Virus record (IMG/VR): IMGVR_UViG_3300020401_000018
Coordinates: 1-59,435 of that record
Source of the DNA: a virus
Taxonomy: Duplodnaviria > Caudoviricetes
Length of the DNA stretch: 59,435 nucleotides
Direction: 5' to 3' (one strand)
Made by a program: the position numbers and the translations under genes
The notes under the pieces: model-generated
Told to the model about the DNA's origin: nothing
Database searches by the model: none
The model's input: the letters and a program-made list of their open reading frames with translations, nothing else
Shown here: piece after piece, positions 1-59,435 of the stretch
How positions within the stretch are numbered: the stretch's first letter is position 1
How the letters are laid out: every line of letters starts with the position of its first letter

Positions 1-301
1 GTTATATAAAAGTAGAAGGTAATATAGTTTTTCCTGTGGAAAAACGATTTAAATCTGGACAGTAAAAATGAAAAATGATATAATACAAGTTCATCCAAAA
101 ATTAGAAAGGACTACACATGAGCAACACACTTCCGACTGAGTATCAGCAATTCATACACACATCTAGATATGCTAGATATTTAGATGAAGAAAATAGAAG
201 AGAGACTTGGACTGAGACAGTTGGTCGTTACTTTGATTATATGTCAGAGCATCTAAAGAAAAATTATAAATATAATTTAGACTCTACATTGCGACATGAG
301 T
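1..301. repeat. Terminal overlap, copy 1 (circular assembly)
   Basis: Matches 59135-59435; first 77 nt identical, then 12 substitutions. Confidence 0.97.
56..84 (+). promoter_or_regulatory. sigma70-type promoter for nrdJ
   Basis: TGGACA-17 nt-TATAAT with extended TG. Confidence 0.65.
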
Positions 302-2031
302 TGGAGAATGCTGTGTTGTCTACAGAAGTCATGCCATCTATGAGAGCTTTGATGACTGCGGGCCAAGCTTTAGATAAAGAACATGTAGCAGGATATAACT
401 GTAGTTATATTCCTATAGATAATGTACGAGCATTTGATGAACTTATGTACATACTGATGTGTGGAACTGGTGTTGGGTTTTCTGTTGAAAGAAATTTTGT
501 TCAACAACTGCCCCCAGTGCATGAGACAATGGAAGAAAGTGACACAGTTATAGTAGTTCAAGATAGTAAGACAGGGTGGGCAAAAGCATTTAAAGAATTA
601 CTAGCTATGTTATATGGAGGACAGATACCAAAGATTGATATAACTAAAGTAAGACCAGCAGGTGCTAGATTAAAAACATTTGGAGGTAGGGCTAGTGGTC
701 CACAACCTTTGGTCAATCTTTTTGACTTTGCTATAACTATGTTTAAGAATGCAACTGGCAGAAAATTAGATGCCATCGAGTGTCATGATTTGGTGTGCAA
801 GATTGGAGAGGTTGTAGTTGTTGGTGGTGTAAGACGTAGTGCTTTATTATCACTAAGTAATATACAAGATGATAGAATGCGTAAAGCGAAGAGCGGTCAA
901 TGGTGGGTCACTGACCCACATAGAGCTTTAGCTAATAACTCTGCTTGCTATACTAGAACTCCTGACATTGGTTTGTTTATGCATGAATGGAAAAGTTTAT
1001 TTGATAGTAAGTCAGGAGAACGTGGTATATTTAATAGGAAATCTGCCAAGGATAAAGCCGCAGAAAATGGTAGAAGAAATGTTGACTTTGACTTTGGTAC
1101 TAATCCTTGCTCTGAGATTATACTGCGTCCATATCAATTCTGTAATCTTACAGAAGTGGTAGTAAGAGGGGCAGATACACCATCATCTTTGAAGGCTAAA
1201 GTTAGATTGGCTACTATACTTGGTACATTCCAATCAACACTTACAGACTTTAAATATCTGCGTAAGATATGGAAAGATAATACAGAAGAAGAAAGACTAC
1301 TCGGTGTATCCTTGACAGGTATTATGGATAATCACTACACCAATTTACCTACTGCAGATTTCTTAAAGAAGCTTAGACAAACTGCTGTAGATATTAACAA
1401 AGAGTTAGCAAAGAAATTAAAGATACCACAATCTACAGCTATCACGTGTGTTAAACCATCTGGTACTGTAAGTCAGCTTGTAGATAGTGCGTCAGGTATA
1501 CACACACGACACAGTCCTTACTACATAAGAACAGTTCGTTGTGATACCAAAGATCCTTTGACTTCGTTTATGATCGAGCAAGGATTCCCGAATGAACCTG
1601 ATGTAACTAATCCAGATTCTGTTACTGTATTCTCTTTTCCAATAAAATCACCTGATCGTGCTGTATGTAGAAAAGATGTAGGAGCAATACAACAATTAGA
1701 AACATGGTTGATGTATCAAAAACATTGGTGTGAACATAAACCTTCAGTGACTATATCAGTTAAAGATCATGAATGGATGGACGTTGGTGCTTGGGTATAT
1801 AATAACTTTGATCACATAGCAGGTATAAGTTTCTTGCCTTATGCTGATCATGTTTATAAACAAGCACCGTATCAAGATTGTGACGAAGGACAATACAAAG
1901 AACTTTTAAAAACTATGCCGACTAACGTAGATTTTTCAGCGTTCAAAGAAGATCAAGATAATACCACAGGTTCTCAGGAGCTGGCTTGTACGGGCGGTGT
2001 CTGTGAATTAGTAGATGTTAGTGCAAATTAA
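118..2031 (+). CDS. nrdJ: Class II (adenosylcobalamin-dependent) ribonucleotide reductase, monomeric RTPR type
   Basis: GYNC, TNPCSEI, CVKPSGTVS and C-terminal CTGGVC motifs; no beta-subunit gene in the genome. Confidence 0.93.
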   Translation: MSNTLPTEYQQFIHTSRYARYLDEENRRETWTETVGRYFDYMSEHLKKNYKYNLDSTLRHELENAVLSTEVMPSMRALMTAGQALDKEHVAGYNCSYIPIDNVRAFDELMYILMCGTGVGFSVERNFVQQLPPVHETMEESDTVIVVQDSKTGWAKAFKELLAMLYGGQIPKIDITKVRPAGARLKTFGGRASGPQPLVNLFDFAITMFKNATGRKLDAIECHDLVCKIGEVVVVGGVRRSALLSLSNIQDDRMRKAKSGQWWVTDPHRALANNSACYTRTPDIGLFMHEWKSLFDSKSGERGIFNRKSAKDKAAENGRRNVDFDFGTNPCSEIILRPYQFCNLTEVVVRGADTPSSLKAKVRLATILGTFQSTLTDFKYLRKIWKDNTEEERLLGVSLTGIMDNHYTNLPTADFLKKLRQTAVDINKELAKKLKIPQSTAITCVKPSGTVSQLVDSASGIHTRHSPYYIRTVRCDTKDPLTSFMIEQGFPNEPDVTNPDSVTVFSFPIKSPDRAVCRKDVGAIQQLETWLMYQKHWCEHKPSVTISVKDHEWMDVGAWVYNNFDHIAGISFLPYADHVYKQAPYQDCDEGQYKELLKTMPTNVDFSAFKEDQDNTTGSQELACTGGVCELVDVSAN

Positions 2032-2034
2032 CAC

Positions 2035-2064
2035 TTGACAAATAACCCCGCCCCGTGGTATAAT
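2035..2064 (+). promoter_or_regulatory. sigma70-type promoter
   Basis: TTGACA-18 nt-TATAAT with extended TG. Confidence 0.8.
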
Positions 2065-2137
2065 ACGAATTAAGGGGGGCACAAGGGGCGAATTAATTTA
2101 GGTTAGTTTGCCCCTAGCTTTTTATAGGAGAGAGAAT

Positions 2138-2530
2138 ATGAAATATCACCCAGACTATCCCATCAAACTTAAGCCTGCTAAAAAATATACGCAGGAAGAT
2201 ATAGACAAATTAAAAAAACAAGAGACAGAAGCGGCGGCACAAGCTTATAAAGTATCACGTCGTCTAGGAAAAAGAGATAAAAATCATGCAGAAGCATACG
2301 GTGAGTATTTGAATCACAAAGCAAACTTATCTGAATTAAGAAGATATGAGAGAACAGGTGAGTGGTCTAACAATATGGTTCCAGGAACTAATCAAGAAAT
2401 ATATTACAGAGTGGTGGCTGAAGCGTACGATGATAATGGTAAATTAAAAAGTGCGCCTGAAGGATCTATTGTGGATGGACAAGGAAGAATTATTAACGAT
2501 GGAGATGTATCAAATGGTAACAGAAAATAA
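2138..2530 (+). CDS. Hypothetical protein
   Basis: ATG 2138 after AGGAG, downstream of promoter. Confidence 0.75.
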   Translation: MKYHPDYPIKLKPAKKYTQEDIDKLKKQETEAAAQAYKVSRRLGKRDKNHAEAYGEYLNHKANLSELRRYERTGEWSNNMVPGTNQEIYYRVVAEAYDDNGKLKSAPEGSIVDGQGRIINDGDVSNGNRK

Positions 2531-3746
2531 AAACTTAGAAGCATTAAATGCTGTAGTAGTTGCGAAAGGAAATAAATCTGAAGCAGCTAAAACTTTAGGC
2601 ATACCCAGAACTACTCTGGTAAGCAGACTAGAAGCGGCTGAAAGAGAGGGGCTGAAACCTTCTGTTAATCCTCCAGATACTCAAGCTGCCTTGATTGAAC
2701 AAAAGATTATATATGATTTACAAATTTCAGAATTAAAAAAACATATACAAGAACTTGCAAAAGAAAATATAACAGCTGAAAATGTACGTAAGATTGTATT
2801 CAAGTTAGAGAAGCATACACCTAAACCACCTAAGTGGTTAGTAAAATCTTCTCCTGCCAAGGGGGCACCTGGAGTTCCTACTTTGTTTTTATCAGATTTT
2901 CACTGGGGTGAAGTAGTTGATCCTGAGTCCATTAATAATCTAAATGACTACAACAATAAAATTGCACAAAAAAGATTAAGAACAACTGTAGAAACCACTA
3001 TTGATCTGTGTACAAATCACATGGTTAATCCTAAATATCCTGGAATTGTAGTAGCTCTAGGTGGCGACATGATCTCAGGCCACATTCATGAAGAGTTAAC
3101 TGAAACAAATGCAGGAACTAATATCGAATGTGTATTAGATTTGTTTGATCATTTAATATGGGCAATTGATTCTTTAGCAGATGTATTTGGTAAAGTATTT
3201 GTACCATGTGCTTATGGTAATCATGGCAGAATGTTTAAACAGTTCAGGCATAAACAAGCAGCAGCTACTAGCTTTGACTGGATGCTTTATCTAATGTTGG
3301 AAAAACATTACAAGAAAGATCCTCGTATTACATTTATGGTTCCTACGGGCTATGATGCTTACTACAAAGTATACAACATAAACTATTTATTAACACACGG
3401 AGATAGATTAGGAGCTAAAGGTGGAGCAGGTATAATAGGGATGCTTGGCCCAGTAGCTAGGGGTGTACAAAAAATAAAGACTGAGTATGCCACGCATAAG
3501 AAACCTATAGATTATGTTATTATGGGACACTGGCATCAGTACATAACTCTTAATGGAATTATAGTGAATGGTTCTTTGAAAGGATACGATGAGTATGCAG
3601 CTAGTTCTAGGTTTGCTTTTGAAATTCCTAAACAAGCTTTGTGGTTTACGCATCCTAAATACGGAGTTACTTTTCAGTTGCCGATACTTTCGGAAACTAA
3701 CACGATAACTAAAACTAAAAATGATTGGGTTCAGTGGGTAAAATAA
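2514..3746 (+). CDS. Fis-type HTH plus calcineurin-like metallophosphoesterase
   Basis: GNKSEAAKTLGIPRTTL HTH; SDFH, GGD, GNHG, THGD, GHWH motifs; GGAG before ATG 2514. Confidence 0.88.
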   Translation: MVTENKNLEALNAVVVAKGNKSEAAKTLGIPRTTLVSRLEAAEREGLKPSVNPPDTQAALIEQKIIYDLQISELKKHIQELAKENITAENVRKIVFKLEKHTPKPPKWLVKSSPAKGAPGVPTLFLSDFHWGEVVDPESINNLNDYNNKIAQKRLRTTVETTIDLCTNHMVNPKYPGIVVALGGDMISGHIHEELTETNAGTNIECVLDLFDHLIWAIDSLADVFGKVFVPCAYGNHGRMFKQFRHKQAAATSFDWMLYLMLEKHYKKDPRITFMVPTGYDAYYKVYNINYLLTHGDRLGAKGGAGIIGMLGPVARGVQKIKTEYATHKKPIDYVIMGHWHQYITLNGIIVNGSLKGYDEYAASSRFAFEIPKQALWFTHPKYGVTFQLPILSETNTITKTKNDWVQWVK

Positions 3747-3937
3747 AAGAAGCTATAAATACACTATGGGGTGCACCCGATAAAGGCATTGCAGGTGAGC
3801 CAGATCCAGAAGATTTAACGGTAGACAATGCCTATAAAACTAGATGGATATGGTATCACACTTTTATGGCTCTAGAGTTATTGATTATTATAGTGTTATT
3901 AGCAGGTATTTTAGTTACTATGGCAGTAAAATTATAA
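3725..3937 (+). CDS. Small membrane protein
   Basis: C-terminal hydrophobic helix LLIIIVLLAGILVTMAV; start uncertain. Confidence 0.7.
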   Translation: MGSVGKIKEAINTLWGAPDKGIAGEPDPEDLTVDNAYKTRWIWYHTFMALELLIIIVLLAGILVTMAVKL

Positions 3938-3938
3938 C

Positions 3939-3967
3939 TTGAATGTGCCCCCTTTATTTGATATAAT
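3939..3967 (+). promoter_or_regulatory. sigma70-type promoter (holin region)
   Basis: TTGAAT-17 nt-TATAAT with extended TG. Confidence 0.7.
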
Positions 3968-3973
3968 ATGTGT

Positions 3974-4144
3974 ATGAATGACAATAAAAAGACAGGTTTT
4001 GATCTACCTAAACCCGATGTGGGCATAGGTAAAGTACATATAGGCGGCGATGCTAAGCCTGTTCCTGATGATAAAAAAGATCCTATTGACGATCAATGGA
4101 AACATGTTAGTAGTAACTGGGATAGTTCATTCAATGACGACTAA
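3974..4144 (+). CDS. Small acidic hypothetical protein (56 aa, not in ORF track), probably leaderless
   Basis: MNDNKKTGFDLPKP...SSFNDD; ATG begins 7 nt after the -10 box. Confidence 0.6.
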   Translation: MNDNKKTGFDLPKPDVGIGKVHIGGDAKPVPDDKKDPIDDQWKHVSSNWDSSFNDD

Positions 4145-4265
4145 AGCTGACACATTTAAATCTTTAGTAGATATGTTAAATAAAAAATCTTTTGGAGAAA
4201 AGAATGATAGACAAAATAAAAGAAAAAATAAAAAGTATAATCGAAAAAATTAAAGGCTGTTTCTA

Positions 4266-4697
4266 ATGCCATTTGAAATGATAACTATGCTAGGCTCTAC
4301 CGTTCTCGGTGGAGTGATGAGCATATGGTCACAAAGTATAAAAGCTAAACAAGCTGAACAAAAGATGCTTTTACAAAGGGCAGAAGCACAGACTAATGCG
4401 TTTAGAGAAGCAAGAGAGTATGAGAACGTAGGTTTTCAATGGACAAGAAGAATCATAGCATTGACTGCTATTTTTGCAATTGTTGTTTTACCTAAGATAC
4501 TTCCTCTAATAGATCCACAAGCACAGGTAATAGTTGGATATACAGAATGGAAGCCTGGCTTCTTATTCTTTGAAGGTAAAGAAGTAATGCAATGGGTGCC
4601 TATGGCTCAGCGAGGAATTATTATAACTCCATTAGATACTAATTTAGTAGCGGCTATTATTGGTTTATACTTTGGTGGTAGTTTAGTTAAAAAATAA
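4266..4697 (+). CDS. Putative holin (3-TM, GTA-holin-like)
   Basis: Three hydrophobic segments; WTRRII; C-terminal GLYFGG followed by KK. Confidence 0.65.
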   Translation: MPFEMITMLGSTVLGGVMSIWSQSIKAKQAEQKMLLQRAEAQTNAFREAREYENVGFQWTRRIIALTAIFAIVVLPKILPLIDPQAQVIVGYTEWKPGFLFFEGKEVMQWVPMAQRGIIITPLDTNLVAAIIGLYFGGSLVKK

Positions 4698-5311
4698 TGC
4701 AACAAAAAATTTGGCCTACTTTTGTAGACTTCGGTCTAGTTGATAGAGATTACACTTTTTTAAAAAATTTTATATCAAAAGAAGAAAGCCAATTAGCTTA
4801 TTACTATTCACTAATTAAAGCTATTAATCCATCTGAGACAGAAGACTCGCAGTCTCCTGGTTGGGACATTAGGAGTAATGATCCAATTGGTTTAGCCTTA
4901 TTGTATAAGGTTAAGAAGAAGATGGAAGCTTATGCTAATAAAAAATTATTTCCAACTTATTGTTATTATAGAGTTTATAAACAAGGTTCTGTTTTACTTC
5001 CACATATTGATAGACCGTCGTGCGAATATTCGGCTACCGTTTGTTTAGGATATAATAATTCCAATATACTTAATTACAATTGGCCTTTTCGTGTAGGCAA
5101 AGAAATGTTTATGATGCAACCAGGTGATGCGGTGTTATATAAAGGCTGTGATGTCACTCATTCTAGAGTTGGTAAATATGGAGGTATTGCCCAGACACAA
5201 ATTTTTCTACACTATGTAGATGCCGAAGGGCCTTTTAAAGATTTTAAACATGACAAGAAATGTGGGACAGAATGTTTGTTATGTGAAATAGAAGAGAGAT
5301 CTTTATTATAA
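4697..5311 (+). CDS. 2OG-Fe(II) oxygenase
   Basis: HID(RPSCEYS)...HSR; QIFLHYV. Confidence 0.85.
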   Translation: MQQKIWPTFVDFGLVDRDYTFLKNFISKEESQLAYYYSLIKAINPSETEDSQSPGWDIRSNDPIGLALLYKVKKKMEAYANKKLFPTYCYYRVYKQGSVLLPHIDRPSCEYSATVCLGYNNSNILNYNWPFRVGKEMFMMQPGDAVLYKGCDVTHSRVGKYGGIAQTQIFLHYVDAEGPFKDFKHDKKCGTECLLCEIEERSLL

Positions 5312-5448
5312 TGAAAGCAGCGATAGTATCTGTCATTATATTTGCAATATCCGTAGCTTTAATCTTACACTATTCACCCTACGGCGGACAGCATAATCCA
5401 ATGGAATGGTTAATTTGGATATATAGAAATGTTAGTTGGAATCTTTAA
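5311..5448 (+). CDS. Small membrane protein (45 aa, not in ORF track)
   Basis: TAATG coupling; MKAAIVSVIIFAISVALIL. Confidence 0.5.
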   Translation: MKAAIVSVIIFAISVALILHYSPYGGQHNPMEWLIWIYRNVSWNL

Positions 5449-8400
5449 TATTTAAAGACTCACGCATCTTATCTTTTAAACGTTTTGTGCTTTTATCAGT
5501 CTGAAGATTACGGTATGTTGTATTTGCTTGCTGTATTCCTTCTGATCGTAATCTACTTAACTGTGGAAAGTACATGTATTCGTATCCTACTTTGTTATTA
5601 AACGCCATAACCTCTCTCATAATTTTATTAATTTCTAGTTGTGCATCTCTAACCATGTCTGGATCACGGTTTACGTTTAGTCCTATGTACATGTCTCGGT
5701 AGGCTCTTTTAAGTTTAGTATTAAATCCTCTAATTTTTCCACTATACTTACCCTCTATTGCTTTGTCGTAGTATAGAGCAGTTCTTTCTTTAGAAATTTT
5801 AGTAGGAGTAAATCCCATACCTTGTTTTATTAAATCTAAAGCCGTTAAATCTGCGGTAACAATAGTGCCGTATTTAGTTTCTACGTATCCTTCAGTTGGA
5901 TATTTATATGTAGCTCTGTATAAATTTTTAATGAACGTAGGCATAGCAGCCATGTATAAATCTAAATCTTCATAAAATGCTGCAACTCCATCTTTTGCAA
6001 ATATGTCTTTCATTTCTCTAGCTGAGTCTATAAATACTGCACCAGGTGCTCCTAAGAATTCTTCAACTCTAGCTCCAGTAGGGAAACCTAGCATATTTAA
6101 AAGTGCTCTTATCTGAGCAGATCCTGGTACTTCACCTAAAGATAGTCTACGCTGTACACTTGCCCCCGTTCCTGCTTCTATGACACCTTGCATTAAATAT
6201 TCTGTAGCTTGTGGGCCTACAGTTTCTGCAAACATTTCACGCATCACAGTTCTCATGTCTTCATTTACACCTCTCATTCTTTGTATCAGTCTATAAACTT
6301 GATCAAGCTCTTCCATGCCTGGCATACCCATTAATCCTCCTGTAGCAAACAACATGAGCATAACTCTTGCAAACATTTTTCTACCTTGAGGGCCACCCTG
6401 TGTCATTAGTCTGTGTAATAGGAAGAACATTTGACTTATATAAGTTTGGAATAAGAAGAATACTGAGCCAGGTCCTCTCATAATTTTAGGTCTATTTGCT
6501 TTAGAATAATCACCAAACGTATCGTCAACTAATATTCTGGCAAAGTCCTGTCGAGTAGCTACGCCACCTCTACGTTCTTTATAAGCATTCCACAATTTAT
6601 TGGACGATCCATAGTAATCGTTTGCTTTTTCCATTACAGCATCATTATTGGCTATTCTATATGCAGATATGTAAGCGGTTAAACGAGATATAGTTTCGAA
6701 GGTATTAAAGACACCGCCCATAATGCTTTGTTCAAATTGTCTTGTTCTAGCTCGTGCTTTTGTTTTTTCAGTTGGAGTCATAGCGTAACCTGGAGCCATG
6801 CCTGCTTCGTATATTGCTTGTCCTTGTTTAATAATACCATTAGCCACATCTTCTTTGACTGCTTCTCTAACGTCTGCAGGTATCTTATCAAAGTCTAAAT
6901 AAACATCATTGAATTCATTGTTGGTAAACGTAATCATTTTACCTACATCTGCAGCAGCTCTTGTCATTTCTTTTAGAACTACAGCAGAATTACTAAACTG
7001 AGCTAAAATTGGTCCAGTAAACTGCACCGCACTCATTATTTGTAGTATACCAGACGATAGGTTACCGCCTAAAAACCACCAGAATCCCATTCGTCTAAGC
7101 GATGCAAACTCATGATGGTGTGCATTATCTACGCCATAATCTACCATATTCTGTATAGCTTCTCGTAGCCTTGGTCTTTGATTACCTGATTGTTCTGTAT
7201 ATTTTATAGCGGATGATGTTCTATCACGCACCTCTTTTAAGAATCTATTTCTTGCAGCATACTCTGATGCCACCATACCAAACGAAGTAATACCTCTTAG
7301 TATATCTCCATCAAATCCTGGTACACCTCCAATTTGTTTTCTTCCTCGTAAGAATTGATCAAATCCCACTAAGGTGCCCCCACCTATTCGCCTATCTAAT
7401 TCTTTTCTAGCTTCTGCATAAGCTGTCGCTGTAGGTTCTGACATCCTAGATGCTAATAAATCTAGCATAGAAAACTCTTCTATTAATTTTTGACGCATAG
7501 TAGGTTTATCTTCTTTTACATCTGATATCTCAAACCCTGCGGATGGTGGATAAAGTCTAGCAAGTTTTTGCAAGACTTGATTTTTCTTACCCTCAAATGT
7601 GTTTCCTGTTGCACGTTCTTCTACAAAAGGTTTTTCTATACTTTCAGCATGAATTATTTTGCCTTCAGAATCTTTAACAGTAACGTAGAATTCTCCATAT
7701 CTTTGTAGTGGCACATAATCAAATGTCTTGTAGTCTTCATATATGCCTAGTTGTTTTTGTAAAGCTTTTAGTCCTTGTTCTTCTGTCCCTAGTAACTGTT
7801 GGATAACAGGAAGAGGGGCAAATAATTCTAATTGTGCTGAATCTATTTGTCTCTGTTCCATTGTCTGTAGTCCAATTACTATAGCACTTAGTTGTTGAAA
7901 GTTAATATTTTCCACAGTATCTTTATTCAATGCACTGACATCTAAACCTGATCGTTGTAATAAATTAGGATCCATTATATTTATCATTTGAGCAGCGTTA
8001 ATAATATCATCTACATAGTTAGATGCGATAGTTCCCTTTTTTATTTCTTCAAGTATGTTTTGTATTGCTAACTGAGCTTCTTCATAAGCTATGGCAATAT
8101 CACCCTCTAGTATAACTATCTCACCCTTTTTTATGGTTATTAGATTTTCACCGAAGCCGCCTGTGGTCATGTCTATTGGTGATACAAATATAATTTGACC
8201 GTTGGCATCTCTTCTGTATCTACCTTGTGCACCTTCTTGTTGAGATATTATGTGAGCTTTAGCTAGTGCCACCTTTGCTCCTTCCACATTGTTTATAACA
8301 TCAAAGTATAGGCGCATGTTCATAACAAATTGTGTTTGTATTTCTCTACCTTTTTGCTCCATCTTAGATATTGAATCCCATAAACGTGCAACTACAGGAT

Positions 8401-11400
8401 ATTTGGTAGCAAAGTTTCTGGCATGATTTGCCCACTTACCAAATAAACTTATATCTTTTAAACTAGCTTCTTTACCATCTTCAAATATTTTATCAGTAGC
8501 TTCTGCTGTATCTTTAAGTAATTTGTTACCTTCTTTTTGTTGCTGCCTGTTCATTGTTTCAGGTTTACTTAACTCATCATCTGCAACTGACTCTTGCATT
8601 TGCACTGATGCTTGATAGTTTATGTCTGTAAAATCTGGATTGCTGTTGAACTCAACCTCTTGTATTTGATTGCTATCAAAAACTATAAAAGATTCCTGTG
8701 CCCCTTTTTCTACTCCCCTATCAAAATCACCTGCACGCATGCCTTCAGCCATGTTAACATATACAATACCATCATAACCTCTTTCTTTTATTTTTTTTAC
8801 TAAGTAAGCTGACTGCATATTTTTGTAATTTTTAAACTGACTTTTACCCTCCATAAAGTTAGCCTCAATTTCTCCTAACGCACGAGATATTGCAGCATTT
8901 TCTTTTTCTGTAAATAGAACAGGAGAAACATCAATAGTGTTATAAAAAGTTCTAAAAGCTCTAAAGTTTTTACTGGTAGGTGTTTCAGTAAGCCTCTCTA
9001 AAACTTCAAATGTATCCCAGTTTCCCATGTCTGGCATCCTTAATGGATTGTTAATGTATAATATTGCTGTATTAATACTACCTAAATCTTCCTCAGTTGC
9101 TTCGTCTATATCAAAGCGACCATCTTGAAATAATACGCCGCCCGTTTTTGTTCGTCTTCCTACAACTGGTATTAGCGTAGTCTCTCCTCGCCTTACTTTC
9201 ATGTTGTATCTATCTTTTGCTTGCATTTCACTGCTTGCAAAATGCAAACCTAATTCACTAATTTTACCTGTTTCAAGCACAGGAATAGTTGAACCTTGAG
9301 AAGTAAAGTGATATGTCTTTTTAATAGAACCTGCTATTCTTAAATCAGATTCAGTCGGTAATGTAATTCTATTTAATCTGTTAGTAAATATTTCTACGCC
9401 TTGAGTTCTAGAATTTAAAGAAGCTAAAAGGTTCATCACTTGTCTTTGTGCCCTGGTTGCAGTCCCTAATTCCATAGCACTGAATGTTTCAAACTTGTCT
9501 GCAAAATTTAAATCTGCACTTTGTAAAGAAGCTATTGCTGCATTCAGTTCTTGAGAAGTTACTTTCTTTAGCTCTGCTAGATAATAATTAGCTTCACTTA
9601 TATTTGGTAGACCCACTTTAGTTGTAAGCGATTTCATTAAACCGTTTACTAACGCAGTTATTTTCCGTAAACTTGGATCAGTCATTAATCCCGTTCTTGG
9701 TTGTTGATATAATATGAATGAATTATATAAACCTATGTTATCTGTAATACTTCCTGTATTATATCCTGAATTTAATACTTTAGTTTTTTTAAGTCCTCTT
9801 TGTATAAATGCCTGGGCTTCGTCTACAGATATGCCTGCAGCTTTAGCTATGTTACTTATCTCTGTGGTTTCCATAACAGCTTTAGACATGATAGCTCGTC
9901 TTGCTATAACTGTGCCATAGTCTAATTTATCAAACACTTGATTGGCTCCATTTAATCCATTGTTTCTAAGTATATTCGCTAACGTAATTAAATAAGTTCT
10001 TATCCTTTCAAATACTCTACCTATTATACCTTTAGGACTATCTAATGCCCCATTTGGGGTGGTTGCCATATATTCTGCAAAGTAGTCAGAGATTGCTTCT
10101 TCTTCCATTTGACTTTGATTTAAACCAAACGGACCATATCTATTTTTAATGTTGTATCTATTAATTAAAGTTTTTCGAGCCGCATCACGTAATACGTTTT
10201 GTTCCTTTGGTGTTAATAAATTATTAAATATATAATGCATTGATTCATGATGCATGGTGTAACGTTGTGAATCTGCTAGCGCTATATTGTCAACAGGAGT
10301 AGTAGCATTCATAGCAACTTCAATTAAACCTAAACCTCCAAAGTATCTACCGTTTAATACTGTGCCCTCTTCTGTCATTATAGAATCAACTAATCTAATG
10401 CTAAGATTGTCTAGCCCTAGTTGATTAAGCTCTTTCTGAAACTGATCACTAATTACAGCCATTGACTTTATAGCTTCAAGTGATAGCTTTGGACGATCTA
10501 AAGAATTAGGATAGTTTGAGACACTCCAATAAGTATCTACATTTTTTTCGTACACATTTTCATCATACCCATATAACTCTTTTCTTATTTGTCTAATTTG
10601 TTTTTTAACTTTTTCTATTGTTTGAGCGCCAGGTATTCTTGGTTTGTTATCTTTAAAATTCAACAAAGGTTCTATGTTAAAACTTTCTAGTAAGGTATTT
10701 AATTCTTTTCTTTTTGCTAAAGAAACTTCTATTATATCTTGAAACTCTTGTATCTTTTCAGTCTGGTCTATGTAAGTTGCTTTTTGCTCATCAGTTAACG
10801 CTTCAACTTCCGCCGCTGAAAGACCTTCTGCCCCTCCCTTTCTTTGACTCTCTAAGAATTTTATTTCTTTCCTAGCTGTATCTACCATTATGTCTGAGTA
10901 AACAAATACAGTGCCTGTTCCGAATCTAATTAGTGGAGTGTATTCAGTTCTAGCCTTATCTAGTGCCCCTTGTAACGCATTTATTTCTATTTGATTTTTT
11001 TGTTTCTTAGCTATTTTTAAAGCAGCTCTAAGCATTTGTTTAGGATTAAACTTAATACCTTGGACATCTAATCTATTTAATATATCAACTATAGCATCTA
11101 TTCTTCCTAAAGCACTTGACGCTTCTAATACTCTAGCTTCTTTTTGAGTTTGTAAATCGTTTATCTGAATATTTATATCTCTTATATTTTGTTTATACGT
11201 AGGATCTTTTGTATCTAGATTTCTTTTTTGTAATCTTAACGATTGTATTTCTTCATCAACCTTTGCAGTTTCAAAGTCTGCTAGTTTTTGTTGCTGTGTT
11301 AAGTTTTCAAACTCTTGATCATTCCGCTGATTTAAAGGGGGCACCCTACGACTCTCTACTAAAGTTCTTGTACTTACTGTCATAGGCTCATATGGAATGC

Positions 11401-14014
11401 CTTGATCAATAATTTCTTTTATTCGTTGTCTACCTCTATTAGTTTTTGCATCAGATTTAACTCTGTTAAAATCTCTTCTATGTGTTTGTATTAAGGCTTG
11501 TCCTTGTGGCCCATTATCATACCCTAGTTTAGCCAGTTGTTCTTGTTCTTTTTTTGTAATGTTATTTAAAGTTTGATTGTTTACAGAGTTGTTTAATGTT
11601 CTCTTAGTCCACTTTACCCACTCTCTTTCTAAAATCACATCTACATCTTCATCGTTTCTGTTCTTTGGATCTAACGCTTTCATCCAACCAGGTAAAGATG
11701 CCATAGTTTCACCTGCTGCTATTCCTTCATCATAGTTCTCAAACTCTACACTAGTTTCTTCCAATGCGTTTCTTTTCCAATCTTCTTTACTTTTTAATCC
11801 ATCTTCTTCTAGTACATTATTTATAATATCTGAAGTACTAAGTCCTCTTCTTTTTAATTCTGCAATAACCCTTTGCATTCTAGCATCACTAGGAACTGGT
11901 TCTTCTTTTTCAAACTTCTCTGTTGTTTCTTGTTTATCAACTGCGTTTTGTTCTACTTTAATTACTTTACTTGCATCCTTTTCATTTAATAACTGAATAG
12001 TATTAGTCGTAGTGCTTCTTAGTACAATGTTTTTTGATCCGTCAATGTTTGTTGTTTCACCTAATATAGTAAACTCTGGAGGATTTTTATCTGTTTCAAA
12101 TTCAGGATTATCTGCTTGATAAGCTCCTTCGATAGTTACAGTATCACCAACCGTAGCTCCTGTTTTCTTTATAGTTTCAGTTTCAGTTGGATTTATTTCT
12201 CCTGTGCCAAACGTACCTTTGACTTTAGATTTACTTTGCTTTGCGTAATTTATTGCTCCAGGTACTACCCCAATACCAAAACCTGCAACACCACCAGCTG
12301 CAGCAGCTTCTCCTACTTGTTTCCAAAATTCTGGAGTGCTATATAAATCTTTTAAACTTGCATTTGCTCCAATCTCTGCAGCAGATGAGGTAATAATTTC
12401 TTGCAATCCTTCGGCGGTAGCCTCTCCTGCAAAACCTTTCGCTACACCTTTAGATACTTCTTTTATAATAGACGGATCTGTAACTGCTTTATTAAATCTA
12501 GTTTTTACTAAATTACCTACATTCTCTTTTATACCACCTAAAGTAGCTCTCTTAGCAAACGCTGATATAATTTGAGAACTCGCACCAAATGCTAATTCAG
12601 CAGCAGCGTAAGGAACACCTGCGGCTATGGATATAGCTGCATTAGAATCTCCTGATCTTTCTAGTTGTGCATTAGTTGCTTCACCAACACCCATTGCATA
12701 TGAACCTAGTAAGAAAGATAATCCTCCAAGCCCTATTGCGGACCCTGTTATCGGCATTGTAAATAAAGTACCAGCTCCTACCGCAGCTCCTACACCTCCA
12801 CCAACAACAGCTGCCCCTATTAATGGCAACATAGTTGCTGCACCAACTCCCATGTTAAAAGCTGCCCAATCTAAAAATGATCCAAGTTTATTTTCATCTT
12901 GTAACATATCTTCTATAGTGGTTATACGTAAATCAACTTGCCCCTCTTCTCCTTCTTTAAACATATGCACACCTGAGTCGAGATTATACTGTGCGACCAT
13001 TTTAGAAAACTTTTCTCTGCCATCTTCATTATCAAATAAATCAGCCATAGTATATAAGACACCAGATCCAATAGCTTTTAAATTATCAAAGCCAGACTTA
13101 GCACCTGCAGTAAAATTCCAATCGTCTAAATCTGTAGGATCATCATATCTTACAGGATCTAAACCATACTTATACAAGTAACCTTTGTTAAACATTTCTT
13201 GTTCAACGAAAGGAGACTTCATATATTTCTGCATGTCTTCCTTTGATAGATTTTCAGGTACAGCAAATTGAGGTGCTCTTGGGTCGTCAAACTTTATGTA
13301 CTTCATTTTTGGTTTTTCAACAACTGGCACAGCTTCAGGTTCTGCTGGAAACAATTGTGCGTATTGATTGGAGAAAGCTCCAAAATCAAAAGCAGTATTA
13401 AATGGTGATGGTAATTGATTGTTTGGTATTACGGTTCCAGATTGTTCTGGTATAATAATTTCAGGTCCTGCTTCACCAACAAGATAAGGTTTACCCGCTT
13501 CTATTGGGCCACCTTCCTCCCGAGCTTCTATTCCAAAAATATTTGATATGCGTCTATCTTTAGTTATATCTTTAGAAGTGTGATGAAACTTTTCATATAA
13601 TTGTGCGGCAGCGTTTGGGTTGCCTTCTAAAATTCCTAAAAAATATTGATCAGTTCCTTTTTGCTGGTATAAGTTAGCAAGCATGACATCTTCTTGCTGT
13701 TTGGGTGTGAGCTTATTTGGATCGTTATGTTTTTTGGCTTTAGCTACCCAGTCAGGTATGTTTCCCATTCGACTGTACATAGCGGCAGTTCTATTTAAAC
13801 CTGTCTGAAATGCGTTGCCTTCACCTTCAGTTAAAAACTGATATATACCTTTAGCTGAACTTATATCACTCTCAAGGTTTTTGCCCCCAGAGCTTTCAAT
13901 TTGTGCTACATCTGTTATAAATTTATCTAAGTTGGAAAGGTCACGAGCATTATATATTGCTCCTAACATTGTACGAATATCGTTTGGCCTTTTAAAAGGC
14001 TTCTTATCTGCCAT
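5432..14014 (-). CDS. Giant polyvalent internal virion protein: lysozyme/transglycosylase-like, TM segment, zincin peptidase, ADP-ribosyltransferase-like, PLxRFG-type C-terminus
   Basis: IESSGG...AKGIYQF; GGP...VGEAGPE; HHESMH; YHFT...LYINNP...GYDGI...ESFIVF; YVPLQRYG; last gene of the structural arm. Confidence 0.85.
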   Translation of the reverse strand: MADKKPFKRPNDIRTMLGAIYNARDLSNLDKFITDVAQIESSGGKNLESDISSAKGIYQFLTEGEGNAFQTGLNRTAAMYSRMGNIPDWVAKAKKHNDPNKLTPKQQEDVMLANLYQQKGTDQYFLGILEGNPNAAAQLYEKFHHTSKDITKDRRISNIFGIEAREEGGPIEAGKPYLVGEAGPEIIIPEQSGTVIPNNQLPSPFNTAFDFGAFSNQYAQLFPAEPEAVPVVEKPKMKYIKFDDPRAPQFAVPENLSKEDMQKYMKSPFVEQEMFNKGYLYKYGLDPVRYDDPTDLDDWNFTAGAKSGFDNLKAIGSGVLYTMADLFDNEDGREKFSKMVAQYNLDSGVHMFKEGEEGQVDLRITTIEDMLQDENKLGSFLDWAAFNMGVGAATMLPLIGAAVVGGGVGAAVGAGTLFTMPITGSAIGLGGLSFLLGSYAMGVGEATNAQLERSGDSNAAISIAAGVPYAAAELAFGASSQIISAFAKRATLGGIKENVGNLVKTRFNKAVTDPSIIKEVSKGVAKGFAGEATAEGLQEIITSSAAEIGANASLKDLYSTPEFWKQVGEAAAAGGVAGFGIGVVPGAINYAKQSKSKVKGTFGTGEINPTETETIKKTGATVGDTVTIEGAYQADNPEFETDKNPPEFTILGETTNIDGSKNIVLRSTTTNTIQLLNEKDASKVIKVEQNAVDKQETTEKFEKEEPVPSDARMQRVIAELKRRGLSTSDIINNVLEEDGLKSKEDWKRNALEETSVEFENYDEGIAAGETMASLPGWMKALDPKNRNDEDVDVILEREWVKWTKRTLNNSVNNQTLNNITKKEQEQLAKLGYDNGPQGQALIQTHRRDFNRVKSDAKTNRGRQRIKEIIDQGIPYEPMTVSTRTLVESRRVPPLNQRNDQEFENLTQQQKLADFETAKVDEEIQSLRLQKRNLDTKDPTYKQNIRDINIQINDLQTQKEARVLEASSALGRIDAIVDILNRLDVQGIKFNPKQMLRAALKIAKKQKNQIEINALQGALDKARTEYTPLIRFGTGTVFVYSDIMVDTARKEIKFLESQRKGGAEGLSAAEVEALTDEQKATYIDQTEKIQEFQDIIEVSLAKRKELNTLLESFNIEPLLNFKDNKPRIPGAQTIEKVKKQIRQIRKELYGYDENVYEKNVDTYWSVSNYPNSLDRPKLSLEAIKSMAVISDQFQKELNQLGLDNLSIRLVDSIMTEEGTVLNGRYFGGLGLIEVAMNATTPVDNIALADSQRYTMHHESMHYIFNNLLTPKEQNVLRDAARKTLINRYNIKNRYGPFGLNQSQMEEEAISDYFAEYMATTPNGALDSPKGIIGRVFERIRTYLITLANILRNNGLNGANQVFDKLDYGTVIARRAIMSKAVMETTEISNIAKAAGISVDEAQAFIQRGLKKTKVLNSGYNTGSITDNIGLYNSFILYQQPRTGLMTDPSLRKITALVNGLMKSLTTKVGLPNISEANYYLAELKKVTSQELNAAIASLQSADLNFADKFETFSAMELGTATRAQRQVMNLLASLNSRTQGVEIFTNRLNRITLPTESDLRIAGSIKKTYHFTSQGSTIPVLETGKISELGLHFASSEMQAKDRYNMKVRRGETTLIPVVGRRTKTGGVLFQDGRFDIDEATEEDLGSINTAILYINNPLRMPDMGNWDTFEVLERLTETPTSKNFRAFRTFYNTIDVSPVLFTEKENAAISRALGEIEANFMEGKSQFKNYKNMQSAYLVKKIKERGYDGIVYVNMAEGMRAGDFDRGVEKGAQESFIVFDSNQIQEVEFNSNPDFTDINYQASVQMQESVADDELSKPETMNRQQQKEGNKLLKDTAEATDKIFEDGKEASLKDISLFGKWANHARNFATKYPVVARLWDSISKMEQKGREIQTQFVMNMRLYFDVINNVEGAKVALAKAHIISQQEGAQGRYRRDANGQIIFVSPIDMTTGGFGENLITIKKGEIVILEGDIAIAYEEAQLAIQNILEEIKKGTIASNYVDDIINAAQMINIMDPNLLQRSGLDVSALNKDTVENINFQQLSAIVIGLQTMEQRQIDSAQLELFAPLPVIQQLLGTEEQGLKALQKQLGIYEDYKTFDYVPLQRYGEFYVTVKDSEGKIIHAESIEKPFVEERATGNTFEGKKNQVLQKLARLYPPSAGFEISDVKEDKPTMRQKLIEEFSMLDLLASRMSEPTATAYAEARKELDRRIGGGTLVGFDQFLRGRKQIGGVPGFDGDILRGITSFGMVASEYAARNRFLKEVRDRTSSAIKYTEQSGNQRPRLREAIQNMVDYGVDNAHHHEFASLRRMGFWWFLGGNLSSGILQIMSAVQFTGPILAQFSNSAVVLKEMTRAAADVGKMITFTNNEFNDVYLDFDKIPADVREAVKEDVANGIIKQGQAIYEAGMAPGYAMTPTEKTKARARTRQFEQSIMGGVFNTFETISRLTAYISAYRIANNDAVMEKANDYYGSSNKLWNAYKERRGGVATRQDFARILVDDTFGDYSKANRPKIMRGPGSVFFLFQTYISQMFFLLHRLMTQGGPQGRKMFARVMLMLFATGGLMGMPGMEELDQVYRLIQRMRGVNEDMRTVMREMFAETVGPQATEYLMQGVIEAGTGASVQRRLSLGEVPGSAQIRALLNMLGFPTGARVEEFLGAPGAVFIDSAREMKDIFAKDGVAAFYEDLDLYMAAMPTFIKNLYRATYKYPTEGYVETKYGTIVTADLTALDLIKQGMGFTPTKISKERTALYYDKAIEGKYSGKIRGFNTKLKRAYRDMYIGLNVNRDPDMVRDAQLEINKIMREVMAFNNKVGYEYMYFPQLSRLRSEGIQQANTTYRNLQTDKSTKRLKDKMRESLNIKDSN

Positions 14015-14058
14015 TTGTTTCCTTACGTATTGTATTCAGAGAGCGAACTCTCTTAGGT

Positions 14059-15228
14059 TTAATTGTTTAATACTCCTGATTGGTAACTTACAGTGTTACC
14101 TGAACTCCCAGAGCCTTGTGCTCCTGCCATGTTCATAACAAGAGAATTTTTTATATCGGTTAATTGTTGTTGTAAACTTGGATCTTCAACCATTGAAATG
14201 TATTCAAAGCTTAACGCCTCTAACATTGCTTTTTGCTGGTCTAAACTATAACCTTTTATCAGTTCAGCGGCAACTGCTGCAGCGTAGCCTGCATCTCCTG
14301 GACCTAATCCCGTTTCACCTTGAACTACTATCATTGCGTTCTTAGCATCATTTGTTAATAGATCTGAAGGTTGATCTGCACTTGGGTCAAGTAAAGATGC
14401 TTGTCTAAGGTCTACAGCTATGTTAGCTGCATCAGTAAGACCTGCTCTATATTCTTTTGACTGATCTATATTCATGTCTGCATAAACTTTTTGTTCATCT
14501 GCCATCGTCTTGCTTGTTCGTGCTGTCGCCTCATTAATTTGTGCTTGTTTAAATAATGCTTCTAAATTTGCAGCCGCCTTATCCGTTGCCCTGTCTTCTT
14601 CAGCAATCTTTTTATTGTAAGCTTCTGTCTCTAAAGCTTTCACTGCTTGACCTGCATCATCTAATCCTAATGCTATATCTCCAAGGAAGCTACGATATTC
14701 TCCAGGATTTCTAGGCTCTAGTAATCTTCTACTTATTGCATTCATACTAGCAAAAGTTTTATCGGCATTCGAAATAGATTCACCTTCTCTGACATCTTTA
14801 TCAAACATTTTTTCTAAGAAACTTTTTGACTCATAAGCTTCTTGTTTAGCTATAGCTTTTTGTTCTTTATCAAAAGCTGCTGCTGCTTCAGGAGAACGCT
14901 TGATTGGAAATACATCAACCTCTTCAAAACGTTTAGGGGTATATGTCATAGGTTGTTTTCTTGAATCAGCTTCAGATTGTCTTTGTTCTTCGCCTCCCAT
15001 AAATGTATTAATATTATCATAATAGCCAGGAGCTACATCTTTGTTGTCTTCTCCAAAAAAAGTAGGAGTGTATTCAAATTTTGGTTTTCTTAAATCTGCT
15101 TCATATTGCCTTTGCTCTATGCCACCCTCTACTATAGGAGTCAAAGAATAAGGGTTTCTATATTGATATTGCATTTCTTCTTCGTCGTCTTTATACAAAT
15201 CTAAAAAAGGTGACATTGGTCCTGCCAT
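14059..15228 (-). CDS. Putative internal virion/ejection protein
   Basis: Position; acidic and helical; duplicated GGxEQRQxEADxRK...YTP motif. Confidence 0.65.
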   Translation of the reverse strand: MAGPMSPFLDLYKDDEEEMQYQYRNPYSLTPIVEGGIEQRQYEADLRKPKFEYTPTFFGEDNKDVAPGYYDNINTFMGGEEQRQSEADSRKQPMTYTPKRFEEVDVFPIKRSPEAAAAFDKEQKAIAKQEAYESKSFLEKMFDKDVREGESISNADKTFASMNAISRRLLEPRNPGEYRSFLGDIALGLDDAGQAVKALETEAYNKKIAEEDRATDKAAANLEALFKQAQINEATARTSKTMADEQKVYADMNIDQSKEYRAGLTDAANIAVDLRQASLLDPSADQPSDLLTNDAKNAMIVVQGETGLGPGDAGYAAAVAAELIKGYSLDQQKAMLEALSFEYISMVEDPSLQQQLTDIKNSLVMNMAGAQGSGSSGNTVSYQSGVLNN

Positions 15229-15236
15229 AATTTATC

Positions 15237-16274
15237 CTATCCAAATGGTGTCCAGCCTAGACCACCAGCTACACTAGCTGCGTTAAGTCCAAAGCCTAAT
15301 AGTTGAGAGAATCCGCTAGGACCTTCTTGTCCTGGTGCGGTTGCTTGAGTGTATGTAGTTACAGGATACGGTGCTCCTTGTAAAATACCACTCATAAATG
15401 TTAATTGTTCTTTAGGGTAATATTGTTCTTTTAAGAAATCACTATATGCAATATCTAAAGCTTGCTGATCTACTCCTCTTTCTAGTGCCCCCACTCCTAG
15501 TTGAGAAGCAACGTCTGCAGCACCTAAAGTTTGTCTAGTAGCTGCGCCAGTAATTTCTGCTAGTCCAATGTTACGCATTGAATCAGCAGCGCCTGTTGAA
15601 GCTTTTGCTAAACTACCCATAGATGTTCCTGCTTGCACTTCACGTTTTCTATCATCTTGTGCAGCTTTTAAAGCTGACTCATAAGCACTTCCATATCCTT
15701 TTGCATATAGATCACTAATACCCTGACTTAAACTTCTGTTTGTTATCCCTTCAAGAACAGCTTGCCTACTACCTCCAAACGCTCCAGTCTGTGCAGCTGT
15801 TGCAGCATTTGCTATTTGTTGTCTTTGCGTTTCTTCTCGTAATCTTCTAGCTGCAGGATCTAAAGCTTGAGTTACATATGGGTTAATATAGTTCTGTATG
15901 TCAGCAGCTGATATACTTGATGCACCTCGTCCTAATAAGTTAGCACCTTCTTGCACTAAACCTTGAGTGCCTGAAGCACCTGATAAGAATTGGTCAGCAC
16001 CACCTAATGTCGTAATACCTGCTGTTGCCGCACCATATCCTTCTCCTGCTTGTGCTCTTTGTTGTGCAATTGCATCTTGTTCTGCTTGACTTAAACCAGC
16101 AAGTCTTGGACCTGCATAAGATACATAATCTTCAGAAGCAACATCTGCTGCTGCGCCAATTAATTGAGCTGAAGGTTGTGCTACGTATGTAGGTATATCA
16201 GTAGTTTGAATTCCTGACGATTGAACTGCAGGAGCAGATTGTCCACCACCAAATAAAAAATCAAATAGTGCCAT
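15237..16274 (-). CDS. Putative DNA transfer/ejection protein
   Basis: Ala/Gln/Gly-rich; YINPY...AAQTGAFGGSRQAV motif typical of podovirus ejection proteins. Confidence 0.7.
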   Translation of the reverse strand: MALFDFLFGGGQSAPAVQSSGIQTTDIPTYVAQPSAQLIGAAADVASEDYVSYAGPRLAGLSQAEQDAIAQQRAQAGEGYGAATAGITTLGGADQFLSGASGTQGLVQEGANLLGRGASSISAADIQNYINPYVTQALDPAARRLREETQRQQIANAATAAQTGAFGGSRQAVLEGITNRSLSQGISDLYAKGYGSAYESALKAAQDDRKREVQAGTSMGSLAKASTGAADSMRNIGLAEITGAATRQTLGAADVASQLGVGALERGVDQQALDIAYSDFLKEQYYPKEQLTFMSGILQGAPYPVTTYTQATAPGQEGPSGFSQLLGFGLNAASVAGGLGWTPFG

Positions 16275-17668
16275 TATCCACCTCCTGATGTTGAGCCTGA
16301 ATAATCAAAGTCTGTACCTTGACCAAAATCAGGTGGTCCATAATATTGTCTTCTTCTAGCTTGATACTCACTAAATGGTTCTAGTAAATTAAAACCACCT
16401 ACCATTGCATAGTTTCTTATTTCATCTAAAGTTAAACTATCGCCTTCAGGAATTTTTTTACCATCTCTTCTTAACATAAATCTTCTTCGACCTGGAACTA
16501 AATCACCTTCTGTTATTCTATCACTAGTATAGTCTGATGGTAGATATGCGTCACTTGGATCTAAGTAGTCGCCAGTTTCACCAGCACCACTGCCTACTTC
16601 TTGGGCAATAGTTTGTTCTACAAAATTTCTTCTGTTATTTCTATCTCTTCCAGCACGATTTCCTTGATCCATATAATCTCTAGTAAAAGTAAAACCGCCT
16701 CTACCAAATATATTATCTAAGAATCCTCCTGCTTTATTTATATTAAATGCTCCAACAGGTTTTCCATCTAAAGTAGCGTTAAACTTCATATCTCCTAATA
16801 ACCCTTTACTTTGATCAAACTCCATTCTAGCTATATCTGCTGGAGTATATCCGCCACGCATAAGTTTATCGTATGCACCGTATCCTACATCTAAGCTCAT
16901 GCCTTGATTAAAAGGATTATCATAACCTTTTGTGTTTGGATTATAGCCAGAAGCTCTTGTCATCATATCTCTGACAGCTAAACTTTTACCTGCCGTAGTT
17001 TGTTTGCCATATTCTTCATCAATCTCTGCTTGAGTCATTCCTAAATTTGCTATTCGATCTCTAGTATCTCTTCCGCCTCTTCCAAATTCATCACCTAAAC
17101 TTCCTCCTGCAGCTGAAATTCTATCTGTTGCTGCTGCTACATCTGCTGCTGCAAATCTGTTAGGGTTTCTTTGCATAGCTTTATCAAGACTGCTTATACC
17201 ATCTCTATTTCTAGTATCGTCTTTATCTTTATCTTTATCTTTTTTCTCTGATGAAGGAGAGTTCATTTGTCCACCTCTAAATCCTCCTGGTCCTGGTGGT
17301 CTGAAAGAAGGAACACCCGACTCAGTCATTTCACCACTACCCCCAAGTAGTTTCAATATGCCTGCTTCTTGTGGTGTAATAAAAGCCAGCATGTGACCAG
17401 GAGGAGCTGAAGCTGCCTCGACTGTATTGGCCATGCCAGTTAGCTGTGCATTTACATTTTGCCGAGCTATATTCATAAAATCTACATTTTGATTATTAGA
17501 TTCAGGAATCATGTGTATACCCTTGACTCCTTTTTGTGCCCCTTTTCTAGCTTGCTTATAAGCTAAAGCTCCGATACCAGGCATACTTTGCCCGATCTCA
17601 GAGGCACGCATTACAATATCATTAGGTTGTACTGGACCTGTAACGTCCATCTTTTGGCTGTTATCCAT
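16274..17668 (-). CDS. Putative internal virion protein
   Basis: HMLAFITPQEAGILKLLGGSG...GVPSF motif; Gly/Arg/Asp-rich. Confidence 0.65.
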   Translation of the reverse strand: MDNSQKMDVTGPVQPNDIVMRASEIGQSMPGIGALAYKQARKGAQKGVKGIHMIPESNNQNVDFMNIARQNVNAQLTGMANTVEAASAPPGHMLAFITPQEAGILKLLGGSGEMTESGVPSFRPPGPGGFRGGQMNSPSSEKKDKDKDKDDTRNRDGISSLDKAMQRNPNRFAAADVAAATDRISAAGGSLGDEFGRGGRDTRDRIANLGMTQAEIDEEYGKQTTAGKSLAVRDMMTRASGYNPNTKGYDNPFNQGMSLDVGYGAYDKLMRGGYTPADIARMEFDQSKGLLGDMKFNATLDGKPVGAFNINKAGGFLDNIFGRGGFTFTRDYMDQGNRAGRDRNNRRNFVEQTIAQEVGSGAGETGDYLDPSDAYLPSDYTSDRITEGDLVPGRRRFMLRRDGKKIPEGDSLTLDEIRNYAMVGGFNLLEPFSEYQARRRQYYGPPDFGQGTDFDYSGSTSGGG

Positions 17669-17674
17669 GATTAT

Positions 17675-17703
17675 ATTATACCTTATATGTCCCCTATTTG
17701 CAA
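17675..17703 (-). promoter_or_regulatory. sigma70-type promoter for the internal virion operon
   Basis: TTGCAA-17 nt-TATAAT on minus strand. Confidence 0.75.
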
Positions 17704-17713
17704 GGGGGCACCC

Positions 17714-18049
17714 TTATTCATTTTGAGCTACTGCCATATAGCTGATTACAATATCTAGCTGATCTGTGGAAGTAGAAGTTACTTTTAATATATCTGATTC
17801 TTCTAGTATTAACGGGTGAGTCAATAACTCTATAGTCTGATTTCCTACTAATACTTTTAATCGTTCAATTGTGTATGTAGCAGACGCTGAACTGTCTGTT
17901 ACTTCAAAGGTCACTGAAGGAGTAAATACTCCCATAGTTGAAACCCTAATAGATTTTATTATTAATTGTTGTTTAGCAGGAGCTGTCAGCAAACTAGTCT
18001 GTGAAGTAGACGTTAGTGATTTTCCTACTATTTCATATTTTATTGCCAT
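17714..18049 (-). CDS. Small beta-rich virion protein
   Basis: MAIKYEIVG start; structural operon. Confidence 0.7.
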   Translation of the reverse strand: MAIKYEIVGKSLTSTSQTSLLTAPAKQQLIIKSIRVSTMGVFTPSVTFEVTDSSASATYTIERLKVLVGNQTIELLTHPLILEESDILKVTSTSTDQLDIVISYMAVAQNE

Positions 18050-18237
18050 TATCCTAAAAACCAATTCATAGATTTTTGTTCTGTATCATCTGCTAAGCGC
18101 CTTGGTATAGGGCTTAAAGAGTTATCCCTTAATCTTAATGCTTGTATTAATGCGTCATATGTTCTAGCCAGAATAGTTTTATTTGTTCTTTCTTCAACAG
18201 ATAATTCTGGGTATATTCCTTTACTATATAAACTCAT
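18049..18237 (-). CDS. Hypothetical protein
   Basis: Translationally coupled on both sides. Confidence 0.7.
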   Translation of the reverse strand: MSLYSKGIYPELSVEERTNKTILARTYDALIQALRLRDNSLSPIPRRLADDTEQKSMNWFLG

Positions 18238-20174
18238 TACCTAGTACCATCTGGTTGTCCACGCACACGCCAAGTTCCTAATCGCCATTGTGTGTCAGTT
18301 GCATCACTAAATATTTTTACTTGAAACGCTCTACCTCTTGCTCTAAAATCTAATTTACCTTGTGTAGAATTTATAGAGAAAGGTCCTTTTGTAACTACGT
18401 TTGCATCGTTAGGATATCGCTTAGTGTTTATTTCTGTCTTAATAGTATCACCTGCAGCAAATGTTGTATCAGGTATAATTCTATCCATAAAGAAAACTTG
18501 ATCTCCGTTTTCATCACCATTAAAATATCCTGTTTGTATAAAAGAAGTCATAGCAGAACCATTATTATCAAATCCTGTTTCTTGATTGTAGACAACTCCA
18601 GATAAGTCAACGGCTATTGGAGTGCTAAAAGTATCACTATCTTCCCAAGCAGTTCTTACTAACGATTGTCCAATTGACCAAGTGTTGTCTACGTAATTAT
18701 ATATTACGTATCTATTAATATCTGTCGCAGGTGTGGTTATGTCTGTTGTTATGTTAGTTGAGTCAGCTCCATAAAACCACCAAATCTCATTGTATTTAGA
18801 TACTTGTGCACTAAAAATTTTCTGAGATTGTAACATACTTAATGTTTCTTTTACTGTTGAATCTGGCCTTAATCCTCCATAAATTAAATTATGTACAGGA
18901 CATGGTAACACTTTAATTGTTCCATCATATACGTAGAAATTATTTTCACCAATCCAGTAAGCTACACCTTCAACAGTTGCTGGAGAATTTACAGATAACG
19001 CTCCTGCTCGTGTACCTAGTTGAGTAAAAGCAAATGTAAATGGTGGGCCAATAAATTGCATACCATATAAATCTTGATCAGTCCAAATTAATAGTTGCCC
19101 CTTAGACTTTCTAACAGCAGTTATTTCAGCACCTGTTCCTAATCTTTGATCACCTGCTGAATTTAACTCATCAGCATTCCAGATATTTAAAGTTTCTTGA
19201 GATGCAAATCTTACTGTTAATGGATCAAAATCTGTACTACCTTCAGGCTCACATCCAAAAGCAATTAGATGTCTGTCTGGTGTGGAAACTAAAACTCGTC
19301 CTACTTTTGAAGGTATACCAGTAGTAGGCAGACCAAGAGTTGTAACATATTGAGAAAGAGTAACTCCTCTATCTGTAACATTTGTCATATCGAAATAATA
19401 TATTTCTTCTGTACCATCTCCAGTAGAAGCTACAATATCTTCGCCCCACATGTCAAAAGACCAAACTCGTGTGTTTTGTGCAATACCTGTACTTCTAGCA
19501 GTGTTCCAAGTACTTGACCCATAAGTTCCTGCACCAAAACCAAAACCTATTGTGCTATCATCTGGCCCGTTGTTTGTTAACGCTCTAATGTTTACTGCCC
19601 CTCCACCTGATGTAGATCCTGAACTAGCTGTTCCTGAAATAGATGCTCCAGTGCCTGCTACAGGAGTTATAGTAAATGAATTAGCATTAATAACAGTAGC
19701 TAAATATTCTCCAGGTGCAATAGTAACACCATCAACTGTTCCTGATCCAATACTAGATATGATAACTCTTGATGCAGGATTTGTGGTTGTAATACCATGA
19801 GATGCCCAAGTCACAGTAACTTCATTAGATCCTGCTGAGCCAGTTGTAAATGGATTTGTTAAAGCATTAGTAGCTGTTCTGTAAGGTGTAACATCATAAA
19901 AAGCTTCGCCGCTTTCTAAATAAACATGAGTATTAGTACCGTATATAATCCACCTTTGTCCTAAATTAGTTATGCCTGATAATAATGCTCTCACAGTTCC
20001 TCCAATAGTAAAACCTATAGACGCATCACGTTGTTCCCACCCTCCTAATTTTTCAGGAAAGGTATTTCTAAATCTTACTAGATCTCCATCTGTATATCTC
20101 ATCTGTGCTTGATAGTCAGAAACTTCAGTAACTATCCCAGGTGATGGTGGTGATAATTTTAATAATGCGCTCAT
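18237..20174 (-). CDS. Tail nozzle / DNA stabilisation protein (P22 gp10-like)
   Basis: DGDLVRFR...EKLGGW N-terminus; beta-rich; WRLG...QPDGTR C-terminus; position. Confidence 0.7.
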   Translation of the reverse strand: MSALLKLSPPSPGIVTEVSDYQAQMRYTDGDLVRFRNTFPEKLGGWEQRDASIGFTIGGTVRALLSGITNLGQRWIIYGTNTHVYLESGEAFYDVTPYRTATNALTNPFTTGSAGSNEVTVTWASHGITTTNPASRVIISSIGSGTVDGVTIAPGEYLATVINANSFTITPVAGTGASISGTASSGSTSGGGAVNIRALTNNGPDDSTIGFGFGAGTYGSSTWNTARSTGIAQNTRVWSFDMWGEDIVASTGDGTEEIYYFDMTNVTDRGVTLSQYVTTLGLPTTGIPSKVGRVLVSTPDRHLIAFGCEPEGSTDFDPLTVRFASQETLNIWNADELNSAGDQRLGTGAEITAVRKSKGQLLIWTDQDLYGMQFIGPPFTFAFTQLGTRAGALSVNSPATVEGVAYWIGENNFYVYDGTIKVLPCPVHNLIYGGLRPDSTVKETLSMLQSQKIFSAQVSKYNEIWWFYGADSTNITTDITTPATDINRYVIYNYVDNTWSIGQSLVRTAWEDSDTFSTPIAVDLSGVVYNQETGFDNNGSAMTSFIQTGYFNGDENGDQVFFMDRIIPDTTFAAGDTIKTEINTKRYPNDANVVTKGPFSINSTQGKLDFRARGRAFQVKIFSDATDTQWRLGTWRVRGQPDGTR

Positions 20175-20182
20175 TACGCTAC

Positions 20183-20902
20183 CTATCTATAATATTTTAA
20201 TATCTTTATTGGTTTGTCGGCTATATTTTTATATGTTGCATTTTCTGATGTTAATCTTTTTACTGATATAGGATACTTTTGCTCTTCGCCATTTATATTA
20301 ACTTTGCCCCCAGCTATAATATAGCAATAAGTTCCATCGTTTGAAACATCAGTTTCCTCATTTGGCATTAAATCTTTTTGTATACATGTCCAATTTTTTA
20401 TATTTGATAATCTCATAATACATAGCATTTCAACATCATCTGATAAATATTCAACTGATATTCCTGAACATGGTATATCATAAAACAAAGGCGTTTGATC
20501 CCAATCACTATAAGCATACTTATATTCAATATCTATGTGATAACTCTTAGCAAATGCATCATAGTTTTCATCATATATTAATTCTTTAAAAGAAGAACCT
20601 TTTAAGTAATTCATAAACTGTTGTACATTTGCATCTTGAATATTATCATCCGCAACCCATTTCCAAGTAATTCTAGATTTACCTTGTATTAAGACATGGG
20701 TTTGTTGAGATTGTTGAATTAAAGGATACGTTGGGTGTGGGTCTTGCAAATCTAAATGTGCTCTTTCCCATTTTTCAGTTCTAGAAAATAAAGAACCTTT
20801 ACCATTCCCATCTATGGGTGGATTGTTACTTCCCCATGACACCTGCAAATTATCATCAAACTTTGCTATAGCAGGTAGCAATGGCTCAAATATTACTGTC
20901 AT
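20183..20902 (-). CDS. Hypothetical protein
   Basis: 239-aa ORF in the tail region. Confidence 0.75.
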   Translation of the reverse strand: MTVIFEPLLPAIAKFDDNLQVSWGSNNPPIDGNGKGSLFSRTEKWERAHLDLQDPHPTYPLIQQSQQTHVLIQGKSRITWKWVADDNIQDANVQQFMNYLKGSSFKELIYDENYDAFAKSYHIDIEYKYAYSDWDQTPLFYDIPCSGISVEYLSDDVEMLCIMRLSNIKNWTCIQKDLMPNEETDVSNDGTYCYIIAGGKVNINGEEQKYPISVKRLTSENATYKNIADKPIKILKYYR

Positions 20903-21465
20903 ATTTCTTCACTCTTTATAGATGGCCTAACTTCATCCCGTATAGGATCTAAATCTAAAGATTCTCTTAAGGGACTTTGAGCTTCTAATTGTTGTGCAGT
21001 ATTTTCCTGTAACATTTCATCTGGGGTAGGAGCCATGCTAGGCATAACTCCAGGCCCTAAACCAAAATCATAATCAGGATCTGTCTCTAATATTTCTGCA
21101 GCCTTGGTTGCTTTTTCCGCCCAAGTCATTGGTTCTTGATAAAGAGTAGGAAATAATTCTTCATGTGTAAATTCAAAATCTTTATTTTCAAGTTTTTGAA
21201 ATATCTCATCATCTTCTACATCAATTGTATATTTTTCTTTATTTTCTATTTCTTCACAAATAGTCGGAGCACCTTTGGCTATTTCTTTTATAATATCTTC
21301 AGGTGTCATGTCTTTGTACATAGTTAAATCGTAATTAAAAGATTGATAATCTTTTGCATCTTTTCTTGTTTCATCACTCGAAAATGAGCATAGTAAACTG
21401 TTTTGTTCAGGGTTGTAATCTGCTACGTGTACTTTATATTTTTTATTTTTTAAATTCTGATTCAT
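20899..21465 (-). CDS. Hypothetical acidic protein (possible fibre assembly factor)
   Basis: 188-aa ORF directly after adhesin. Confidence 0.7.
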   Translation of the reverse strand: MNQNLKNKKYKVHVADYNPEQNSLLCSFSSDETRKDAKDYQSFNYDLTMYKDMTPEDIIKEIAKGAPTICEEIENKEKYTIDVEDDEIFQKLENKDFEFTHEELFPTLYQEPMTWAEKATKAAEILETDPDYDFGLGPGVMPSMAPTPDEMLQENTAQQLEAQSPLRESLDLDPIRDEVRPSIKSEEI

Positions 21466-22481
21466 TATGATGTCCTTCCTCCTTGAGTTCCAGATGGGTT
21501 AAATGTTATTGATGAAGAGTTTGAAGTTATAAAACCTCTTGTTCCTCCAGGAGCGGCATTAGAAAAAACATTTTGATGATCTCCTGCTGCATTTCCAAAT
21601 GGATTTACATTCCCTGCAGCACCATCGGAACCTAATCCACCACCACTGCCCCCTGTCTGCCCAAATGTTTCCATGTTATCGAATTGATTTACTGGTTGCA
21701 TAGCCCCAGTTCCTCCAGCTCCACCTGCATTAGCAGTACCTGAAGATCCAGCAGTCCCTGTTGCATTATTAAGAGGTTCACCTGCATTTGTGGTAGGACC
21801 TCCAGTACCAGCAGTAACACCAGCACCTCCACCGCCACCGCCTGCTTTACCTACTTGATAAAGGTTTGTATTTTTACCACCACCTTTTGCAAATCTTCTA
21901 GAGCCACCACCGCCTCCTCCGCCTCCGCCTCCATAAATAGAACCGAAGTTTTTAAAAGTGACAGGATACGCTGCATTAAATGCAGCTCCATTTACAGTAG
22001 TTCCTGCGACTCCAGGAGTAATGTGTTGAGGATTTGGTCCGCTAAGGTTTTGAGGAGTAGATATACTCCCGCCTGCTCCGCCAGGACCTCCGCCACCTTT
22101 GACACTACCATAATTTTCTACTATGATTGTATCTCCAGAACTCCACGGTGAACCAGTTTGTAATGAAGTAGAACTTGTTGAATTAGTTCCAACTGTTACT
22201 CCAGGATTAATAGTTAGTGTATAAGCAGTTACTCCTGCAGAATATGTAGGCCCTCTGTTACTGGCCATGTTATAGTTGTTCGTGCTATTTGAAATAGTTT
22301 GATTAATAGTTACTGATGAAGAAGCACCATAAAAATCACTAAAAGAACTTTGAGCACCGTCTGATTTTCCAATCATACCACGAATGTCTGCATCGTTTAT
22401 GCTTGCGGAGCTACCACTATTTCCGCCTGCTTCAACGTGAATTTGATCTAAAGAGAGTGGGCCACTATTAGGTAAAGCCAT
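21465..22481 (-). CDS. Glycine-rich tail-tip adhesin (gp38-like)
   Basis: Poly-Gly motifs (IYGGGGGGGGGG, GGGGGGAG); follows the S74-bearing fibre. Confidence 0.7.
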   Translation of the reverse strand: MALPNSGPLSLDQIHVEAGGNSGSSASINDADIRGMIGKSDGAQSSFSDFYGASSSVTINQTISNSTNNYNMASNRGPTYSAGVTAYTLTINPGVTVGTNSTSSTSLQTGSPWSSGDTIIVENYGSVKGGGGPGGAGGSISTPQNLSGPNPQHITPGVAGTTVNGAAFNAAYPVTFKNFGSIYGGGGGGGGGGSRRFAKGGGKNTNLYQVGKAGGGGGGAGVTAGTGGPTTNAGEPLNNATGTAGSSGTANAGGAGGTGAMQPVNQFDNMETFGQTGGSGGGLGSDGAAGNVNPFGNAAGDHQNVFSNAAPGGTRGFITSNSSSITFNPSGTQGGRTS

Positions 22482-23795
22482 TTATTCCTCCTTACAGTGA
22501 CAATTCTTTTTGTGGTTTTCTAATTCTACTTTTAATTCTTTTACTGCTTCAATAAGATATGCCACCATATTACCATAAGCAACTGATTTGGTACCCATCT
22601 CGTCATCTGCAGTCTTAACTAATTCAGGAGCTATTTTCTCTAGCTCTTGTGCAATCACACCACTATTTAGTTTGCCATCTCTTTTAAAAGTTACACCTCT
22701 CATTTTAGAAACTTTATCTAAACCACTTTCAATTGTTTTAATATCTGTCTTTAATCTTTCATCTGAGAACGCTGTGATGTCGCCCGAACTAGTTATGGCC
22801 CCCGACGCTAGTGTGCCTGCAAACGTAACATTTGCACCACTGAACGTAGCAGCAGTCGTTGAACCTGATTGAATAAATAAGTTTCCACTAGTATTTCTTA
22901 AAGCTCCAAATTGTGTGCCACCATCTTTTAATAAAATATCTGAACCGTCAACATCAATAATTAAAGAGTCTGCAATATCTAATGTTAAGTTACCTGAATT
23001 GTTTGCTAGCCCATCTGCTGTAGTTGAAATTATCTTTGTATTATTAAAATATAAATCACAAGAGCTACCGTTTGTAAACTCAGCAAGTGTTTCATCGTTT
23101 GCAGCATTTTTAATTCGTAAGTTATCTGACAATATTTGTAACTCACCTGTGTTACTATCAATTAACGAGTTAGCACCGTCATGATGAATTAATAAATCAC
23201 CACCATCTCCAAATGTAGCTTTCGCATCATCTGCAAATTCTAGGGAATTATCAGATTCGTCAAATACTATATTAGCCGCTGCCCCTTGAAGTGTAAGATC
23301 ATTATCAATAGTTAGAGCGCCTGTTAGTGTAGCCCCTGATAATGCTGTAACTACTTGTGAAGTTGTAGGAACCGAACCTGTCATTTGGTCAAAACAATTA
23401 TGAACCTCATCAGATCCGTCTACATAAATTTGAGCATCAAAGCCAGACGCAAGAGTCACTGTTTGTGCTCCTGTTCCTGCAGTAAATATTAATGACTGGT
23501 CAGTATTATTTCTAACTACAAACACCTTTTCAATATTAGGAAGTGTTACTGTACACGTGCCCCCTGGAGAACCTGTATAGTTAATGACACGCTTTCTTCC
23601 TTCTTCAGAAGCATAAGATGTCGGTTGTGTAGTAAATGTTGCAGTATGCGTTGTAGAGCTTAGTGCTACAGATATGTAACCGTCTGTAGAATCTTCCATC
23701 CTATTCCAGTTATCATTAGTCTGTGCGCCCCAGGTGTTATCATTTTCACCTGTAGCCATTAATCGCAAACCTAAGTTTGACCAAGTTGATGCCAT
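22482..23795 (-). CDS. Tail fibre with C-terminal peptidase S74 intramolecular chaperone
   Basis: SDERLK...GVIAQE...SVAY...LIEAVKEL; N-terminal anchor GENDNTWG. Confidence 0.88.
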   Translation of the reverse strand: MASTWSNLGLRLMATGENDNTWGAQTNDNWNRMEDSTDGYISVALSSTTHTATFTTQPTSYASEEGRKRVINYTGSPGGTCTVTLPNIEKVFVVRNNTDQSLIFTAGTGAQTVTLASGFDAQIYVDGSDEVHNCFDQMTGSVPTTSQVVTALSGATLTGALTIDNDLTLQGAAANIVFDESDNSLEFADDAKATFGDGGDLLIHHDGANSLIDSNTGELQILSDNLRIKNAANDETLAEFTNGSSCDLYFNNTKIISTTADGLANNSGNLTLDIADSLIIDVDGSDILLKDGGTQFGALRNTSGNLFIQSGSTTAATFSGANVTFAGTLASGAITSSGDITAFSDERLKTDIKTIESGLDKVSKMRGVTFKRDGKLNSGVIAQELEKIAPELVKTADDEMGTKSVAYGNMVAYLIEAVKELKVELENHKKNCHCKEE

Positions 23796-23806
23796 AATTT
23801 AACTCC

Positions 23807-24268
23807 TTACGCTATTCTTAAGATCGCATTTGACGCATCATTAGTAGGCCATTGTATTTCAAATGTACCACCTGCTACAGAATAGTCTGCTCCAAAATCA
23901 ATAACCATAACTGCTGGATCACCAGTAGCTGAGTCGTTATAAATTATACATCCTCTTGTTGTAAATGTAGCTGATGTCCATTGTGCGTTAGCAGAAAATG
24001 TTAAGTGAGCTGTAGTACCAGAAGACGAAGGTGTAGTATTAGTTAAAGCATAACCACCTGTTGTGTATCCGTTACCATTAGCAAGCTCATCTGAGTTACC
24101 AGTTACAGTTGTATAAGAAGTTGTGGCAGCACCATAAGTACCTGATTGCGAAGCGTTTGCTTTAATAAGAGCTACTTTAAAAGTATTTCCAGAACTGTTT
24201 GTAAAGTTATGGACAGCTTTTAAAACCTCAACTTTAAAACTAGTTGCTATTGCTGATGTAATTGCCAT
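23807..24268 (-). CDS. Tail structural protein
   Basis: Thr/Ser/Ala-rich; GYTTGG; position. Confidence 0.7.
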   Translation of the reverse strand: MAITSAIATSFKVEVLKAVHNFTNSSGNTFKVALIKANASQSGTYGAATTSYTTVTGNSDELANGNGYTTGGYALTNTTPSSSGTTAHLTFSANAQWTSATFTTRGCIIYNDSATGDPAVMVIDFGADYSVAGGTFEIQWPTNDASNAILRIA

Positions 24269-24284
24269 TTAGATTCTCCTTTAA

Positions 24285-24992
24285 TTAGTATCTATTTTTT
24301 GTTGTTCTTTGCATTTCGTTTAATTCTCCCTGCATTAGAGTAGAATTTCGCATTCTTACTTGCTCTTCAGTAGCTAATGTTTGGGCAGCTCTTTCATATA
24401 GTTGTTGCCACCTTTGCATTTGCATTTGATCAACCTTCATAAAATTACCTGATTCTAGCAAGCAAGCATATAGTAAAGCATCTCCACAATAGTCTCCTAA
24501 GTAAGTATTCGACTGCGTAGACGATAAACCTGTTGGTTGTATATTATAACTGATCTCAACGGTTTTGTCAACCGAAGGGGTTGGAGCAAATAAAAAATTC
24601 ATGTGTCTATTAGAAGACGTATAATTCTTATTAGTCTTGCTAAAAGCCCAGTATGATGGGTCATCACCTGATGTGGTAGCGGGGGCACGCCAATACTCTC
24701 GTATAAAGGATTCATCCTTTTCGTATACCCAGTCACCATTCTGAGTTCTAATCCATCGTACAAATATCAAATCTTGAGGTACAGCAACGGTGCTTGAATT
24801 AGCTGATATTGTCAAAGTAGTTGTAAATTGAGCATTAGTAAAATCTATTTCTCTGTATAGTCTTTCTTCAGCTAATCCGATAATAACATCAATAGGAGCT
24901 ATACCTGATCCTGTTGCTGTAGTTAATTCCGTTGCATCATTTTCTGTAAAATCTTGTATTGCTTGTTTTAATTCTACGTACGTAAACTTCAT
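24285..24992 (-). CDS. Head-tail adaptor-like protein
   Basis: TYVELKQAIQDF...AEERLYRE...APTP...ALLYACLLE. Confidence 0.7.
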   Translation of the reverse strand: MKFTYVELKQAIQDFTENDATELTTATGSGIAPIDVIIGLAEERLYREIDFTNAQFTTTLTISANSSTVAVPQDLIFVRWIRTQNGDWVYEKDESFIREYWRAPATTSGDDPSYWAFSKTNKNYTSSNRHMNFLFAPTPSVDKTVEISYNIQPTGLSSTQSNTYLGDYCGDALLYACLLESGNFMKVDQMQMQRWQQLYERAAQTLATEEQVRMRNSTLMQGELNEMQRTTKNRY

Positions 24993-26168
24993 TTATTGAC
25001 CCCATTTTCCATGACCCCAAGGATTTAAACCATACCCTGGGAATGCTACAGCTATTGTACCACGTTCAGCAGTAGAAGACAACCCTGATACAGGATGTGC
25101 CGTATTAATAGCTATTGTTCCTTGTTGCGAAGCAGCCTGTATTCCAGGAGGTACCTCTACAAAATTAAACTTAAATCCTAAACCACCATGAGCAGAGGTC
25201 ATACCTAAACCTGGTACATTTTCTGTAAAGTTTAGAATTACACTTGCAGTTCCTTCAGATGCTGTTGCTGCAATACCTGAAACTTCTTCAGCTTGTAAGA
25301 ATCCAGGAGTACCTTGCTGAGCTGTAGCTTCTTGATCATCAGGTGTGATAGTATTTCCGATTAAGAATCCAACAGTACCTTGTGCAGAGTTTGCAGCTAT
25401 ACCATCTGGTTGATCTGCGAAATTAAATACTATAGATCCTTGACCTGATGATGCTTGTTGTCCTTCAGCTTCTTCTATTTGCGCAGGTGTTATTGTTCCT
25501 TGAGATGTATTTGCTTGTGATCCTATTACATTTTCAACTGCATTAAATTCTAAAGTTCCTTGTTGAGCTGTAGCAGATCCGCCTACAGCGTCTTCTTGTG
25601 CACTAAATTGTAACGTACCTACTGATGCAGTAGCAGATAATCCATCTGGAGTTTCAGCTAAATTAAATGAAACAGTTCCTTGTGAAGTTGTTGCATGTTG
25701 AGATGGTGGCACTTCTGTAAAATTAAAGAATAATCCTGTAACCCCATGGCCAGATGTCATTCCAAAACCTGGAGCATCCTCAATAAAGTTTAATTGGTTA
25801 GAAGTTAATGTAAATTCTGCAGTAGCTTCAAATCCTGTGACAGGAGTATCAAGTAAACTTAAACCTAATCGTGGTGGACGAGGCGGTGGTTGTATTGCCA
25901 TTTGGCCAGAAAACTTACCATGTAAAGATCCTAATTCAATAGTGACAGTTTGATTAGCTCCATCATTATCAGGACGTGGATCTTTTAGAGCATCCGTGCC
26001 ATCTAACTTCATGTATTTTTGAGGCTCTAGTTGAGGATGTTTAGGAGTAAAGTCACCTTTATATACTCGTTTACCATCCCATTGAGTTCTAGCGTCTTTA
26101 TATTTGATCTTACGACCAAATATATCATCCATTAATACTGCTCGTTTTCCTCGTGAATATCTTGCCAT
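24993..26168 (-). CDS. Virion protein with ~20-aa repeats
   Basis: Repeated G..ATA.QGT..F..E units; PKHPQL...PRPD N-terminal module. Confidence 0.7.
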   Translation of the reverse strand: MARYSRGKRAVLMDDIFGRKIKYKDARTQWDGKRVYKGDFTPKHPQLEPQKYMKLDGTDALKDPRPDNDGANQTVTIELGSLHGKFSGQMAIQPPPRPPRLGLSLLDTPVTGFEATAEFTLTSNQLNFIEDAPGFGMTSGHGVTGLFFNFTEVPPSQHATTSQGTVSFNLAETPDGLSATASVGTLQFSAQEDAVGGSATAQQGTLEFNAVENVIGSQANTSQGTITPAQIEEAEGQQASSGQGSIVFNFADQPDGIAANSAQGTVGFLIGNTITPDDQEATAQQGTPGFLQAEEVSGIAATASEGTASVILNFTENVPGLGMTSAHGGLGFKFNFVEVPPGIQAASQQGTIAINTAHPVSGLSSTAERGTIAVAFPGYGLNPWGHGKWGQ

Positions 26169-26171
26169 AAT

Positions 26172-26960
26172 TTAAATATAAGGCACTGATGGGGTAACAA
26201 CAAATGCTGCTCTTTCTCTATCCTCTTCTTGTGCCTTCTGCCATTCTTCGTTGTAAATCGCTGTTAGTTCTTGTCGTCTTTGAATATCAACAGAACCAGG
26301 AAGCTTGTTAGCTAGCTCTACGGTAAGGCCACTAATTAATGCTGGTAATAATCTTTTTGGTATTTGTGCGTTTTGTGTATAGTCTATGTATGGACCGCCT
26401 ACTGTTGCTTGTCCACTAGCTGTATTAGTCCATCCTACATCATCAGGATATTTTATCATCCATGCTTTAAATGTGTAAGCACTTATAGTTTGTCCACCAC
26501 TTACATAAGTTTTATCTGGCACAGGCCATAAAAAAACTTTGTGACTTGCAGTTCCTGATGAATTGTATTGTGCGTTTCTTTCAACTGTATATTGAATTGG
26601 TTTTCCTTTAGTAGCTTTATTAGGAATAGATAAATATTCTGAATAACTAATTCTTTCTAAAGGTATATCATTAACATTTGTTGAATCGCTAGTATCACTT
26701 ATAGAAGCATCTAGAACATCAGAGTATTTGCTTGATGAAAACGTAATATGATCTTGGTCATTAGTCATTCTTGTATCTTCTAGATCTAAAGTAAATAGAT
26801 TTACTCCTTCGTTCATCCATTTAATCATTAATAAATTTAATGAACGTCTAGCGGTTACAAGATCGTATCCACCTTTTGCACTATCACCTAATCTTTCATA
26901 CGCTTCTTGTATGATGGAATCAAGTGTTAAATTAAAATTATGGGTACCTGAAGTAGCCAT
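26172..26960 (-). CDS. Head-tail connector protein
   Basis: MATSGT...EAYER...TARRSLNL...LWPVPD...EEDRER. Confidence 0.7.
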   Translation of the reverse strand: MATSGTHNFNLTLDSIIQEAYERLGDSAKGGYDLVTARRSLNLLMIKWMNEGVNLFTLDLEDTRMTNDQDHITFSSSKYSDVLDASISDTSDSTNVNDIPLERISYSEYLSIPNKATKGKPIQYTVERNAQYNSSGTASHKVFLWPVPDKTYVSGGQTISAYTFKAWMIKYPDDVGWTNTASGQATVGGPYIDYTQNAQIPKRLLPALISGLTVELANKLPGSVDIQRRQELTAIYNEEWQKAQEEDRERAAFVVTPSVPYI

Positions 26961-26969
26961 ATGTCCTCC

Positions 26970-27173
26970 TTATATTAAAGAGCGAACTATTAAATAACAC
27001 ATTTGTGCAAATACTGTACCACCAACTACCCAAACAAATTTAGTTAATCTGTCAATATCTTTAGCCATATGATCAAGATGATTATCTTTCATAAGATCTA
27101 TTTTTTGATGCAATAATTTTAGTTCGCCTTTTATTTCTATTATGGCTTCTTTATTAGATTGTGAAGTAGCCAT
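26970..27173 (-). CDS. Small coiled-coil plus TM protein
   Basis: Coiled coil followed by hydrophobic C-terminus. Confidence 0.7.
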   Translation of the reverse strand: MATSQSNKEAIIEIKGELKLLHQKIDLMKDNHLDHMAKDIDRLTKFVWVVGGTVFAQMCYLIVRSLI

Positions 27174-27174
27174 A

Positions 27175-27495
27175 TTAATTCCAGAATACTGTAGCTTCTG
27201 AAGACGTGCCTGTAACTTCTACAAAAATATTTGTATCAATAACTTTACCTTGATCAGGGATATTGATATGTGTGCTAGTGTTTGCAACTGCAGATATTTT
27301 TAATATTTTAGTTCCGCCATTAGACTGTCCATCATATATAGTTGCCGTAGCTGTATTACTTCCTGCTGTTAATAAAAGAGCTAAAAGTCTTTGTCTGTGT
27401 GCTGCTGTATTTTGACCATCACTAGTAGCACTAGTGCCTGTTGCACCTGTTGCTATGTTAGTCGAATTAGCATCACCTTGGAATGAAATTCCCAT
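27175..27495 (-). CDS. Virion structural protein
   Basis: AGGAGG SD; beta-rich. Confidence 0.75.
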   Translation of the reverse strand: MGISFQGDANSTNIATGATGTSATSDGQNTAAHRQRLLALLLTAGSNTATATIYDGQSNGGTKILKISAVANTSTHINIPDQGKVIDTNIFVEVTGTSSEATVFWN

Positions 27496-27513
27496 ATATT
27501 ATCCTCCTAGGAA

Positions 27514-27533
27514 GAGGAGGCCGAAGCCTCCTC
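27514..27533 (-). other. Stable UUCG hairpin without U-tract (mRNA stability/processing)
   Basis: GAGGAGGC-TTCG-GCCTCCTC. Confidence 0.6.
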
Positions 27534-27544
27534 AAATTATTTTA

Positions 27545-28000
27545 TTACGATACGTTAGCGTCTTGTATATAAGTCACTACAACAAATAATTCACCTGCAC
27601 TAGCTGAGTTTGCTACCATAGATGCAAATATTTCTACGTCTTCTGTTCCAACATTAATCCATCTAGCATGAGCAGCTGGAGATGTGATACCTCCTGTTGC
27701 TGTAGCAGATACTGCTGCACCATCGACAAAGAAATCAGGGTCAGATGAAGTTCCGACATCTAATTCTGTTGTGTTTGAGCCTGTAAATAATTCTTGTGTG
27801 AAAAACTCAATTGCAAATATCATAGAGTTTGCAGGTACAACTATACCTGTTGAACCACTTGCATTATCGTCATGATTTATTTTTACTGAAACTTGTTGAC
27901 AAGCTACAGTGCCTGTGTTTTTCTTTTCTCCAACTGCTGTTCCAGTTGTAGCTTTTACTGTGCCTGATTTAATCGGGCCTGAAAAAGTTGTTGTTGCCAT
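27545..28000 (-). CDS. Putative capsid decoration protein
   Basis: MATTTFSGPIKSG start; directly downstream of MCP. Confidence 0.65.
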   Translation of the reverse strand: MATTTFSGPIKSGTVKATTGTAVGEKKNTGTVACQQVSVKINHDDNASGSTGIVVPANSMIFAIEFFTQELFTGSNTTELDVGTSSDPDFFVDGAAVSATATGGITSPAAHARWINVGTEDVEIFASMVANSASAGELFVVVTYIQDANVS

Positions 28001-28012
28001 GTTTAATCCTTC

Positions 28013-28079
28013 TGGGAATCTATAGTCCCAAGTTATTTTTCTACTGTCTCTATATCGTCTGCTTGGTCAGTCAGTAGAA
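28013..28079 (-). ncRNA. Structured element downstream of MCP (Mu-gpT-DE-like candidate)
   Basis: TTCTACTG/CAGTAGAA stem enclosing ACTGACCAAGCAGAC; second TGGGA/TCCCA hairpin. Confidence 0.5.
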
Positions 28080-28091
28080 TTTGTTAAATCC

Positions 28092-28122
28092 AAGAACAAA
28101 GGGGACTCGAAAGCCCCCCTTG
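28092..28122 (-). terminator. Rho-independent terminator after MCP
   Basis: AAGGGGGCT-TTCG-AGTCCCCTT then TGTTCTT. Confidence 0.75.
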
Positions 28123-28132
28123 TATAAGCTTA

Positions 28133-29038
28133 TTAAGCTCCTTTGTTACCGTAGACACCACGCCAGTCAGAAAAACCGTAAACGTATCTTTCTCTAGCTT
28201 TGTATCTTACATTACCAGTTTCAAAGTCACCTTCCATGCTTGTAGCCACTGGAGTTCTTTGGAACATTTTCATGCCGTTAGGGCAGTCAGTTCTCAAGAA
28301 GAATGCGTCAGGGTCATTAAATCTATGGTTAACAAAGTAACCACCTGGAATCATTCCAGTAGATTTAATGGCATTAACGTCATTATCTGCAGTGCCAGGT
28401 CTGTATGGAGATGCCATCAGACGCTCTGCTACAAATACCAATTGTCTTGGTATGTGTAAGGTTTTTGCTTGTAGTGCAATTGGTAGACCTCTATCATCTG
28501 TAAATCCAGCGATATCGATAAGTGCACTTTCTAAAGATGTTTCAGAAAGGTCACTGTATGCAGTTGGTCTGTTAGATGCAGTGCCGCCGTTTTGTAGCGG
28601 GTGAGAATTGGATACCAATGGTTGTCCATCTCCACCGTTAGAAACAGTGAATGCATCGTTGTAGATTGTTGCACCTTTAGTTTGTTTAGCAGCCGACATA
28701 GATCGTGCTAAAGCTTTTGTTAGACGTGTAGATAATTTGTCATACAAGTTATCTTCCATAGCTTCTTCAGTGATTGCGAAAGCAAGAGCAACTGTTTCGT
28801 TAGTGTAACGAGCTACCCAGCCTTCCCCTGTTTGAGCGTATGCTACGCCTGCGCCTTCGAATTTAGTTTGCGCTTCTCCAAATCCTGGGAAAAGTACTTC
28901 CTCTTCGAAAGCTCTGTTTGATGACTCCTGATCGTATAGTACTGACGCTTCATCTTCGTAACGAGAATACTCGGTTCCGAAAATAGCATTTAAGCCAGGT
29001 ACTAATTCTTTGAGGAGTTGACCTCTAGTAATTGCCAT
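28133..29038 (-). CDS. Major capsid protein (HK97 fold, Mu gpT-like family)
   Basis: MAITRGQLLKELVPGLNAIFG...DFETGNVRYKARERY...SDWRG; strong SD. Confidence 0.9.
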   Translation of the reverse strand: MAITRGQLLKELVPGLNAIFGTEYSRYEDEASVLYDQESSNRAFEEEVLFPGFGEAQTKFEGAGVAYAQTGEGWVARYTNETVALAFAITEEAMEDNLYDKLSTRLTKALARSMSAAKQTKGATIYNDAFTVSNGGDGQPLVSNSHPLQNGGTASNRPTAYSDLSETSLESALIDIAGFTDDRGLPIALQAKTLHIPRQLVFVAERLMASPYRPGTADNDVNAIKSTGMIPGGYFVNHRFNDPDAFFLRTDCPNGMKMFQRTPVATSMEGDFETGNVRYKARERYVYGFSDWRGVYGNKGA

Positions 29039-29055
29039 TTGTTATTCCTCCTAAA

Positions 29056-29658
29056 TTAAATCCCAGCATTTCCAGCAGCTACGCCGAATTGATGAGTGTT
29101 GATTTTTACGAGTACGTCCATAGTAGTTCCAGCTGCAGTGTAACCCATGTCAGTTTCCGCACTACCTAAGATAGCTAATGGAAAACCTTGATTGCCAGTT
29201 GCTGCAGTACTTGAATCTGCTACTAAACCAGACTTATGCGTAATTGCAGAACCAGTTGGACCAGCAACGATTTGACAGTTGTGTCCTACTTCAGCTTCCG
29301 TAATTGGAGTTGCTACTTGGTCTGCTTGAATTTTAAACATAACATCTGGATCATCATAGACATACGCTTTGTATTTTGCTTTTGCAACAGTTCCGTTTGC
29401 GATTGATCTCACAAACTTCACGTCGCCTGTAGAGTTGTCCTGATATTCAGCACCCCAGAAAACACCGACAACAGCACCTGGTGATGCTCCTGCCATGTCT
29501 GTTACAAGTAAACCAGCAGACAACGTAACCAAGTCGCCTTCAAAATAGGCAGTTGGTGCAGTTGCTGCAATCTTGTAACCGTTTCCGTCGGTGAAGTTAT
29601 TAGAACGGACAACACCACCTTTGATGTGTTTTACGGGTGATAGCCCAAATCCAGCCAT
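29056..29658 (-). CDS. Capsid-associated (cement/decoration) protein
   Basis: FGLSPV...EGDLV...VYDDPD; immediately upstream of MCP. Confidence 0.7.
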   Translation of the reverse strand: MAGFGLSPVKHIKGGVVRSNNFTDGNGYKIAATAPTAYFEGDLVTLSAGLLVTDMAGASPGAVVGVFWGAEYQDNSTGDVKFVRSIANGTVAKAKYKAYVYDDPDVMFKIQADQVATPITEAEVGHNCQIVAGPTGSAITHKSGLVADSSTAATGNQGFPLAILGSAETDMGYTAAGTTMDVLVKINTHQFGVAAGNAGI

Positions 29659-29718
29659 AATAATTTTCTCCTTTGAAAAAAATTGTTTATAAAAAAGAAG
29701 ACCAGAATTGGATAAATT

Positions 29719-30183
29719 CTAATCTTCGAACTTAGTTGTTCTTGGACCTGTACTATACGTTGTTTTAGACTCATCAGAGACAGGCATTGAATCTGTAGAA
29801 GCATTTTTTAAGTCTTGATTATATGCTGCAGCCATTCTCTTACTTTGATCTTGATAGTATGCATCACGTTGATCTACAATTTCTTGTGGAACTTTCATTA
29901 AGATAAGATCCCCAGATCTAACTGTGCCTGCATATTTACCTTTATCCAAAACATCAGGAGCTGCTACTCCTAATTCTTCTGGTTTGACTGGCTCATAACC
30001 TTGACGAATTCTACTATTCACATTTGCGTCATCAGGATTATTTAATAATTCATGTCTGACCCAACGATAGTGTATACCTTCAGGTGGTTCTTGACCTACA
30101 TCAAGTTTGCCTGGAGGTGCCCAAGTTTTTTTACGAGTTGTCGAAGCCCGTGTTTTACGACTACTTTGAGTTGCTTTTGTCAT
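29719..30183 (-). CDS. Head morphogenesis protein
   Basis: YRWVR...GYEPV...GDLILMK; between scaffold and capsid genes. Confidence 0.7.
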   Translation of the reverse strand: MTKATQSSRKTRASTTRKKTWAPPGKLDVGQEPPEGIHYRWVRHELLNNPDDANVNSRIRQGYEPVKPEELGVAAPDVLDKGKYAGTVRSGDLILMKVPQEIVDQRDAYYQDQSKRMAAAYNQDLKNASTDSMPVSDESKTTYSTGPRTTKFED

Positions 30184-31203
30184 TTATTGTCCTCCCGCCG
30201 ATTTTTGGCGTTGTTTTTGGCGTGCGTATTCTTTTAAGTCCACCCCTAGTCTATTAGCCATTTCAACTTCCGTTTTGCTTAATTTAACTTTGGATGTGCC
30301 GACGGTTGCACGTGTTCCGCCTACAACTGTTGGAACTTTTTTAGCTCCCTTCACTTTAAACTTATCTGGAAATTCCGATCTAAGTCTAGCGTCAAGTTCT
30401 GCATAATATTCATCTGGATCAAGTTCAGGGTTTATACCATCTTCTATTATTTCCTTATGAATTAGAACTGCAGCCTGTGACATGATTCTGTCTGAAGTTT
30501 CATTGCCCCCAAACCATTTATTTCTTTTTTGCCAATCAAGTGCTCTTCTATCAGGCACTCTCTGACTTTGTGGTTGTTCAGCAGCTACGTCTTCTTTGGA
30601 TTCATTGCCAGAAGGTTTTTGAGGTACACGAGATTCTGCTCGTGCCTTGTACTGTTTAGCGACAAGTGTCTCAGCTTTAACAGTAGCTAAAGTATCAGTT
30701 GCTTTGATTTCCTCTTCAACATTGCCACTTTCTTTAGCAATCTTCAAAGCAGTTAAGGCTTGTTCTTCTCGGCTAGATAGGCCTTCAATATAGTTATTAA
30801 TTGAATCCAATTCGTTTTGAGCAGATGCTCTAGCGAATTGATCTGTCTTCGCTTGTAAAGAATATTTCTCATCCTCTGCGGCTTTGAGTTTTTCTTCTAG
30901 TTCCTTTTTTTGTGCGACAAGACGCTTTATCCTTTTTTCAGCTCTCTTGCCGAATACTTTTTTTGAGTCATCTTCGGTTGTTTCAGGTTCTTCAGATTCT
31001 TCTTTTATTTCTTCAGACGTGTCATCAGCAATTTCTTCCTGATCGTTTGTCTCTTCTTTTGTATCCGATTCCTCTTTCACTTCTTCAGTGATTGGAGACT
31101 CAGTATCACTAGTCTCTTCAGGCTGTTCGCCTTCATCTTCAGCCAAATCTATAACTACATCTTCTAGTTCTTCGATTTGTCCTGCTTGCTCATTGTCTAT
31201 CAT
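30184..31203 (-). CDS. Scaffolding protein
   Basis: Acidic N-terminus, coiled coil, C-terminal LSKTEVEMANRLGVDLKEYA; GGAGG before ATG 31203. Confidence 0.75.
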   Translation of the reverse strand: MIDNEQAGQIEELEDVVIDLAEDEGEQPEETSDTESPITEEVKEESDTKEETNDQEEIADDTSEEIKEESEEPETTEDDSKKVFGKRAEKRIKRLVAQKKELEEKLKAAEDEKYSLQAKTDQFARASAQNELDSINNYIEGLSSREEQALTALKIAKESGNVEEEIKATDTLATVKAETLVAKQYKARAESRVPQKPSGNESKEDVAAEQPQSQRVPDRRALDWQKRNKWFGGNETSDRIMSQAAVLIHKEIIEDGINPELDPDEYYAELDARLRSEFPDKFKVKGAKKVPTVVGGTRATVGTSKVKLSKTEVEMANRLGVDLKEYARQKQRQKSAGGQ

Positions 31204-31253
31204 ATCAGACCTCCTTTGGGTGCGACCCACGTTAAACGCTGTTAATTGTTATT

Positions 31254-31282
31254 ATTATACGCTAATTTCTTGCGACTTGCAA
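31254..31282 (-). promoter_or_regulatory. sigma70-type promoter for the capsid operon
   Basis: TTGCAA-17 nt-TATAAT. Confidence 0.75.
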
Positions 31283-31284
31283 GT

Positions 31285-31617
31285 CTATTTGGCAGAAACT
31301 TTATCTTGATCAGGAACTACAGCAATAACTTCATCATCATTTATTATGCAGTATTCTTCTTGATTGTATCTAAATTTGTGCCCAATATATTTTCCAGTTA
31401 ATACCCAGTCGCCAACCTTGCACCATTGGCTACCTTTATCAGTATAACAGTCAGCTCCCATAGCTAATACTTTTGATACATTAGTCTGTAAAGCCTGATG
31501 ATCTTTACTAATATCAGCTAATATAATGCCCCCTGCTGTCTTTTCTTGTATCTCCCTAGGTTTTAAAAGTATTCTAAAACCAGATGGTTCTGGTAGAGTT
31601 TCATCAATTATCTTCAT
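31285..31617 (-). CDS. groES: Co-chaperonin GroES-like protein
   Basis: PSGFRILLKP...KTAGGIIL...KVGDWV...INDDEVIAVV. Confidence 0.9.
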   Translation of the reverse strand: MKIIDETLPEPSGFRILLKPREIQEKTAGGIILADISKDHQALQTNVSKVLAMGADCYTDKGSQWCKVGDWVLTGKYIGHKFRYNQEEYCIINDDEVIAVVPDQDKVSAK

Positions 31618-31819
31618 TATCTTCTCCTGTTGCTTTGATTTGTTTAATATATTCATCATGGATTCTGGCTTTCATATCTACTAATGTTTGAAAAACTCCT
31701 ACTAAATATTTATAGGTTTCAAAATTTTCAGCAGCTCCATTAGAAACTTGTTCTTGATTAGTTTGAATAGCATCAGTCAATACCTTATCTATTCTATTTT
31801 TAAATGCATGTACACTCAT
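31604..31819 (-). CDS. Small helical hypothetical protein
   Basis: AGGAG SD; GAAENFETYKYLVG. Confidence 0.7.
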   Translation of the reverse strand: MSVHAFKNRIDKVLTDAIQTNQEQVSNGAAENFETYKYLVGVFQTLVDMKARIHDEYIKQIKATGEDNEDN

Positions 31820-31846
31820 TTGATCTCCTGTCAGGGGGCACGTTAA

Positions 31847-32269
31847 TTATTTAATTTTAATTGTCTTAGGTTTCTTCTCCTCTGGTACAATCTTTTCTAA
31901 TTCTATGCAAAGCATACCGTTAGTAAACCTAGCATCTTTAACAACTATATCTTCAGCTAGACAAAAGCTTCTGGTAAAAGCTCTCTGTGAAATACCCTTG
32001 TGTAAGGTATCTTTATTGTCTTCTTGTTTCTTAGATTTGATTGTTAATGTGTTATCAGCATAGGTAACATCAATATTCTTTTTATCAAAGCCAGCTAATG
32101 CTACTTCAATAGAATATGTAAAGTCCCCAGTTCTGTAAATGTTATATGGTGGATAACTCGGTGAGTCCATTTCAATGGATGTGAGTCTGTCCAAAAATGA
32201 ATCGAAACCTATAGTAAATGGTCTATATGGTTCCCAATCTATTAATGAGTTAGGTAATGATCTAATCAT
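31847..32269 (-). CDS. Small heat shock protein (Hsp20/IbpA family)
   Basis: SYPPYNI...IEVALAGF...HKGISQRAFTRSF...NGMLCIEL...PEEKKP. Confidence 0.95.
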   Translation of the reverse strand: MIRSLPNSLIDWEPYRPFTIGFDSFLDRLTSIEMDSPSYPPYNIYRTGDFTYSIEVALAGFDKKNIDVTYADNTLTIKSKKQEDNKDTLHKGISQRAFTRSFCLAEDIVVKDARFTNGMLCIELEKIVPEEKKPKTIKIK

Positions 32270-32318
32270 AATTTCCTCCGTTAAGCAAAATTAAATTTCA
32301 ATCCCTTTCGGCGATCTT
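32270..32318 (-). promoter_or_regulatory. ROSE-like RNA thermometer in hsp20 5' UTR
   Basis: UUGCU 4 nt before GGAGG SD, plus an upstream GAAA-loop hairpin. Confidence 0.55.
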
Positions 32319-32324
32319 AAGCTA

Positions 32325-32353
32325 ATTATATACTCATTATAATTCTTTGTCAA
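32325..32353 (-). promoter_or_regulatory. sigma70 consensus promoter for hsp20-groES
   Basis: Perfect TTGACA-17 nt-TATAAT. Confidence 0.85.
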
Positions 32354-33107
32354 GTATTTCAAAATACTTTTCCTGAGATTCATTTAAATCAACTAAGTCT
32401 TTAACACTATCATCATTCTTGCATAATTTTTCATAGATAGTTTTATCTGTGCACCATTTTCTTCCTGTCCAAAATTCAAACCCATCATAATGTAATTTAT
32501 ATAAACTACTATTTTCATAGGCATATGATAGATAGTATTTATCGAATCCGTTATCTATTGCCCATTTAATCTCATATAATGTAGCGTACGATCCCATACC
32601 TAATTTAGGATTTTCATAATCCCACGCAAATTGCCCTGTAATCAAGTGTTTGTTATATGTTATAAGTTCTGTAAAAGCAATAGGATTGTCATTATGATAG
32701 TAAACGAAATATCTCCAATCAATAGGGTCATCTCTGTAAAACTCCTCACTTTCTTCTTCATTATTTTTTTCATAAAACTTTTTGTGTCTTATGTATTTTC
32801 TATAAATAGATGCTAGTATTTCTACCAACTCCTCAGTTAAATCATCAAATACTTTAACTGTTATTTCTTTATTCTTTAACTTATACCTTTTATTTTTATT
32901 AAAATTAAATTTAGTTAAATCTAATCTACAGCTTCTAGCATTAATCCATGTCTGGCCATCAAGTTTTGTGTAGTACCAAGACAGAGGAATCCAACCATTA
33001 TCTAAAGCATAATCATATTCTTCTGGCTCAAATTGTGCAAGTATTAAAGAATATATTAAATCGTAATGTGTTAACTTGCCTGTTATGTGATCGAAAAAGA
33101 TCTTCAC
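32337..33107 (-). CDS. ATE/Bpt-like aminoacyl-tRNA--protein transferase
   Basis: LDNGW...RSCRL; LGMGSYATLYEIKWA...YYLSYAY...YK, matching the ATE C-terminal pattern; GTG start. Confidence 0.78.
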   Translation of the reverse strand: MKIFFDHITGKLTHYDLIYSLILAQFEPEEYDYALDNGWIPLSWYYTKLDGQTWINARSCRLDLTKFNFNKNKRYKLKNKEITVKVFDDLTEELVEILASIYRKYIRHKKFYEKNNEEESEEFYRDDPIDWRYFVYYHNDNPIAFTELITYNKHLITGQFAWDYENPKLGMGSYATLYEIKWAIDNGFDKYYLSYAYENSSLYKLHYDGFEFWTGRKWCTDKTIYEKLCKNDDSVKDLVDLNESQEKYFEILDKEL

Positions 33108-33739
33108 TTCTCACGTTCAAATTGAGTCATGTATGAGTCGTCTGTCCACGAATCTTCTCGTGTATTTTCAACTGTATAAAATGTTTGATCTATTAGATAG
33201 CCTGGATTTTTGTCTAATCTTTTTTCCATATAAGCATCATCATACCAAATAATTCTATTATTAGGATAAGCAAAAAAAGTACCTTCATCCATTCTAAACA
33301 TGTGAGCACATTTGTGTTCAGGGTCTTCAGAAAAATTAGTATCTAAAAAAGAAGACTTATCTTCCCAAGCCCAGTCAATAGTAAACATATACGTGCCTTT
33401 TCTTTTTTCACCTTTAAAGTCTACCAACTCAGCTCTGCAATTAGCTAATCTATTTCGTCTTTGTACATTAACATATGGAGAAAAGCAATCCCAATATTGA
33501 TGTATATTTAAATCATGTTTAGGAGCTTCTTTCTTCCAAACAAAAGAATGTATAGGTCTACGAGTCCAATTAACTCCATTAGGTAATAAACACTCAAATA
33601 ACAAAGCTCGTCTTTCCAAAGATGCTACACAATGTACGTCACAGAATGTAAACTCCCCATGTCCTTTTGTATGATCAAAAAGGTATTCGTTTCTTATATA
33701 TGCTGAAAAAGGGGGAATGTTATGATTAAGATAAGCCAT
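33104..33739 (-). CDS. Hypothetical protein
   Basis: MAYLNHNIP...WDCFS...YMFTIDW...EHKCAH...PNNR. Confidence 0.8.
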   Translation of the reverse strand: MAYLNHNIPPFSAYIRNEYLFDHTKGHGEFTFCDVHCVASLERRALLFECLLPNGVNWTRRPIHSFVWKKEAPKHDLNIHQYWDCFSPYVNVQRRNRLANCRAELVDFKGEKRKGTYMFTIDWAWEDKSSFLDTNFSEDPEHKCAHMFRMDEGTFFAYPNNRIIWYDDAYMEKRLDKNPGYLIDQTFYTVENTREDSWTDDSYMTQFEREK

Positions 33740-34265
33740 AGTATGTTCCTTTGTATGTTGGACTCCAAACAGGAGTTAGTTTAGTTTTTTTACGTGAGGG
33801 CAAGTCAATATAAACATCTTCTGTAATGTTAATATCTTCTTGCCATATCATATCTGTTTTTTCTTCTTTTAGCAATCTTTCTCTTTCAGGTATCCAATAA
33901 TTATTATATAAATTTAAAAGATTATCTTTTGCTATATTAAAATCGTTTTGATTAAAAAATCTATCTGTTGTATGTTTTAAAGATCCGTGCCAATGATAAT
34001 TTACTGCAGACATATAGGTGCTATATATCCAAGCGTCTTGATCTTTTCTATCTACTATAATGTATTTATCTGCCCCCTTTAATGGAGCAAGGGTGTACAA
34101 AAATTGATATTTAAAAATAATATTCTGATTTGCTTTAAGTACGTTTAATCCATCTTTATGATTAGTAATTTCATAAATCATTAAAAAATTATCTAGTTTG
34201 TTTGCTAAACTAGCCAAGACAACAGTGCCACCGCATCTGCCTGGATTAACTATACATACTTTCAT
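33726..34265 (-). CDS. Sulfotransferase-like protein (possibly degenerate)
   Basis: N-terminal PGRCGGT (PSB-loop-like); IIVDRKD...YS (3'-PB-like). Confidence 0.55.
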   Translation of the reverse strand: MKVCIVNPGRCGGTVVLASLANKLDNFLMIYEITNHKDGLNVLKANQNIIFKYQFLYTLAPLKGADKYIIVDRKDQDAWIYSTYMSAVNYHWHGSLKHTTDRFFNQNDFNIAKDNLLNLYNNYWIPERERLLKEEKTDMIWQEDINITEDVYIDLPSRKKTKLTPVWSPTYKGTYYGLS

Positions 34266-34268
34266 TGA

Positions 34269-34574
34269 TCACCACTTAACTTTATCAGCCCAATAAGCTG
34301 CAGACATCTTACCTTTCTTTATATTTTTACCATGTCTTGCTTTGAATGATTTACGTTTTGCTTTCATTCTAGCTGATTCCCCTGCTTTTGGTTTACCTGC
34401 AGTTCCTGATAATGTTCCCACTTTCTTTCCCTGCTGACCAAACCGAATAGTTTTAATTTTATCTCCTTCTTTAGCCACCACTATATGTGACTTCTTAGGA
34501 TGATTAGGAGTTCTTTTAGGTTTGTTAAACCCAGATACTCCTGCTCTCGCTAATCTTGAATCTTTTTTACTCAT
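34269..34574 (-). CDS. Small basic protein
   Basis: IRFGQQG...RKSFKARH...AYWADKVKW. Confidence 0.8.
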   Translation of the reverse strand: MSKKDSRLARAGVSGFNKPKRTPNHPKKSHIVVAKEGDKIKTIRFGQQGKKVGTLSGTAGKPKAGESARMKAKRKSFKARHGKNIKKGKMSAAYWADKVKW

Positions 34575-34810
34575 CTATATCTCCTGGTTTTCTTTGCAAT
34601 ATTTTTAGGTTGTTTTACAAACTGTTTACCTTTCTTTGTGCCTTTTCTTTTTGCCCTAGTTGTAGCGGCATATTCCGCAGGGGATAAAGCTTTAATGGCT
34701 GCTTCAGGTAAATATCTTTCTCCAGTCTTAGAAGATTTCTTTCCAGACTTAGTTCTCCACTTTTGTTTAGTCCAATTCTTAAGACTTTGTTGACTTTTTT
34801 TTATTGCCAT
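34571..34810 (-). CDS. Small basic protein
   Basis: SLKNWTKQKWRTKSG...GERYLP. Confidence 0.8.
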   Translation of the reverse strand: MAIKKSQQSLKNWTKQKWRTKSGKKSSKTGERYLPEAAIKALSPAEYAATTRAKRKGTKKGKQFVKQPKNIAKKTRRYR

Positions 34811-35081
34811 GTTTCTTCCTTAAACTTTCTTTAGCTTTCTTAGCTATTGCAGCTTGTTGTGACTTTCCTGCCACTTTACTTCTTTGTTCCATAACTGTAA
34901 GTATTTGTATCTTACGAGCATATGGTTTATTAATTCTTTTAACTTTAGCAGCTGTTGCTCTTGCATCTGCAGGTGTTGCATATTTTATACTTACAGTATC
35001 TTTTGGATTTTCATCCGTATACAATCTACGGCCAGACCCTTTAGGTTTTTTACCTGTTCCGACTCTTGGATCTTTTGCCAT
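34779..35081 (-). CDS. Small basic protein
   Basis: GTGKKPKGSGRRLYTDENPKDTV. Confidence 0.8.
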   Translation of the reverse strand: MAKDPRVGTGKKPKGSGRRLYTDENPKDTVSIKYATPADARATAAKVKRINKPYARKIQILTVMEQRSKVAGKSQQAAIAKKAKESLRKKHGNKKKSTKS

Positions 35082-35187
35082 TTTTACCTATTGCACTTTG
35101 TAACGATTTAGCTTGACTTGCATGCGTCTTAGATGCTTTCTTCAAACCTTTAATTACTTTTTTTATTTTTTTTATTTTTGATTTCAT
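35050..35187 (-). CDS. Small basic protein (45 aa, not in ORF track)
   Basis: MKSKIKKIKKVIKGLKKASKTHASQAKSL. Confidence 0.6.
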   Translation of the reverse strand: MKSKIKKIKKVIKGLKKASKTHASQAKSLQSAIGKNGKRSKSRNR

Positions 35188-35278
35188 TCCTTAATAACCT
35201 CTCTATAGGAAAGTTTTTGTAAGTAGAAGTTATCCATTCATTGTTTATTCTGACTGGCTTTACTCTTCTGCCTACCAT
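35150..35278 (-). CDS. Small basic protein (42 aa, not in ORF track)
   Basis: TAATG coupling; MVGRRVKPVRINNEW. Confidence 0.45.
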   Translation of the reverse strand: MVGRRVKPVRINNEWITSTYKNFPIERLLRNEIKNKKNKKSN

Positions 35279-35496
35279 TATTTATAACCGCCGCCTTTAG
35301 CTTTATATTGTTTGGCTAACATTTGCGCTTTACGAGCTGACCACTGTCCAGGTTTGCCTCCTTTGCCTCCAGCTTTTATTCTGTTAAACAAAGACTTTCT
35401 CATTCCTGGTTTAGTATAGTTACCAGCTTCGTTGACTTTAGATTTACTTTTTGGTTTTCTTTTTGTAGTCATTCCAGTTTGTCCTCTTGTTATCAT
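35278..35496 (-). CDS. Small basic protein
   Basis: NYTKPGMRK...GQWSARKAQMLAKQYKAKGGGYK. Confidence 0.8.
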   Translation of the reverse strand: MITRGQTGMTTKRKPKSKSKVNEAGNYTKPGMRKSLFNRIKAGGKGGKPGQWSARKAQMLAKQYKAKGGGYK

Positions 35497-35714
35497 TCTA
35501 TAATCTTTTTAATTTTTAATCGACCCATATCTTCATACACTTCTGCTTTTACTTCTTTACATTGCATGTATATGCCCTCTTGCTCTTCTCCGATGTTTCT
35601 AGAAATAATACGTTTCTGCTTGAGACAGTCGCTAAGGCCCTCCGTCGGCACCATCTCAATTGTTGAACCGTTCTGTATCATCAGTATTGCAAATACAACT
35701 TTAATGGTTTCCAT
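35493..35714 (-). CDS. Hypothetical protein
   Basis: Coupled ORF with two Cys. Confidence 0.7.
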   Translation of the reverse strand: METIKVVFAILMIQNGSTIEMVPTEGLSDCLKQKRIISRNIGEEQEGIYMQCKEVKAEVYEDMGRLKIKKIIE

Positions 35715-36084
35715 TCGCTTTTGACTCCAAATCTATTAATCTTTCCTCATGAAATTGTATTACCATATCATTCTTTAGTATCATTGGTATCTCTGCTTCC
35801 ATTTGTTCTTTTAGTTTGTCTACGCTTTCACCAAGGTATTCCACGAGCATGTAGAGCTCCTGGACCTGTGGACTGACCATGCCGCCTTTGGGCACGGAAT
35901 CTATAAACGTATTAGCTGCTTCTAAATCTTTATGCATTAGTCTTAGATCTGACTCTATACTATTAAGTCGCTCCAAAACCCCAAAGCCGAACCAAGCACC
36001 CACAAGACAAGCGCCAATGATAGTGAGTAAGTTACGAACTGGCATCGAGACTGCGGTGTTTTCATCTACGTCTAACCTTTTCAT
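35701..36084 (-). CDS. Membrane-anchored coiled-coil protein
   Basis: N-terminal TM followed by coiled coil. Confidence 0.7.
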   Translation of the reverse strand: MKRLDVDENTAVSMPVRNLLTIIGACLVGAWFGFGVLERLNSIESDLRLMHKDLEAANTFIDSVPKGGMVSPQVQELYMLVEYLGESVDKLKEQMEAEIPMILKNDMVIQFHEERLIDLESKANGNH

Positions 36085-36308
36085 ACTTCTTCTAATTGTT
36101 TACCTTCACAAAAAAATGCCCAGGTCTTTAAATTTTTTCCATCTCTTTCGCCGTGCACTTCTGCAAGTTTATAAACTAATTCTGCTTTATTCCAAAATAC
36201 ATAATCTAAACATTCTGTTTTCTGAATAAATGTTTTTTCAGAGTATGTGCTGTATGTTGGACCGTCTATATCAACATGCCATAGCATAGCAGAAATTAAC
36301 CAAATCAT
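36081..36308 (-). CDS. Hypothetical protein
   Basis: Coupled to portal stop. Confidence 0.65.
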   Translation of the reverse strand: MIWLISAMLWHVDIDGPTYSTYSEKTFIQKTECLDYVFWNKAELVYKLAEVHGERDGKNLKTWAFFCEGKQLEEV

Positions 36309-38707
36309 AAGTCGCCTTCAGTTTTTAACATAACTTTGTCTGCGCCTGTTCTTGCAGCAACATCCATAGCTTTTTCTGTTAATCTTAGTTTGCGATCATC
36401 ATCTTTGTTTTCATCATCAATAATCATTTCAGCTTCTTTAAGAGCTAACTTATCTTCTTCAATTTTTAAATCATTCATCATTTTCTGCGCACGTAATGCT
36501 AAATCTTTTTCTTGTATTTCAATATGAGGATCTTTTTGTTCACCTTCTAATATTTTCATTTTAGCCTCGTTTAACTGTAAAACAGAATCAGATGCGTTAG
36601 CTGCAACTAAAGCTACTTGATTTTCTAACTCAGGTGGCAACTGTTGTTGTGACATTACCATTTGTTGCATACGAGGATCTGGAATCATCTGAGCCATTTC
36701 TTGTCTATACTTAAGAGCTAAGTGATCTTGTATATGTGACATCAATATTTGTTGTACTTGTGGATTAGATTTGTACATAGGATTTTGTAAGAAAGTTCCG
36801 TGAGTAATAATATGTGCATCGTGATTCTGATCAGGCCTAGCTTGTAGTGCCCCTCCTTTTAATGCTACCATATTCTCTGTAACAGGATCTCCACTAAAAG
36901 GTTGTTGTGCTTGCTTCATATAAGCTTGTGGATTTTCTACACCCATAGCCGAGAATAATTCTTGTGAAATGTATTGCATGTTATACATACTAGGATTTTG
37001 TTTTGCTAGTTCCATAATAGCATTTAACTTAGCAAGTCTATGCGCTTCAGTCGGCATGTTAGGATCTGATACAGGTATTACATCAATACTTTTTAAATCA
37101 AAGTCTACTCTTAAAACTTGTTGAGCACCACCCGCTACTTCATACGGATAAACTTCAGGTAAGTATTCATGATCTAATCGTGCTAATATTCTTAAATCTT
37201 TAGTTTGTGATTCATGCATACGTTTATGTACAGCAGCAAATAGTTTACTAGATTGTTCTAGTAAAGCTAAAGTAGTACCGACTGGACCGTAGTTACTTCC
37301 TGATTCAGCGATATTATCTGTAGCGTCTGCAAATTCTTTAGCAGCATTTGTTACATACTGCATTAAATTATACAATGTAGATGATGGTTCTTTAAATGGT
37401 AAAGGTTGTAACGCTTTTGTTAAATCACCTGCAGGTGCGTTAACTTCTCTAAACTCACCAGGGGCAATCGGCTCATCTGGAGCTAAGACACGCAAACCGT
37501 GCGCTTTAAAGCCCCCTGGTAAATTAGCAAACGTGCCAGCATCTACTAGCTGACGTAGTGAAGAAGTAGCCGTTTTTGTTAGGCCACCAATAAGATGTAA
37601 ATAACCATAACCATAAAAACCTAAACCAGGTATCATAGTATAGTGTGTAAAATATTGTTTCTTTCTTTTTAGAGGATCTTGTTGATTCCAGTTTCTTCTA
37701 ATAGAAAAAACTTTTTGATCTGTGGTCATGTAAACTACATAAGGTAATTTAATACCATCTTCATTTTCAAAGCCAGGTAAATCTATATCAACATGCATTT
37801 CTAAAATTTCTACTCTATCTAAATTCTGTGAAGGCTTTCTAACACCTACAGCTTCATCAGCTGTTTCTTGTGCTGCACTTTCATCGATAGGTAGATCTTC
37901 TAAATAATCTATATCTGCAAATACTCCAGCCACTTGTAGTTTTTTAATTTGATTAGTGGACATAGAATATTTATGGGTAAATCTTTCAGCCGTTTCTAAA
38001 TTAGATGCATAGTAATCTACATAAAAATCTTGAGCTTTTACATACTGAGTCATTGGTCTATTCAATGTAACGTCCCAATAAGTTTTTTTAAATGCTGATC
38101 CGTATAAAGCTACATGAAACAATAGACGATCTAATTCAGGACCATACTCTGGCATTTGTATTTGAGTTTGCCAGTTCATGAAATTTCTAATACGATTTGC
38201 TTGTTGTAATTTTTGATCTGTCTGCACTCCCATAATTCTAGTACGAACAGGACCTTCAGTAGGATTTAATTCTTTAAATGCTTTAGCTTGAAACTTAACA
38301 ACAGACTGAGCAAGTATAGGATGGGTTACGCCACATGCCCCTGCAAAGGGTTGAGAACTTTCTTCGTATTGTAAACCTAATAAATTGACACCATCTTCTG
38401 CAATACTATCATACTCTTCTCTAGATTCTTTATCAACAGTATAGCCTTCATAAAGTTCCAAAGCTGTTTCAGTTATGTCTGATTCATCCATGAACTCTAC
38501 TAGATTAGCATCGAAGTCTGTAGCTGGATCCTGATTTTCTTCAAGCATCCCCATAGCTTCTGCTTCCATTAAAGCTTGATTATCAGGCAGTGTAACTTCT
38601 ATATTGCCTGCTTCATCTACACTAATATTTTCATCATCCGTATCAATCTTTACTGGGTTTGCAAAATCCCCTGGTAAAGTTGGTGTCATTACTTTCTCAA
38701 TTGCCAT
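36305..38707 (-). CDS. Portal protein
   Basis: 800 aa after TerL; HPILAQSVVKFQA, GSAFKK, PGLGFYG, DAGTFANLPGGFK. Confidence 0.9.
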   Translation of the reverse strand: MAIEKVMTPTLPGDFANPVKIDTDDENISVDEAGNIEVTLPDNQALMEAEAMGMLEENQDPATDFDANLVEFMDESDITETALELYEGYTVDKESREEYDSIAEDGVNLLGLQYEESSQPFAGACGVTHPILAQSVVKFQAKAFKELNPTEGPVRTRIMGVQTDQKLQQANRIRNFMNWQTQIQMPEYGPELDRLLFHVALYGSAFKKTYWDVTLNRPMTQYVKAQDFYVDYYASNLETAERFTHKYSMSTNQIKKLQVAGVFADIDYLEDLPIDESAAQETADEAVGVRKPSQNLDRVEILEMHVDIDLPGFENEDGIKLPYVVYMTTDQKVFSIRRNWNQQDPLKRKKQYFTHYTMIPGLGFYGYGYLHLIGGLTKTATSSLRQLVDAGTFANLPGGFKAHGLRVLAPDEPIAPGEFREVNAPAGDLTKALQPLPFKEPSSTLYNLMQYVTNAAKEFADATDNIAESGSNYGPVGTTLALLEQSSKLFAAVHKRMHESQTKDLRILARLDHEYLPEVYPYEVAGGAQQVLRVDFDLKSIDVIPVSDPNMPTEAHRLAKLNAIMELAKQNPSMYNMQYISQELFSAMGVENPQAYMKQAQQPFSGDPVTENMVALKGGALQARPDQNHDAHIITHGTFLQNPMYKSNPQVQQILMSHIQDHLALKYRQEMAQMIPDPRMQQMVMSQQQLPPELENQVALVAANASDSVLQLNEAKMKILEGEQKDPHIEIQEKDLALRAQKMMNDLKIEEDKLALKEAEMIIDDENKDDDRKLRLTEKAMDVAARTGADKVMLKTEGDL

Positions 38708-38730
38708 TTATTTTTCCTAAATCTCCTGCA

Positions 38731-40290
38731 TTAATAATAAGCTCGGTGCTCCCTATTATAAACTCGTTTTTCGACTTTGTCAAGCCATGTATCATCTCCG
38801 TGAGTTAGATAACCCCCGTTACGTACCCATAATAAAGCTTGTGTTAGTGTATCCATATAGTCATCATGTGTTGCAGTTGGAAAAGCTCTGGACTCTTCCA
38901 TAACTTCTTTTGCCCAAACCTTACTAAAGGGGGCATGAATTCTGCCGTTATGAAATAAAGAGGTGATAGCATACGCTCTTGCAACTTTATCTCTGTCAGG
39001 TTGATATTCAAATATAGGTATGCCCGTCATTCTTAGGTCTTGAATTAAAGATTGTCCTGAAGCTTTCTTCTCTATAATAACTGAATCAGGATTATAGTCA
39101 TTATACTTTTCAACAACCTTTGATCTTAACGTAGGAAAGTCCCATCTGCCTCGTTCTGCCCCCAGCAATATTAAATTAGGCATGTCAAGTCCTGATTTAT
39201 AGATGCCCCATGTAGTTACCGCTGAATAATCTGCAGTTGTTCTGGTAGAAAACGCAGTATCCCAAGATTGTATAATGTAATCACACTCAGGTGGTTGCAT
39301 ATTGTCCCAATCTTGCCACCATTCTGCTTTTATTACGTTACCTTCCTCTGCTGTAGGTGCTTGTCCGTACAATGCATCGAATTTAAACCCAGGTGTGTTG
39401 TTTTTTGTACGTATTATCTCTTCAGTTGTCCAGCAAAAACCTTCTTTGCGGTCAGATGCAGGCCAAAATGACTCACCAATCTTTAATACTGGGTAATCTT
39501 CCGTTAAATATCCTTGTTTTATAAGCTGTTCTCTAGCTTTATTTAAAATTTCTGCAGATTCTGTGGTATTTAGGGCAGGAATTCGTACAACAGACCACTT
39601 ATCTGCCATAACTCCGCTGTCTTCTGCCTTTAATAAGTGCCCTGCTAAGTCATTTTCATGCCATCTAGTCATAACTAGTACAATTTTACCACCAGGCATG
39701 AGTCTTGTACGCAAACCAGAAGCATACCAGTTGTTTAAATGTGTTCTTCTAGACTTTGAATAAGCATCTTGCTCAGATATTGGGTCATCTATGATGGCTA
39801 AGTGAGCACCAAAACCAGCGATACCTGATCCAGATCCCGCTGCAAGAAAAGATCCTGCTTGTTTCTTTTTATGTTCTAGTGCCCAACTGTTTGCCGAGCG
39901 ATTATCTTTACGAATTAATACATTTGGAAATATAGATTGATAGGCAGGAGAGTATATAATATCTCTTATAGCTCTACCAAAACGAGTTGCAAGGTCATCA
40001 CTATGTGATACAGCAATTTCTTGCCAAAAAGGATTTCGACCTAAAGCCCATGCAGGAAAATATGTAGATGTAATTAAAGATTTAGAAGAACGTGGAGAAA
40101 TAAAAACCATCAAACGATCTATTTCATTTTTTTCTAAACGCATTAACTCATCACACAAAACTCTGTGGTGTGGTCCAACACTAAAGCTAGGATTCATAAG
40201 CATAACAAATGCTAAAAAATCTTCACGAGCTTGTACGATTGCTAACCTTGTAGCTGCATCTCTGATTTCTTTATTCTGTGACATAAGCAT
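38731..40290 (-). CDS. terL: Terminase large subunit
   Basis: SPRSSKS Walker A; IIDDP Walker B; SWDTA...DYSA; HDDYMD nuclease motifs. Confidence 0.95.
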   Translation of the reverse strand: MLMSQNKEIRDAATRLAIVQAREDFLAFVMLMNPSFSVGPHHRVLCDELMRLEKNEIDRLMVFISPRSSKSLITSTYFPAWALGRNPFWQEIAVSHSDDLATRFGRAIRDIIYSPAYQSIFPNVLIRKDNRSANSWALEHKKKQAGSFLAAGSGSGIAGFGAHLAIIDDPISEQDAYSKSRRTHLNNWYASGLRTRLMPGGKIVLVMTRWHENDLAGHLLKAEDSGVMADKWSVVRIPALNTTESAEILNKAREQLIKQGYLTEDYPVLKIGESFWPASDRKEGFCWTTEEIIRTKNNTPGFKFDALYGQAPTAEEGNVIKAEWWQDWDNMQPPECDYIIQSWDTAFSTRTTADYSAVTTWGIYKSGLDMPNLILLGAERGRWDFPTLRSKVVEKYNDYNPDSVIIEKKASGQSLIQDLRMTGIPIFEYQPDRDKVARAYAITSLFHNGRIHAPFSKVWAKEVMEESRAFPTATHDDYMDTLTQALLWVRNGGYLTHGDDTWLDKVEKRVYNREHRAYY

Positions 40291-40384
40291 TTAATCCCCA
40301 TAATACCAATTGACGTGCAATATCTTTAGGTGGATTGGCAGGATCGTATGCTTTTATTTGTGGTAGTAAAATTCTTCCCTTCAT
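40271..40384 (-). CDS. Small hypothetical protein (37 aa, not in ORF track)
   Basis: GGAG SD; MKGRILLPQIKAYDP. Confidence 0.5.
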   Translation of the reverse strand: MKGRILLPQIKAYDPANPPKDIARQLVLWGLNAYVTE

Positions 40385-40392
40385 CGTATCTC

Positions 40393-40653
40393 CTATACTT
40401 TGTAATCAGTTGTTCCTGAATAACCCACTCCCATTTTTTTCATATCTTTTGCAAACTTTTTATTAAGTTTTTTTAAAGTACTCTCATGTACTTTACTTGT
40501 CAACACTTTAGTTTCTACAGGCTTTGGTGTTCCCGCATCTACTTTTTTCTTTCTTCTAACACTTGGAATATCTATATTACCTTTGGATGCACCAGTGTGC
40601 CCCCGCATCAAACCTTCAATCTGCTTTAAATATTTTTCACTTTCTGTTGCCAT
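40393..40653 (-). CDS. Small basic protein ending GVGYSGTTDYKV
   Basis: ATG 40653 after AAGGA. Confidence 0.7.
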   Translation of the reverse strand: MATESEKYLKQIEGLMRGHTGASKGNIDIPSVRRKKKVDAGTPKPVETKVLTSKVHESTLKKLNKKFAKDMKKMGVGYSGTTDYKV

Positions 40654-40762
40654 CTTTTTCCTTTTTTGGTTTTCCCGTTTTAGGATCACACCCTACGCTT
40701 TGCCAAAACTCATCTAGAGCATTGGAAGATTCTTTAGGGGGTGGGGGTTTACGTTTAGCCAA
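40637..40762 (-). CDS. Small basic protein (41 aa, TTG start, not in ORF track)
   Basis: MAKRKPPPPKESSNALDEFW; fills gap in operon. Confidence 0.45.
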   Translation of the reverse strand: MAKRKPPPPKESSNALDEFWQSVGCDPKTGKPKKEKDGNRK

Positions 40763-40768
40763 ATACGT

Positions 40769-40936
40769 TTATTGTTTGTAATCTTCTGTCCCAGAATATC
40801 CTGCACCAGATTGTTTAGATTCAATTATCTTTCTTTTTAAATCAGGTGGTAATCTTTTTTGTTTATCGGTCAGAAACTTATCTTCTTTTGGTGTATCTTC
40901 TCCAGAAGTTATGCCGCCTTTTGTTATCTTGCCCAT
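40769..40936 (-). CDS. Small protein ending GAGYSGTEDYKQ (55 aa, not in ORF track)
   Basis: AAGGA SD; C-terminus matches that of 40393-40653. Confidence 0.65.
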   Translation of the reverse strand: MGKITKGGITSGEDTPKEDKFLTDKQKRLPPDLKRKIIESKQSGAGYSGTEDYKQ

Positions 40937-40937
40937 A

Positions 40938-41375
40938 TTATTCCTTCACTATTTTTAATTTAGGTGCAGCAATTTTTTGCAAGCGCTCAATATCTCTAGC
41001 GATATCTTCATCACTATTGCCTGTTGCAAATGCATTTTGTATCTCAGTAATATTTCTATCAGTCCACAACGCTTGATGTTTACCTAAAAGTTCTAAAGAT
41101 CTTATAGCTGCGTTGTAGTCCCCCTCTTGTTCAGTTCTTTCAGCAATTCTAACAAGACGGCGAAGAATGTCATCCGCTTCGATTTTTGTTCGTTTAATTG
41201 ATTCACCTTTTAATTCCGCTATTCTTTCAGAGATCCGAGCCTGACGAAGAAGTGTATAGGCATTCTTCTTCGCATGCTGGGTAGAATAACCCGCACGAAT
41301 TGCAGCCTGCACAGCATTTAAGTCTTTAATAAATTCATTGCAAAAGACTTCTTGTCTTTCGGTCAACTCTTTCAT
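40938..41375 (-). CDS. terS: Terminase small subunit
   Basis: LTERQEVFCNEFIKDLNAVQAAIRAGYS...LELLGKH. Confidence 0.93.
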   Translation of the reverse strand: MKELTERQEVFCNEFIKDLNAVQAAIRAGYSTQHAKKNAYTLLRQARISERIAELKGESIKRTKIEADDILRRLVRIAERTEQEGDYNAAIRSLELLGKHQALWTDRNITEIQNAFATGNSDEDIARDIERLQKIAAPKLKIVKE

Positions 41376-41399
41376 TAGGATCTCCAATTATTTTTTTAG

Positions 41400-41429
41400 A
41401 TTATAGCATAAATGTAGGTTGCAATGCAA
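41400..41429 (-). promoter_or_regulatory. sigma70-type promoter for the packaging operon
   Basis: TTGCAT-18 nt-TATAAT with extended TG. Confidence 0.7.
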
Positions 41430-41701
41430 CCCTGGTTAGTTTATAATTAACTTGTATCATGCAAGTGATACATCTCCTGTACAAGGGGAGGACTCCACAA
41501 GCGTACATAACACACACCACACTCTCTCTCACATTACGCTTCCTCCCCTTTCTCTCCACACAAAGGGGGCACGCCCGACCTTTTAAAAAAAAGTTCAAAA
41601 TTTGCTAAAATTTTTTGAGACGCATATAGTATAGTACTAGCTGTGCGTTTTTTTGGGTGGGGTATTTTTATTTTACCCCCACCCCCCAGACCCCCTGCCA
41701 G

Positions 41702-41718
41702 TTTAGAATGATTCTAAA
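41702..41718. promoter_or_regulatory. Irr box / iron control element (ICE)-like palindrome
   Basis: TTTAGAA-TGA-TTCTAAA, exact match to TTTAGAA-N3-TTCTAAA. Confidence 0.7.
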
Positions 41719-41750
41719 CTAGAGCTTGGTCAGGGTTGCCAGACCTATGA

Positions 41751-41765
41751 GAACAAAAGGTGAAC
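41751..41765. promoter_or_regulatory. Alphaproteobacterial LexA (SOS) box
   Basis: GAAC-AAAAGGT-GAAC = GAAC-N7-GAAC. Confidence 0.6.
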
Positions 41766-41830
41766 GAATTAAGGCAAGCAGGACGCTGGAACGTAAGGAA
41801 TTGCCTGCCAAAATGGCAGTGAATAGTGTA

Positions 41831-41858
41831 TTGACAGGTCTGAAAAAATCTGTATAAT
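41831..41858 (+). promoter_or_regulatory. Early sigma70 promoter
   Basis: TTGACA-16 nt-TATAAT. Confidence 0.85.
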
Positions 41859-41983
41859 GTGAGGTGTTCAAGACCTAGTTATTCCTTGTTGAAAACGGGT
41901 CAGATCGTTGCCAACTTGGCAAGAATTAGTGCTTGAACATTTTTTAAATGTGTGCATAATGTGTGTCAGAAAGTGAGGTTGTT

Positions 41984-42262
41984 ATGCGATCAAGTCAAGT
42001 GTGGAACAGAGTCAATCTGTTTACGGATCGAGGTGATGTCAAGGGTATGCCCAATCATTTCGACCATCAAACTGGTGAATGGGTCAAGTTGCCCAAACCA
42101 AACAAGTCGGAGGGCTACTGGAGAAGCCAAAAAGATATGTACCAAAATTGGAACTATCGTACCGCCTATCAGAAAAGCCTTCTGAAAGCTATGGGCAAGG
42201 CTCGAGGTAAGAACAGAAAAATGCTCATCAATGAGCTAAAAAGACAAGGGGTACAAGTATGA
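41984..42262 (+). CDS. First early gene, basic hypothetical protein
   Basis: GAGG SD before ATG 41984. Confidence 0.7.
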   Translation: MRSSQVWNRVNLFTDRGDVKGMPNHFDHQTGEWVKLPKPNKSEGYWRSQKDMYQNWNYRTAYQKSLLKAMGKARGKNRKMLINELKRQGVQV

Positions 42263-42399
42263 GAGATCCAAACGAGAACCCTTTTGCAGAGAAAATATCT
42301 TGTAATATTGATTCAGATTTTGACCATTTTGATACTGATGACCTTCAAGATATAACTAACACCGATAACAGTCATTATACAATAGAAAGCGAGGAATAA
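42259..42399 (+). CDS. Small highly acidic protein (46 aa, not in ORF track)
   Basis: ATGA/TAATG coupling; 14 D/E versus 2 K/R. Confidence 0.6.
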   Translation: MRDPNENPFAEKISCNIDSDFDHFDTDDLQDITNTDNSHYTIESEE

Positions 42400-42617
42400 T
42401 GATTTATAATAATTATGACAGAAATGATTTAATTAAAATCATAGTTAAAAGAAATGATGAAAATTATAAGTCTTTATTTAATCATTGTTTTGAACTTTTG
42501 GAATCTATCGTTGGGAAAGAACAACAAAAAAATAATTATGATTATGACGAGTGTTTTGCTGATTTTAATGATTGCGTAAATCAAGCGGAGTGGACTTCAG
42601 AATTAATAAAAAAATAA
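42399..42617 (+). CDS. Hypothetical early protein
   Basis: GAGG SD. Confidence 0.7.
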   Translation: MIYNNYDRNDLIKIIVKRNDENYKSLFNHCFELLESIVGKEQQKNNYDYDECFADFNDCVNQAEWTSELIKK

Positions 42618-42702
42618 CTTGACAGAAAGCACGATATACTGTATGTGTGTCGTGTTTCCTATCAAGTCGGTAGGGTTAATTAAATAAATAAAAGAGGTGT
42701 TT

Positions 42703-44151
42703 ATGTTTAAATTAGACTATATATACTTCAGACGATTATTTAATAAATTGTGGAAAAAAGAAATATTTTACAATCAGTTTTCTGATAAATATTATTTTTC
42801 TGCATATATTAAATCGTATGTAAATGATAATAATACCCATCTTGATTATTACAAAGATGATGTTATGGGTCATTTCAGAACATACAATCAAGCTGAAGAA
42901 TTTTTTGATGAATTAAGGTCATTAAAAAATAAGATGTATCGTTTGTTAGTTGCAAAAAATGTTTTCGTAGGTGACTTTGGTATGGAGTATGTTCCATCTG
43001 ATGCTCCACTATGTAAACTATATCGAGCAGTTGACGATCTTGTTGATTATTTCAATGACAACAAATTTGAATTCTACAATCTTGCAGAATGTTCGTGTTG
43101 TGGCGAGGTTTGTGGATATGATGATACATTCTCAGCTTACAATGGAGATGAAACCGTAGGCGAGTGTTGTCAAGGCCAATACAGCTATTGTGATGAAGCC
43201 GATACCTATTTCAGAGATGATGACTATGAATCTTGGGAACAATACCAAGAACCATCTGACGAGGATTATGATTCAGGTTTTGAGGGTGTATATCGGTACG
43301 ATTGTGACCCATTGGATTATTTATACTTCATGCATACTAAATCAGAATCGTCCATACCCCGTCATAAACAAAGATGGTCAGGGCTTGAGATAGAGATGGA
43401 GGCTACGAGCAGATGTCCTGAAGATTTACCATTACAGATACGCAATGTTTTTAAGGATAATTATTGTATCTTCAAAAGTGATGGGTCGTTAAGTCATGGG
43501 TTCGAGCTAGTGTCTGCCCCTTGCACCTTAGCATACCACCGAGAACGAATTGAAGAATTATTTGATTCAGGTGTATTGCGTGATGATGAAGGCAAGGCAT
43601 TTGTCAGGGGTTGGAATACTGATACCGCAGGTATGCACATACATCTTGATCGTAAAATGTTATCATCAGTACAAGTTGGTAAACTGTTAGTGTTTATCAA
43701 TAATGAATTTAACAGATCATTTATTGAGAAAATTGCTGGTCGTTCAGAGACTTTCTACGAGGATTCTGACTGTACTTCCTACGCAGTTATGCGTAAGAAG
43801 AAAATCACAGATGGTGGTCAACGCAATTACAATAAGTATGAAGCGGTCAATCTGGCTCATTCAAGCACAGTTGAATTGAGAATCTTCAGAAGTAATCTGA
43901 CTAAAGATGGAATCATGCGAGCATTGGAGTTTAGCTATGCCCTTGTTGATTTCTTACAACAGAATACCTGCCGAGAATCTGATCAGCATTACAAGGAATT
44001 CTTGAAGTGGTTTAACCGATCACCTCAGAATCGTGCTAGTTATCCATACTTCTATGGTTGGCTAGTTCGTAAAGGTTATCTATCTGGTATACCTTCGAGG
44101 TCTATTACTAGACAATATGACCAAGCGATTGACGCAGTTGTCAATCAATAA
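42703..44151 (+). CDS. Amidoligase (glutamine-synthetase-fold COOH-NH2 ligase) with Cys-rich segment
   Basis: GLEIE, DGSL...FELVS, GMHIH, YEAVN, TVELRIF. Confidence 0.88.
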   Translation: MFKLDYIYFRRLFNKLWKKEIFYNQFSDKYYFSAYIKSYVNDNNTHLDYYKDDVMGHFRTYNQAEEFFDELRSLKNKMYRLLVAKNVFVGDFGMEYVPSDAPLCKLYRAVDDLVDYFNDNKFEFYNLAECSCCGEVCGYDDTFSAYNGDETVGECCQGQYSYCDEADTYFRDDDYESWEQYQEPSDEDYDSGFEGVYRYDCDPLDYLYFMHTKSESSIPRHKQRWSGLEIEMEATSRCPEDLPLQIRNVFKDNYCIFKSDGSLSHGFELVSAPCTLAYHRERIEELFDSGVLRDDEGKAFVRGWNTDTAGMHIHLDRKMLSSVQVGKLLVFINNEFNRSFIEKIAGRSETFYEDSDCTSYAVMRKKKITDGGQRNYNKYEAVNLAHSSTVELRIFRSNLTKDGIMRALEFSYALVDFLQQNTCRESDQHYKEFLKWFNRSPQNRASYPYFYGWLVRKGYLSGIPSRSITRQYDQAIDAVVNQ

Positions 44152-44181
44152 CTTTTAACTTTAGAGAAAGGAAAGTGTGTT

Positions 44182-45051
44182 ATGTGCTTAATTATACAAA
44201 CTGATACACCTAAAAATCTCAATCGAGATTTATTAGAGTGTGCTTACGAAAACAATTCTGATGGCTTTGGACTTATGCTATTCAATCAAGGCAAGGTTCA
44301 TACCCACAAAATTGTACCAAAAACTTTCGCTGATGTAGAAAAAATGTGGAAGTCATACAAGGATATGGACATTCCTATGGCTTTACATTTTAGATTCAAT
44401 ACGCATGGCGAAACTAATCGAGCTATGTCTCACCCATTTCAAGTTCTTAATAAACAAGATCATGGAAGAGATTTATGGCTCATGCATAATGGACCAAACT
44501 TGCCTACACCTATGATTGATAAAGGTAAGTCTGACACCCATCAATTTATCAAGTGGATTATCAAACCACAACTAGCCAACAATCCTAACTTGCTATACAA
44601 TCTTGAATGGCAAGAATCGTTGGGCGAGATGATTGGTACAGATAAGCTAGTGTTCTTAGATGGTAAGACAAAAGAATTTACGATCATCAACTCTGATGAA
44701 GGTAAAGATGTCAAGGGAATTGGGTGGCTATCCAATACCTATTCTATTAGTAGAGGACTTGGGTATAACTATGATGTAGTCAACAATAAGAAATCTGTGA
44801 TTCAATATGGTAAGAAAACTAGCTATGGTGGACTTGCTTGGGACGATTGGCAGTATGGAGATGACGCATACAAATATGATGATATCTATGGTACGGCTTC
44901 TAAACCTGATGAAAATTCATGGTTTAATATCACAGATGAAATGCTTGTGGGGGCAAGTCTCGAGGATATCGAAGATCTGGTTGTCTCGAATCCTCAAGGT
45001 GTAGCCGACTATCTATTTGATCTTTGTGCTTACAGAATGTCAAATAAGTAA
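44182..45051 (+). CDS. Class II (Ntn) glutamine amidotransferase
   Basis: N-terminal Cys (MCLII); NSDGFG; HFRFNTHG; HPF; MHNG; SDT. Confidence 0.9.
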   Translation: MCLIIQTDTPKNLNRDLLECAYENNSDGFGLMLFNQGKVHTHKIVPKTFADVEKMWKSYKDMDIPMALHFRFNTHGETNRAMSHPFQVLNKQDHGRDLWLMHNGPNLPTPMIDKGKSDTHQFIKWIIKPQLANNPNLLYNLEWQESLGEMIGTDKLVFLDGKTKEFTIINSDEGKDVKGIGWLSNTYSISRGLGYNYDVVNNKKSVIQYGKKTSYGGLAWDDWQYGDDAYKYDDIYGTASKPDENSWFNITDEMLVGASLEDIEDLVVSNPQGVADYLFDLCAYRMSNK

Positions 45052-45071
45052 TAGGGTATCGCCCCAAAGCA

Positions 45072-45278
45072 TAACACCGAAAGAACACCGATTGAATACC
45101 GATTGGACACGATCTGTCAAGGGGGGCAGATGTAATGATTAGTATGTATTGTCCAAAGATATATACTATATATTGTAATAATAATATATTAATAATCGTA
45201 TATTATATAGCAGTACAGGGGTGTCATACCCCAAATCGTTGCCATTCGGTAATCACTCGGTGCTTGTTCGGTGATATA
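45072..45278. other. Putative replication origin
   Basis: ACCGA x3 and TCGGT x3, each at 11-bp phase, converging on an AT-rich core. Confidence 0.6.
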
Positions 45279-45292
45279 CGAAAAGAAAACTA

Positions 45293-45320
45293 TTGAAAAA
45301 TATTTTATATATGATATAAT
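45293..45320 (+). promoter_or_regulatory. sigma70-type promoter
   Basis: TTGAAA-16 nt-TATAAT with extended TG. Confidence 0.7.
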
Positions 45321-45325
45321 ACGAA

Positions 45326-45642
45326 ATTGAAAGCGACAGTTAAAGCCTTCGTTGACTTGGTTTATTGACTGACATAATCAACCTCGCCAAGTACATCATT
45401 GGTAAGACAATGTAGTTTTAATTGAGTGTGGCTACTCAATCGCTTTCATGCCACTAGATACATTTGGTCGAGCGAAACAAGTCGTACTCGTACAGGAGAT
45501 AAGAGCCAAAGAGAAGTGGTGTGGCGAAAGTTTATGTATCTATTTTGCCACAAACCTAACTATGTGTGTGCAGTTAGTTTGAATCTTGGGGGCAACAGTA
45601 TTGCCAAGCGAGTTCTCGTTAGCCAATCGTTGTTACCCCACA
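45326..45642 (+). ncRNA. Candidate ~320-nt structured RNA of unknown class
   Basis: Promoter upstream; at least 7 helices including a 9-bp pseudoknot; no credible ORF until 45660. Confidence 0.55.
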
Positions 45643-45659
45643 ATTATGGAGATAAAAGT

Positions 45660-45863
45660 ATGGGAGAAATATGGGGAATGAGTAAAACATTATTTGGAGT
45701 TTACTTTATATTAGGAATTATATGGGCATGGGCATTGATTGCTGTGTTTCATGCTGTGACAGATTCACAGCGTAGTATAGCACAATCAATCGACTTACCT
45801 GAAATAGTTGACACAGTATCAACGATACCTGTTGATGTTTATAAGTTAGAAAGAGAAAACTGA
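45660..45863 (+). CDS. Small membrane protein
   Basis: GGAG SD; hydrophobic helix. Confidence 0.65.
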   Translation: MGEIWGMSKTLFGVYFILGIIWAWALIAVFHAVTDSQRSIAQSIDLPEIVDTVSTIPVDVYKLEREN

Positions 45864-45864
45864 T

Positions 45865-46032
45865 ATGGACAAAACTGCTAATCCAAATATTGTCAAGGTA
45901 GGTTTTTTAATTTCGCAGGAAACCTACGAAGAGATGAAACGAATATGCGAACTAAAAAATATGCAAGAGAATAACTTTGTTGAATTAGCAATAGATGATT
46001 TATGTTTCTTGCACAGAAAGATGGAGGCTTAA
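45865..46032 (+). CDS. Ribbon-helix-helix-like DNA-binding protein (55 aa, not in ORF track)
   Basis: VKVGFLIS strand, ETYEEMKRIC and NNFVELAIDD helices. Confidence 0.55.
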   Translation: MDKTANPNIVKVGFLISQETYEEMKRICELKNMQENNFVELAIDDLCFLHRKMEA

Positions 46033-46033
46033 A

Positions 46034-46213
46034 ATGAGTGGAGTAAAAAATTGGTTGATGGAAATGCAAGAGTATTCACAATACATTTTAGAGGTGCGTG
46101 ATGTACCGACTGCAAGAAAAATGTTTATTGATAAGTATGGGCAATCGCAACTGCATGTCTTTGAAGATGAAGTAGAAAGGGCTTACGATTATGAAAACAC
46201 ATACGCATACTAA
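46034..46213 (+). CDS. Hypothetical protein
   Basis: GGAGG SD; MSGVKNWLMEMQE. Confidence 0.75.
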   Translation: MSGVKNWLMEMQEYSQYILEVRDVPTARKMFIDKYGQSQLHVFEDEVERAYDYENTYAY

Positions 46214-46646
46214 AAAAGATTTCTTGCCTGCTTACTTTCGTAATGCTAGGTGCATTAGATATATCTCGCCTCTCTATGATTACGAAGATGATTGGGAAGA
46301 TGACGAGGGATATGTTCATGAGGGCGACAGAGTTTGTATCAATGAAGATGAATATACAAACCACACTGCTCTAGCTCGTAAAGTACATGAAGAAAATAAA
46401 CCATTGTATTTTTTCAGACGAACTTTGCCACATGCCAAGTGGAGTCATCAGCATTTATCATCTCTAGTTAAAAGATGTAATCTACCTTTAAAGGTTGCAC
46501 GATTTAATCGTCGAGTTTTGATTATACCTAGCGATCAACATTTAGAAATTACTGAAAGTCTTTTGAATAAAAAGATTAATAAAAAGATTGACAGTAGAAA
46601 AGAAAGAAAGTATAATACAGATATGGAGATTAGTTTTGAGCAATAA
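46191..46646 (+). CDS. Hypothetical protein
   Basis: 151-aa ORF in operon. Confidence 0.65.
   Translation: MKTHTHTKKDFLPAYFRNARCIRYISPLYDYEDDWEDDEGYVHEGDRVCINEDEYTNHTALARKVHEENKPLYFFRRTLPHAKWSHQHLSSLVKRCNLPLKVARFNRRVLIIPSDQHLEITESLLNKKINKKIDSRKERKYNTDMEISFEQ
46588..46616 (+). promoter_or_regulatory. sigma70 consensus promoter
   Basis: Perfect TTGACA-17 nt-TATAAT. Confidence 0.8.
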
Positions 46647-46995
46647 AATCAAAGAGTTAGATAAAGTAAAGGTTGGCTTTGCCGATATTAAAATAGATAG
46701 AGTTACTGCTTCTTTTACTAAGAACAATGCCGATTGTTGGGGGCAGTATCTGTCTCGTGAAAACAGAATTGAAATACAAAAAGAAGTTGACGGAATTGAC
46801 TATGCGAATACATTACTACATGAGATAATGCATGCCATAGTTTATCTGTCTTCGTTAAATGCTGACGGAGGTGCATTGAAAGAAGATGACAACGAGGAAC
46901 AAGTCACCAACACTTTGACGAATTGGTTGATGGGAGTGTTCCGTGATAATCCAAAACTACTTGACATAATTAAAAGAGAGGTGACGAAACTATGA
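46636..46995 (+). CDS. Small zincin metallopeptidase-like protein
   Basis: TLLHEIMHAI plus downstream EE; GGAG SD then TTG. Confidence 0.8.
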   Translation: MSNKIKELDKVKVGFADIKIDRVTASFTKNNADCWGQYLSRENRIEIQKEVDGIDYANTLLHEIMHAIVYLSSLNADGGALKEDDNEEQVTNTLTNWLMGVFRDNPKLLDIIKREVTKL

Positions 46996-47096
46996 CAAAC
47001 GGAGATCCTAATTTATTTGTTATTGCTATCATCATGGGAGTGACCATGTCAGCTTTGTTGTGTATTGATCCTGTGGCTAGGGTAATAGGACTATGA
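46992..47096 (+). CDS. Small membrane peptide (34 aa, not in ORF track)
   Basis: ATGA coupling at both ends; GAGG SD. Confidence 0.5.
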   Translation: MTNGDPNLFVIAIIMGVTMSALLCIDPVARVIGL

Positions 47097-47674
47097 GAGA
47101 ATTTTTACTTCCAGAATCAAGTGGCATGCATGCATGGTATATTGCTGATAGCTTGTGTGATGAGATCATACACTATTTTGAAAAGTCAGAGATGAAAGAA
47201 CGAGGGGTATGTGGTAAGATAGAATATAAACCTGATGTAAAAGATTCCACAGATGTCCCATTAAATCCTAACAGATTTTTATACGAAAGATATACTGAAG
47301 AATTAAATCGTGGCTTGGGTGAGTACATGAATAAATTTAATTTATTACATACCGTTGGTAAGTTTGATGATAGCAGAGAAAATACTTTAATACAAAAGTA
47401 TTATCCTAATCAAGGCTTTCATAAAATGCATTGTGAGCAAAGTCACATACACCCTTGGCGATTAGTTGTTTTCATGACATACTTAAATAATGTACCTAGA
47501 GGCGGCACTAGATTCCGTCATCAGGGTATAGACTTGCCTTGTGAAAAAGGTTTGACAGTGCTTTGGCCTGCTGGATATACACATGCTCATGCAGGTATAA
47601 CCAATTCAAATGGTTCAGCAGGTATTACGGAAACAAAATACATTGTAACAGGCTGGCTATCATATGTCGAATAA
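47093..47674 (+). CDS. 2OG-Fe(II) oxygenase
   Basis: HCE...YLNNV..GGT...THAH...KYIVTGW. Confidence 0.88.
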   Translation: MREFLLPESSGMHAWYIADSLCDEIIHYFEKSEMKERGVCGKIEYKPDVKDSTDVPLNPNRFLYERYTEELNRGLGEYMNKFNLLHTVGKFDDSRENTLIQKYYPNQGFHKMHCEQSHIHPWRLVVFMTYLNNVPRGGTRFRHQGIDLPCEKGLTVLWPAGYTHAHAGITNSNGSAGITETKYIVTGWLSYVE

Positions 47675-48068
47675 TTTTTTTAATCCAAATAATATAGATT
47701 TATTTGTATATGGTACACTTAAAAAAGATTTAAGACTGCACGGCTTAGTCGAGGATCATAAGTTTTTGGGAGAGTTTACGACTGCCCCCAAGTATGATAT
47801 CCTTGACTATGCTAACGGAATATTTCCTATTGTCTTTAGAAAAGATAATGGATTTAAAATAAAGGGAGAACTATACTCAGTACACCCTGCTCAATACGAA
47901 TACATTTACTTGATGGAAAGGGGGGCAGGATATGTACCAGAACCAGTGTTGCTCGAACCTCATGACTTAAAAGCTACTATGTTTATTCATACAGGCGAGC
48001 CTAATGATGAATGGTTATCAGATGAATATGTAAGCATTAAAGATAACATTAAAGAATGGAGAAACTAA
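47664..48068 (+). CDS. Gamma-glutamylcyclotransferase (GGCT/AIG2-like)
   Basis: FVYGTLK...IKGELYSV...MERGAGY. Confidence 0.88.
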   Translation: MSNNFFNPNNIDLFVYGTLKKDLRLHGLVEDHKFLGEFTTAPKYDILDYANGIFPIVFRKDNGFKIKGELYSVHPAQYEYIYLMERGAGYVPEPVLLEPHDLKATMFIHTGEPNDEWLSDEYVSIKDNIKEWRN

Positions 48069-48226
48069 TGCTTGACATGATAGCACAAATTATGATATGG
48101 ACTTCTACGTATGGCATATTCATACTATTAACGATCGGAGCAATCGCAACTATTCCTCACCCTGTATCCATTGGGTGGCTTTGTTGGGCTGCTTTGTTTA
48201 CATTTCACTTAATAAGGAGAAACTAA
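48068..48226 (+). CDS. Small membrane protein (52 aa, not in ORF track)
   Basis: TAATG coupling; two hydrophobic segments. Confidence 0.55.
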   Translation: MLDMIAQIMIWTSTYGIFILLTIGAIATIPHPVSIGWLCWAALFTFHLIRRN

Positions 48227-48228
48227 CC

Positions 48229-48462
48229 ATGAAAAAATATAAGAAAAACTATTCAGATAAAGAGATCTTATTAGATCAAGCTTTGGACGAATTAGAATTG
48301 ACAGGCACACTAGATGATATATATCATGATGTATCTGGCAATAATACATTAGATGATTTAGATGATTATGAATATCAACAGGAGCAAGCATATGGCATAC
48401 AATCCAAGAACCTACAATTTATACCGACAGACAGATATATCAAACGCACTAGAAAAGGCTGA
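48229..48462 (+). CDS. Hypothetical protein with acidic core
   Basis: AAGGAG SD before ATG 48229. Confidence 0.65.
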   Translation: MKKYKKNYSDKEILLDQALDELELTGTLDDIYHDVSGNNTLDDLDDYEYQQEQAYGIQSKNLQFIPTDRYIKRTRKG

Positions 48463-48709
48463 GAGATATCTAGCAGAGAACGAATCTTCGGTTGTCATAA
48501 AAAGTGACAAGCCTTTTAGTTTGGCCATGCGGTTTGGTAGATACATAAAAGCATTCAAAGAACAGATGAAGAATGTGGAAGATGTAGACGAACGCAAGTA
48601 TGATACACTTATGATAACCCATGATGATGACCAAGTAAAAATTACACATGCATTAGAAGTTGACCAATTAGAATTGTTTGACGAAGCAACTGGAGGTAAA
48701 ATTGAATGA
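48392..48709 (+). CDS. Hypothetical protein
   Basis: GGAG SD; MAYNPRTY. Confidence 0.7.
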   Translation: MAYNPRTYNLYRQTDISNALEKAERYLAENESSVVIKSDKPFSLAMRFGRYIKAFKEQMKNVEDVDERKYDTLMITHDDDQVKITHALEVDQLELFDEATGGKIE

Positions 48710-48903
48710 ACACAAAAACAGAATACTACTTGACGAGCGATCGTAATCGTAATATAATCGTAACTACAACTAATTTAGATGAGCTACGTGTGGTTAGAGA
48801 TAAATTAAATAGGCTAGACAAAGATTACTTAAAGAAATCTAAAAGGTCTTTACATGCTGTAAACTTTAAAATTGAAAGGACAAGTGATGACAAAGAAAAC
48901 TAA
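48706..48903 (+). CDS. Hypothetical protein
   Basis: GGAGG SD; coupled. Confidence 0.7.
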   Translation: MNTKTEYYLTSDRNRNIIVTTTNLDELRVVRDKLNRLDKDYLKKSKRSLHAVNFKIERTSDDKEN

Positions 48904-49222
48904 AAAGCGAAGTGATATGGCCATGTATGTAGATGAGGTAGACCAATGTATAAAAGCATTTGATGTTCCTGTCAGGGAAATGTGTGAAAAGTTTCCGCCG
49001 AATGTGGTCATGGCTTCCATGCTAGAGGTATCACTACGAATGTTTTTACTAGCGACAGGATCAGCAGGTGTATTAAAGATATTCTCTGGTTGCGTTAGTA
49101 ATGTATCCACCATGGGTCCGTTGGTAGATGCCATGTTAGCCTCTGGACAAACAACAGATCCTTTAAACTTTAAAGAATTTGCTAACTTAAATATAGTCCC
49201 AGAAGATGAGACATTACATTAG
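48887..49222 (+). CDS. Hypothetical protein
   Basis: AAGGA SD. Confidence 0.7.
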   Translation: MTKKTKKRSDMAMYVDEVDQCIKAFDVPVREMCEKFPPNVVMASMLEVSLRMFLLATGSAGVLKIFSGCVSNVSTMGPLVDAMLASGQTTDPLNFKEFANLNIVPEDETLH

Positions 49223-49230
49223 GAGATAAC

Positions 49231-49449
49231 ATGAAAAGAAAATATAAAGTTGTATTTACACACATGAACACCACGCATTGGGAAGTCGAAGCATACGATA
49301 AAGATGAGGCGACACGCAAGGGTTTAGAATTATCTGAAAAATTTAAGTGGTCACATTCAGCCATGCAATATCTACACCCAGATAAAACCAAACAACTTAT
49401 AACTGTGCCAGACATACAACTACTGGCAGTAGAGGAGCAAGTAGAATGA
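49231..49449 (+). CDS. Hypothetical protein
   Basis: AGGAG SD. Confidence 0.7.
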   Translation: MKRKYKVVFTHMNTTHWEVEAYDKDEATRKGLELSEKFKWSHSAMQYLHPDKTKQLITVPDIQLLAVEEQVE

Positions 49450-49676
49450 GTGAAGAAGAACGCATTGAAATACCCAGTGAATACTTGGAGATGGATCCCA
49501 AGGAGTTAGCTGAGAGCGAGGTAGGTATTCAGAAGGTAATTGAATATCTTCGTGGCACTAGGGAAAACATAAGGGCGGCCGAGAAAGCAGGTAAAAGAAT
49601 TACTGCTAAAGCTGCAACCACTAAACCAAAACAGTTTGAGGGAGATCCGCTGGCTGTTTTACTAAAGGATACGTGA
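49446..49676 (+). CDS. Hypothetical protein
   Basis: GAGGAG SD; coupled. Confidence 0.75.
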   Translation: MSEEERIEIPSEYLEMDPKELAESEVGIQKVIEYLRGTRENIRAAEKAGKRITAKAATTKPKQFEGDPLAVLLKDT

Positions 49677-49677
49677 T

Positions 49678-49824
49678 ATGGCAAAGAAATGGAAATCATA
49701 TTCTGCTCACGAAGCAGGACCAAAGAAAAGAACAAGTATAGGTAATAGTATACGAAGTAAGCCAAAGAATAAACATAAGCGACGTAGTTATAAAAAATAT
49801 AAAGGGCAAGGAAAACGAAGATGA
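49678..49824 (+). CDS. Small basic protein (48 aa, not in ORF track)
   Basis: KRTSIG...KKYKGQG; AAGGA SD. Confidence 0.65.
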   Translation: MAKKWKSYSAHEAGPKKRTSIGNSIRSKPKNKHKRRSYKKYKGQGKRR

Positions 49825-50399
49825 CACAAAAAGAAATACAAGAAGGAATTACAGAGACAGTAGGAACATTCCACCCATTTGTTCCTAATTATGGATACCA
49901 CCAATGGAAACTAAAAGGTGAAAGGGATAAATATCTAGCTGACTATTTAATGCTAAGACACAATCAAGGTAGGTTTATTTCCAATGATTATTCAACACCG
50001 CTGAGTGAGGACTTGCGAATAGATGCTGAACACCCTGATGTGTCGTCAGCCGTAGAAGAAATAATGTCACATATAAAAACTGTTAATCCTAAATTAAAAC
50101 TAATGACTAATCAGTTTGGGCAACCAGAGATATGGGGTCAAGTAAATATGAAAGGCGGATCAACTGCCATGCATAAGCATGACGATTGTTTTGCGTTTGT
50201 GTATTATGTTAATGCCCCCGTTGATGGAGGTATGCTTAAGTTTTACATTAACTATGATACAATGTCTCATGTTTGTACTACAGAGCCTGTATCTAAATGT
50301 TTATTGTTTTTCCCTGGTTGGGTTCCGCATTTTACTATGCGAAATCAATCTGACTCACCAAGGATAGTTCTTTCTGGTAACGTAATATTTGGAGATTAA
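49821..50399 (+). CDS. Putative 2OG-Fe(II) oxygenase (HxH type)
   Basis: WGQVN...HKH...VYYV...FPGWVPH...RIVLSGN. Confidence 0.85.
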   Translation: MTQKEIQEGITETVGTFHPFVPNYGYHQWKLKGERDKYLADYLMLRHNQGRFISNDYSTPLSEDLRIDAEHPDVSSAVEEIMSHIKTVNPKLKLMTNQFGQPEIWGQVNMKGGSTAMHKHDDCFAFVYYVNAPVDGGMLKFYINYDTMSHVCTTEPVSKCLLFFPGWVPHFTMRNQSDSPRIVLSGNVIFGD

Positions 50400-50400
50400 A

Positions 50401-51087
50401 ATGACTCAACAATCAAAGCAACTGTTCTGGAAATTTTCTAATGCTTTCACTAAAGAGTTGAGAGATCTTGTGATTAAAGATTTAGACAATGATAATCTTA
50501 GATCAGCAGAAACTTATCAAAGAGATTTGCAACAGGACGTACATAAACATGGCGTAGAAAAGAACATACGAGATGCGAGCACTACAACTTTAGATAACAA
50601 AGATATAAATGATCATATATCTAACATGATGACTATTGCAAATAAACGAGCAGGCTGGGATTTTGATATTGCTGTGAATGAGAAGATGCAATTTATAAAA
50701 TATAAACCAGGAGGACATTTCCGTCCTCATACTGATACAAGTTTTCAGGGACCAAGTGCAACATTTCAATGGAAAGATGATGCACCCAATGAAGGATTTA
50801 AGGTTATACAAATAGCAGATGCATATTTGTTAGGCAATGTAAGAAAGATTAGTTCTACACTTCTGTTAAATGATAATTTTTCTGGAGGTGGTATGTCTCT
50901 TTATTACATAGCCGTGCAGGATAAAGAAAGTTCAAACTGGACCTTGGGCATTGAAGAAGTTCCTTTAGATTTAAAAGCTGGTGATTTAATTTTCTTTCCG
51001 TCTGGAGTATGGCATGGTATAAAGCCTGTAACAAATGGGACACGATATTCTTTAGTAACTTGGTTCGGAGGGCCACCAATAAAATGA
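50401..51087 (+). CDS. 2OG-Fe(II) oxygenase (prolyl-hydroxylase/PKHD-like)
   Basis: HTD...RKIS...FPS...HGIKPVTNGTRYSLVTW. Confidence 0.9.
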   Translation: MTQQSKQLFWKFSNAFTKELRDLVIKDLDNDNLRSAETYQRDLQQDVHKHGVEKNIRDASTTTLDNKDINDHISNMMTIANKRAGWDFDIAVNEKMQFIKYKPGGHFRPHTDTSFQGPSATFQWKDDAPNEGFKVIQIADAYLLGNVRKISSTLLLNDNFSGGGMSLYYIAVQDKESSNWTLGIEEVPLDLKAGDLIFFPSGVWHGIKPVTNGTRYSLVTWFGGPPIK

Positions 51088-52070
51088 TGGATGATGGTAT
51101 TGGATATATAGAAGCACCTAAGTTTCCAAAGTATGTATGGTTGGAAGGAGGCAATGCTAAACAAATGGTATGGGACACGTCTAGCCTTTCAGCATTTAGT
51201 TCGTGCCCCCGTTACTATAACTATCAAAATATTTTAGGCTATAAATCTAAAGTATATAGTACCGCAACTGGTTTTGGATCAGCTGTTCATGATGGTTATG
51301 AGCAACTAGACTATGGTCGCTTTATGGGTAGGTCTAAAGATCAATGTGTGGCTGATGCGATTAAGTTAGTTCTTGTTGAACACGGCGAAGACTTGAGTAA
51401 GTCTGATGATAAGGCAAGAAATTTAGAAGCGGCCTTACGTGCTATTGTCTGGAGGGCTGAGGAATATTGGGAAGATACAATAAAGATTGCCACTATGCCT
51501 GATGGAACCCCTGCTTTAGAGCAAAGATTTGAAGTACCTATAAATGAAGATGGTGTTAGATTTTCAGGACGTATCGATAAGGTAGCAGAGTTAAATGACG
51601 AATTGTATTTAGTTGACACTAAGACTACTAAAGCAAGTTTAACTGATTATTATTTCAATCAGTTTGCACCTAACAATCAAATATATGCGTACCTTTGGGC
51701 GGCTAGACATATATTAAAATTGCCTATTGCAGGCTTTATTATTGACGCAGTACAAACTGGTGTAAATTTTTGCAGATTTAATCGTGCAGTATTCAAAGTA
51801 CCGTCTGCCATTATTGACGAATGGTATGGTGATGCAATACATAAATTATCTATGGCAAAAATATATGCTGATAAAAATTATTATCCTGCGGACTTTACTG
51901 CTTGTGGAAACTATGGAGGGTGTAAGTATAGAGAGATTTGTAATGAGACACCAGAGCACAGAGGAAGAGTTATTGAAGAGTTGTTTGATAGAGAAATTCA
52001 TGAGGACTTACGCAAAGATAATGTTGTTGAGTTACCTCAAGAAATGGAAATAGAGTTTATACCTGAATAA
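51084..52070 (+). CDS. PD-(D/E)XK exonuclease (RecB/AddB/Cas4-like, probable Fe-S)
   Basis: GRID...VDTKT...QIYAY; N-terminal CP plus three C-terminal Cys. Confidence 0.88.
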   Translation: MMDDGIGYIEAPKFPKYVWLEGGNAKQMVWDTSSLSAFSSCPRYYNYQNILGYKSKVYSTATGFGSAVHDGYEQLDYGRFMGRSKDQCVADAIKLVLVEHGEDLSKSDDKARNLEAALRAIVWRAEEYWEDTIKIATMPDGTPALEQRFEVPINEDGVRFSGRIDKVAELNDELYLVDTKTTKASLTDYYFNQFAPNNQIYAYLWAARHILKLPIAGFIIDAVQTGVNFCRFNRAVFKVPSAIIDEWYGDAIHKLSMAKIYADKNYYPADFTACGNYGGCKYREICNETPEHRGRVIEELFDREIHEDLRKDNVVELPQEMEIEFIPE

Positions 52071-52075
52071 AGTTA

Positions 52076-52103
52076 TTGACTTTTATTTTTATTACTATAT
52101 AAT
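52076..52103 (+). promoter_or_regulatory. sigma70-type promoter for replication genes
   Basis: TTGACT-16 nt-TATAAT. Confidence 0.7.
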
Positions 52104-52115
52104 ACGGATTAAAAG

Positions 52116-52670
52116 ATGAGTATTAATATTATAGACGATTTTATATCTGGTGTGGATCAGACTAGATTGGAACAAGCCATCTTAACAGATGAGTCTATTC
52201 CTTGGAACTACAGGGCTAGTCCTAATCACAATCTAGATTCAACTAACAATGGAGATTTTGTTCATAGGGTTTTTGCTTTTGATATTTCTAATTCGTTTTA
52301 TCATATCAATCCTTATATGTTAGATGTTATGAGTCCTTTGATGGTTCGCCTTGGATCGGATTACTTGAGACAAATCAAGATTAATATATATCCAAGATCA
52401 GATACTTTAATGGAACATGCTCCGCATGTAGATAAACTTGATTTTCAGAATAATAATACGTTGCCGTGGCAAGGAGAACAGGAGTACAGCTTGATATATT
52501 ATGTAAATAACAATGATGGATACACTAAATTTTATCCTGATAATGAAGACCCAGTTGCTGTAGAAAGTAAGAGGGGCAGAATAGTTTATACAGATGTTCC
52601 AACTGTACACAATAGCACTACTTGCACTAATGCAAATGTAAGATGTACAATTAATTTTAACTTTAGATAG
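52116..52670 (+). CDS. 2OG-Fe(II) oxygenase
   Basis: PHVD...YYVNNNDGYT...HNSTT...RCTINFN. Confidence 0.85.
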   Translation: MSINIIDDFISGVDQTRLEQAILTDESIPWNYRASPNHNLDSTNNGDFVHRVFAFDISNSFYHINPYMLDVMSPLMVRLGSDYLRQIKINIYPRSDTLMEHAPHVDKLDFQNNNTLPWQGEQEYSLIYYVNNNDGYTKFYPDNEDPVAVESKRGRIVYTDVPTVHNSTTCTNANVRCTINFNFR

Positions 52671-52678
52671 GAGAGAGA

Positions 52679-53464
52679 ATGGCAAACATATCAAAACATA
52701 TATCAGCAGACGTAACCAAATTATTATTGGTAGGCGACAGTGGTTCTGGAAAGACAGCAGCACTAGCTGCACTAGCTAATGCAGGTAAAAATTTACGTAT
52801 ATTAGATTATGATGATGGTCTAGATATACTGCCAGACCTGCTTACACCAGAGGGGGTTAAACGAGTTTCATATGTAACCTTAAAAGATTCTATAGGAAAA
52901 GCTGATGCCTTTAGAAAAGGGGTTAACTTAATTTCGAATTGGAAAGATGGAGATGAAGATTTTGGATCAGTAAAAACTTGGACTAAAGATGACGTGCTAG
53001 TTATTGATAGTCTTACACTGATGGGAGAGGCGGCACTCAGAGGGGCACTTGTATTTAATAACAAGAAACCCACTGAGCAACCAACTCAACCAGAGTGGGG
53101 AACTGCCGCACGAGATGTGCAGTATATTATCCAGTATATAACTGGTTCAGAAGTTCCGTGTAATGTTGTGGTTACAACCCACATGCAATATATGGAAGGC
53201 GATTTGGGTATTAGCAAATCATACCCAACTAGTGTTGGCTCAAAGCTATCTACAAAATTGGGTCGATACTTTAACTGTGTTTGTAGAGTGGACACTAAGA
53301 GTTCTAGCAAAGGCACAGAGAGAACACTGCGGACTGTATCGGATCACAAGATGGATCTAAAAGTACCGACTCTAAATGCTATAGAGCCGAATGCTGAGTT
53401 GGATTTAGTTAAGTTATTCGATGCAATCCAAAGTAACTCAAAGAAGAAGTTGTCAATTAAATAG
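52679..53464 (+). CDS. RecA-fold ATPase (Sak4-like recombinase)
   Basis: GDSGSGKT; LVIDSLT; adjacent to exonuclease and SSB. Confidence 0.8.
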   Translation: MANISKHISADVTKLLLVGDSGSGKTAALAALANAGKNLRILDYDDGLDILPDLLTPEGVKRVSYVTLKDSIGKADAFRKGVNLISNWKDGDEDFGSVKTWTKDDVLVIDSLTLMGEAALRGALVFNNKKPTEQPTQPEWGTAARDVQYIIQYITGSEVPCNVVVTTHMQYMEGDLGISKSYPTSVGSKLSTKLGRYFNCVCRVDTKSSSKGTERTLRTVSDHKMDLKVPTLNAIEPNAELDLVKLFDAIQSNSKKKLSIK

Positions 53465-53477
53465 GGAGGTATATACC

Positions 53478-53918
53478 ATGACACAAGATGTAAGTGACTT
53501 CTTAAGTATGTCACCAACAGAGATACCACAATCTGTGGTTTTACCAGAAGGTAGTTATGATTTTACGATCACAAGCTATCGTTCTGATCGAGTGGGGGAG
53601 AATCAAACACCACTTGTAAAGGTGAATGTGAAGGCAACAGGTGTGATTCAGTCAGACTTAGATGAATCAGATCTGTCCAACGCAGAACCAACTCGCATGG
53701 AGTTCTGGGCAACGCCCAATGCTATGAAGCAAAAGAACCCTGCGCTTTCGCTTAAGAGTTTCCTAACAGATACTCTAAGCATGGATGAAGATCAGTCTTT
53801 TGGCGAACTATTAGAGCAAGCTATTGGCCAGAATTTTTCTGGTGTAGTCAAGCACGAAATGGTTGGCAAGAATAAAGACATACTGCAAGCTTCTGTTAAA
53901 CGAATTATTAACAAGTAA
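53478..53918 (+). CDS. Putative single-stranded DNA-binding protein
   Basis: LPEGSYDFTI OB-fold-like start; follows Sak4-like gene. Confidence 0.65.
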   Translation: MTQDVSDFLSMSPTEIPQSVVLPEGSYDFTITSYRSDRVGENQTPLVKVNVKATGVIQSDLDESDLSNAEPTRMEFWATPNAMKQKNPALSLKSFLTDTLSMDEDQSFGELLEQAIGQNFSGVVKHEMVGKNKDILQASVKRIINK

Positions 53919-53920
53919 GT

Positions 53921-55003
53921 TTGCAAGTGAGTGAGTTTGCGGTACATAATCGAATCAAGTCTCAGCTTCCTGAGTCTGGGAATCCGTTTGCCATAATTAT
54001 GGATTGTCCTACGACGACAGAAGTTAGGCTTGGTAAGATCAATGTAGGATCTATTCAAACTGTATTAGATCCGATGTTTAAATTTGCTGGCATTGATGTC
54101 AGTAGCGCAATGCTCACTCACGCAATCCAATTAAAACCTGCACAAGATAATTTACAAAGCTTCTTTTACAAGAGAAGCGAATATAAAAATGTTAAAAAAG
54201 AAACAGAGTGGAGATCTACTTTTGCTCCCACTCAGTACGGATATTTAAAACCAGAGTACGAGCAAGATATTAAAAGACTCTGGGAAGAGATAGATAAGTT
54301 TAATCCAAAAGTTATTATAGCTATGGGAGGTGTAGCTCTATGGGCATTGTGTGGTCTAGATAAAGTCGGATCATATAGAGGATCGTTTATTGAAACTTCA
54401 AATAAAAAATATAAAGTTATGCCTACATACAGTCCAGTTGCAGTTCTAAAAAATTATTCTTTTAGGCCAACAGTTTTATCTGATTTAAAAAAAGCTACAA
54501 ATATAAAAAAGATAGATTACATAGAGCGAGAGATATGTATCGAGCCTACGTATGAAGAGGTAAAACAATTCCTATCTTATTGTGAAAGTATGAACACATC
54601 TTACAGTCCGCTTTCATTCGATATTGAAACTGCCAATGATGAGATAACTTGTATAGGCTTTGCTCCACACAAAGCTAAAGCTATGGTTGTTCCATTTAAA
54701 AAAGAAGATGGAAAAGATTTTTATGATTACCACACTGAACTAGCAGTTTGGAAATTAGTTGGAGATATACTAAGCAACCCTGATATTACCAAGGTTGCAC
54801 AGAATCAAACCTATGACGTGTCATGGTTGCGACACATGTACGGCATAGAAGTTCGGGGTACAGTGCATGATACCATGCATGCACAACATGTATTACAACC
54901 CGAACTAGAAAAGAGTTTAGGTTATTTAGGATCTATTTATACGAACGAGGGAGCATGGAAGAATCTAACAAATTTTTCAAAGAGTACGAAAGCAGAGGCA
55001 TAA
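53921..55003 (+). CDS. DNA polymerase N-terminal subunit: UDG-like domain plus partial 3'-5' exonuclease (ExoI, ExoII)
   Basis: PKVIIAMGGVA...PTYSP; SFDIET; QNQTYD; HDTM; start uncertain. Confidence 0.85.
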   Translation: MQVSEFAVHNRIKSQLPESGNPFAIIMDCPTTTEVRLGKINVGSIQTVLDPMFKFAGIDVSSAMLTHAIQLKPAQDNLQSFFYKRSEYKNVKKETEWRSTFAPTQYGYLKPEYEQDIKRLWEEIDKFNPKVIIAMGGVALWALCGLDKVGSYRGSFIETSNKKYKVMPTYSPVAVLKNYSFRPTVLSDLKKATNIKKIDYIEREICIEPTYEEVKQFLSYCESMNTSYSPLSFDIETANDEITCIGFAPHKAKAMVVPFKKEDGKDFYDYHTELAVWKLVGDILSNPDITKVAQNQTYDVSWLRHMYGIEVRGTVHDTMHAQHVLQPELEKSLGYLGSIYTNEGAWKNLTNFSKSTKAEA

Positions 55004-55291
55004 ATGAAACGTCCCCAGTATTTTGCGGCAAAGCCTTTGCAGGACACAGATATAACTGTACACAACGAAATTGAATTATGGAGAGCAGTGTTGGATCAAG
55101 CTTTGCAAGACGTAAGTTACATGGGATTAGATAAAGAGTTTATAAAATATAAAAAAGAAACAGAGGAGTGGTTAATAAATGATCATGAAGATTTTAATGC
55201 AGTGTGTGATTATGCATACCTCGACTCAGATAAAACAAGAGATGAATTTTATTATATAATGGGAGTAGCAAATGATAGACGAAGAAAATAA
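55004..55291 (+). CDS. Hypothetical protein
   Basis: LWRAVLDQALQD...W...DFNAVCDYA. Confidence 0.75.
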   Translation: MKRPQYFAAKPLQDTDITVHNEIELWRAVLDQALQDVSYMGLDKEFIKYKKETEEWLINDHEDFNAVCDYAYLDSDKTRDEFYYIMGVANDRRRK

Positions 55292-55553
55292 TGATCCAGT
55301 AAACTTTCCTTCACATTATAAACAAGGTGGAGTAGAGTGTATTGATGCTATCAAGTCTTGCTTAGGCAATGAGTTTTCATCTTACTTGCAAGGCAATGCT
55401 ATGAAATATTTATGGAGATACGAACACAAAGGTAAACCAATTCAAGATTTAGAAAAAGCTAAATGGTTTATTGAAAAGTTAATTACCTTTGTACAGGAGA
55501 AACAAAATGCAAATAATAAAAAACACAGAGATCTCACAGAAATCACTATCTAA
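55272..55553 (+). CDS. DUF3310 (SaV/T7 gp1.7-like) protein
   Basis: VNFPSHY...ECID...GNAMKYLWR..HKG...DLEKAKW. Confidence 0.88.
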   Translation: MIDEENNDPVNFPSHYKQGGVECIDAIKSCLGNEFSSYLQGNAMKYLWRYEHKGKPIQDLEKAKWFIEKLITFVQEKQNANNKKHRDLTEITI

Positions 55554-57060
55554 AGATCAGACATTGTGGGTTTATTGCGGTTTAGACTGCACACTAACTC
55601 ACGAGATATGGACTAAGATAGAAAAAGATTTAGGTAAGAATGATCATGATTATAGGAAAACATATCAATTTGAATTGGATATGTTGAAACCTGCTATGCA
55701 CATGATGTTGAGGGGGTTAAAGGTAGATGAGAAGACAGTAGGCAAACTCAAAGCCCCCCTTGTCTCGTCCCGTGTAAAGCTTGAGCGTATGTTACATTTG
55801 TTTGCTAATGCAGTATGGGATAAAGATCTTAATCATAATAGTCCTACTCAGCTTAAAAGTTTTTTATATGAGTGGTTGGGATTACCGCCAGTTATATCTT
55901 ACGTAAAGGGTAAACAAAAAGTATCTACAGATAAAGAAGCACTCGAGCATTTAATACAAGAGTATCCTAGAGCTAGGCCTTTTTGCAGGACTATACTTGC
56001 GTTAAGAGATATTGACAAGCAGCTAAACATATTGAACTGTAAACGAGATCGTGATGGAAGAGTCAGATGTTCTTTTAAAGTTGCAGGAACTGAGACTGGT
56101 AGATGGGCTAGTTCAGAAAGTCCTTGGGGCACTGGCACTAATTTACAAAATATCACAAAGGATATGCGTGAAATATTTGTACCCGATGGGGACAATGTTT
56201 TATTTTATGCAGACCTAGAGCAAGCCGAGTCGAGAGTAACTGCTTACGTTGCAGGCGATCAGGGGTATATAAATGCTTGCGAAGGAGAAGACTTACACAC
56301 ACAAGTAGTTAAAATGGTGTGGCCAAATATGGGCTGGTCATCTGACCCTGTGCAAAACAGAGAGTTAGCAGACCGTCCGTACATTGGCCACTTCAGTTAC
56401 AGAGACATGTGTAAGCGAGCAGGGCATGGTACTAATTATGGATTGTCAGCCACTTCATTGGGCAGACATCTTAAAATTAAGTTATCTCATGCTACAAGGT
56501 TTCAACTACTTTATTACGGAGGAGTAGTTGCTTTGGCATCTCTTGAGAGATGGCATAAACAGGACAGAGAAGGAGGCTTCCAAGAACTGATTGATGGGGG
56601 CACGGTTCTAGGGTCAGGCCCTTCCTCTCTCGTTCGTATCGAAGGGGCATTCCCTGGAATCCGAAAGTGGCACAGTGCTATTGCTAATCAGCTTAAGGAA
56701 AGTGGTGCGTTAACTACTCCATTAGGTCGTCGCAGACAGTTTTGGGGACGCACGGAAGAAGGCACTACCTTACGCAAAGCAATTGCATATGTGCCACAAT
56801 CTACTATTGGAGATCTATTAAATCTTGGTTTATACAGAGTGTGGAATGAACTTAAAGATGATAACGTAGAGATACTAGGGCAAGTACACGATGCTATATT
56901 GGGACAGTTTCCAAAAGATAAAGCAGATGTAGTTGTTCCTAAAATTTTAAATTGTATGAAGAACCCTCTTGAAGTAAATGGTAGACAAATGATAATACCA
57001 TCAGACTGTGAGATTGGTGTCAATTGGAAGGATATGAAAAAGTATGTTGGTAACAGATAA
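55507..57060 (+). CDS. polA: DNA polymerase family A, ExoIII plus polymerase domain
   Basis: YCGLD; TETGRWAS; NLQNI; DLEQAESR (motif A); KRAGHGTNYG (B); QVHDA (C). Confidence 0.95.
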   Translation: MQIIKNTEISQKSLSKDQTLWVYCGLDCTLTHEIWTKIEKDLGKNDHDYRKTYQFELDMLKPAMHMMLRGLKVDEKTVGKLKAPLVSSRVKLERMLHLFANAVWDKDLNHNSPTQLKSFLYEWLGLPPVISYVKGKQKVSTDKEALEHLIQEYPRARPFCRTILALRDIDKQLNILNCKRDRDGRVRCSFKVAGTETGRWASSESPWGTGTNLQNITKDMREIFVPDGDNVLFYADLEQAESRVTAYVAGDQGYINACEGEDLHTQVVKMVWPNMGWSSDPVQNRELADRPYIGHFSYRDMCKRAGHGTNYGLSATSLGRHLKIKLSHATRFQLLYYGGVVALASLERWHKQDREGGFQELIDGGTVLGSGPSSLVRIEGAFPGIRKWHSAIANQLKESGALTTPLGRRRQFWGRTEEGTTLRKAIAYVPQSTIGDLLNLGLYRVWNELKDDNVEILGQVHDAILGQFPKDKADVVVPKILNCMKNPLEVNGRQMIIPSDCEIGVNWKDMKKYVGNR

Positions 57061-57709
57061 TGCTTTGCCAGAAGACGATAGACTAAAGTTAATTAACAGT
57101 TTATCTTTTCAGACTATGATACATAAATCTGATTATAATTGGTGGGACGGCTGGTGGTCATGTCCTCCTAGAAATCAAGTTGAACAGACGATATATAAAC
57201 TTTGGAGTCCTCACTTAGATGGACACAATGATGGAGGTGGTTTTGAATATTGGTCTAGAGAATGTTCAGATATACATGAAGGATTAGCTTGGCATCAAGA
57301 TACTGATGAATCTTTTTACTACTCAGATAAATACAATATAGCCACAGCTTCAATGGTTTACTATCCCATTGTAGATAATTTACTTGGAGGATCATTTGAG
57401 GTATACCCATATGATGAAAGAGAAAAGTTATTAGATGTTAGAAAATATTTACAGTATGCAAATGACATAGAGAAAGAAGTTATTAGAGCTATCCAAAATA
57501 GAGTAGTTATATATGATTCAGCAAGGGTACACAGGATTAGTCCTATGTACAGAGGGTACAGAAAAAATTTAGTTGCTAGCTTCTGGGCAGTCAAACCAGA
57601 AGGCTTTGCAAAATCAGAAAATTTAAAACAGGAATCTACTCAAGAAGATCCTTTTTGGGAAGTAGTTCCAGCAACTTGGGAGGAAAAATATGAAAAAGAT
57701 CTTAATTAA
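57044..57709 (+). CDS. 2OG-Fe(II) oxygenase
   Basis: WHQD...VYYP...GG...NRVVIYD...HRISP...RKNL. Confidence 0.85.
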   Translation: MLVTDNALPEDDRLKLINSLSFQTMIHKSDYNWWDGWWSCPPRNQVEQTIYKLWSPHLDGHNDGGGFEYWSRECSDIHEGLAWHQDTDESFYYSDKYNIATASMVYYPIVDNLLGGSFEVYPYDEREKLLDVRKYLQYANDIEKEVIRAIQNRVVIYDSARVHRISPMYRGYRKNLVASFWAVKPEGFAKSENLKQESTQEDPFWEVVPATWEEKYEKDLN

Positions 57710-57929
57710 CAATAATAAGGATTATCCTTTTACTGTGTACGAAGATAAGAATAAAACATTATGTCACGGTGTAGAGATAGAGGGTCCTTGTAAGATTAGT
57801 CATAAAGAAAGAGACGGTTCTATCTGGCTAGAGACTGAGGCAAAGGTGGTTAAACTAGTTAACATACCTACAGAAAATATTGATTTTAAAAAAATAGGTG
57901 ATATAATAGACATTACATCAGATGAGTAG
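57690..57929 (+). CDS. Hypothetical protein
   Basis: CHGVEIEGPCKI...WLET. Confidence 0.75.
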   Translation: MKKILINNNKDYPFTVYEDKNKTLCHGVEIEGPCKISHKERDGSIWLETEAKVVKLVNIPTENIDFKKIGDIIDITSDE

Positions 57930-59199
57930 AAACTACAGAGATTTTAGTGAGGCATGTATTGATGCCATAAAGGATAGTCCTATACCTCAGCCTTTTGCTA
58001 GATGGAGTGCACTGAGTGCAGTTGCTGGCGCTATGGGTAGAAGAGTGTGGTATCCTATGGCTAACTATGACATACGTTCAAACTTATTTGTAGTATTGAT
58101 TGCCCCTCCTGGCAGAAATAAATCAGTTAGTTTAATTTTACCTTTTAGTAGAGTGTTTAGTAGACTTACTACACCAGTGGGTACTAGTGAAGATGATCAG
58201 AATTTTAATTCAGGATTAGACCAGTATGGTTTGCGTAAGTATCCTTTGTACTCTATACAAGATAGAATCACACCAGAAAAACTTGCAGTAGATATGACAA
58301 AGGTCACAAGACTTGACCTAAGAATTGCAACCCCAGCGGCGGATGAGTTTTATGATTCGTCTTTAACTTTAGTTACGTCAGAGTTTGGTACCTTTATGAG
58401 CAGGCATGAAAGATATTTACAGATGTTCTTAACTGATATGTGGGATTCTAAAATGGAATATAGCCATAAGACTAAGACGGCAGGTGAATACGTTATTAAA
58501 GGCCCATGCCTTAATTGGCTAGCTTGTGCAACACCTGAACAATTTGTAGATAATCTGCCTGAAGATGCAAGATCACAAGGTTTGTTATCTCGTATGTTAC
58601 CCATATATTATGAGGGTGATCGCATACCACAGAGTCTTTTGCAAAAAAGAATAAGTGATAATACTGTTAATAATTTAGTACAAGATCTATCTGATATTGC
58701 TAAGATGTATGGGCCTATGCAGTTTGATAAAGATGCATTTGATTACGTAGAAGAAGATATACATAATGGTATACCGCCAGAGCCTACTGATAATCATTTG
58801 TCTGAATATGTACAACGTAGGGTATCTCACTTTATAAAGATTGCTATGGCTGTCTCTGCTTCAAGGAGGGGCACCAGAAAGATAATGAAAGAAGACTGGG
58901 ACACAACAAAAGAAATTATGTTTGACGCAGAAGCGGCTATGCCTAAAGCCTTGGAAGGATTTGGTATGGGTAGGACTGGTCGTATTGCGCACGATATGGT
59001 TACTTGGTTGCATGGTACATTGTTTAATAATGGCAGAAGTCATATGCTTCTTAAGTTATTTAAAAGAGAATTGTTAAGAAAGGTTCCTAACCCTGGAGAA
59101 TTAGAGCAAACTATTAAAGCTATGGAAGATTCTGGTTATATAAAAGTAGAAGGTAATATAGTTTTTCCTGTGGAAAAACGATTTAAATCTGGACAGTAA
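57922..59199 (+). CDS. DUF3987/YfjI-like AAA+ helicase
   Basis: NLFVVLIAPPGRNKS; TPEKL; SEFG; LTDMWD; GLLSR; winged-helix-like C-terminus. Confidence 0.75.
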   Translation: MSRNYRDFSEACIDAIKDSPIPQPFARWSALSAVAGAMGRRVWYPMANYDIRSNLFVVLIAPPGRNKSVSLILPFSRVFSRLTTPVGTSEDDQNFNSGLDQYGLRKYPLYSIQDRITPEKLAVDMTKVTRLDLRIATPAADEFYDSSLTLVTSEFGTFMSRHERYLQMFLTDMWDSKMEYSHKTKTAGEYVIKGPCLNWLACATPEQFVDNLPEDARSQGLLSRMLPIYYEGDRIPQSLLQKRISDNTVNNLVQDLSDIAKMYGPMQFDKDAFDYVEEDIHNGIPPEPTDNHLSEYVQRRVSHFIKIAMAVSASRRGTRKIMKEDWDTTKEIMFDAEAAMPKALEGFGMGRTGRIAHDMVTWLHGTLFNNGRSHMLLKLFKRELLRKVPNPGELEQTIKAMEDSGYIKVEGNIVFPVEKRFKSGQ

Positions 59200-59435
59200 A
59201 AATGAAAAATGTTATAATACAAACTTACCCAAATTTTAGAAAGGACTGCACATGAGCAACACACTTCCGACTGAGTATCAGCAATTCATACATACATCTA
59301 GATATGCTAGATATTTAGATGAAGAAAATAGAAGAGAGACTTGGACTGAAACAGTTGGTCGTTATTTTGATTATATGTCAGAGCATCTAAAGAAAAATTA
59401 TAAATATAATTTAGATTCTACATTGCGACATGAGT
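59135..59435. repeat. Terminal overlap, copy 2; includes partial second copy of nrdJ from 59252
   Basis: 289 of 301 nt identical to 1-301. Confidence 0.97.

Follow-up and report, generated by a model that had tools for sequence, protein, structure and literature searches.

The heptamer GGGGGCA is over-represented on both strands of an uncultured marine phage genome and its relatives

Introduction

The stoperators of cluster A mycobacteriophages are 13 bp long, mostly intergenic and set in one orientation relative to transcription. Chi sites (crossover hotspot instigator) are recognised by RecBCD or AddAB, whose nuclease they attenuate, and are over-represented in the host chromosome, where they are co-oriented with replication. 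Lambdoid phages without RecBCD inhibitors are reported to over-represent the Chi sequence of their host, with a median observed/expected ratio of 2.5 (PMC3784561), and one account gives five as the number of species in which Chi is experimentally known (bioRxiv 10.1101/2020.08.13.249359). The nick motif WACTRTGAC is described as occurring in 13 copies where ~0.7 are expected, being common to a cluster of 61 Pseudomonas phages that share little at the nucleotide level, and lying within coding sequences, mostly on the coding strand (PMC11780129). Among primases, the recognition triplet of the SP6 enzyme is given as GCA, the 3' base of the triplet being uncopied in all primases studied (PMC5737085), and the T7 primase is reported to need the pentamer (G/T)2GTC (PMC12839067). 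For the DUF3987 family, 5' to 3' movement is reported for a characterised helicase, and a primase is described as the usual partner (PMC11724360, PMC4889955). Here we compare with these systems a heptamer, GGGGGCA, that recurs throughout the genome of a marine phage.

Results and discussion

The phage genome

The stretch of DNA analysed (59,435 nucleotides; hereafter the window) is the complete, circularly assembled genome of an uncultured marine phage, ~59.1 kb long, with an overlap of 301 b between the window ends; the assemblies of its relatives are circularly permuted with respect to it. Its structural genes resemble those of HTVC023P-type pelagiphages, its small terminase belongs to the Terminase_2 family, and the phage population is strongly mosaic. 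The phage has its own recombination set, consisting of an AAA_24 protein, a Cas4-like PD-(D/E)XK nuclease and a probable SSB. Its polymerase and DUF3987 helicase have distant counterparts (24-36% identity) in the Pseudomonas podophages 119X and PaP2 and the Caulobacter phage Kuura. Both lineages that bear the motif conserve a nuclease with a fused Fis-type HTH; it carries invariant DxH/GD/GNH/H/GHxH motifs, and its nearest folds are PolD DP1 and Mre11. Gene positions throughout are our own ORF-based calls, without curated annotation. The coding strand is G-rich, with a GC skew of ~0.15.

GGGGGCA exceeds chance and is sharply specific

All 31 positions at which a preliminary description of this DNA had placed GGGGGCA are exact matches, 14 on the + strand and 17 on the - strand; like Chi, the word is a short asymmetric oligomer, dispersed and strongly over-represented (31 copies against 1.6-2.4 expected). 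An order-2 Markov model expects 1.58 copies (z 23.4), making GGGGGCA the most over-represented 7-mer of the genome, and among 100 dinucleotide-preserving shuffles the mean was 2.38 (sd 1.45, maximum 7) and none reached 31. The preliminary description had allowed that the excess might vanish once codons and amino acids were preserved, but it survives: 200 synonymous-codon shuffles that kept the proteins gave means of 6.29 (maximum 11) when made within genes and 5.86 (maximum 10) when made genome-wide, and 4 of these expected counts come from 2,312 unshuffled bases. When the sites are split by class (300 shuffles), 19 sense sites stand against 1.81 expected and 8 antisense sites against 0.20, with 4 observed in non-coding DNA; the antisense and non-coding sites (the latter 4 in 2,312 b) are thus more enriched than the sense sites, with the highest enrichment in non-coding DNA.

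Intragenic sites account for 27 of the 31 and occur in all reading frames and both orientations. The word had been described as antisense within genes, which does not hold for the majority, since 19 of the 27 are sense. GGGGGCA is like the stoperators in being one asymmetric word present in many copies across a phage genome, but it is unlike them in being mainly intragenic and in occurring in both orientations. Its overall density is about one site per 2 kb, and the largest gap on either strand is at most ~8.7 kb.

With four genomes pooled, GGGGGCA is enriched 19.7-fold and AGGGGCA 5.4-fold, and only these two are enriched; of the other 20 single-base variants, 19 lie at 0-1.9-fold and GGCGGCA reaches 3.0-fold on 10 counts. 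All seven positions are therefore specific, the wider form being RGGGGCA, with a flank preference for AA before and C after. The preliminary description also spoke of many GGGGCA variants: GGGGCA does occur in 55 copies, but the class is narrower than claimed, 52 of the 55 being RGGGGCA. Read backwards as a control, the RGGGGCA words give 0 and 4 copies where the true words give 21 and 31. The flanks of GGGGGCA sites show no extended similarity and no fixed partner element.

We consider it very likely that selection maintains GGGGGCA as a signal in the DNA itself, rather than in codons, protein or RNA. The view that it has no function, being a by-product of codon or amino-acid usage, a dispersed repeat or an assembly error, could appeal to the G-rich coding strand, which favours G-rich sense words. 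That view is already contradicted by the codon shuffles and by the absence of enrichment among neighbouring variants; in addition the flanks lack the extended similarity of a repeat and the same excess is found in independent assemblies from many samples, and we regard it as extremely improbable.

Sites beside promoters

The sites reported earlier beside three promoters and an origin-like region are real. The copy at 3946..3952 (-) lies in the spacer of the promoter TTGAAT(3939-3944)-17 nt-TATAAT(3962-3967) and is kept in the related genome G001. Another at 17704..17710 (+), intergenic and in antisense orientation, abuts the -35 element of a - strand promoter, TTGCAA(17703-17698)-17 nt-TATAAT(17680-17675), and is kept in both G001 and a second relative, G002. 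The third, at 2075..2081 (+), lies in a conserved 5' leader 10 nt past the TATAAT of TTGACA(2035-2040)-18 nt-TATAAT(2059-2064) and is intact in 24 of 24 aligned loci from relatives. Two further sites in antisense orientation, one intergenic and just upstream of a GGAG ribosome-binding site (31834..31840, +) and one in a divergent control region (41565..41571, +), are likewise kept in G001 and G002.

Positions in or beside promoters (3946, 17704 and 2075) and in the divergent control region would suit a protein that binds double-stranded DNA, such as a phage or host regulator, a nucleoid organiser or a 'self' marker, for which orientation would be irrelevant. The strong enrichment of non-coding DNA is in keeping with such a protein, and specificity over seven bases suits a single HTH or winged-helix domain. 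However, most sites lie within genes and their flanks carry no fixed partner element, and an orientation-blind reader does not predict the better conservation of the rarer orientation or the same-strand replacement described below, so that we find such a protein quite improbable.

Conservation and turnover in relatives

Enrichment in relatives, proposed earlier as a check, is borne out: 80 loci contain 299 GGGGGCA sites against 24 expected. Three further genomes have 27-31 sites each, so the excess recurs in independent assemblies from many samples, and the counts are similar on the two strands in all four genomes (+/-: 14/17 in the window, then 15/14, 11/16 and 15/16). Sites are kept well above the 7-mer background: G001 retains 22 of 28 (background 0.31), G002 retains 9 of 18 (0.16) and a third relative, G003, retains 3 of 8 (0.10). 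Conservation is stronger for the antisense orientation, which is the rarer one: 11 of 11 antisense sites against 11 of 17 sense sites are kept in G001 (one-sided Fisher P 0.033), and 6 of 8 against 3 of 11 in G002 (P 0.055). Pooling these two related genomes gives 17 of 19 against 14 of 28 (P 0.005), the relatives not being independent samples.

Among the antisense sites, those at 509..515 (-) in the ribonucleotide reductase gene, 11337..11343 (+) in a 2,860-aa gene and 50213..50219 (-) are kept in G001, that at 47783..47789 (-) is kept in G001 and G002, and that at 51204..51210 (-) in the PD-(D/E)XK nuclease gene is intact in 14 of 14 aligned loci. The antisense copy at 38929..38935 (+) in the large terminase gene is intact in 39 of 79 aligned loci, and the sense copy at 56596..56602 (+) in the DNA polymerase A gene in 36 of 41. 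The remaining sense sites of the - strand lie at 7375..7381 (in the 2,860-aa gene), 13882..13888, 20305..20311, 21647..21653, 23558..23564, 31527..31533, 34071..34077 and 40598..40604, apart from those that turn over.

In seven cases a lost site has a same-strand replacement 20-559 b away in the relative. In G002 the sense site at 6161..6167 (-; 2,860-aa gene) is lost with a same-strand site 20 b off, and the antisense site at 24681..24687 (+) with one 99 b off; the terminase site at 38929 is lost in G003 (same-strand site 249 b off), and the sense site at 30504..30510 (-), kept in G002 and G003, is lost in G001 (540 b off). The sense site at 15486..15492 (-) reads AGGGGCA in G001, where a new site on the same strand lies 555 b off, and that at 2861..2867 (+), in the HTH-metallophosphoesterase gene, reads TGGGGCA in G001 and AGGGGCA in G002. 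At 39157..39163 (-), sense in the large terminase gene, G001 and G002 have AGGAGCT and G003 has AGGAGCA, with a same-strand site 370 b off in G001; this copy is probably a recent gain.

Spacing along each strand tends to be even (coefficient of variation 0.58-0.86 against 0.91 under the null). The antisense sites of the structural arm are 6.4-7.2 kb apart (maximum-gap P 0.0025), a pattern noticed after the fact; even spacing is significant only in that arm, at homologous sites in the window and G002; neither the early arm nor G003 reaches significance. HTVC023P and HTVC027P, which infect SAR11 and have the structural module in common with the window, lack the motif (2 and 0 copies, each in 50 kb), and it is likewise lacking in a lineage whose helicase is 47% identical.

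These observations fit a dispersed, strand-specific DNA signal. Priming sites and a Chi-like signal, both raised in the preliminary description, match a signal of this kind, and the evidence does not separate the two.

A Chi-like signal as the leading candidate

We rank a Chi-like signal first among possible mechanisms, ahead of nick sites and then priming sites, while holding it only tentatively. The reader would be a helicase-nuclease, the AddAB or RecBCD of the host or conceivably an analogue that the phage encodes. Entering the linear phage DNA from an end, it would recognise the word in single-stranded form and, where the site is correctly oriented, give up degradation in favour of recombination, which may protect the genome and aid circularisation or concatemer formation. 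The circularly permuted assemblies, the 301 b end overlap and the Terminase_2 small terminase are consistent with this, the phage DNA itself probably being circularly permuted and packaged by a headful mode, as is the strongly mosaic population. GGGGGCA is like Chi as described in PMC3784561 in being short, asymmetric, G-rich, sharply specific, genic in all frames and enriched in phage genomes. It also lies genome-wide on both strands with a tendency to even spacing on each, and its orientation may matter, on the indirect evidence, from related genomes, of the better-kept rarer orientation and the same-strand replacement of lost sites.

Several points weigh against a Chi-like signal. The ~20-fold excess is far above the ~2.5-fold given for Chi in lambdoid phages (PMC3784561), the phage has its own recombination set, and the word is nearly absent from HTVC023P and HTVC027P despite their SAR11 hosts and common structural module. 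The even spacing is post hoc and significant only in the structural arm, and the relatives are not independent. To our knowledge GGGGGCA differs from every one of the five Chi sequences established by experiment. The terminase has no close relative among the genomes of 185,579 species (hits are 29-32% identical and from unrelated phyla).

Possible nick sites

The closest published pattern is that of WACTRTGAC (PMC11780129). By analogy with the nicked genomes of T5, phiKMV and the LUZ24/tf/Rembedalsseter group, a phage-encoded nuclease would leave a single-strand cut wherever packaged DNA carries GGGGGCA. Like the nick motifs of these phages as described in PMC11780129, GGGGGCA is clade-specific, far above chance (~18-20-fold enriched), kept despite little nucleotide identity, and mostly, though not solely, on the coding strand within genes (19 of 27 coding sites). 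The distant relationship of the polymerase and DUF3987 helicase to those of 119X, PaP2 and Kuura also points this way, as does the conservation of the Mre11/DP1-like HTH-fused nuclease in both motif-bearing lineages. The described nick motifs, however, are 9-mers with 13-14 copies, all on one DNA strand (PMC11780129), whereas GGGGGCA is a 7-mer with 31 copies in the window, about equally on both strands (14 + / 17 -). A lineage with a 47% identical HTH-nuclease has no GGGGGCA excess, its one apparent motif being a repeat within a coding region, and no comparable word was found in PaP2, Kuura or Mel-JY34. Nick sites are a doubtful second choice.

The origin-like region and possible priming sites

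The site at 45122..45128 (+) marks the left edge of the AT-rich core of an origin-like non-coding region (45051..45425), in which ACACCGA-type repeats form inverted arms (45071-45116 and 45232-45277) around the core, followed by a promoter, TTGAAA-16-TATAAT (45293-45320). We infer that this region acts as an origin. Sense sites of the + strand in this part of the genome are at 44949..44955, 45588..45594, 46739..46745 and 47921..47927. Strand polarity about 45170 had been put forward as a check, and there is none, with 7 + / 9 - on one side and 7 + / 8 - on the other; nothing supports the further suggestion of a packaging signal.

A primase travelling with the DUF3987 helicase might start at the C of 5'-GCA-3', leaving the A uncopied, and copy the G run into a C-rich primer, pppGCCCCY, in analogy with T7 primase, which acts at 5'-(G/T)(G/T)GTC-3'. 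GGGGGCA ends in the triplet given for SP6 (PMC5737085), its G run would template such a primer (compare GGGTC in T7), and its sites lie on both strands at kilobase-scale spacing that tends to be even on each, with one at the core edge of the origin-like region and then five same-strand sites within 3 kb. Yet seven positions are specific, against a trinucleotide for the known primases described in PMC5737085 and three to five positions for the T7 and SP6 sites, and the sites show no lagging-strand polarity about the putative origin at 45.2 kb, a point whose weight would depend on the replication mode. Searches of 40 early-arm proteins against Pfam, PHROGs or NCBIfam found no DnaG/Toprim or archaeo-eukaryotic primase domain, though a divergent or host primase may serve instead, and the 221-aa gene immediately upstream of the helicase resembles a 2OG-Fe(II) oxygenase. 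The best-conserved, evenly spaced sites of the structural arm, ~7 kb apart, are also far apart for Okazaki fragments. We place priming sites third and think them unlikely.

A possible 'self' word and the AGGGGCA variant

Cutting across these mechanisms, GGGGGCA could be the lineage's own strand-specific 'self' word, read by phage-encoded rather than host machinery, an idea we entertain with reserve. Its reader might be the DUF3987 helicase acting together with the Cas4-like nuclease, or else the Mre11/DP1-like nuclease that is fused to an HTH, and the word would then belong either to a virus-encoded Chi-like system or to programmed nicks on both strands. The recognised word may drift from one sub-lineage to the next, being RGGGGCA in the group of the window and AAGGGGGCA in a lineage with a 62% identical helicase.

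The weaker variant AGGGGCA has 21 sites in the window against 3.2 expected, spanning 1167..58873 on both strands. They start at 1167+, 2109-, 7814+, 8699-, 10829-, 10964- and 12812- in the first third of the series, at 12939-, 17537-, 19096-, 19596-, 23280-, 36848- and 37460+ in the second, and at 38336-, 43515-, 52572+, 53041+, 56643+, 58101- and 58867+ in the last. Between relatives, AGGGGCA and GGGGGCA interconvert.

GGGGGCA is enriched beyond compositional and codon expectation

All 31 coordinates at which the preliminary description had placed GGGGGCA are exact matches, with 14 on the + strand and 17 on the − strand. The word is the top 7-mer of the genome; 1.6 copies are expected under an order-2 Markov model, and 100 dinucleotide shuffles gave an expectation of 2.4 and a maximum of 7. 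The check set beforehand was whether the enrichment vanishes under a null that preserves codons and amino acids. When synonymous codons were shuffled (200 shuffles each) with every protein sequence kept, 5.9–6.3 copies were expected and at most 11 were seen, four null counts falling in unshuffled DNA; the enrichment survives this test, leaving the original claim unrefuted.

When the copies are divided by class, 19 are in the sense orientation within genes (1.81 expected), 8 are antisense (0.20 expected) and 4 lie in the 2,312 non-coding bases, so the earlier impression that the motif runs antisense within genes does not hold: it is mostly sense. The sense sites are spread over the three reading frames (10, 7 and 2), the antisense sites likewise occur in all frames, and the flanks share no longer similarity. 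This class split, frame spread and unlikeness of flanks together indicate that the constraint acts at the level of DNA. Codon usage, dipeptides and dispersed repeats are not the cause of the excess, and we consider it very improbable that the excess is an artefact; GGGGGCA is a genuine DNA signal, under strong selection and found across the clade, of an uncultured lineage of marine phages.

The specificity of this signal was assessed with counts pooled over four genomes. GGGGGCA occurs at 19.7 times expectation (118 versus 6.0) and the variant AGGGGCA at 5.4 times (62 versus 11.5), while 19 of the other 20 single-base variants lie at 0–1.9 times and GGCGGCA reaches 3.0 times on 10 counts. The flanks show mild preferences, for A in the three preceding bases and for C after the word. 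Such sharp specificity is what a sequence-specific protein produces.

The motif is a trait of one marine clade

Across 80 IMG/VR loci whose terminases are 76–100% identical to that of the window (600,122 bases), we counted 299 copies where 24 were expected, and 79 of the 80 carry at least two. Three long relatives have 29, 27 and 31 copies, about evenly divided between strands, against 3–4 for a control in which the wider RGGGGCA pattern is read in reverse. A lineage with a 62% identical helicase has 28 copies (2.8 expected); A precedes the word in 26 of these, and AGGGGCA is absent. The excess is not seen in a lineage with a 47% identical helicase and a GC content of 0.45–0.50, which has a different 17-nt leader element downstream of its promoters. 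Two loci of that helicase group, L155 and L156, carry the 17-nt element AGTGGGGGAWWGGAGAC in 5 and 8 copies, respectively; this leader-type G5 element often lies directly 3′ of a TATAAT box and includes a GGAGA ribosome-binding site. The helicase representatives P0122 and P0124 returned zero IMG/VR loci.

Among cultured phages, a nucleotide search with the window gave zero matches, and in the phage collection searched the clade has no cultured member; it is present in marine metagenomes from seven studies and in hundreds of IMG/VR contigs. The terminase is 40% identical to those of the Pelagibacter phages HTVC027P and HTVC023P, which have the structural module but not the replication module in common with the window, and which contain 0 and 2 copies of GGGGGCA, respectively, in 50 kb each. 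No comparable word was found in Kuura, PaP2 or Mel-JY34, which have the polymerase and helicase type in common with the window at 24–36% identity. From this pattern of presence and absence, GGGGGCA is a trait of one marine clade, with recognition drifting slightly. No published description of the motif was found in literature searches (supplementary files aside), and searches for the word itself gave primer lists or nothing.

A metagenome scan for two same-strand copies 30–60 bases apart with AT-rich flanks recovered at least 80 loci. Most of these contained tandem repeats and other local clusters that have no relation to the window; a dispersed excess on a long contig of low GC content did not occur among the matches listed, and the scan has no bearing on the host.

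That a seven-base word persists in about 30 copies per genome in the face of codon preference argues for a strong demand of the infection cycle that has so far gone unrecognised; end protection with recombination, priming and nicking are candidates for it. GGGGGCA also provides a simple marker by which the lineage can be recognised in metagenomes, and a precise position at which to look for base modification or strand breaks when marine viromes sequenced as native long reads are re-analysed.

Sites are retained, replaced and apparently kept within reach on both strands

Aligned window sites are kept in three relatives well above the background conservation of 7-mers: 22 of 28 in G001 (81% nucleotide identity; background 0.31), 9 of 18 in G002 (74%; 0.16) and 3 of 8 in G003 (70%; 0.10). 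Retention is higher for the rarer antisense sites than for sense sites, at 11/11 versus 11/17 in G001 and 6/8 versus 3/11 in G002 (one-sided Fisher P = 0.033 and 0.055, and 0.005 pooled, with the caveat that the counts are not independent trials because the genomes are related). Loss of a window site is often matched in the relative by a nearby new copy on the same strand (39157 to ~39527, 30504 to 29964, 15486 to 16041, 24681 to 24582, 6161 to 6181, 2861 to 3420 and 38929 to 39178). Site 39157 differs at three positions from the sequence of both G001 and G002, which suggests a recent gain.

Sites as a whole are spaced a little more evenly than chance would give (coefficient of variation ~0.75 versus 0.95, P ~0.07–0.11 per genome), and the largest per-strand gap in the window is 8.4–8.7 kb where 12–13.7 kb is expected. 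The antisense sites of the structural arm (11337, 17704, 24681, 31834 and 38929) are 6.4–7.2 kb apart. The maximum-gap P is 0.0025 here and 0.0009 at the homologous G002 sites, for a regularity noticed post hoc; this regularity is absent from the early arm and from G003. Selection seems to keep each orientation within reach everywhere, without need for exact position. The data call for a reader that tells the two strands apart and acts along the whole genome; protein binding that is blind to orientation appears improbable to us.

Resemblance to Chi, nick and primase signals

GGGGGCA has some features of Chi sites, others of nick motifs and others of primase sites, and matches the full definition of none. 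We rank a Chi-like signal first, as a tentative reading that is possible but far from assured. Known Chi words are short and asymmetric, rich in G, and dependent on orientation. In a headful-packaged, permuted genome, ends would be exposed at many positions, so that both orientations of such a signal would be needed everywhere. Circular permutation is suggested by the assemblies of relatives, which are permuted against this one, and by the overlap of the window's ends, and the small terminase belongs to the Terminase_2 family, which we take to mark pac-type phages. Host Chi is over-represented in phages that lack RecBCD inhibitors (PMC3784561). The excess here is, however, about ten times larger than that of Chi in lambdoid phages; moreover, the phage has its own recombination genes, and the SAR11 phages with the same structural module do not have the motif. 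If the signal is Chi-like, the same excess should be present in the host genome, and GGGGGCA could be used to find that host.

An alternative that we judge unlikely, and place second, is that the copies are nick sites. In Rembedalsseter, tf and LUZ24-like phages, the motif WACTRTGAC is similarly enriched, conserved within its clade and mostly on the coding strand inside genes (PMC11780129), and a helix-turn-helix (HTH)-fused Mre11/DP1-like nuclease is conserved in both motif-bearing lineages. Published nick motifs nevertheless lie on one strand only, and no such word is present in a lineage whose nuclease is 47% identical.

This nuclease, at 2451–3746 (+), is a Fis-type HTH fused to a calcineurin-like metallophosphoesterase with invariant DxH/GD/GNH/H/GHxH motifs, and its family numbers 4,671 homologues at E ≤ 1e-5 on phage-sized contigs. 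Its single-sequence fold was poor (pLDDT 39), while the alignment-based fold was good (pLDDT 81) and nuclease-like, the predicted structure being nearest the PolD DP1 exonuclease and Mre11/SbcD. As a candidate reader of GGGGGCA it finds no support, because the lineage of the 47% identical homologue (loci L161–L214) lacks the excess; CAGGCAC recurs there every ~105–108 bases inside one coding region, and its excess therefore reflects a local coding repeat and not a genome-wide signal.

Priming sites are likewise an unlikely explanation, ranked behind nick sites. The word ends in GCA, the triplet of the SP6 primase (PMC5737085), and copying of its G run would yield a C-rich primer, as in T7. Yet the seven-position specificity exceeds that of known primases, and a scan of 40 early-arm proteins detected no primase. 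DUF3987 helicases usually have a primase gene just upstream (PMC4889955), but the gene directly upstream of the helicase here looks like an oxygenase. Orientation-blind binding and an artefact take fourth and fifth place, and the probability that the five ranked readings leave over belongs to something not yet considered.

Genome organization and gene content

The first and last 301 bases of the 59,435-base record (1–301 and 59135–59435) repeat at 96% identity, which indicates that the window is a circular assembly of ~59,134 bp from a mixed population; the record's own class label is linear, without end repeats. The + strand arm, which runs from ~41.9 kb and continues across the end of the record as far as 5.4 kb, has genes with early, nucleotide-metabolism and replication functions; the − strand arm, reaching from 41.9 kb back to 5.4 kb, has the structural genes; and GC skew tracks the direction of transcription. 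The main identifiable genes encode ribonucleotide reductase, portal, large terminase and a split DNA polymerase A; a PD-(D/E)XK (Cas4-like) nuclease, an AAA_24 protein, a DUF3987 helicase and a GGACT protein are also present. In the polymerase region (53921–57060, +), a UDG-like domain and the 3′–5′ exonuclease form one gene and the polymerase domain another, with small genes, one of them DUF3310, between the halves.

A cluster at 42697–48068 (+) comprises an amidoligase, a weak GATase-like match, a SprT-like protein, a 2OG-Fe(II) oxygenase and a gamma-glutamyl cyclotransferase-like protein; more 2OG oxygenases lie at 49821–50399, 50389–51087 and 52116–52670, and probably also at 57044–57709. 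At 5432–14014 (−), 31847–33107 (−) and 4697–5311 (+) are a 2,860-aa structural-arm protein, an HSP20-family protein, a protein with an arginyl-tRNA-protein-transferase-like/GNAT domain and a ferrochelatase-like protein, the last in common with HTVC023P. A weak FtsK-like PHROG match (E = 0.009) to a 116-aa protein at 48872–49222 had no backing from Pfam, NCBIfam or Atlas, and a tRNA scan of the window found none.

The close relatives L105–L109 are strongly mosaic against the window, with blocks of ~100% identity switching abruptly to blocks below 82%, which implies frequent recombination in the phage population. Strict criteria for recombination breakpoints, meant for comparison with GGGGGCA sites, called zero.

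Non-coding sites and their surroundings

The preliminary description had placed the motif beside three promoters and an origin-like region, and this is borne out at 3946, 17704, 2075 and 45122. Site 3946 lies between the TTGAAT and TATAAT boxes of a promoter, inside its 17-nt spacer; site 17704 is directly adjacent to the −35 box of another promoter, TTGCAA/TATAAT; and 2075 is 10 nt past a TATAAT box, in a leader almost invariant across relatives. Site 45122 falls between ACACCGA-type repeats and an AT-rich core, with inverted repeat copies beyond the core. The surrounding non-coding region (45051–45425) has an origin-like layout: ACACCGA-type repeats stand in 46-nt inverted arms (78% complementary) about an AT-rich core of ~80 nt, followed by a TTGAAA-16-TATAAT promoter.

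Site 41565 is in the divergent control region, where, read on the − strand at 41600–41700, G-rich GGCAGGGGGTCTGGGGGGTGGGGGT, an A/T loop, ACCCCACCC and an A run form a possible bidirectional terminator. At 2035–2137 a consensus promoter (TTGACA-18-TATAAT) precedes a ~70-nt leader that is nearly invariant in relatives at 70–90% identity and has two alternative G/C stems using TGCCCCT (2109–2115), then a T run; ATG 2138 is the probable start of the downstream gene. An Rfam search, this leader included, gave no family match. At the TTGCAA-17-TATAAT promoter (17666–17703, −), the ATG of a 464-aa gene lies only 6 nt past the −10 box, which suggests a leaderless or nearly leaderless mRNA.

Follow-up and report, generated by a model that had tools for sequence, protein, structure and literature searches.

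The interval 41376–41983 is a switchboard that separates the early genes from the packaging genes in a marine phage not yet in culture. It contains a short direct repeat that turns up again, arranged in arrays, in many marine phages unrelated to one another. Because of this recurrence, the phages probably read a host regulator through the repeat, and host LexA is the best, although unproven, candidate for its binder. Our best explanation as a whole, to which we give a probability of about 0.45 with all three operator assignments included, is that the phage is a lytic-type marine podophage dependent on host RNA polymerase. Several sigma70-type promoters would drive transcription rightward into the early genes by means of that polymerase, one inferred promoter would drive it leftward into terS, and three kinds of operator would lie between the rightward and leftward promoters.

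The control region between terS and the early genes

The control region was delimited from the ORF lists of the window (the whole 59,435-nucleotide stretch of DNA analysed). On its minus-strand side lies terS, the small terminase subunit gene (40938..41375; Pfam Terminase_2, E 5e-25), for which we took ATG 41375 as the start, the listed ORF extending to 41387. On its plus-strand side lies the first early ORF (41984..42262), which encodes 92 aa and was assigned to no family by family scans. The divergent intergenic region is thus 608 bp long, not about 230 bp as a first-pass annotation had it, and the sign of the GC skew flips there. TerS of the relatives is 72–100% identical, and one relative (L005) has, in the same place, an ORF 69% identical to the first early ORF in a comparison that is one base out of frame.

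The promoter scan revealed six sigma70-like plus-strand promoters in the control region (TTGACA/TATAAT hexamers, 16–18 bp spacing), compared with 1.6 ± 1.3 in shuffles. Back-to-back promoters sharing the palindrome TTGCAATGCAA occupy 41400..41447, a pattern kept in the relatives inspected; the plus-strand site is TTGCAA-17-TATAAT (41419–41447), and the minus-strand site TTGCAT-18-TATAAT, which was read by eye and is missing from the scan list, would drive terS. A conserved structured element on the plus strand follows at 41471..41577, with three stems and a CA/CT-rich loop, for which RNAalifold on eight relatives gave 16 pairs, four of them with compensatory changes; an Rfam search of the control region returned no family. 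Downstream of it are a promoter-like plus-strand site preceded by an A-tract (TTGCTA-17-TATAGT, 41602..41630), kept in the relatives inspected, and a G-run/C-run inverted repeat, GGGTGGGG ... CCCCCACCCC (41655..41687), of which the TTTTTGGGGTGGGGGG part is kept in relatives and which the terminator scan does not call. The plus-strand promoter TTGACA-16-TATAAT at 41831..41858 matches the sigma70 consensus at 12 of 12 positions; described earlier as the first sigma70 promoter, it is one of the six plus-strand sites. The last before the first early gene is the promoter-like TTGAAC-16-CATAAT (41933..41960, plus strand), to which TTGATT...CATAAT is homologous in relatives. Contigs assembled from RNA libraries covered part of terS only (40933–41303) and are uninformative on transcription of the control region.

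The GAAC box is conserved in related control regions

The first-pass annotation had described a cluster of boxes for host transcription factors here, consisting of an exact ICE palindrome, a GAAC-N7-GAAC repeat and two TGCCA-N3-TGGCA palindromes. All four motifs were confirmed in the sequence, and the assignment of the first two to the Irr and LexA consensuses agrees with the accessible parts of PMC1698941, PMC3323433, PMC9578287 and PMC8565304. The cluster as a regulatory entity is real, but its composition has to be qualified, since the ICE palindrome is confined to a near clade, the TGCCA palindromes are clade-specific and the LexA-like box lies off the promoters.

The LexA-like direct repeat is GAACAAAAGGTGAAC (41751..41765, plus strand), a two-unit member of a repeat family with an 11-bp period. 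It matches the alphaproteobacterial LexA operator consensus, a direct repeat GTTC-N7-GTTC (accessible parts of PMC3323433, PMC9578287 and PMC8565304). Under a first-order Markov model the bare GAAC-N7-GAAC form, found once in the window, is not significant (about one expected), whereas the strict form GAACAAA-N4-GAAC is expected 0.047 times. We consider the box real because it is conserved: the strict form was found in 29 of 31 homologous intervals, and in 19/20 once these were dereplicated. At 30 related loci, the window excluded, 48 strict boxes fall within 21,496 bp of intervals, whereas the flanks of the same loci (209,711 bp) contain no strict and two bare boxes. Recurrence of the boxes in the homologous interval of relatives therefore holds for the LexA-like one, and to a much smaller extent for the ICE palindrome (exact in 4/20) and the TGCCA palindromes (2/20).

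In the window, 65 bp lie between the end of the box and the next −35 hexamer downstream, and the promoter scan puts no sigma70-like site across the box. That the box opens a small ORF (ATGAGAACAAAA...) was considered and dropped, since both orientations and several copies occur. Two further readings were likewise dropped, namely an EcfG-type promoter and the Bacteroidetes SOS motif CTAA-N5-TTAG, whose half-sites are in the opposite order.

GAAC arrays in other phages and in bacterial contigs

Scanning viral contigs with GAACAAAACGWGAAC matched at least 119 stretches, and 79 new loci were analysed. Among the matches listed, 26 of the 79 loci have between 2 and 15 strict boxes each, in many cases with a spacing of exactly 11 bp, and arrays of 3 to 8 exactly phased GAAC units were seen among marine phage loci. 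Across 15 whole records the GAAC pattern matched 40 times, in clusters, compared with twice for a reversed control. Two array-bearing records belong with quite different phages: TerL of G004 is 48% identical to that of T5-like Vibrio phages, and TerL of G007 is 58% identical to that of T4-type Sinorhizobium phages. Neither has a blastp-detectable ORF in common with the window, and for this reason a host binder is favoured. GAACAAA-N4-GAAC would be part of a widespread marine-phage element made of 11-bp units, each starting with GAAC. The most likely binder of these repeats is a protein that the hosts of otherwise unrelated phages have in common, alphaproteobacterial LexA being the best candidate.

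The cultured SAR11 phage HTVC008M has five GAAC matches compared with one for the control; two of the five fall in gaps within a cluster of small genes, and one of these two is followed, 10 bp downstream, by a TTGACA-17-TAGGAT promoter. HTVC008M also gave the sole useful match (19 nt) in a BLAST search with an array. Nine cultured phages were without the box, including HTVC023P (first 50 kb), HTVC027P, 023Pt_psg01, DSL-LC04, CRP-810 and CRP-901; the Sinorhizobium phages phiM12 and phiN3 lacked it, and Roseobacter phages were also among the nine.

The same 15-mer was found between the −35 and −10 hexamers in two bacterial contigs, L305 (GC 0.63) and L344 (GC 0.51), where the promoter precedes an ORF for a hydrophobic peptide of about 30 aa and DnaE. 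SidA is an SOS-induced membrane protein of 29 aa (PMC4211646), and in Caulobacter dnaE is reported to be under SOS control (accessible part of PMC3323433). The phage box therefore resembles the alphaproteobacterial SOS box in its tetranucleotide direct repeat, in its spacing and in this embedding of the 15-mer in the promoters of two bacterial small-peptide/dnaE operons. It differs in lying upstream of promoters, whereas the box of L305 and L344 lies across one, in the AAA(A/C) that follows the first GAAC and is strongly conserved, and in forming arrays of up to 8 units in other phages, whereas Caulobacter promoters mostly have one box. A Pfam scan of 30 ORFs flanking intergenic metagenome matches found no LexA, RecA, UvrA or ImuA; three of the 30 are alkaline phosphatases (L278, L323 and L261), with the box about 80–100 bp upstream.

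Candidate binders of the GAAC box

Binding by host LexA would tie early transcription of the phage to the host's SOS state, or at least lay it open to that state. Since the box lies upstream of the promoters and not across them, modulation or titration of LexA may replace simple occlusion. SAR11 bacteria have lexA, recA, umuDC, fur and irr (PMC2864753; PMC12753301). In Caulobacter, about 97% of the SOS promoters have just one LexA box (preprint 10.1101/2025.01.26.634973). Arrays of up to 8 units are therefore atypical for LexA and, in our analysis, resemble more closely the sites on which a phage protein polymerises or which a response regulator binds. That the regulators are phage-encoded is possible, if rather unlikely: a small Cox/Apl/Xis-type or ribbon-helix-helix protein would polymerise on the 11-bp repeats and a Cro/repressor-like dimer would bind the palindromes, together timing the early-to-late switch, and the likeness to the LexA and Irr consensuses would be a coincidence. 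The GAAC arrays resemble Cox/Apl/Xis-type arrays and plasmid ParR iterons in being direct repeats phased at roughly a helical turn, whose number varies and which occur in both orientations. The 3 to 8 exactly phased units, the palindrome types that swap between clades (TGCCA-N3-TGGCA in 2/20), a symmetric two-arm variant of the ICE palindrome, a weak Arc-like match at 45865–46032 and an HTH_8 motif in 2451–3746 all speak for such a protein. However, unlike in those systems, no homologous phage-encoded binder was found. No ORF family is common to the array-bearing genomes, G000 and G004/G007 having nothing in common at blastp E ≤ 1e-3 (cut-offs were E ≤ 1e-3 or 1e-4, the comparison covered 27.7 kb of G004, and divergence is fast among small proteins). 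Likewise, no gene family apart from terminase genes is common to the surroundings of the arrays (≤2.5 kb, 156 loci), no DNA-binding Pfam domain was found in ten ORFs scanned (nine small early ORFs and the packaging-arm ORF 40393–40689), and the 15-mer also lies inside bacterial dnaE promoters.

The geometry of the arrays, with cores of 4–6 bp, an 11-bp period and variable number, would also fit a host OmpR/PhoB-type response regulator bound head-to-tail, through which the phage would read nutrients such as phosphate and not DNA damage. Actinobacterial PHO boxes are built of 11-nt GTTCAC-type units and cyanophage pstS is under host PhoB, both of which agree with this reading, as do the 15-mer upstream of the three alkaline phosphatase genes and the activator-like place of the box upstream of the −35 hexamer in HTVC008M (10 bp) and in the window (65 bp). 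We nevertheless consider it improbable: the proteobacterial Pho box is CTGTCAT-type and unlike the GAAC box, no other Pho-regulon gene is among the 30 flanking ORFs scanned, and the three contigs with a phosphatase gene hardly differ around the box and hence probably represent one lineage. Even less probable, in our judgement, is a role in DNA transactions, with the repeats serving as terminase pac/cos sites for TerS or as replication-origin iterons at or near a physical genome end. The control region does adjoin terS, the DnaA-box-like TTATCCACA occurs in 8/20 related intervals, the T5-like record G004 has boxes at both record ends, unitig depth is 34 over 41549–41880 compared with 9–14 beside it, and 27 of 40 related contigs cut upstream of terS end 150–1150 bp upstream. 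This pile-up of contig ends is confounded by short contigs, however, and the earlier proposal that the region is the leading end of the genome is left without support, as is the proposal that the boxes recruit host proteins to shield or pull in the first-injected DNA. Moreover, the window is without TTATCCACA, DNA unitigs overlap over the whole control region, and in HTVC008M, G007 and L164 the boxes are spread over several of the gaps that separate small early genes, a long way from the terminase genes.

The ICE-like and TGCCA palindromes

The ICE-like element is a 21-nt perfect palindrome, AGTTTAGAATGATTCTAAACT (41700..41720), with a 7-1-7 core, TTAGAAT-N-ATTCTAA. Its ICE core (41702–41718) matches exactly the ICE (Irr box) consensus TTTAGAA-N3-TTCTAAA given in the accessible part of PMC1698941. 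An exact core is expected 0.0024 times in the window (first-order Markov model) and found once; with up to two mismatches there is no enrichment (2 vs 1.33 expected). In related intervals it is exact in 4/20 and present with up to two mismatches in 7/20, all within a clade with TerS at least 80% identical. ICE-type palindromes are nevertheless widespread among low-GC marine phages, and 123 phage sites show a central T-N-A preference, which fits the 7-1-7 architecture typical of Fur-family boxes. P. ubique has an Irr ortholog (accessible parts of PMC1698941 and PMC2864753).

As RNA, the palindrome would form a hairpin of −9.3 kcal/mol (z −3.8). A variant symmetric in both arms, TTGAGAAT-G-ATTCTCAA, occurs in L006, L007 and L061, and a wobble-compatible one in L018, so that a fixed host factor fits less well than an RNA hairpin or a phage protein that co-evolves with the site. 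Two copies of the motif are also present in Polaribacter phage Danklef_1, whose Bacteroidota host is not known to have Irr. BLAST with a long ICE-type palindrome gave mostly partial AT-rich matches in Flavobacteriia phages, with exact cores in Danklef_1 only. The phage copy thus shares with the ICEs of Rhizobiales, Rhodobacterales and P. ubique the exact TTTAGAA-N3-TTCTAAA match; it differs from them in being confined to a near clade, in occurring also in a Bacteroidota phage, in variants that retain hairpin pairing and in its place away from iron, haem or Fe-S genes, the next gene being the 92-aa ORF without a family. For the palindrome, an Irr/Fur-type site, a site for a phage repressor and an RNA hairpin are equally plausible; it would act as a second operator, or as a hairpin, on the early leader, with Irr or another Fur-family protein as candidate binder.

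The palindromes CTGCCAAAATGGCAG (41805..41819) and TTGCCAACTTGGCAA (41908..41922) share the core TGCCA-N3-TGGCA, whose two exact copies in the window are both in the control region (0.05 expected). They had been described as placed around one promoter; both are present, but each lies upstream of a separate −35 hexamer, the core of the first ending 12 bp before the one at 41831 and that of the second 11 bp before the one at 41933. Because of this placement a phage-specific regulator is indicated. The core is clade-specific (2/20 related intervals), and other clades have GCGACA...TGTCGC or TTGTTGTAAAAATACAACAA in its place. The TGCCA palindromes would be sites of a dimeric regulator specific to a narrow phage clade and probably phage-encoded. 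A sigma54 promoter at the second palindrome was dropped, as its GG-to-GC spacing, counted by eye, is one off.

Relation to known phage systems

Host-regulator boxes in phages are known from a few temperate phages (LexA) and from single cyanophage auxiliary genes (PhoB). Direct control of lytic genes by host LexA is found in CTXphi, in the Bacillus tectivirus GIL01 together with gp7, and in coliphage 186 through tum. As in these, a phage without a cI-type repressor of its own could sense DNA damage through host LexA boxes. Those elements are temperate or plasmid-carried, however, and their boxes overlap promoters, whereas here the boxes lie off the promoters and no integrase, partition or repressor (cI-like) gene was found among 47 window ORFs scanned outside the virion arm (14059–36229), in agreement with the first-pass annotation, which had recognised no integrase or cI-like repressor. 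Zeng and Chisholm reportedly described boxes for the host Pho regulator in cyanophages in 2012; there too lytic marine phages read host physiology through host-regulator sites, but those sites control single auxiliary genes, whereas the boxes here are in the main early control region and across phage families. On LexA-controlled phages, the accessible part of PMC9578287 contains a general statement only.

In the present case one short, defined direct-repeat element is repeated in arrays in the early control regions of numerous uncultured marine phages, as well as in one cultured SAR11 phage. No paper describing it was found in the literature on LexA in Pelagibacter, roseophage, pelagiphage and marine phage, and a genomics paper on HTVC023P-type phages has no mention of LexA, promoter or intergenic. 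If host LexA binds, infection by apparently lytic phages would depend on or manipulate the host SOS state, which would be relevant to pseudolysogeny, to delayed lysis and to the SOS induction that has been reported when pelagiphages infect their hosts (PMC12753301). A bolder proposal, which we regard as doubtful, is that many uncultured marine phages of unrelated podo-, T4-like and T5-like types, infecting SAR11 and other Alphaproteobacteria, have wired their earliest-expressed region to host global regulators, a strictly lytic phage sensing DNA damage and iron/haem by LexA arrays and, in some lineages, Irr boxes, or that the arrays soak up LexA and switch on host SOS as phage DNA replicates. 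If true, the most abundant virus-host systems of the ocean would contain a repressor-free decision circuit borrowed from the host. The GAAC element can be studied in culture with HTVC008M on Pelagibacter HTCC1062, and the 15-bp marker could help host assignment for uncultured phages.

Phage identity and gene content

TerL is 40% identical to that of Pelagibacter phages HTVC023P and HTVC027P, and no cultured phage matched the region in megablast or blastn searches. No close relative was found among genomes of 185,579 species, and a TerL search of bacterial genomes gave only relatives of 29–32% identity in non-proteobacterial records, hence no host handle. A phage RNA polymerase was not found among the ORFs scanned, nor was lexA in the phage itself. 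The Arc-like match in window ORF 45865–46032 is to a PHROG (E 0.002), the HTH_8 motif lies in a 431-aa ORF (2451–3746), and 2OG-Fe(II) oxygenase genes are located more than 5 kb downstream of the ICE-like palindrome.

Genome context and layout of the control region

The whole IMG/VR record (59,435 bp) is classed as linear, and CheckV estimates its completeness at 100%; GC content is about 36%, and a tRNA gene search of the window returned none. The leftward arm (41387 to 5432) encodes terS (Terminase_2), terL, a portal-sized ORF, virion genes and a 2860-aa protein (5432–14014, minus strand) with a weak ART-PolyVal match. The rightward arm (41984 to 5311, crossing the record end) encodes an amidoligase, a GATase-like protein, gamma-glutamyl cyclotransferase, four 2OG-Fe(II) oxygenases, a PD-(D/E)XK nuclease, an AAA_24 protein, a UDG/exonuclease, a family-A DNA polymerase, a DUF3987 primase/helicase-type protein and a class II ribonucleotide reductase. 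A scan of 47 ORFs, all lying outside the virion arm 14059–36229, detected neither an RNA polymerase nor an integrase or a cI-type repressor. The closest cultured phages are Pelagibacter phages HTVC027P and HTVC023P by TerL (40% identity) and Caulobacter phage Kuura by DNA polymerase (36%), and a nucleotide search against cultured phages gave no match to the window.

The control region between terS and the first early ORF is real and densely built. Every motif position in the first-pass annotation was confirmed, and the gap between the arms measures 608 bp (41376–41983) instead of the claimed 230 bp or so. It contains six plus-strand sigma70-like sites, compared with 1.6 ± 1.3 in shuffles, and a scan of the gap found no terminator-like site. 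From terS rightwards it comprises back-to-back promoters with the common palindrome TTGCAATGCAA, the leftward one being our own reading of the sequence; a conserved structured element (41471–41577, plus strand); an A-tract followed by TTGCTA-17-TATAGT; an inverted repeat of a G-run and a C-run; a palindrome resembling the iron control element (ICE) bound by Irr (41700–41720, core 41702–41718); the LexA-like GAAC box (41751–41765); a first TGCCA palindrome (41805–41819), 12 bp from a consensus promoter (41831–41858); and a second (41908–41922), 11 bp from a promoter (41933–41960) that precedes the first early gene.

The structured element, which separates the terS promoter from the early promoter that follows, showed 16 pairs, four with compensatory changes, in RNAalifold analysis of eight relatives, and matched no Rfam family. 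Its four G/C-rich segments (TCTCC, GGGGAGG, CCTCCCC and GGGGG) would allow alternative, attenuator-like pairings. The G-run of TTTTTGGGGTGGGGGG type (41650–41690), followed in the window by the complementary C-run, is kept in all relatives listed, even in clades whose TerS is as little as 72% identical, and was not called a terminator by the scan.

Conservation of the boxes in homologous intervals

Relatives were collected by a TerL search of IMG/VR, which gave 213 confirmed hits, and 80 loci (TerL 76–100% identical) were kept. In thirty of them the sequence ahead of terS extended over 650 bp or more, making 31 intervals with the window and 20 after dereplication (12-mer Jaccard below 0.5). 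The strict box GAACAAA-N4-GAAC was present in 29 of the 31 intervals (19 of 20 dereplicated), in one to four copies of either orientation. The exact ICE core occurred in 4 of 31 (4 of 20), or 10 of 31 (7 of 20) with up to two mismatches, and TGCCA-N3-TGGCA in 3 of 31 (2 of 20). The 30 related loci hold 48 boxes in 21,496 bp of intervals versus no strict and two bare boxes in 209,711 bp of flanks. On these counts, the expectation that the boxes recur in relatives clearly holds for the LexA-like box and partly for the ICE palindrome, and fails for the TGCCA palindromes as a conserved feature.

The ICE core is confined to intervals of the clade whose TerS is at least 80% identical; there the palindrome usually sits downstream of the last promoter and upstream of the ribosome-binding site that serves the first early gene. 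More distant clades carry different palindromes in its place, together with TTATCCACA, which we take to be the DnaA-box consensus. This motif, absent from the window, was found in 13 of 31 intervals and, one to three times each, in 8 of the 20 dereplicated ones (L030, L037, L040, L042, L049, L062, L074 and L075). The palindromes TTGTTGTAAAAATACAACAA and GCGACA...TGTCGC adjoin it, and the ensemble may be a replication origin or reflect use of DnaA in the same region.

The GAAC box as a repeat element of marine phages

Since the bare form GAAC-N7-GAAC is expected about once per window, it proves nothing alone. Scanning IMG/VR with GAACAAAACGWGAAC matched at least 119 stretches; among the matches listed, 26 of the 79 new loci first analysed held 2–15 strict boxes, and contigs with arrays spanned a GC content of 0.21–0.57. 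Spacing in the 26 loci is often exactly 11 bp, which indicates an 11-bp repeat unit starting with GAAC, the array ending in a closing GAAC. Across 15 whole records there were 40 matches to the pattern, tightly clustered, versus two for the reversed control. Carriers are of three kinds: the terminase family of the window (records G005 and G009, loci L137, L151, L155 and L156); G004, a record of 115.7 kb with 48% TerL identity to T5-like Vibrio phages; and G007, with a TerL 58% identical to T4-type Sinorhizobium phages. By blastp, G000 had no ORF in common with G004 (27.7 kb compared) or G007. The LexA-like box belongs to a widespread and apparently undescribed marine-phage repeat element.

The cultured SAR11 (Pelagibacter) myophage HTVC008M gave five matches versus one in the control. 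Two of its boxes lie in gaps of a small-gene cluster (L470, 911–960 and 2501–2560), one 10 bp upstream of TTGACA-17-TAGGAT, the other followed by the palindrome GTGCGATATGTCGCAC of the GCGACA...TGTCGC type seen in relatives of the window. HTVC008M thus offers a cultured system in which the element can be tested. The box was absent from nine other cultured phages, including HTVC023P (first 50 kb), HTVC027P, two Roseobacter and two Sinorhizobium phages. In G005 (52.9–56.4 kb; L101), repeated modules of a box array plus a conserved segment of about 50 bp flank a small ORF with a helix-turn-helix-like product (MTDKTLSVAALARELKIDPKIARRRMR...), a candidate for a regulator that this lineage encodes itself.

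Candidate binders of the GAAC box

Host LexA is the leading candidate binder, with a probability that we put at roughly 0.45. According to PMC3323433, PMC9578287 and PMC8565304, the alphaproteobacterial LexA operator is the same direct repeat, GTTC-N7-GTTC, and the first-pass assignment of the Irr and LexA consensuses agrees with the published operators. SAR11 encodes lexA, recA, umuDC, fur and irr (PMC2864753, PMC12753301), and its SOS genes go up during HTVC027P infection (PMC12753301). A metagenome scan found at least 120 stretches with the box, 72 being intergenic by ORF test among the matches listed. Flanking ORFs were scanned with Pfam (30) and NCBIfam (10): 15 had no family, none was LexA, RecA, UvrA or ImuA, and two were DNA polymerase III alpha N-termini (L305, GC 0.63; L344, GC 0.51). 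In these two loci the −35 and −10 hexamers of a promoter flank the 15-mer, and a hydrophobic ORF of about 30 aa and then dnaE come next, an arrangement that looks like an SOS-induced SidA-type peptide with an SOS-regulated dnaE. In Caulobacter, sidA presumably adjoins dnaE. SidA there has 29 aa and is SOS-induced (PMC4211646), and dnaE is reported as SOS-regulated (PMC3323433). Simple LexA repression is disfavoured, because in the window the nearest −35 hexamer stands 65 bp away from the box and phage arrays reach eight units, as against single boxes in about 97% of Caulobacter SOS promoters (preprint 10.1101/2025.01.26.634973).

A phage-encoded repeat-binding protein is a rather unlikely binder, and no small-protein family accompanied the arrays across 156 loci. 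Binding by another host response regulator is improbable; three alkaline phosphatases among the flanking metagenome ORFs keep a PhoB-type regulator in play, but their contigs are near-identical around the box and so probably represent one lineage. In these contigs (L278, L323 and L261; GC 0.56–0.61) the exact 15-mer lies about 80–100 bp upstream of the alkaline phosphatase gene, with an additional GTTC 17 bp further upstream; some bacterium may thus employ this repeat in a Pho-type role.

That the GAAC elements serve packaging or origin function appears very improbable. The proposed placement of the control region at the leading genome end was not borne out: 27 of 40 related contigs with a terS start that are cut upstream end 150–1150 bp upstream of terS, a pile-up confounded by the contigs being short, and DNA unitigs, based on assembled contigs, overlap across the interval. 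Another, independent run of marine DNA gave a k-mer depth of 34 for the unitig 41549–41880 versus 9–14 for its neighbours, an excess that could reflect a segment common to co-occurring variants, or a repeat; loose ends of variants occur at 41898 and 41902. In G004, eight boxes (L220 and L221) are confined to the two record ends, with the same box sequence at 17–31 and 115547–115561, a pattern that points to a pre-early region or a repeat at the termini and is suggestive of a leading end for G004 only. The idea that host proteins shield or pull in injected DNA found no support.

The TGCCA palindromes

The two exact TGCCA-N3-TGGCA palindromes are 103 bp apart (0.05 expected per window), and the window has no further exact copy. 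Assuming a transcription start about 7 nt past each −10 hexamer, both would be centred near −52 or −53 relative to their own promoters. The two palindromes are restricted to the nearest clade, at the same distance to a −35 hexamer, and different palindromes replace them in other clades; the sites are local. This turnover is in keeping with a phage-specific dimeric regulator acting on the last two early promoters, for which the only candidates, both weak, are an ORF with an Arc-like PHROG match (45865–46032, E 0.002) and a 431-aa ORF with HTH_8.

The ICE-like palindrome

The window holds one exact ICE core, where chance would give 0.0024. Scanning with TTTAGAA-N3-TTCTAAA gave at least 123 sites in at least 119 contigs; among the matches listed, 90 of 123 sites were intergenic by ORF test, and the spacer was strongly biased to T-N-A (TGA 18, TCA 16, TAA 10 and TTA 9 of 123), so the real motif is the 7-1-7 palindrome TTAGAAT-N-ATTCTAA. 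Fur-family boxes have a 7-1-7 layout, and Irr is a member of that family. TerL was recognisable in 10 ICE contigs and, among the matches listed, was 70–91% identical to that of HTVC023P or HTVC027P in eight, which places the element in pelagiphage-type genomes; both isolates themselves lack it.

Three readings of this palindrome are roughly equally likely: a site of Irr/Fur type, a site for a phage repressor, and a hairpin in the leader RNA. The Irr reading is possible and is weakened by three observations. Polaribacter phage Danklef_1, whose host belongs to the Bacteroidota, has two exact ICE cores. A LexA-like box lies within 800 bp of only 2 of 123 ICE sites among the matches listed, so the two do not come as a regular pair. 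Variants in relatives preserve base pairing, either with both arms altered together (TTGAGAAT-G-ATTCTCAA) or in G-U-compatible form (TTTGGAAT...ATTCTAAA). With its flanks the element forms an RNA hairpin of 9–11 bp (−9 to −12 kcal/mol; z −3.8, −3.9 and −2.1). The load of iron-dependent enzymes in the early arm (42697–53464, plus strand), which adjoins the ICE-like box, is unusual.
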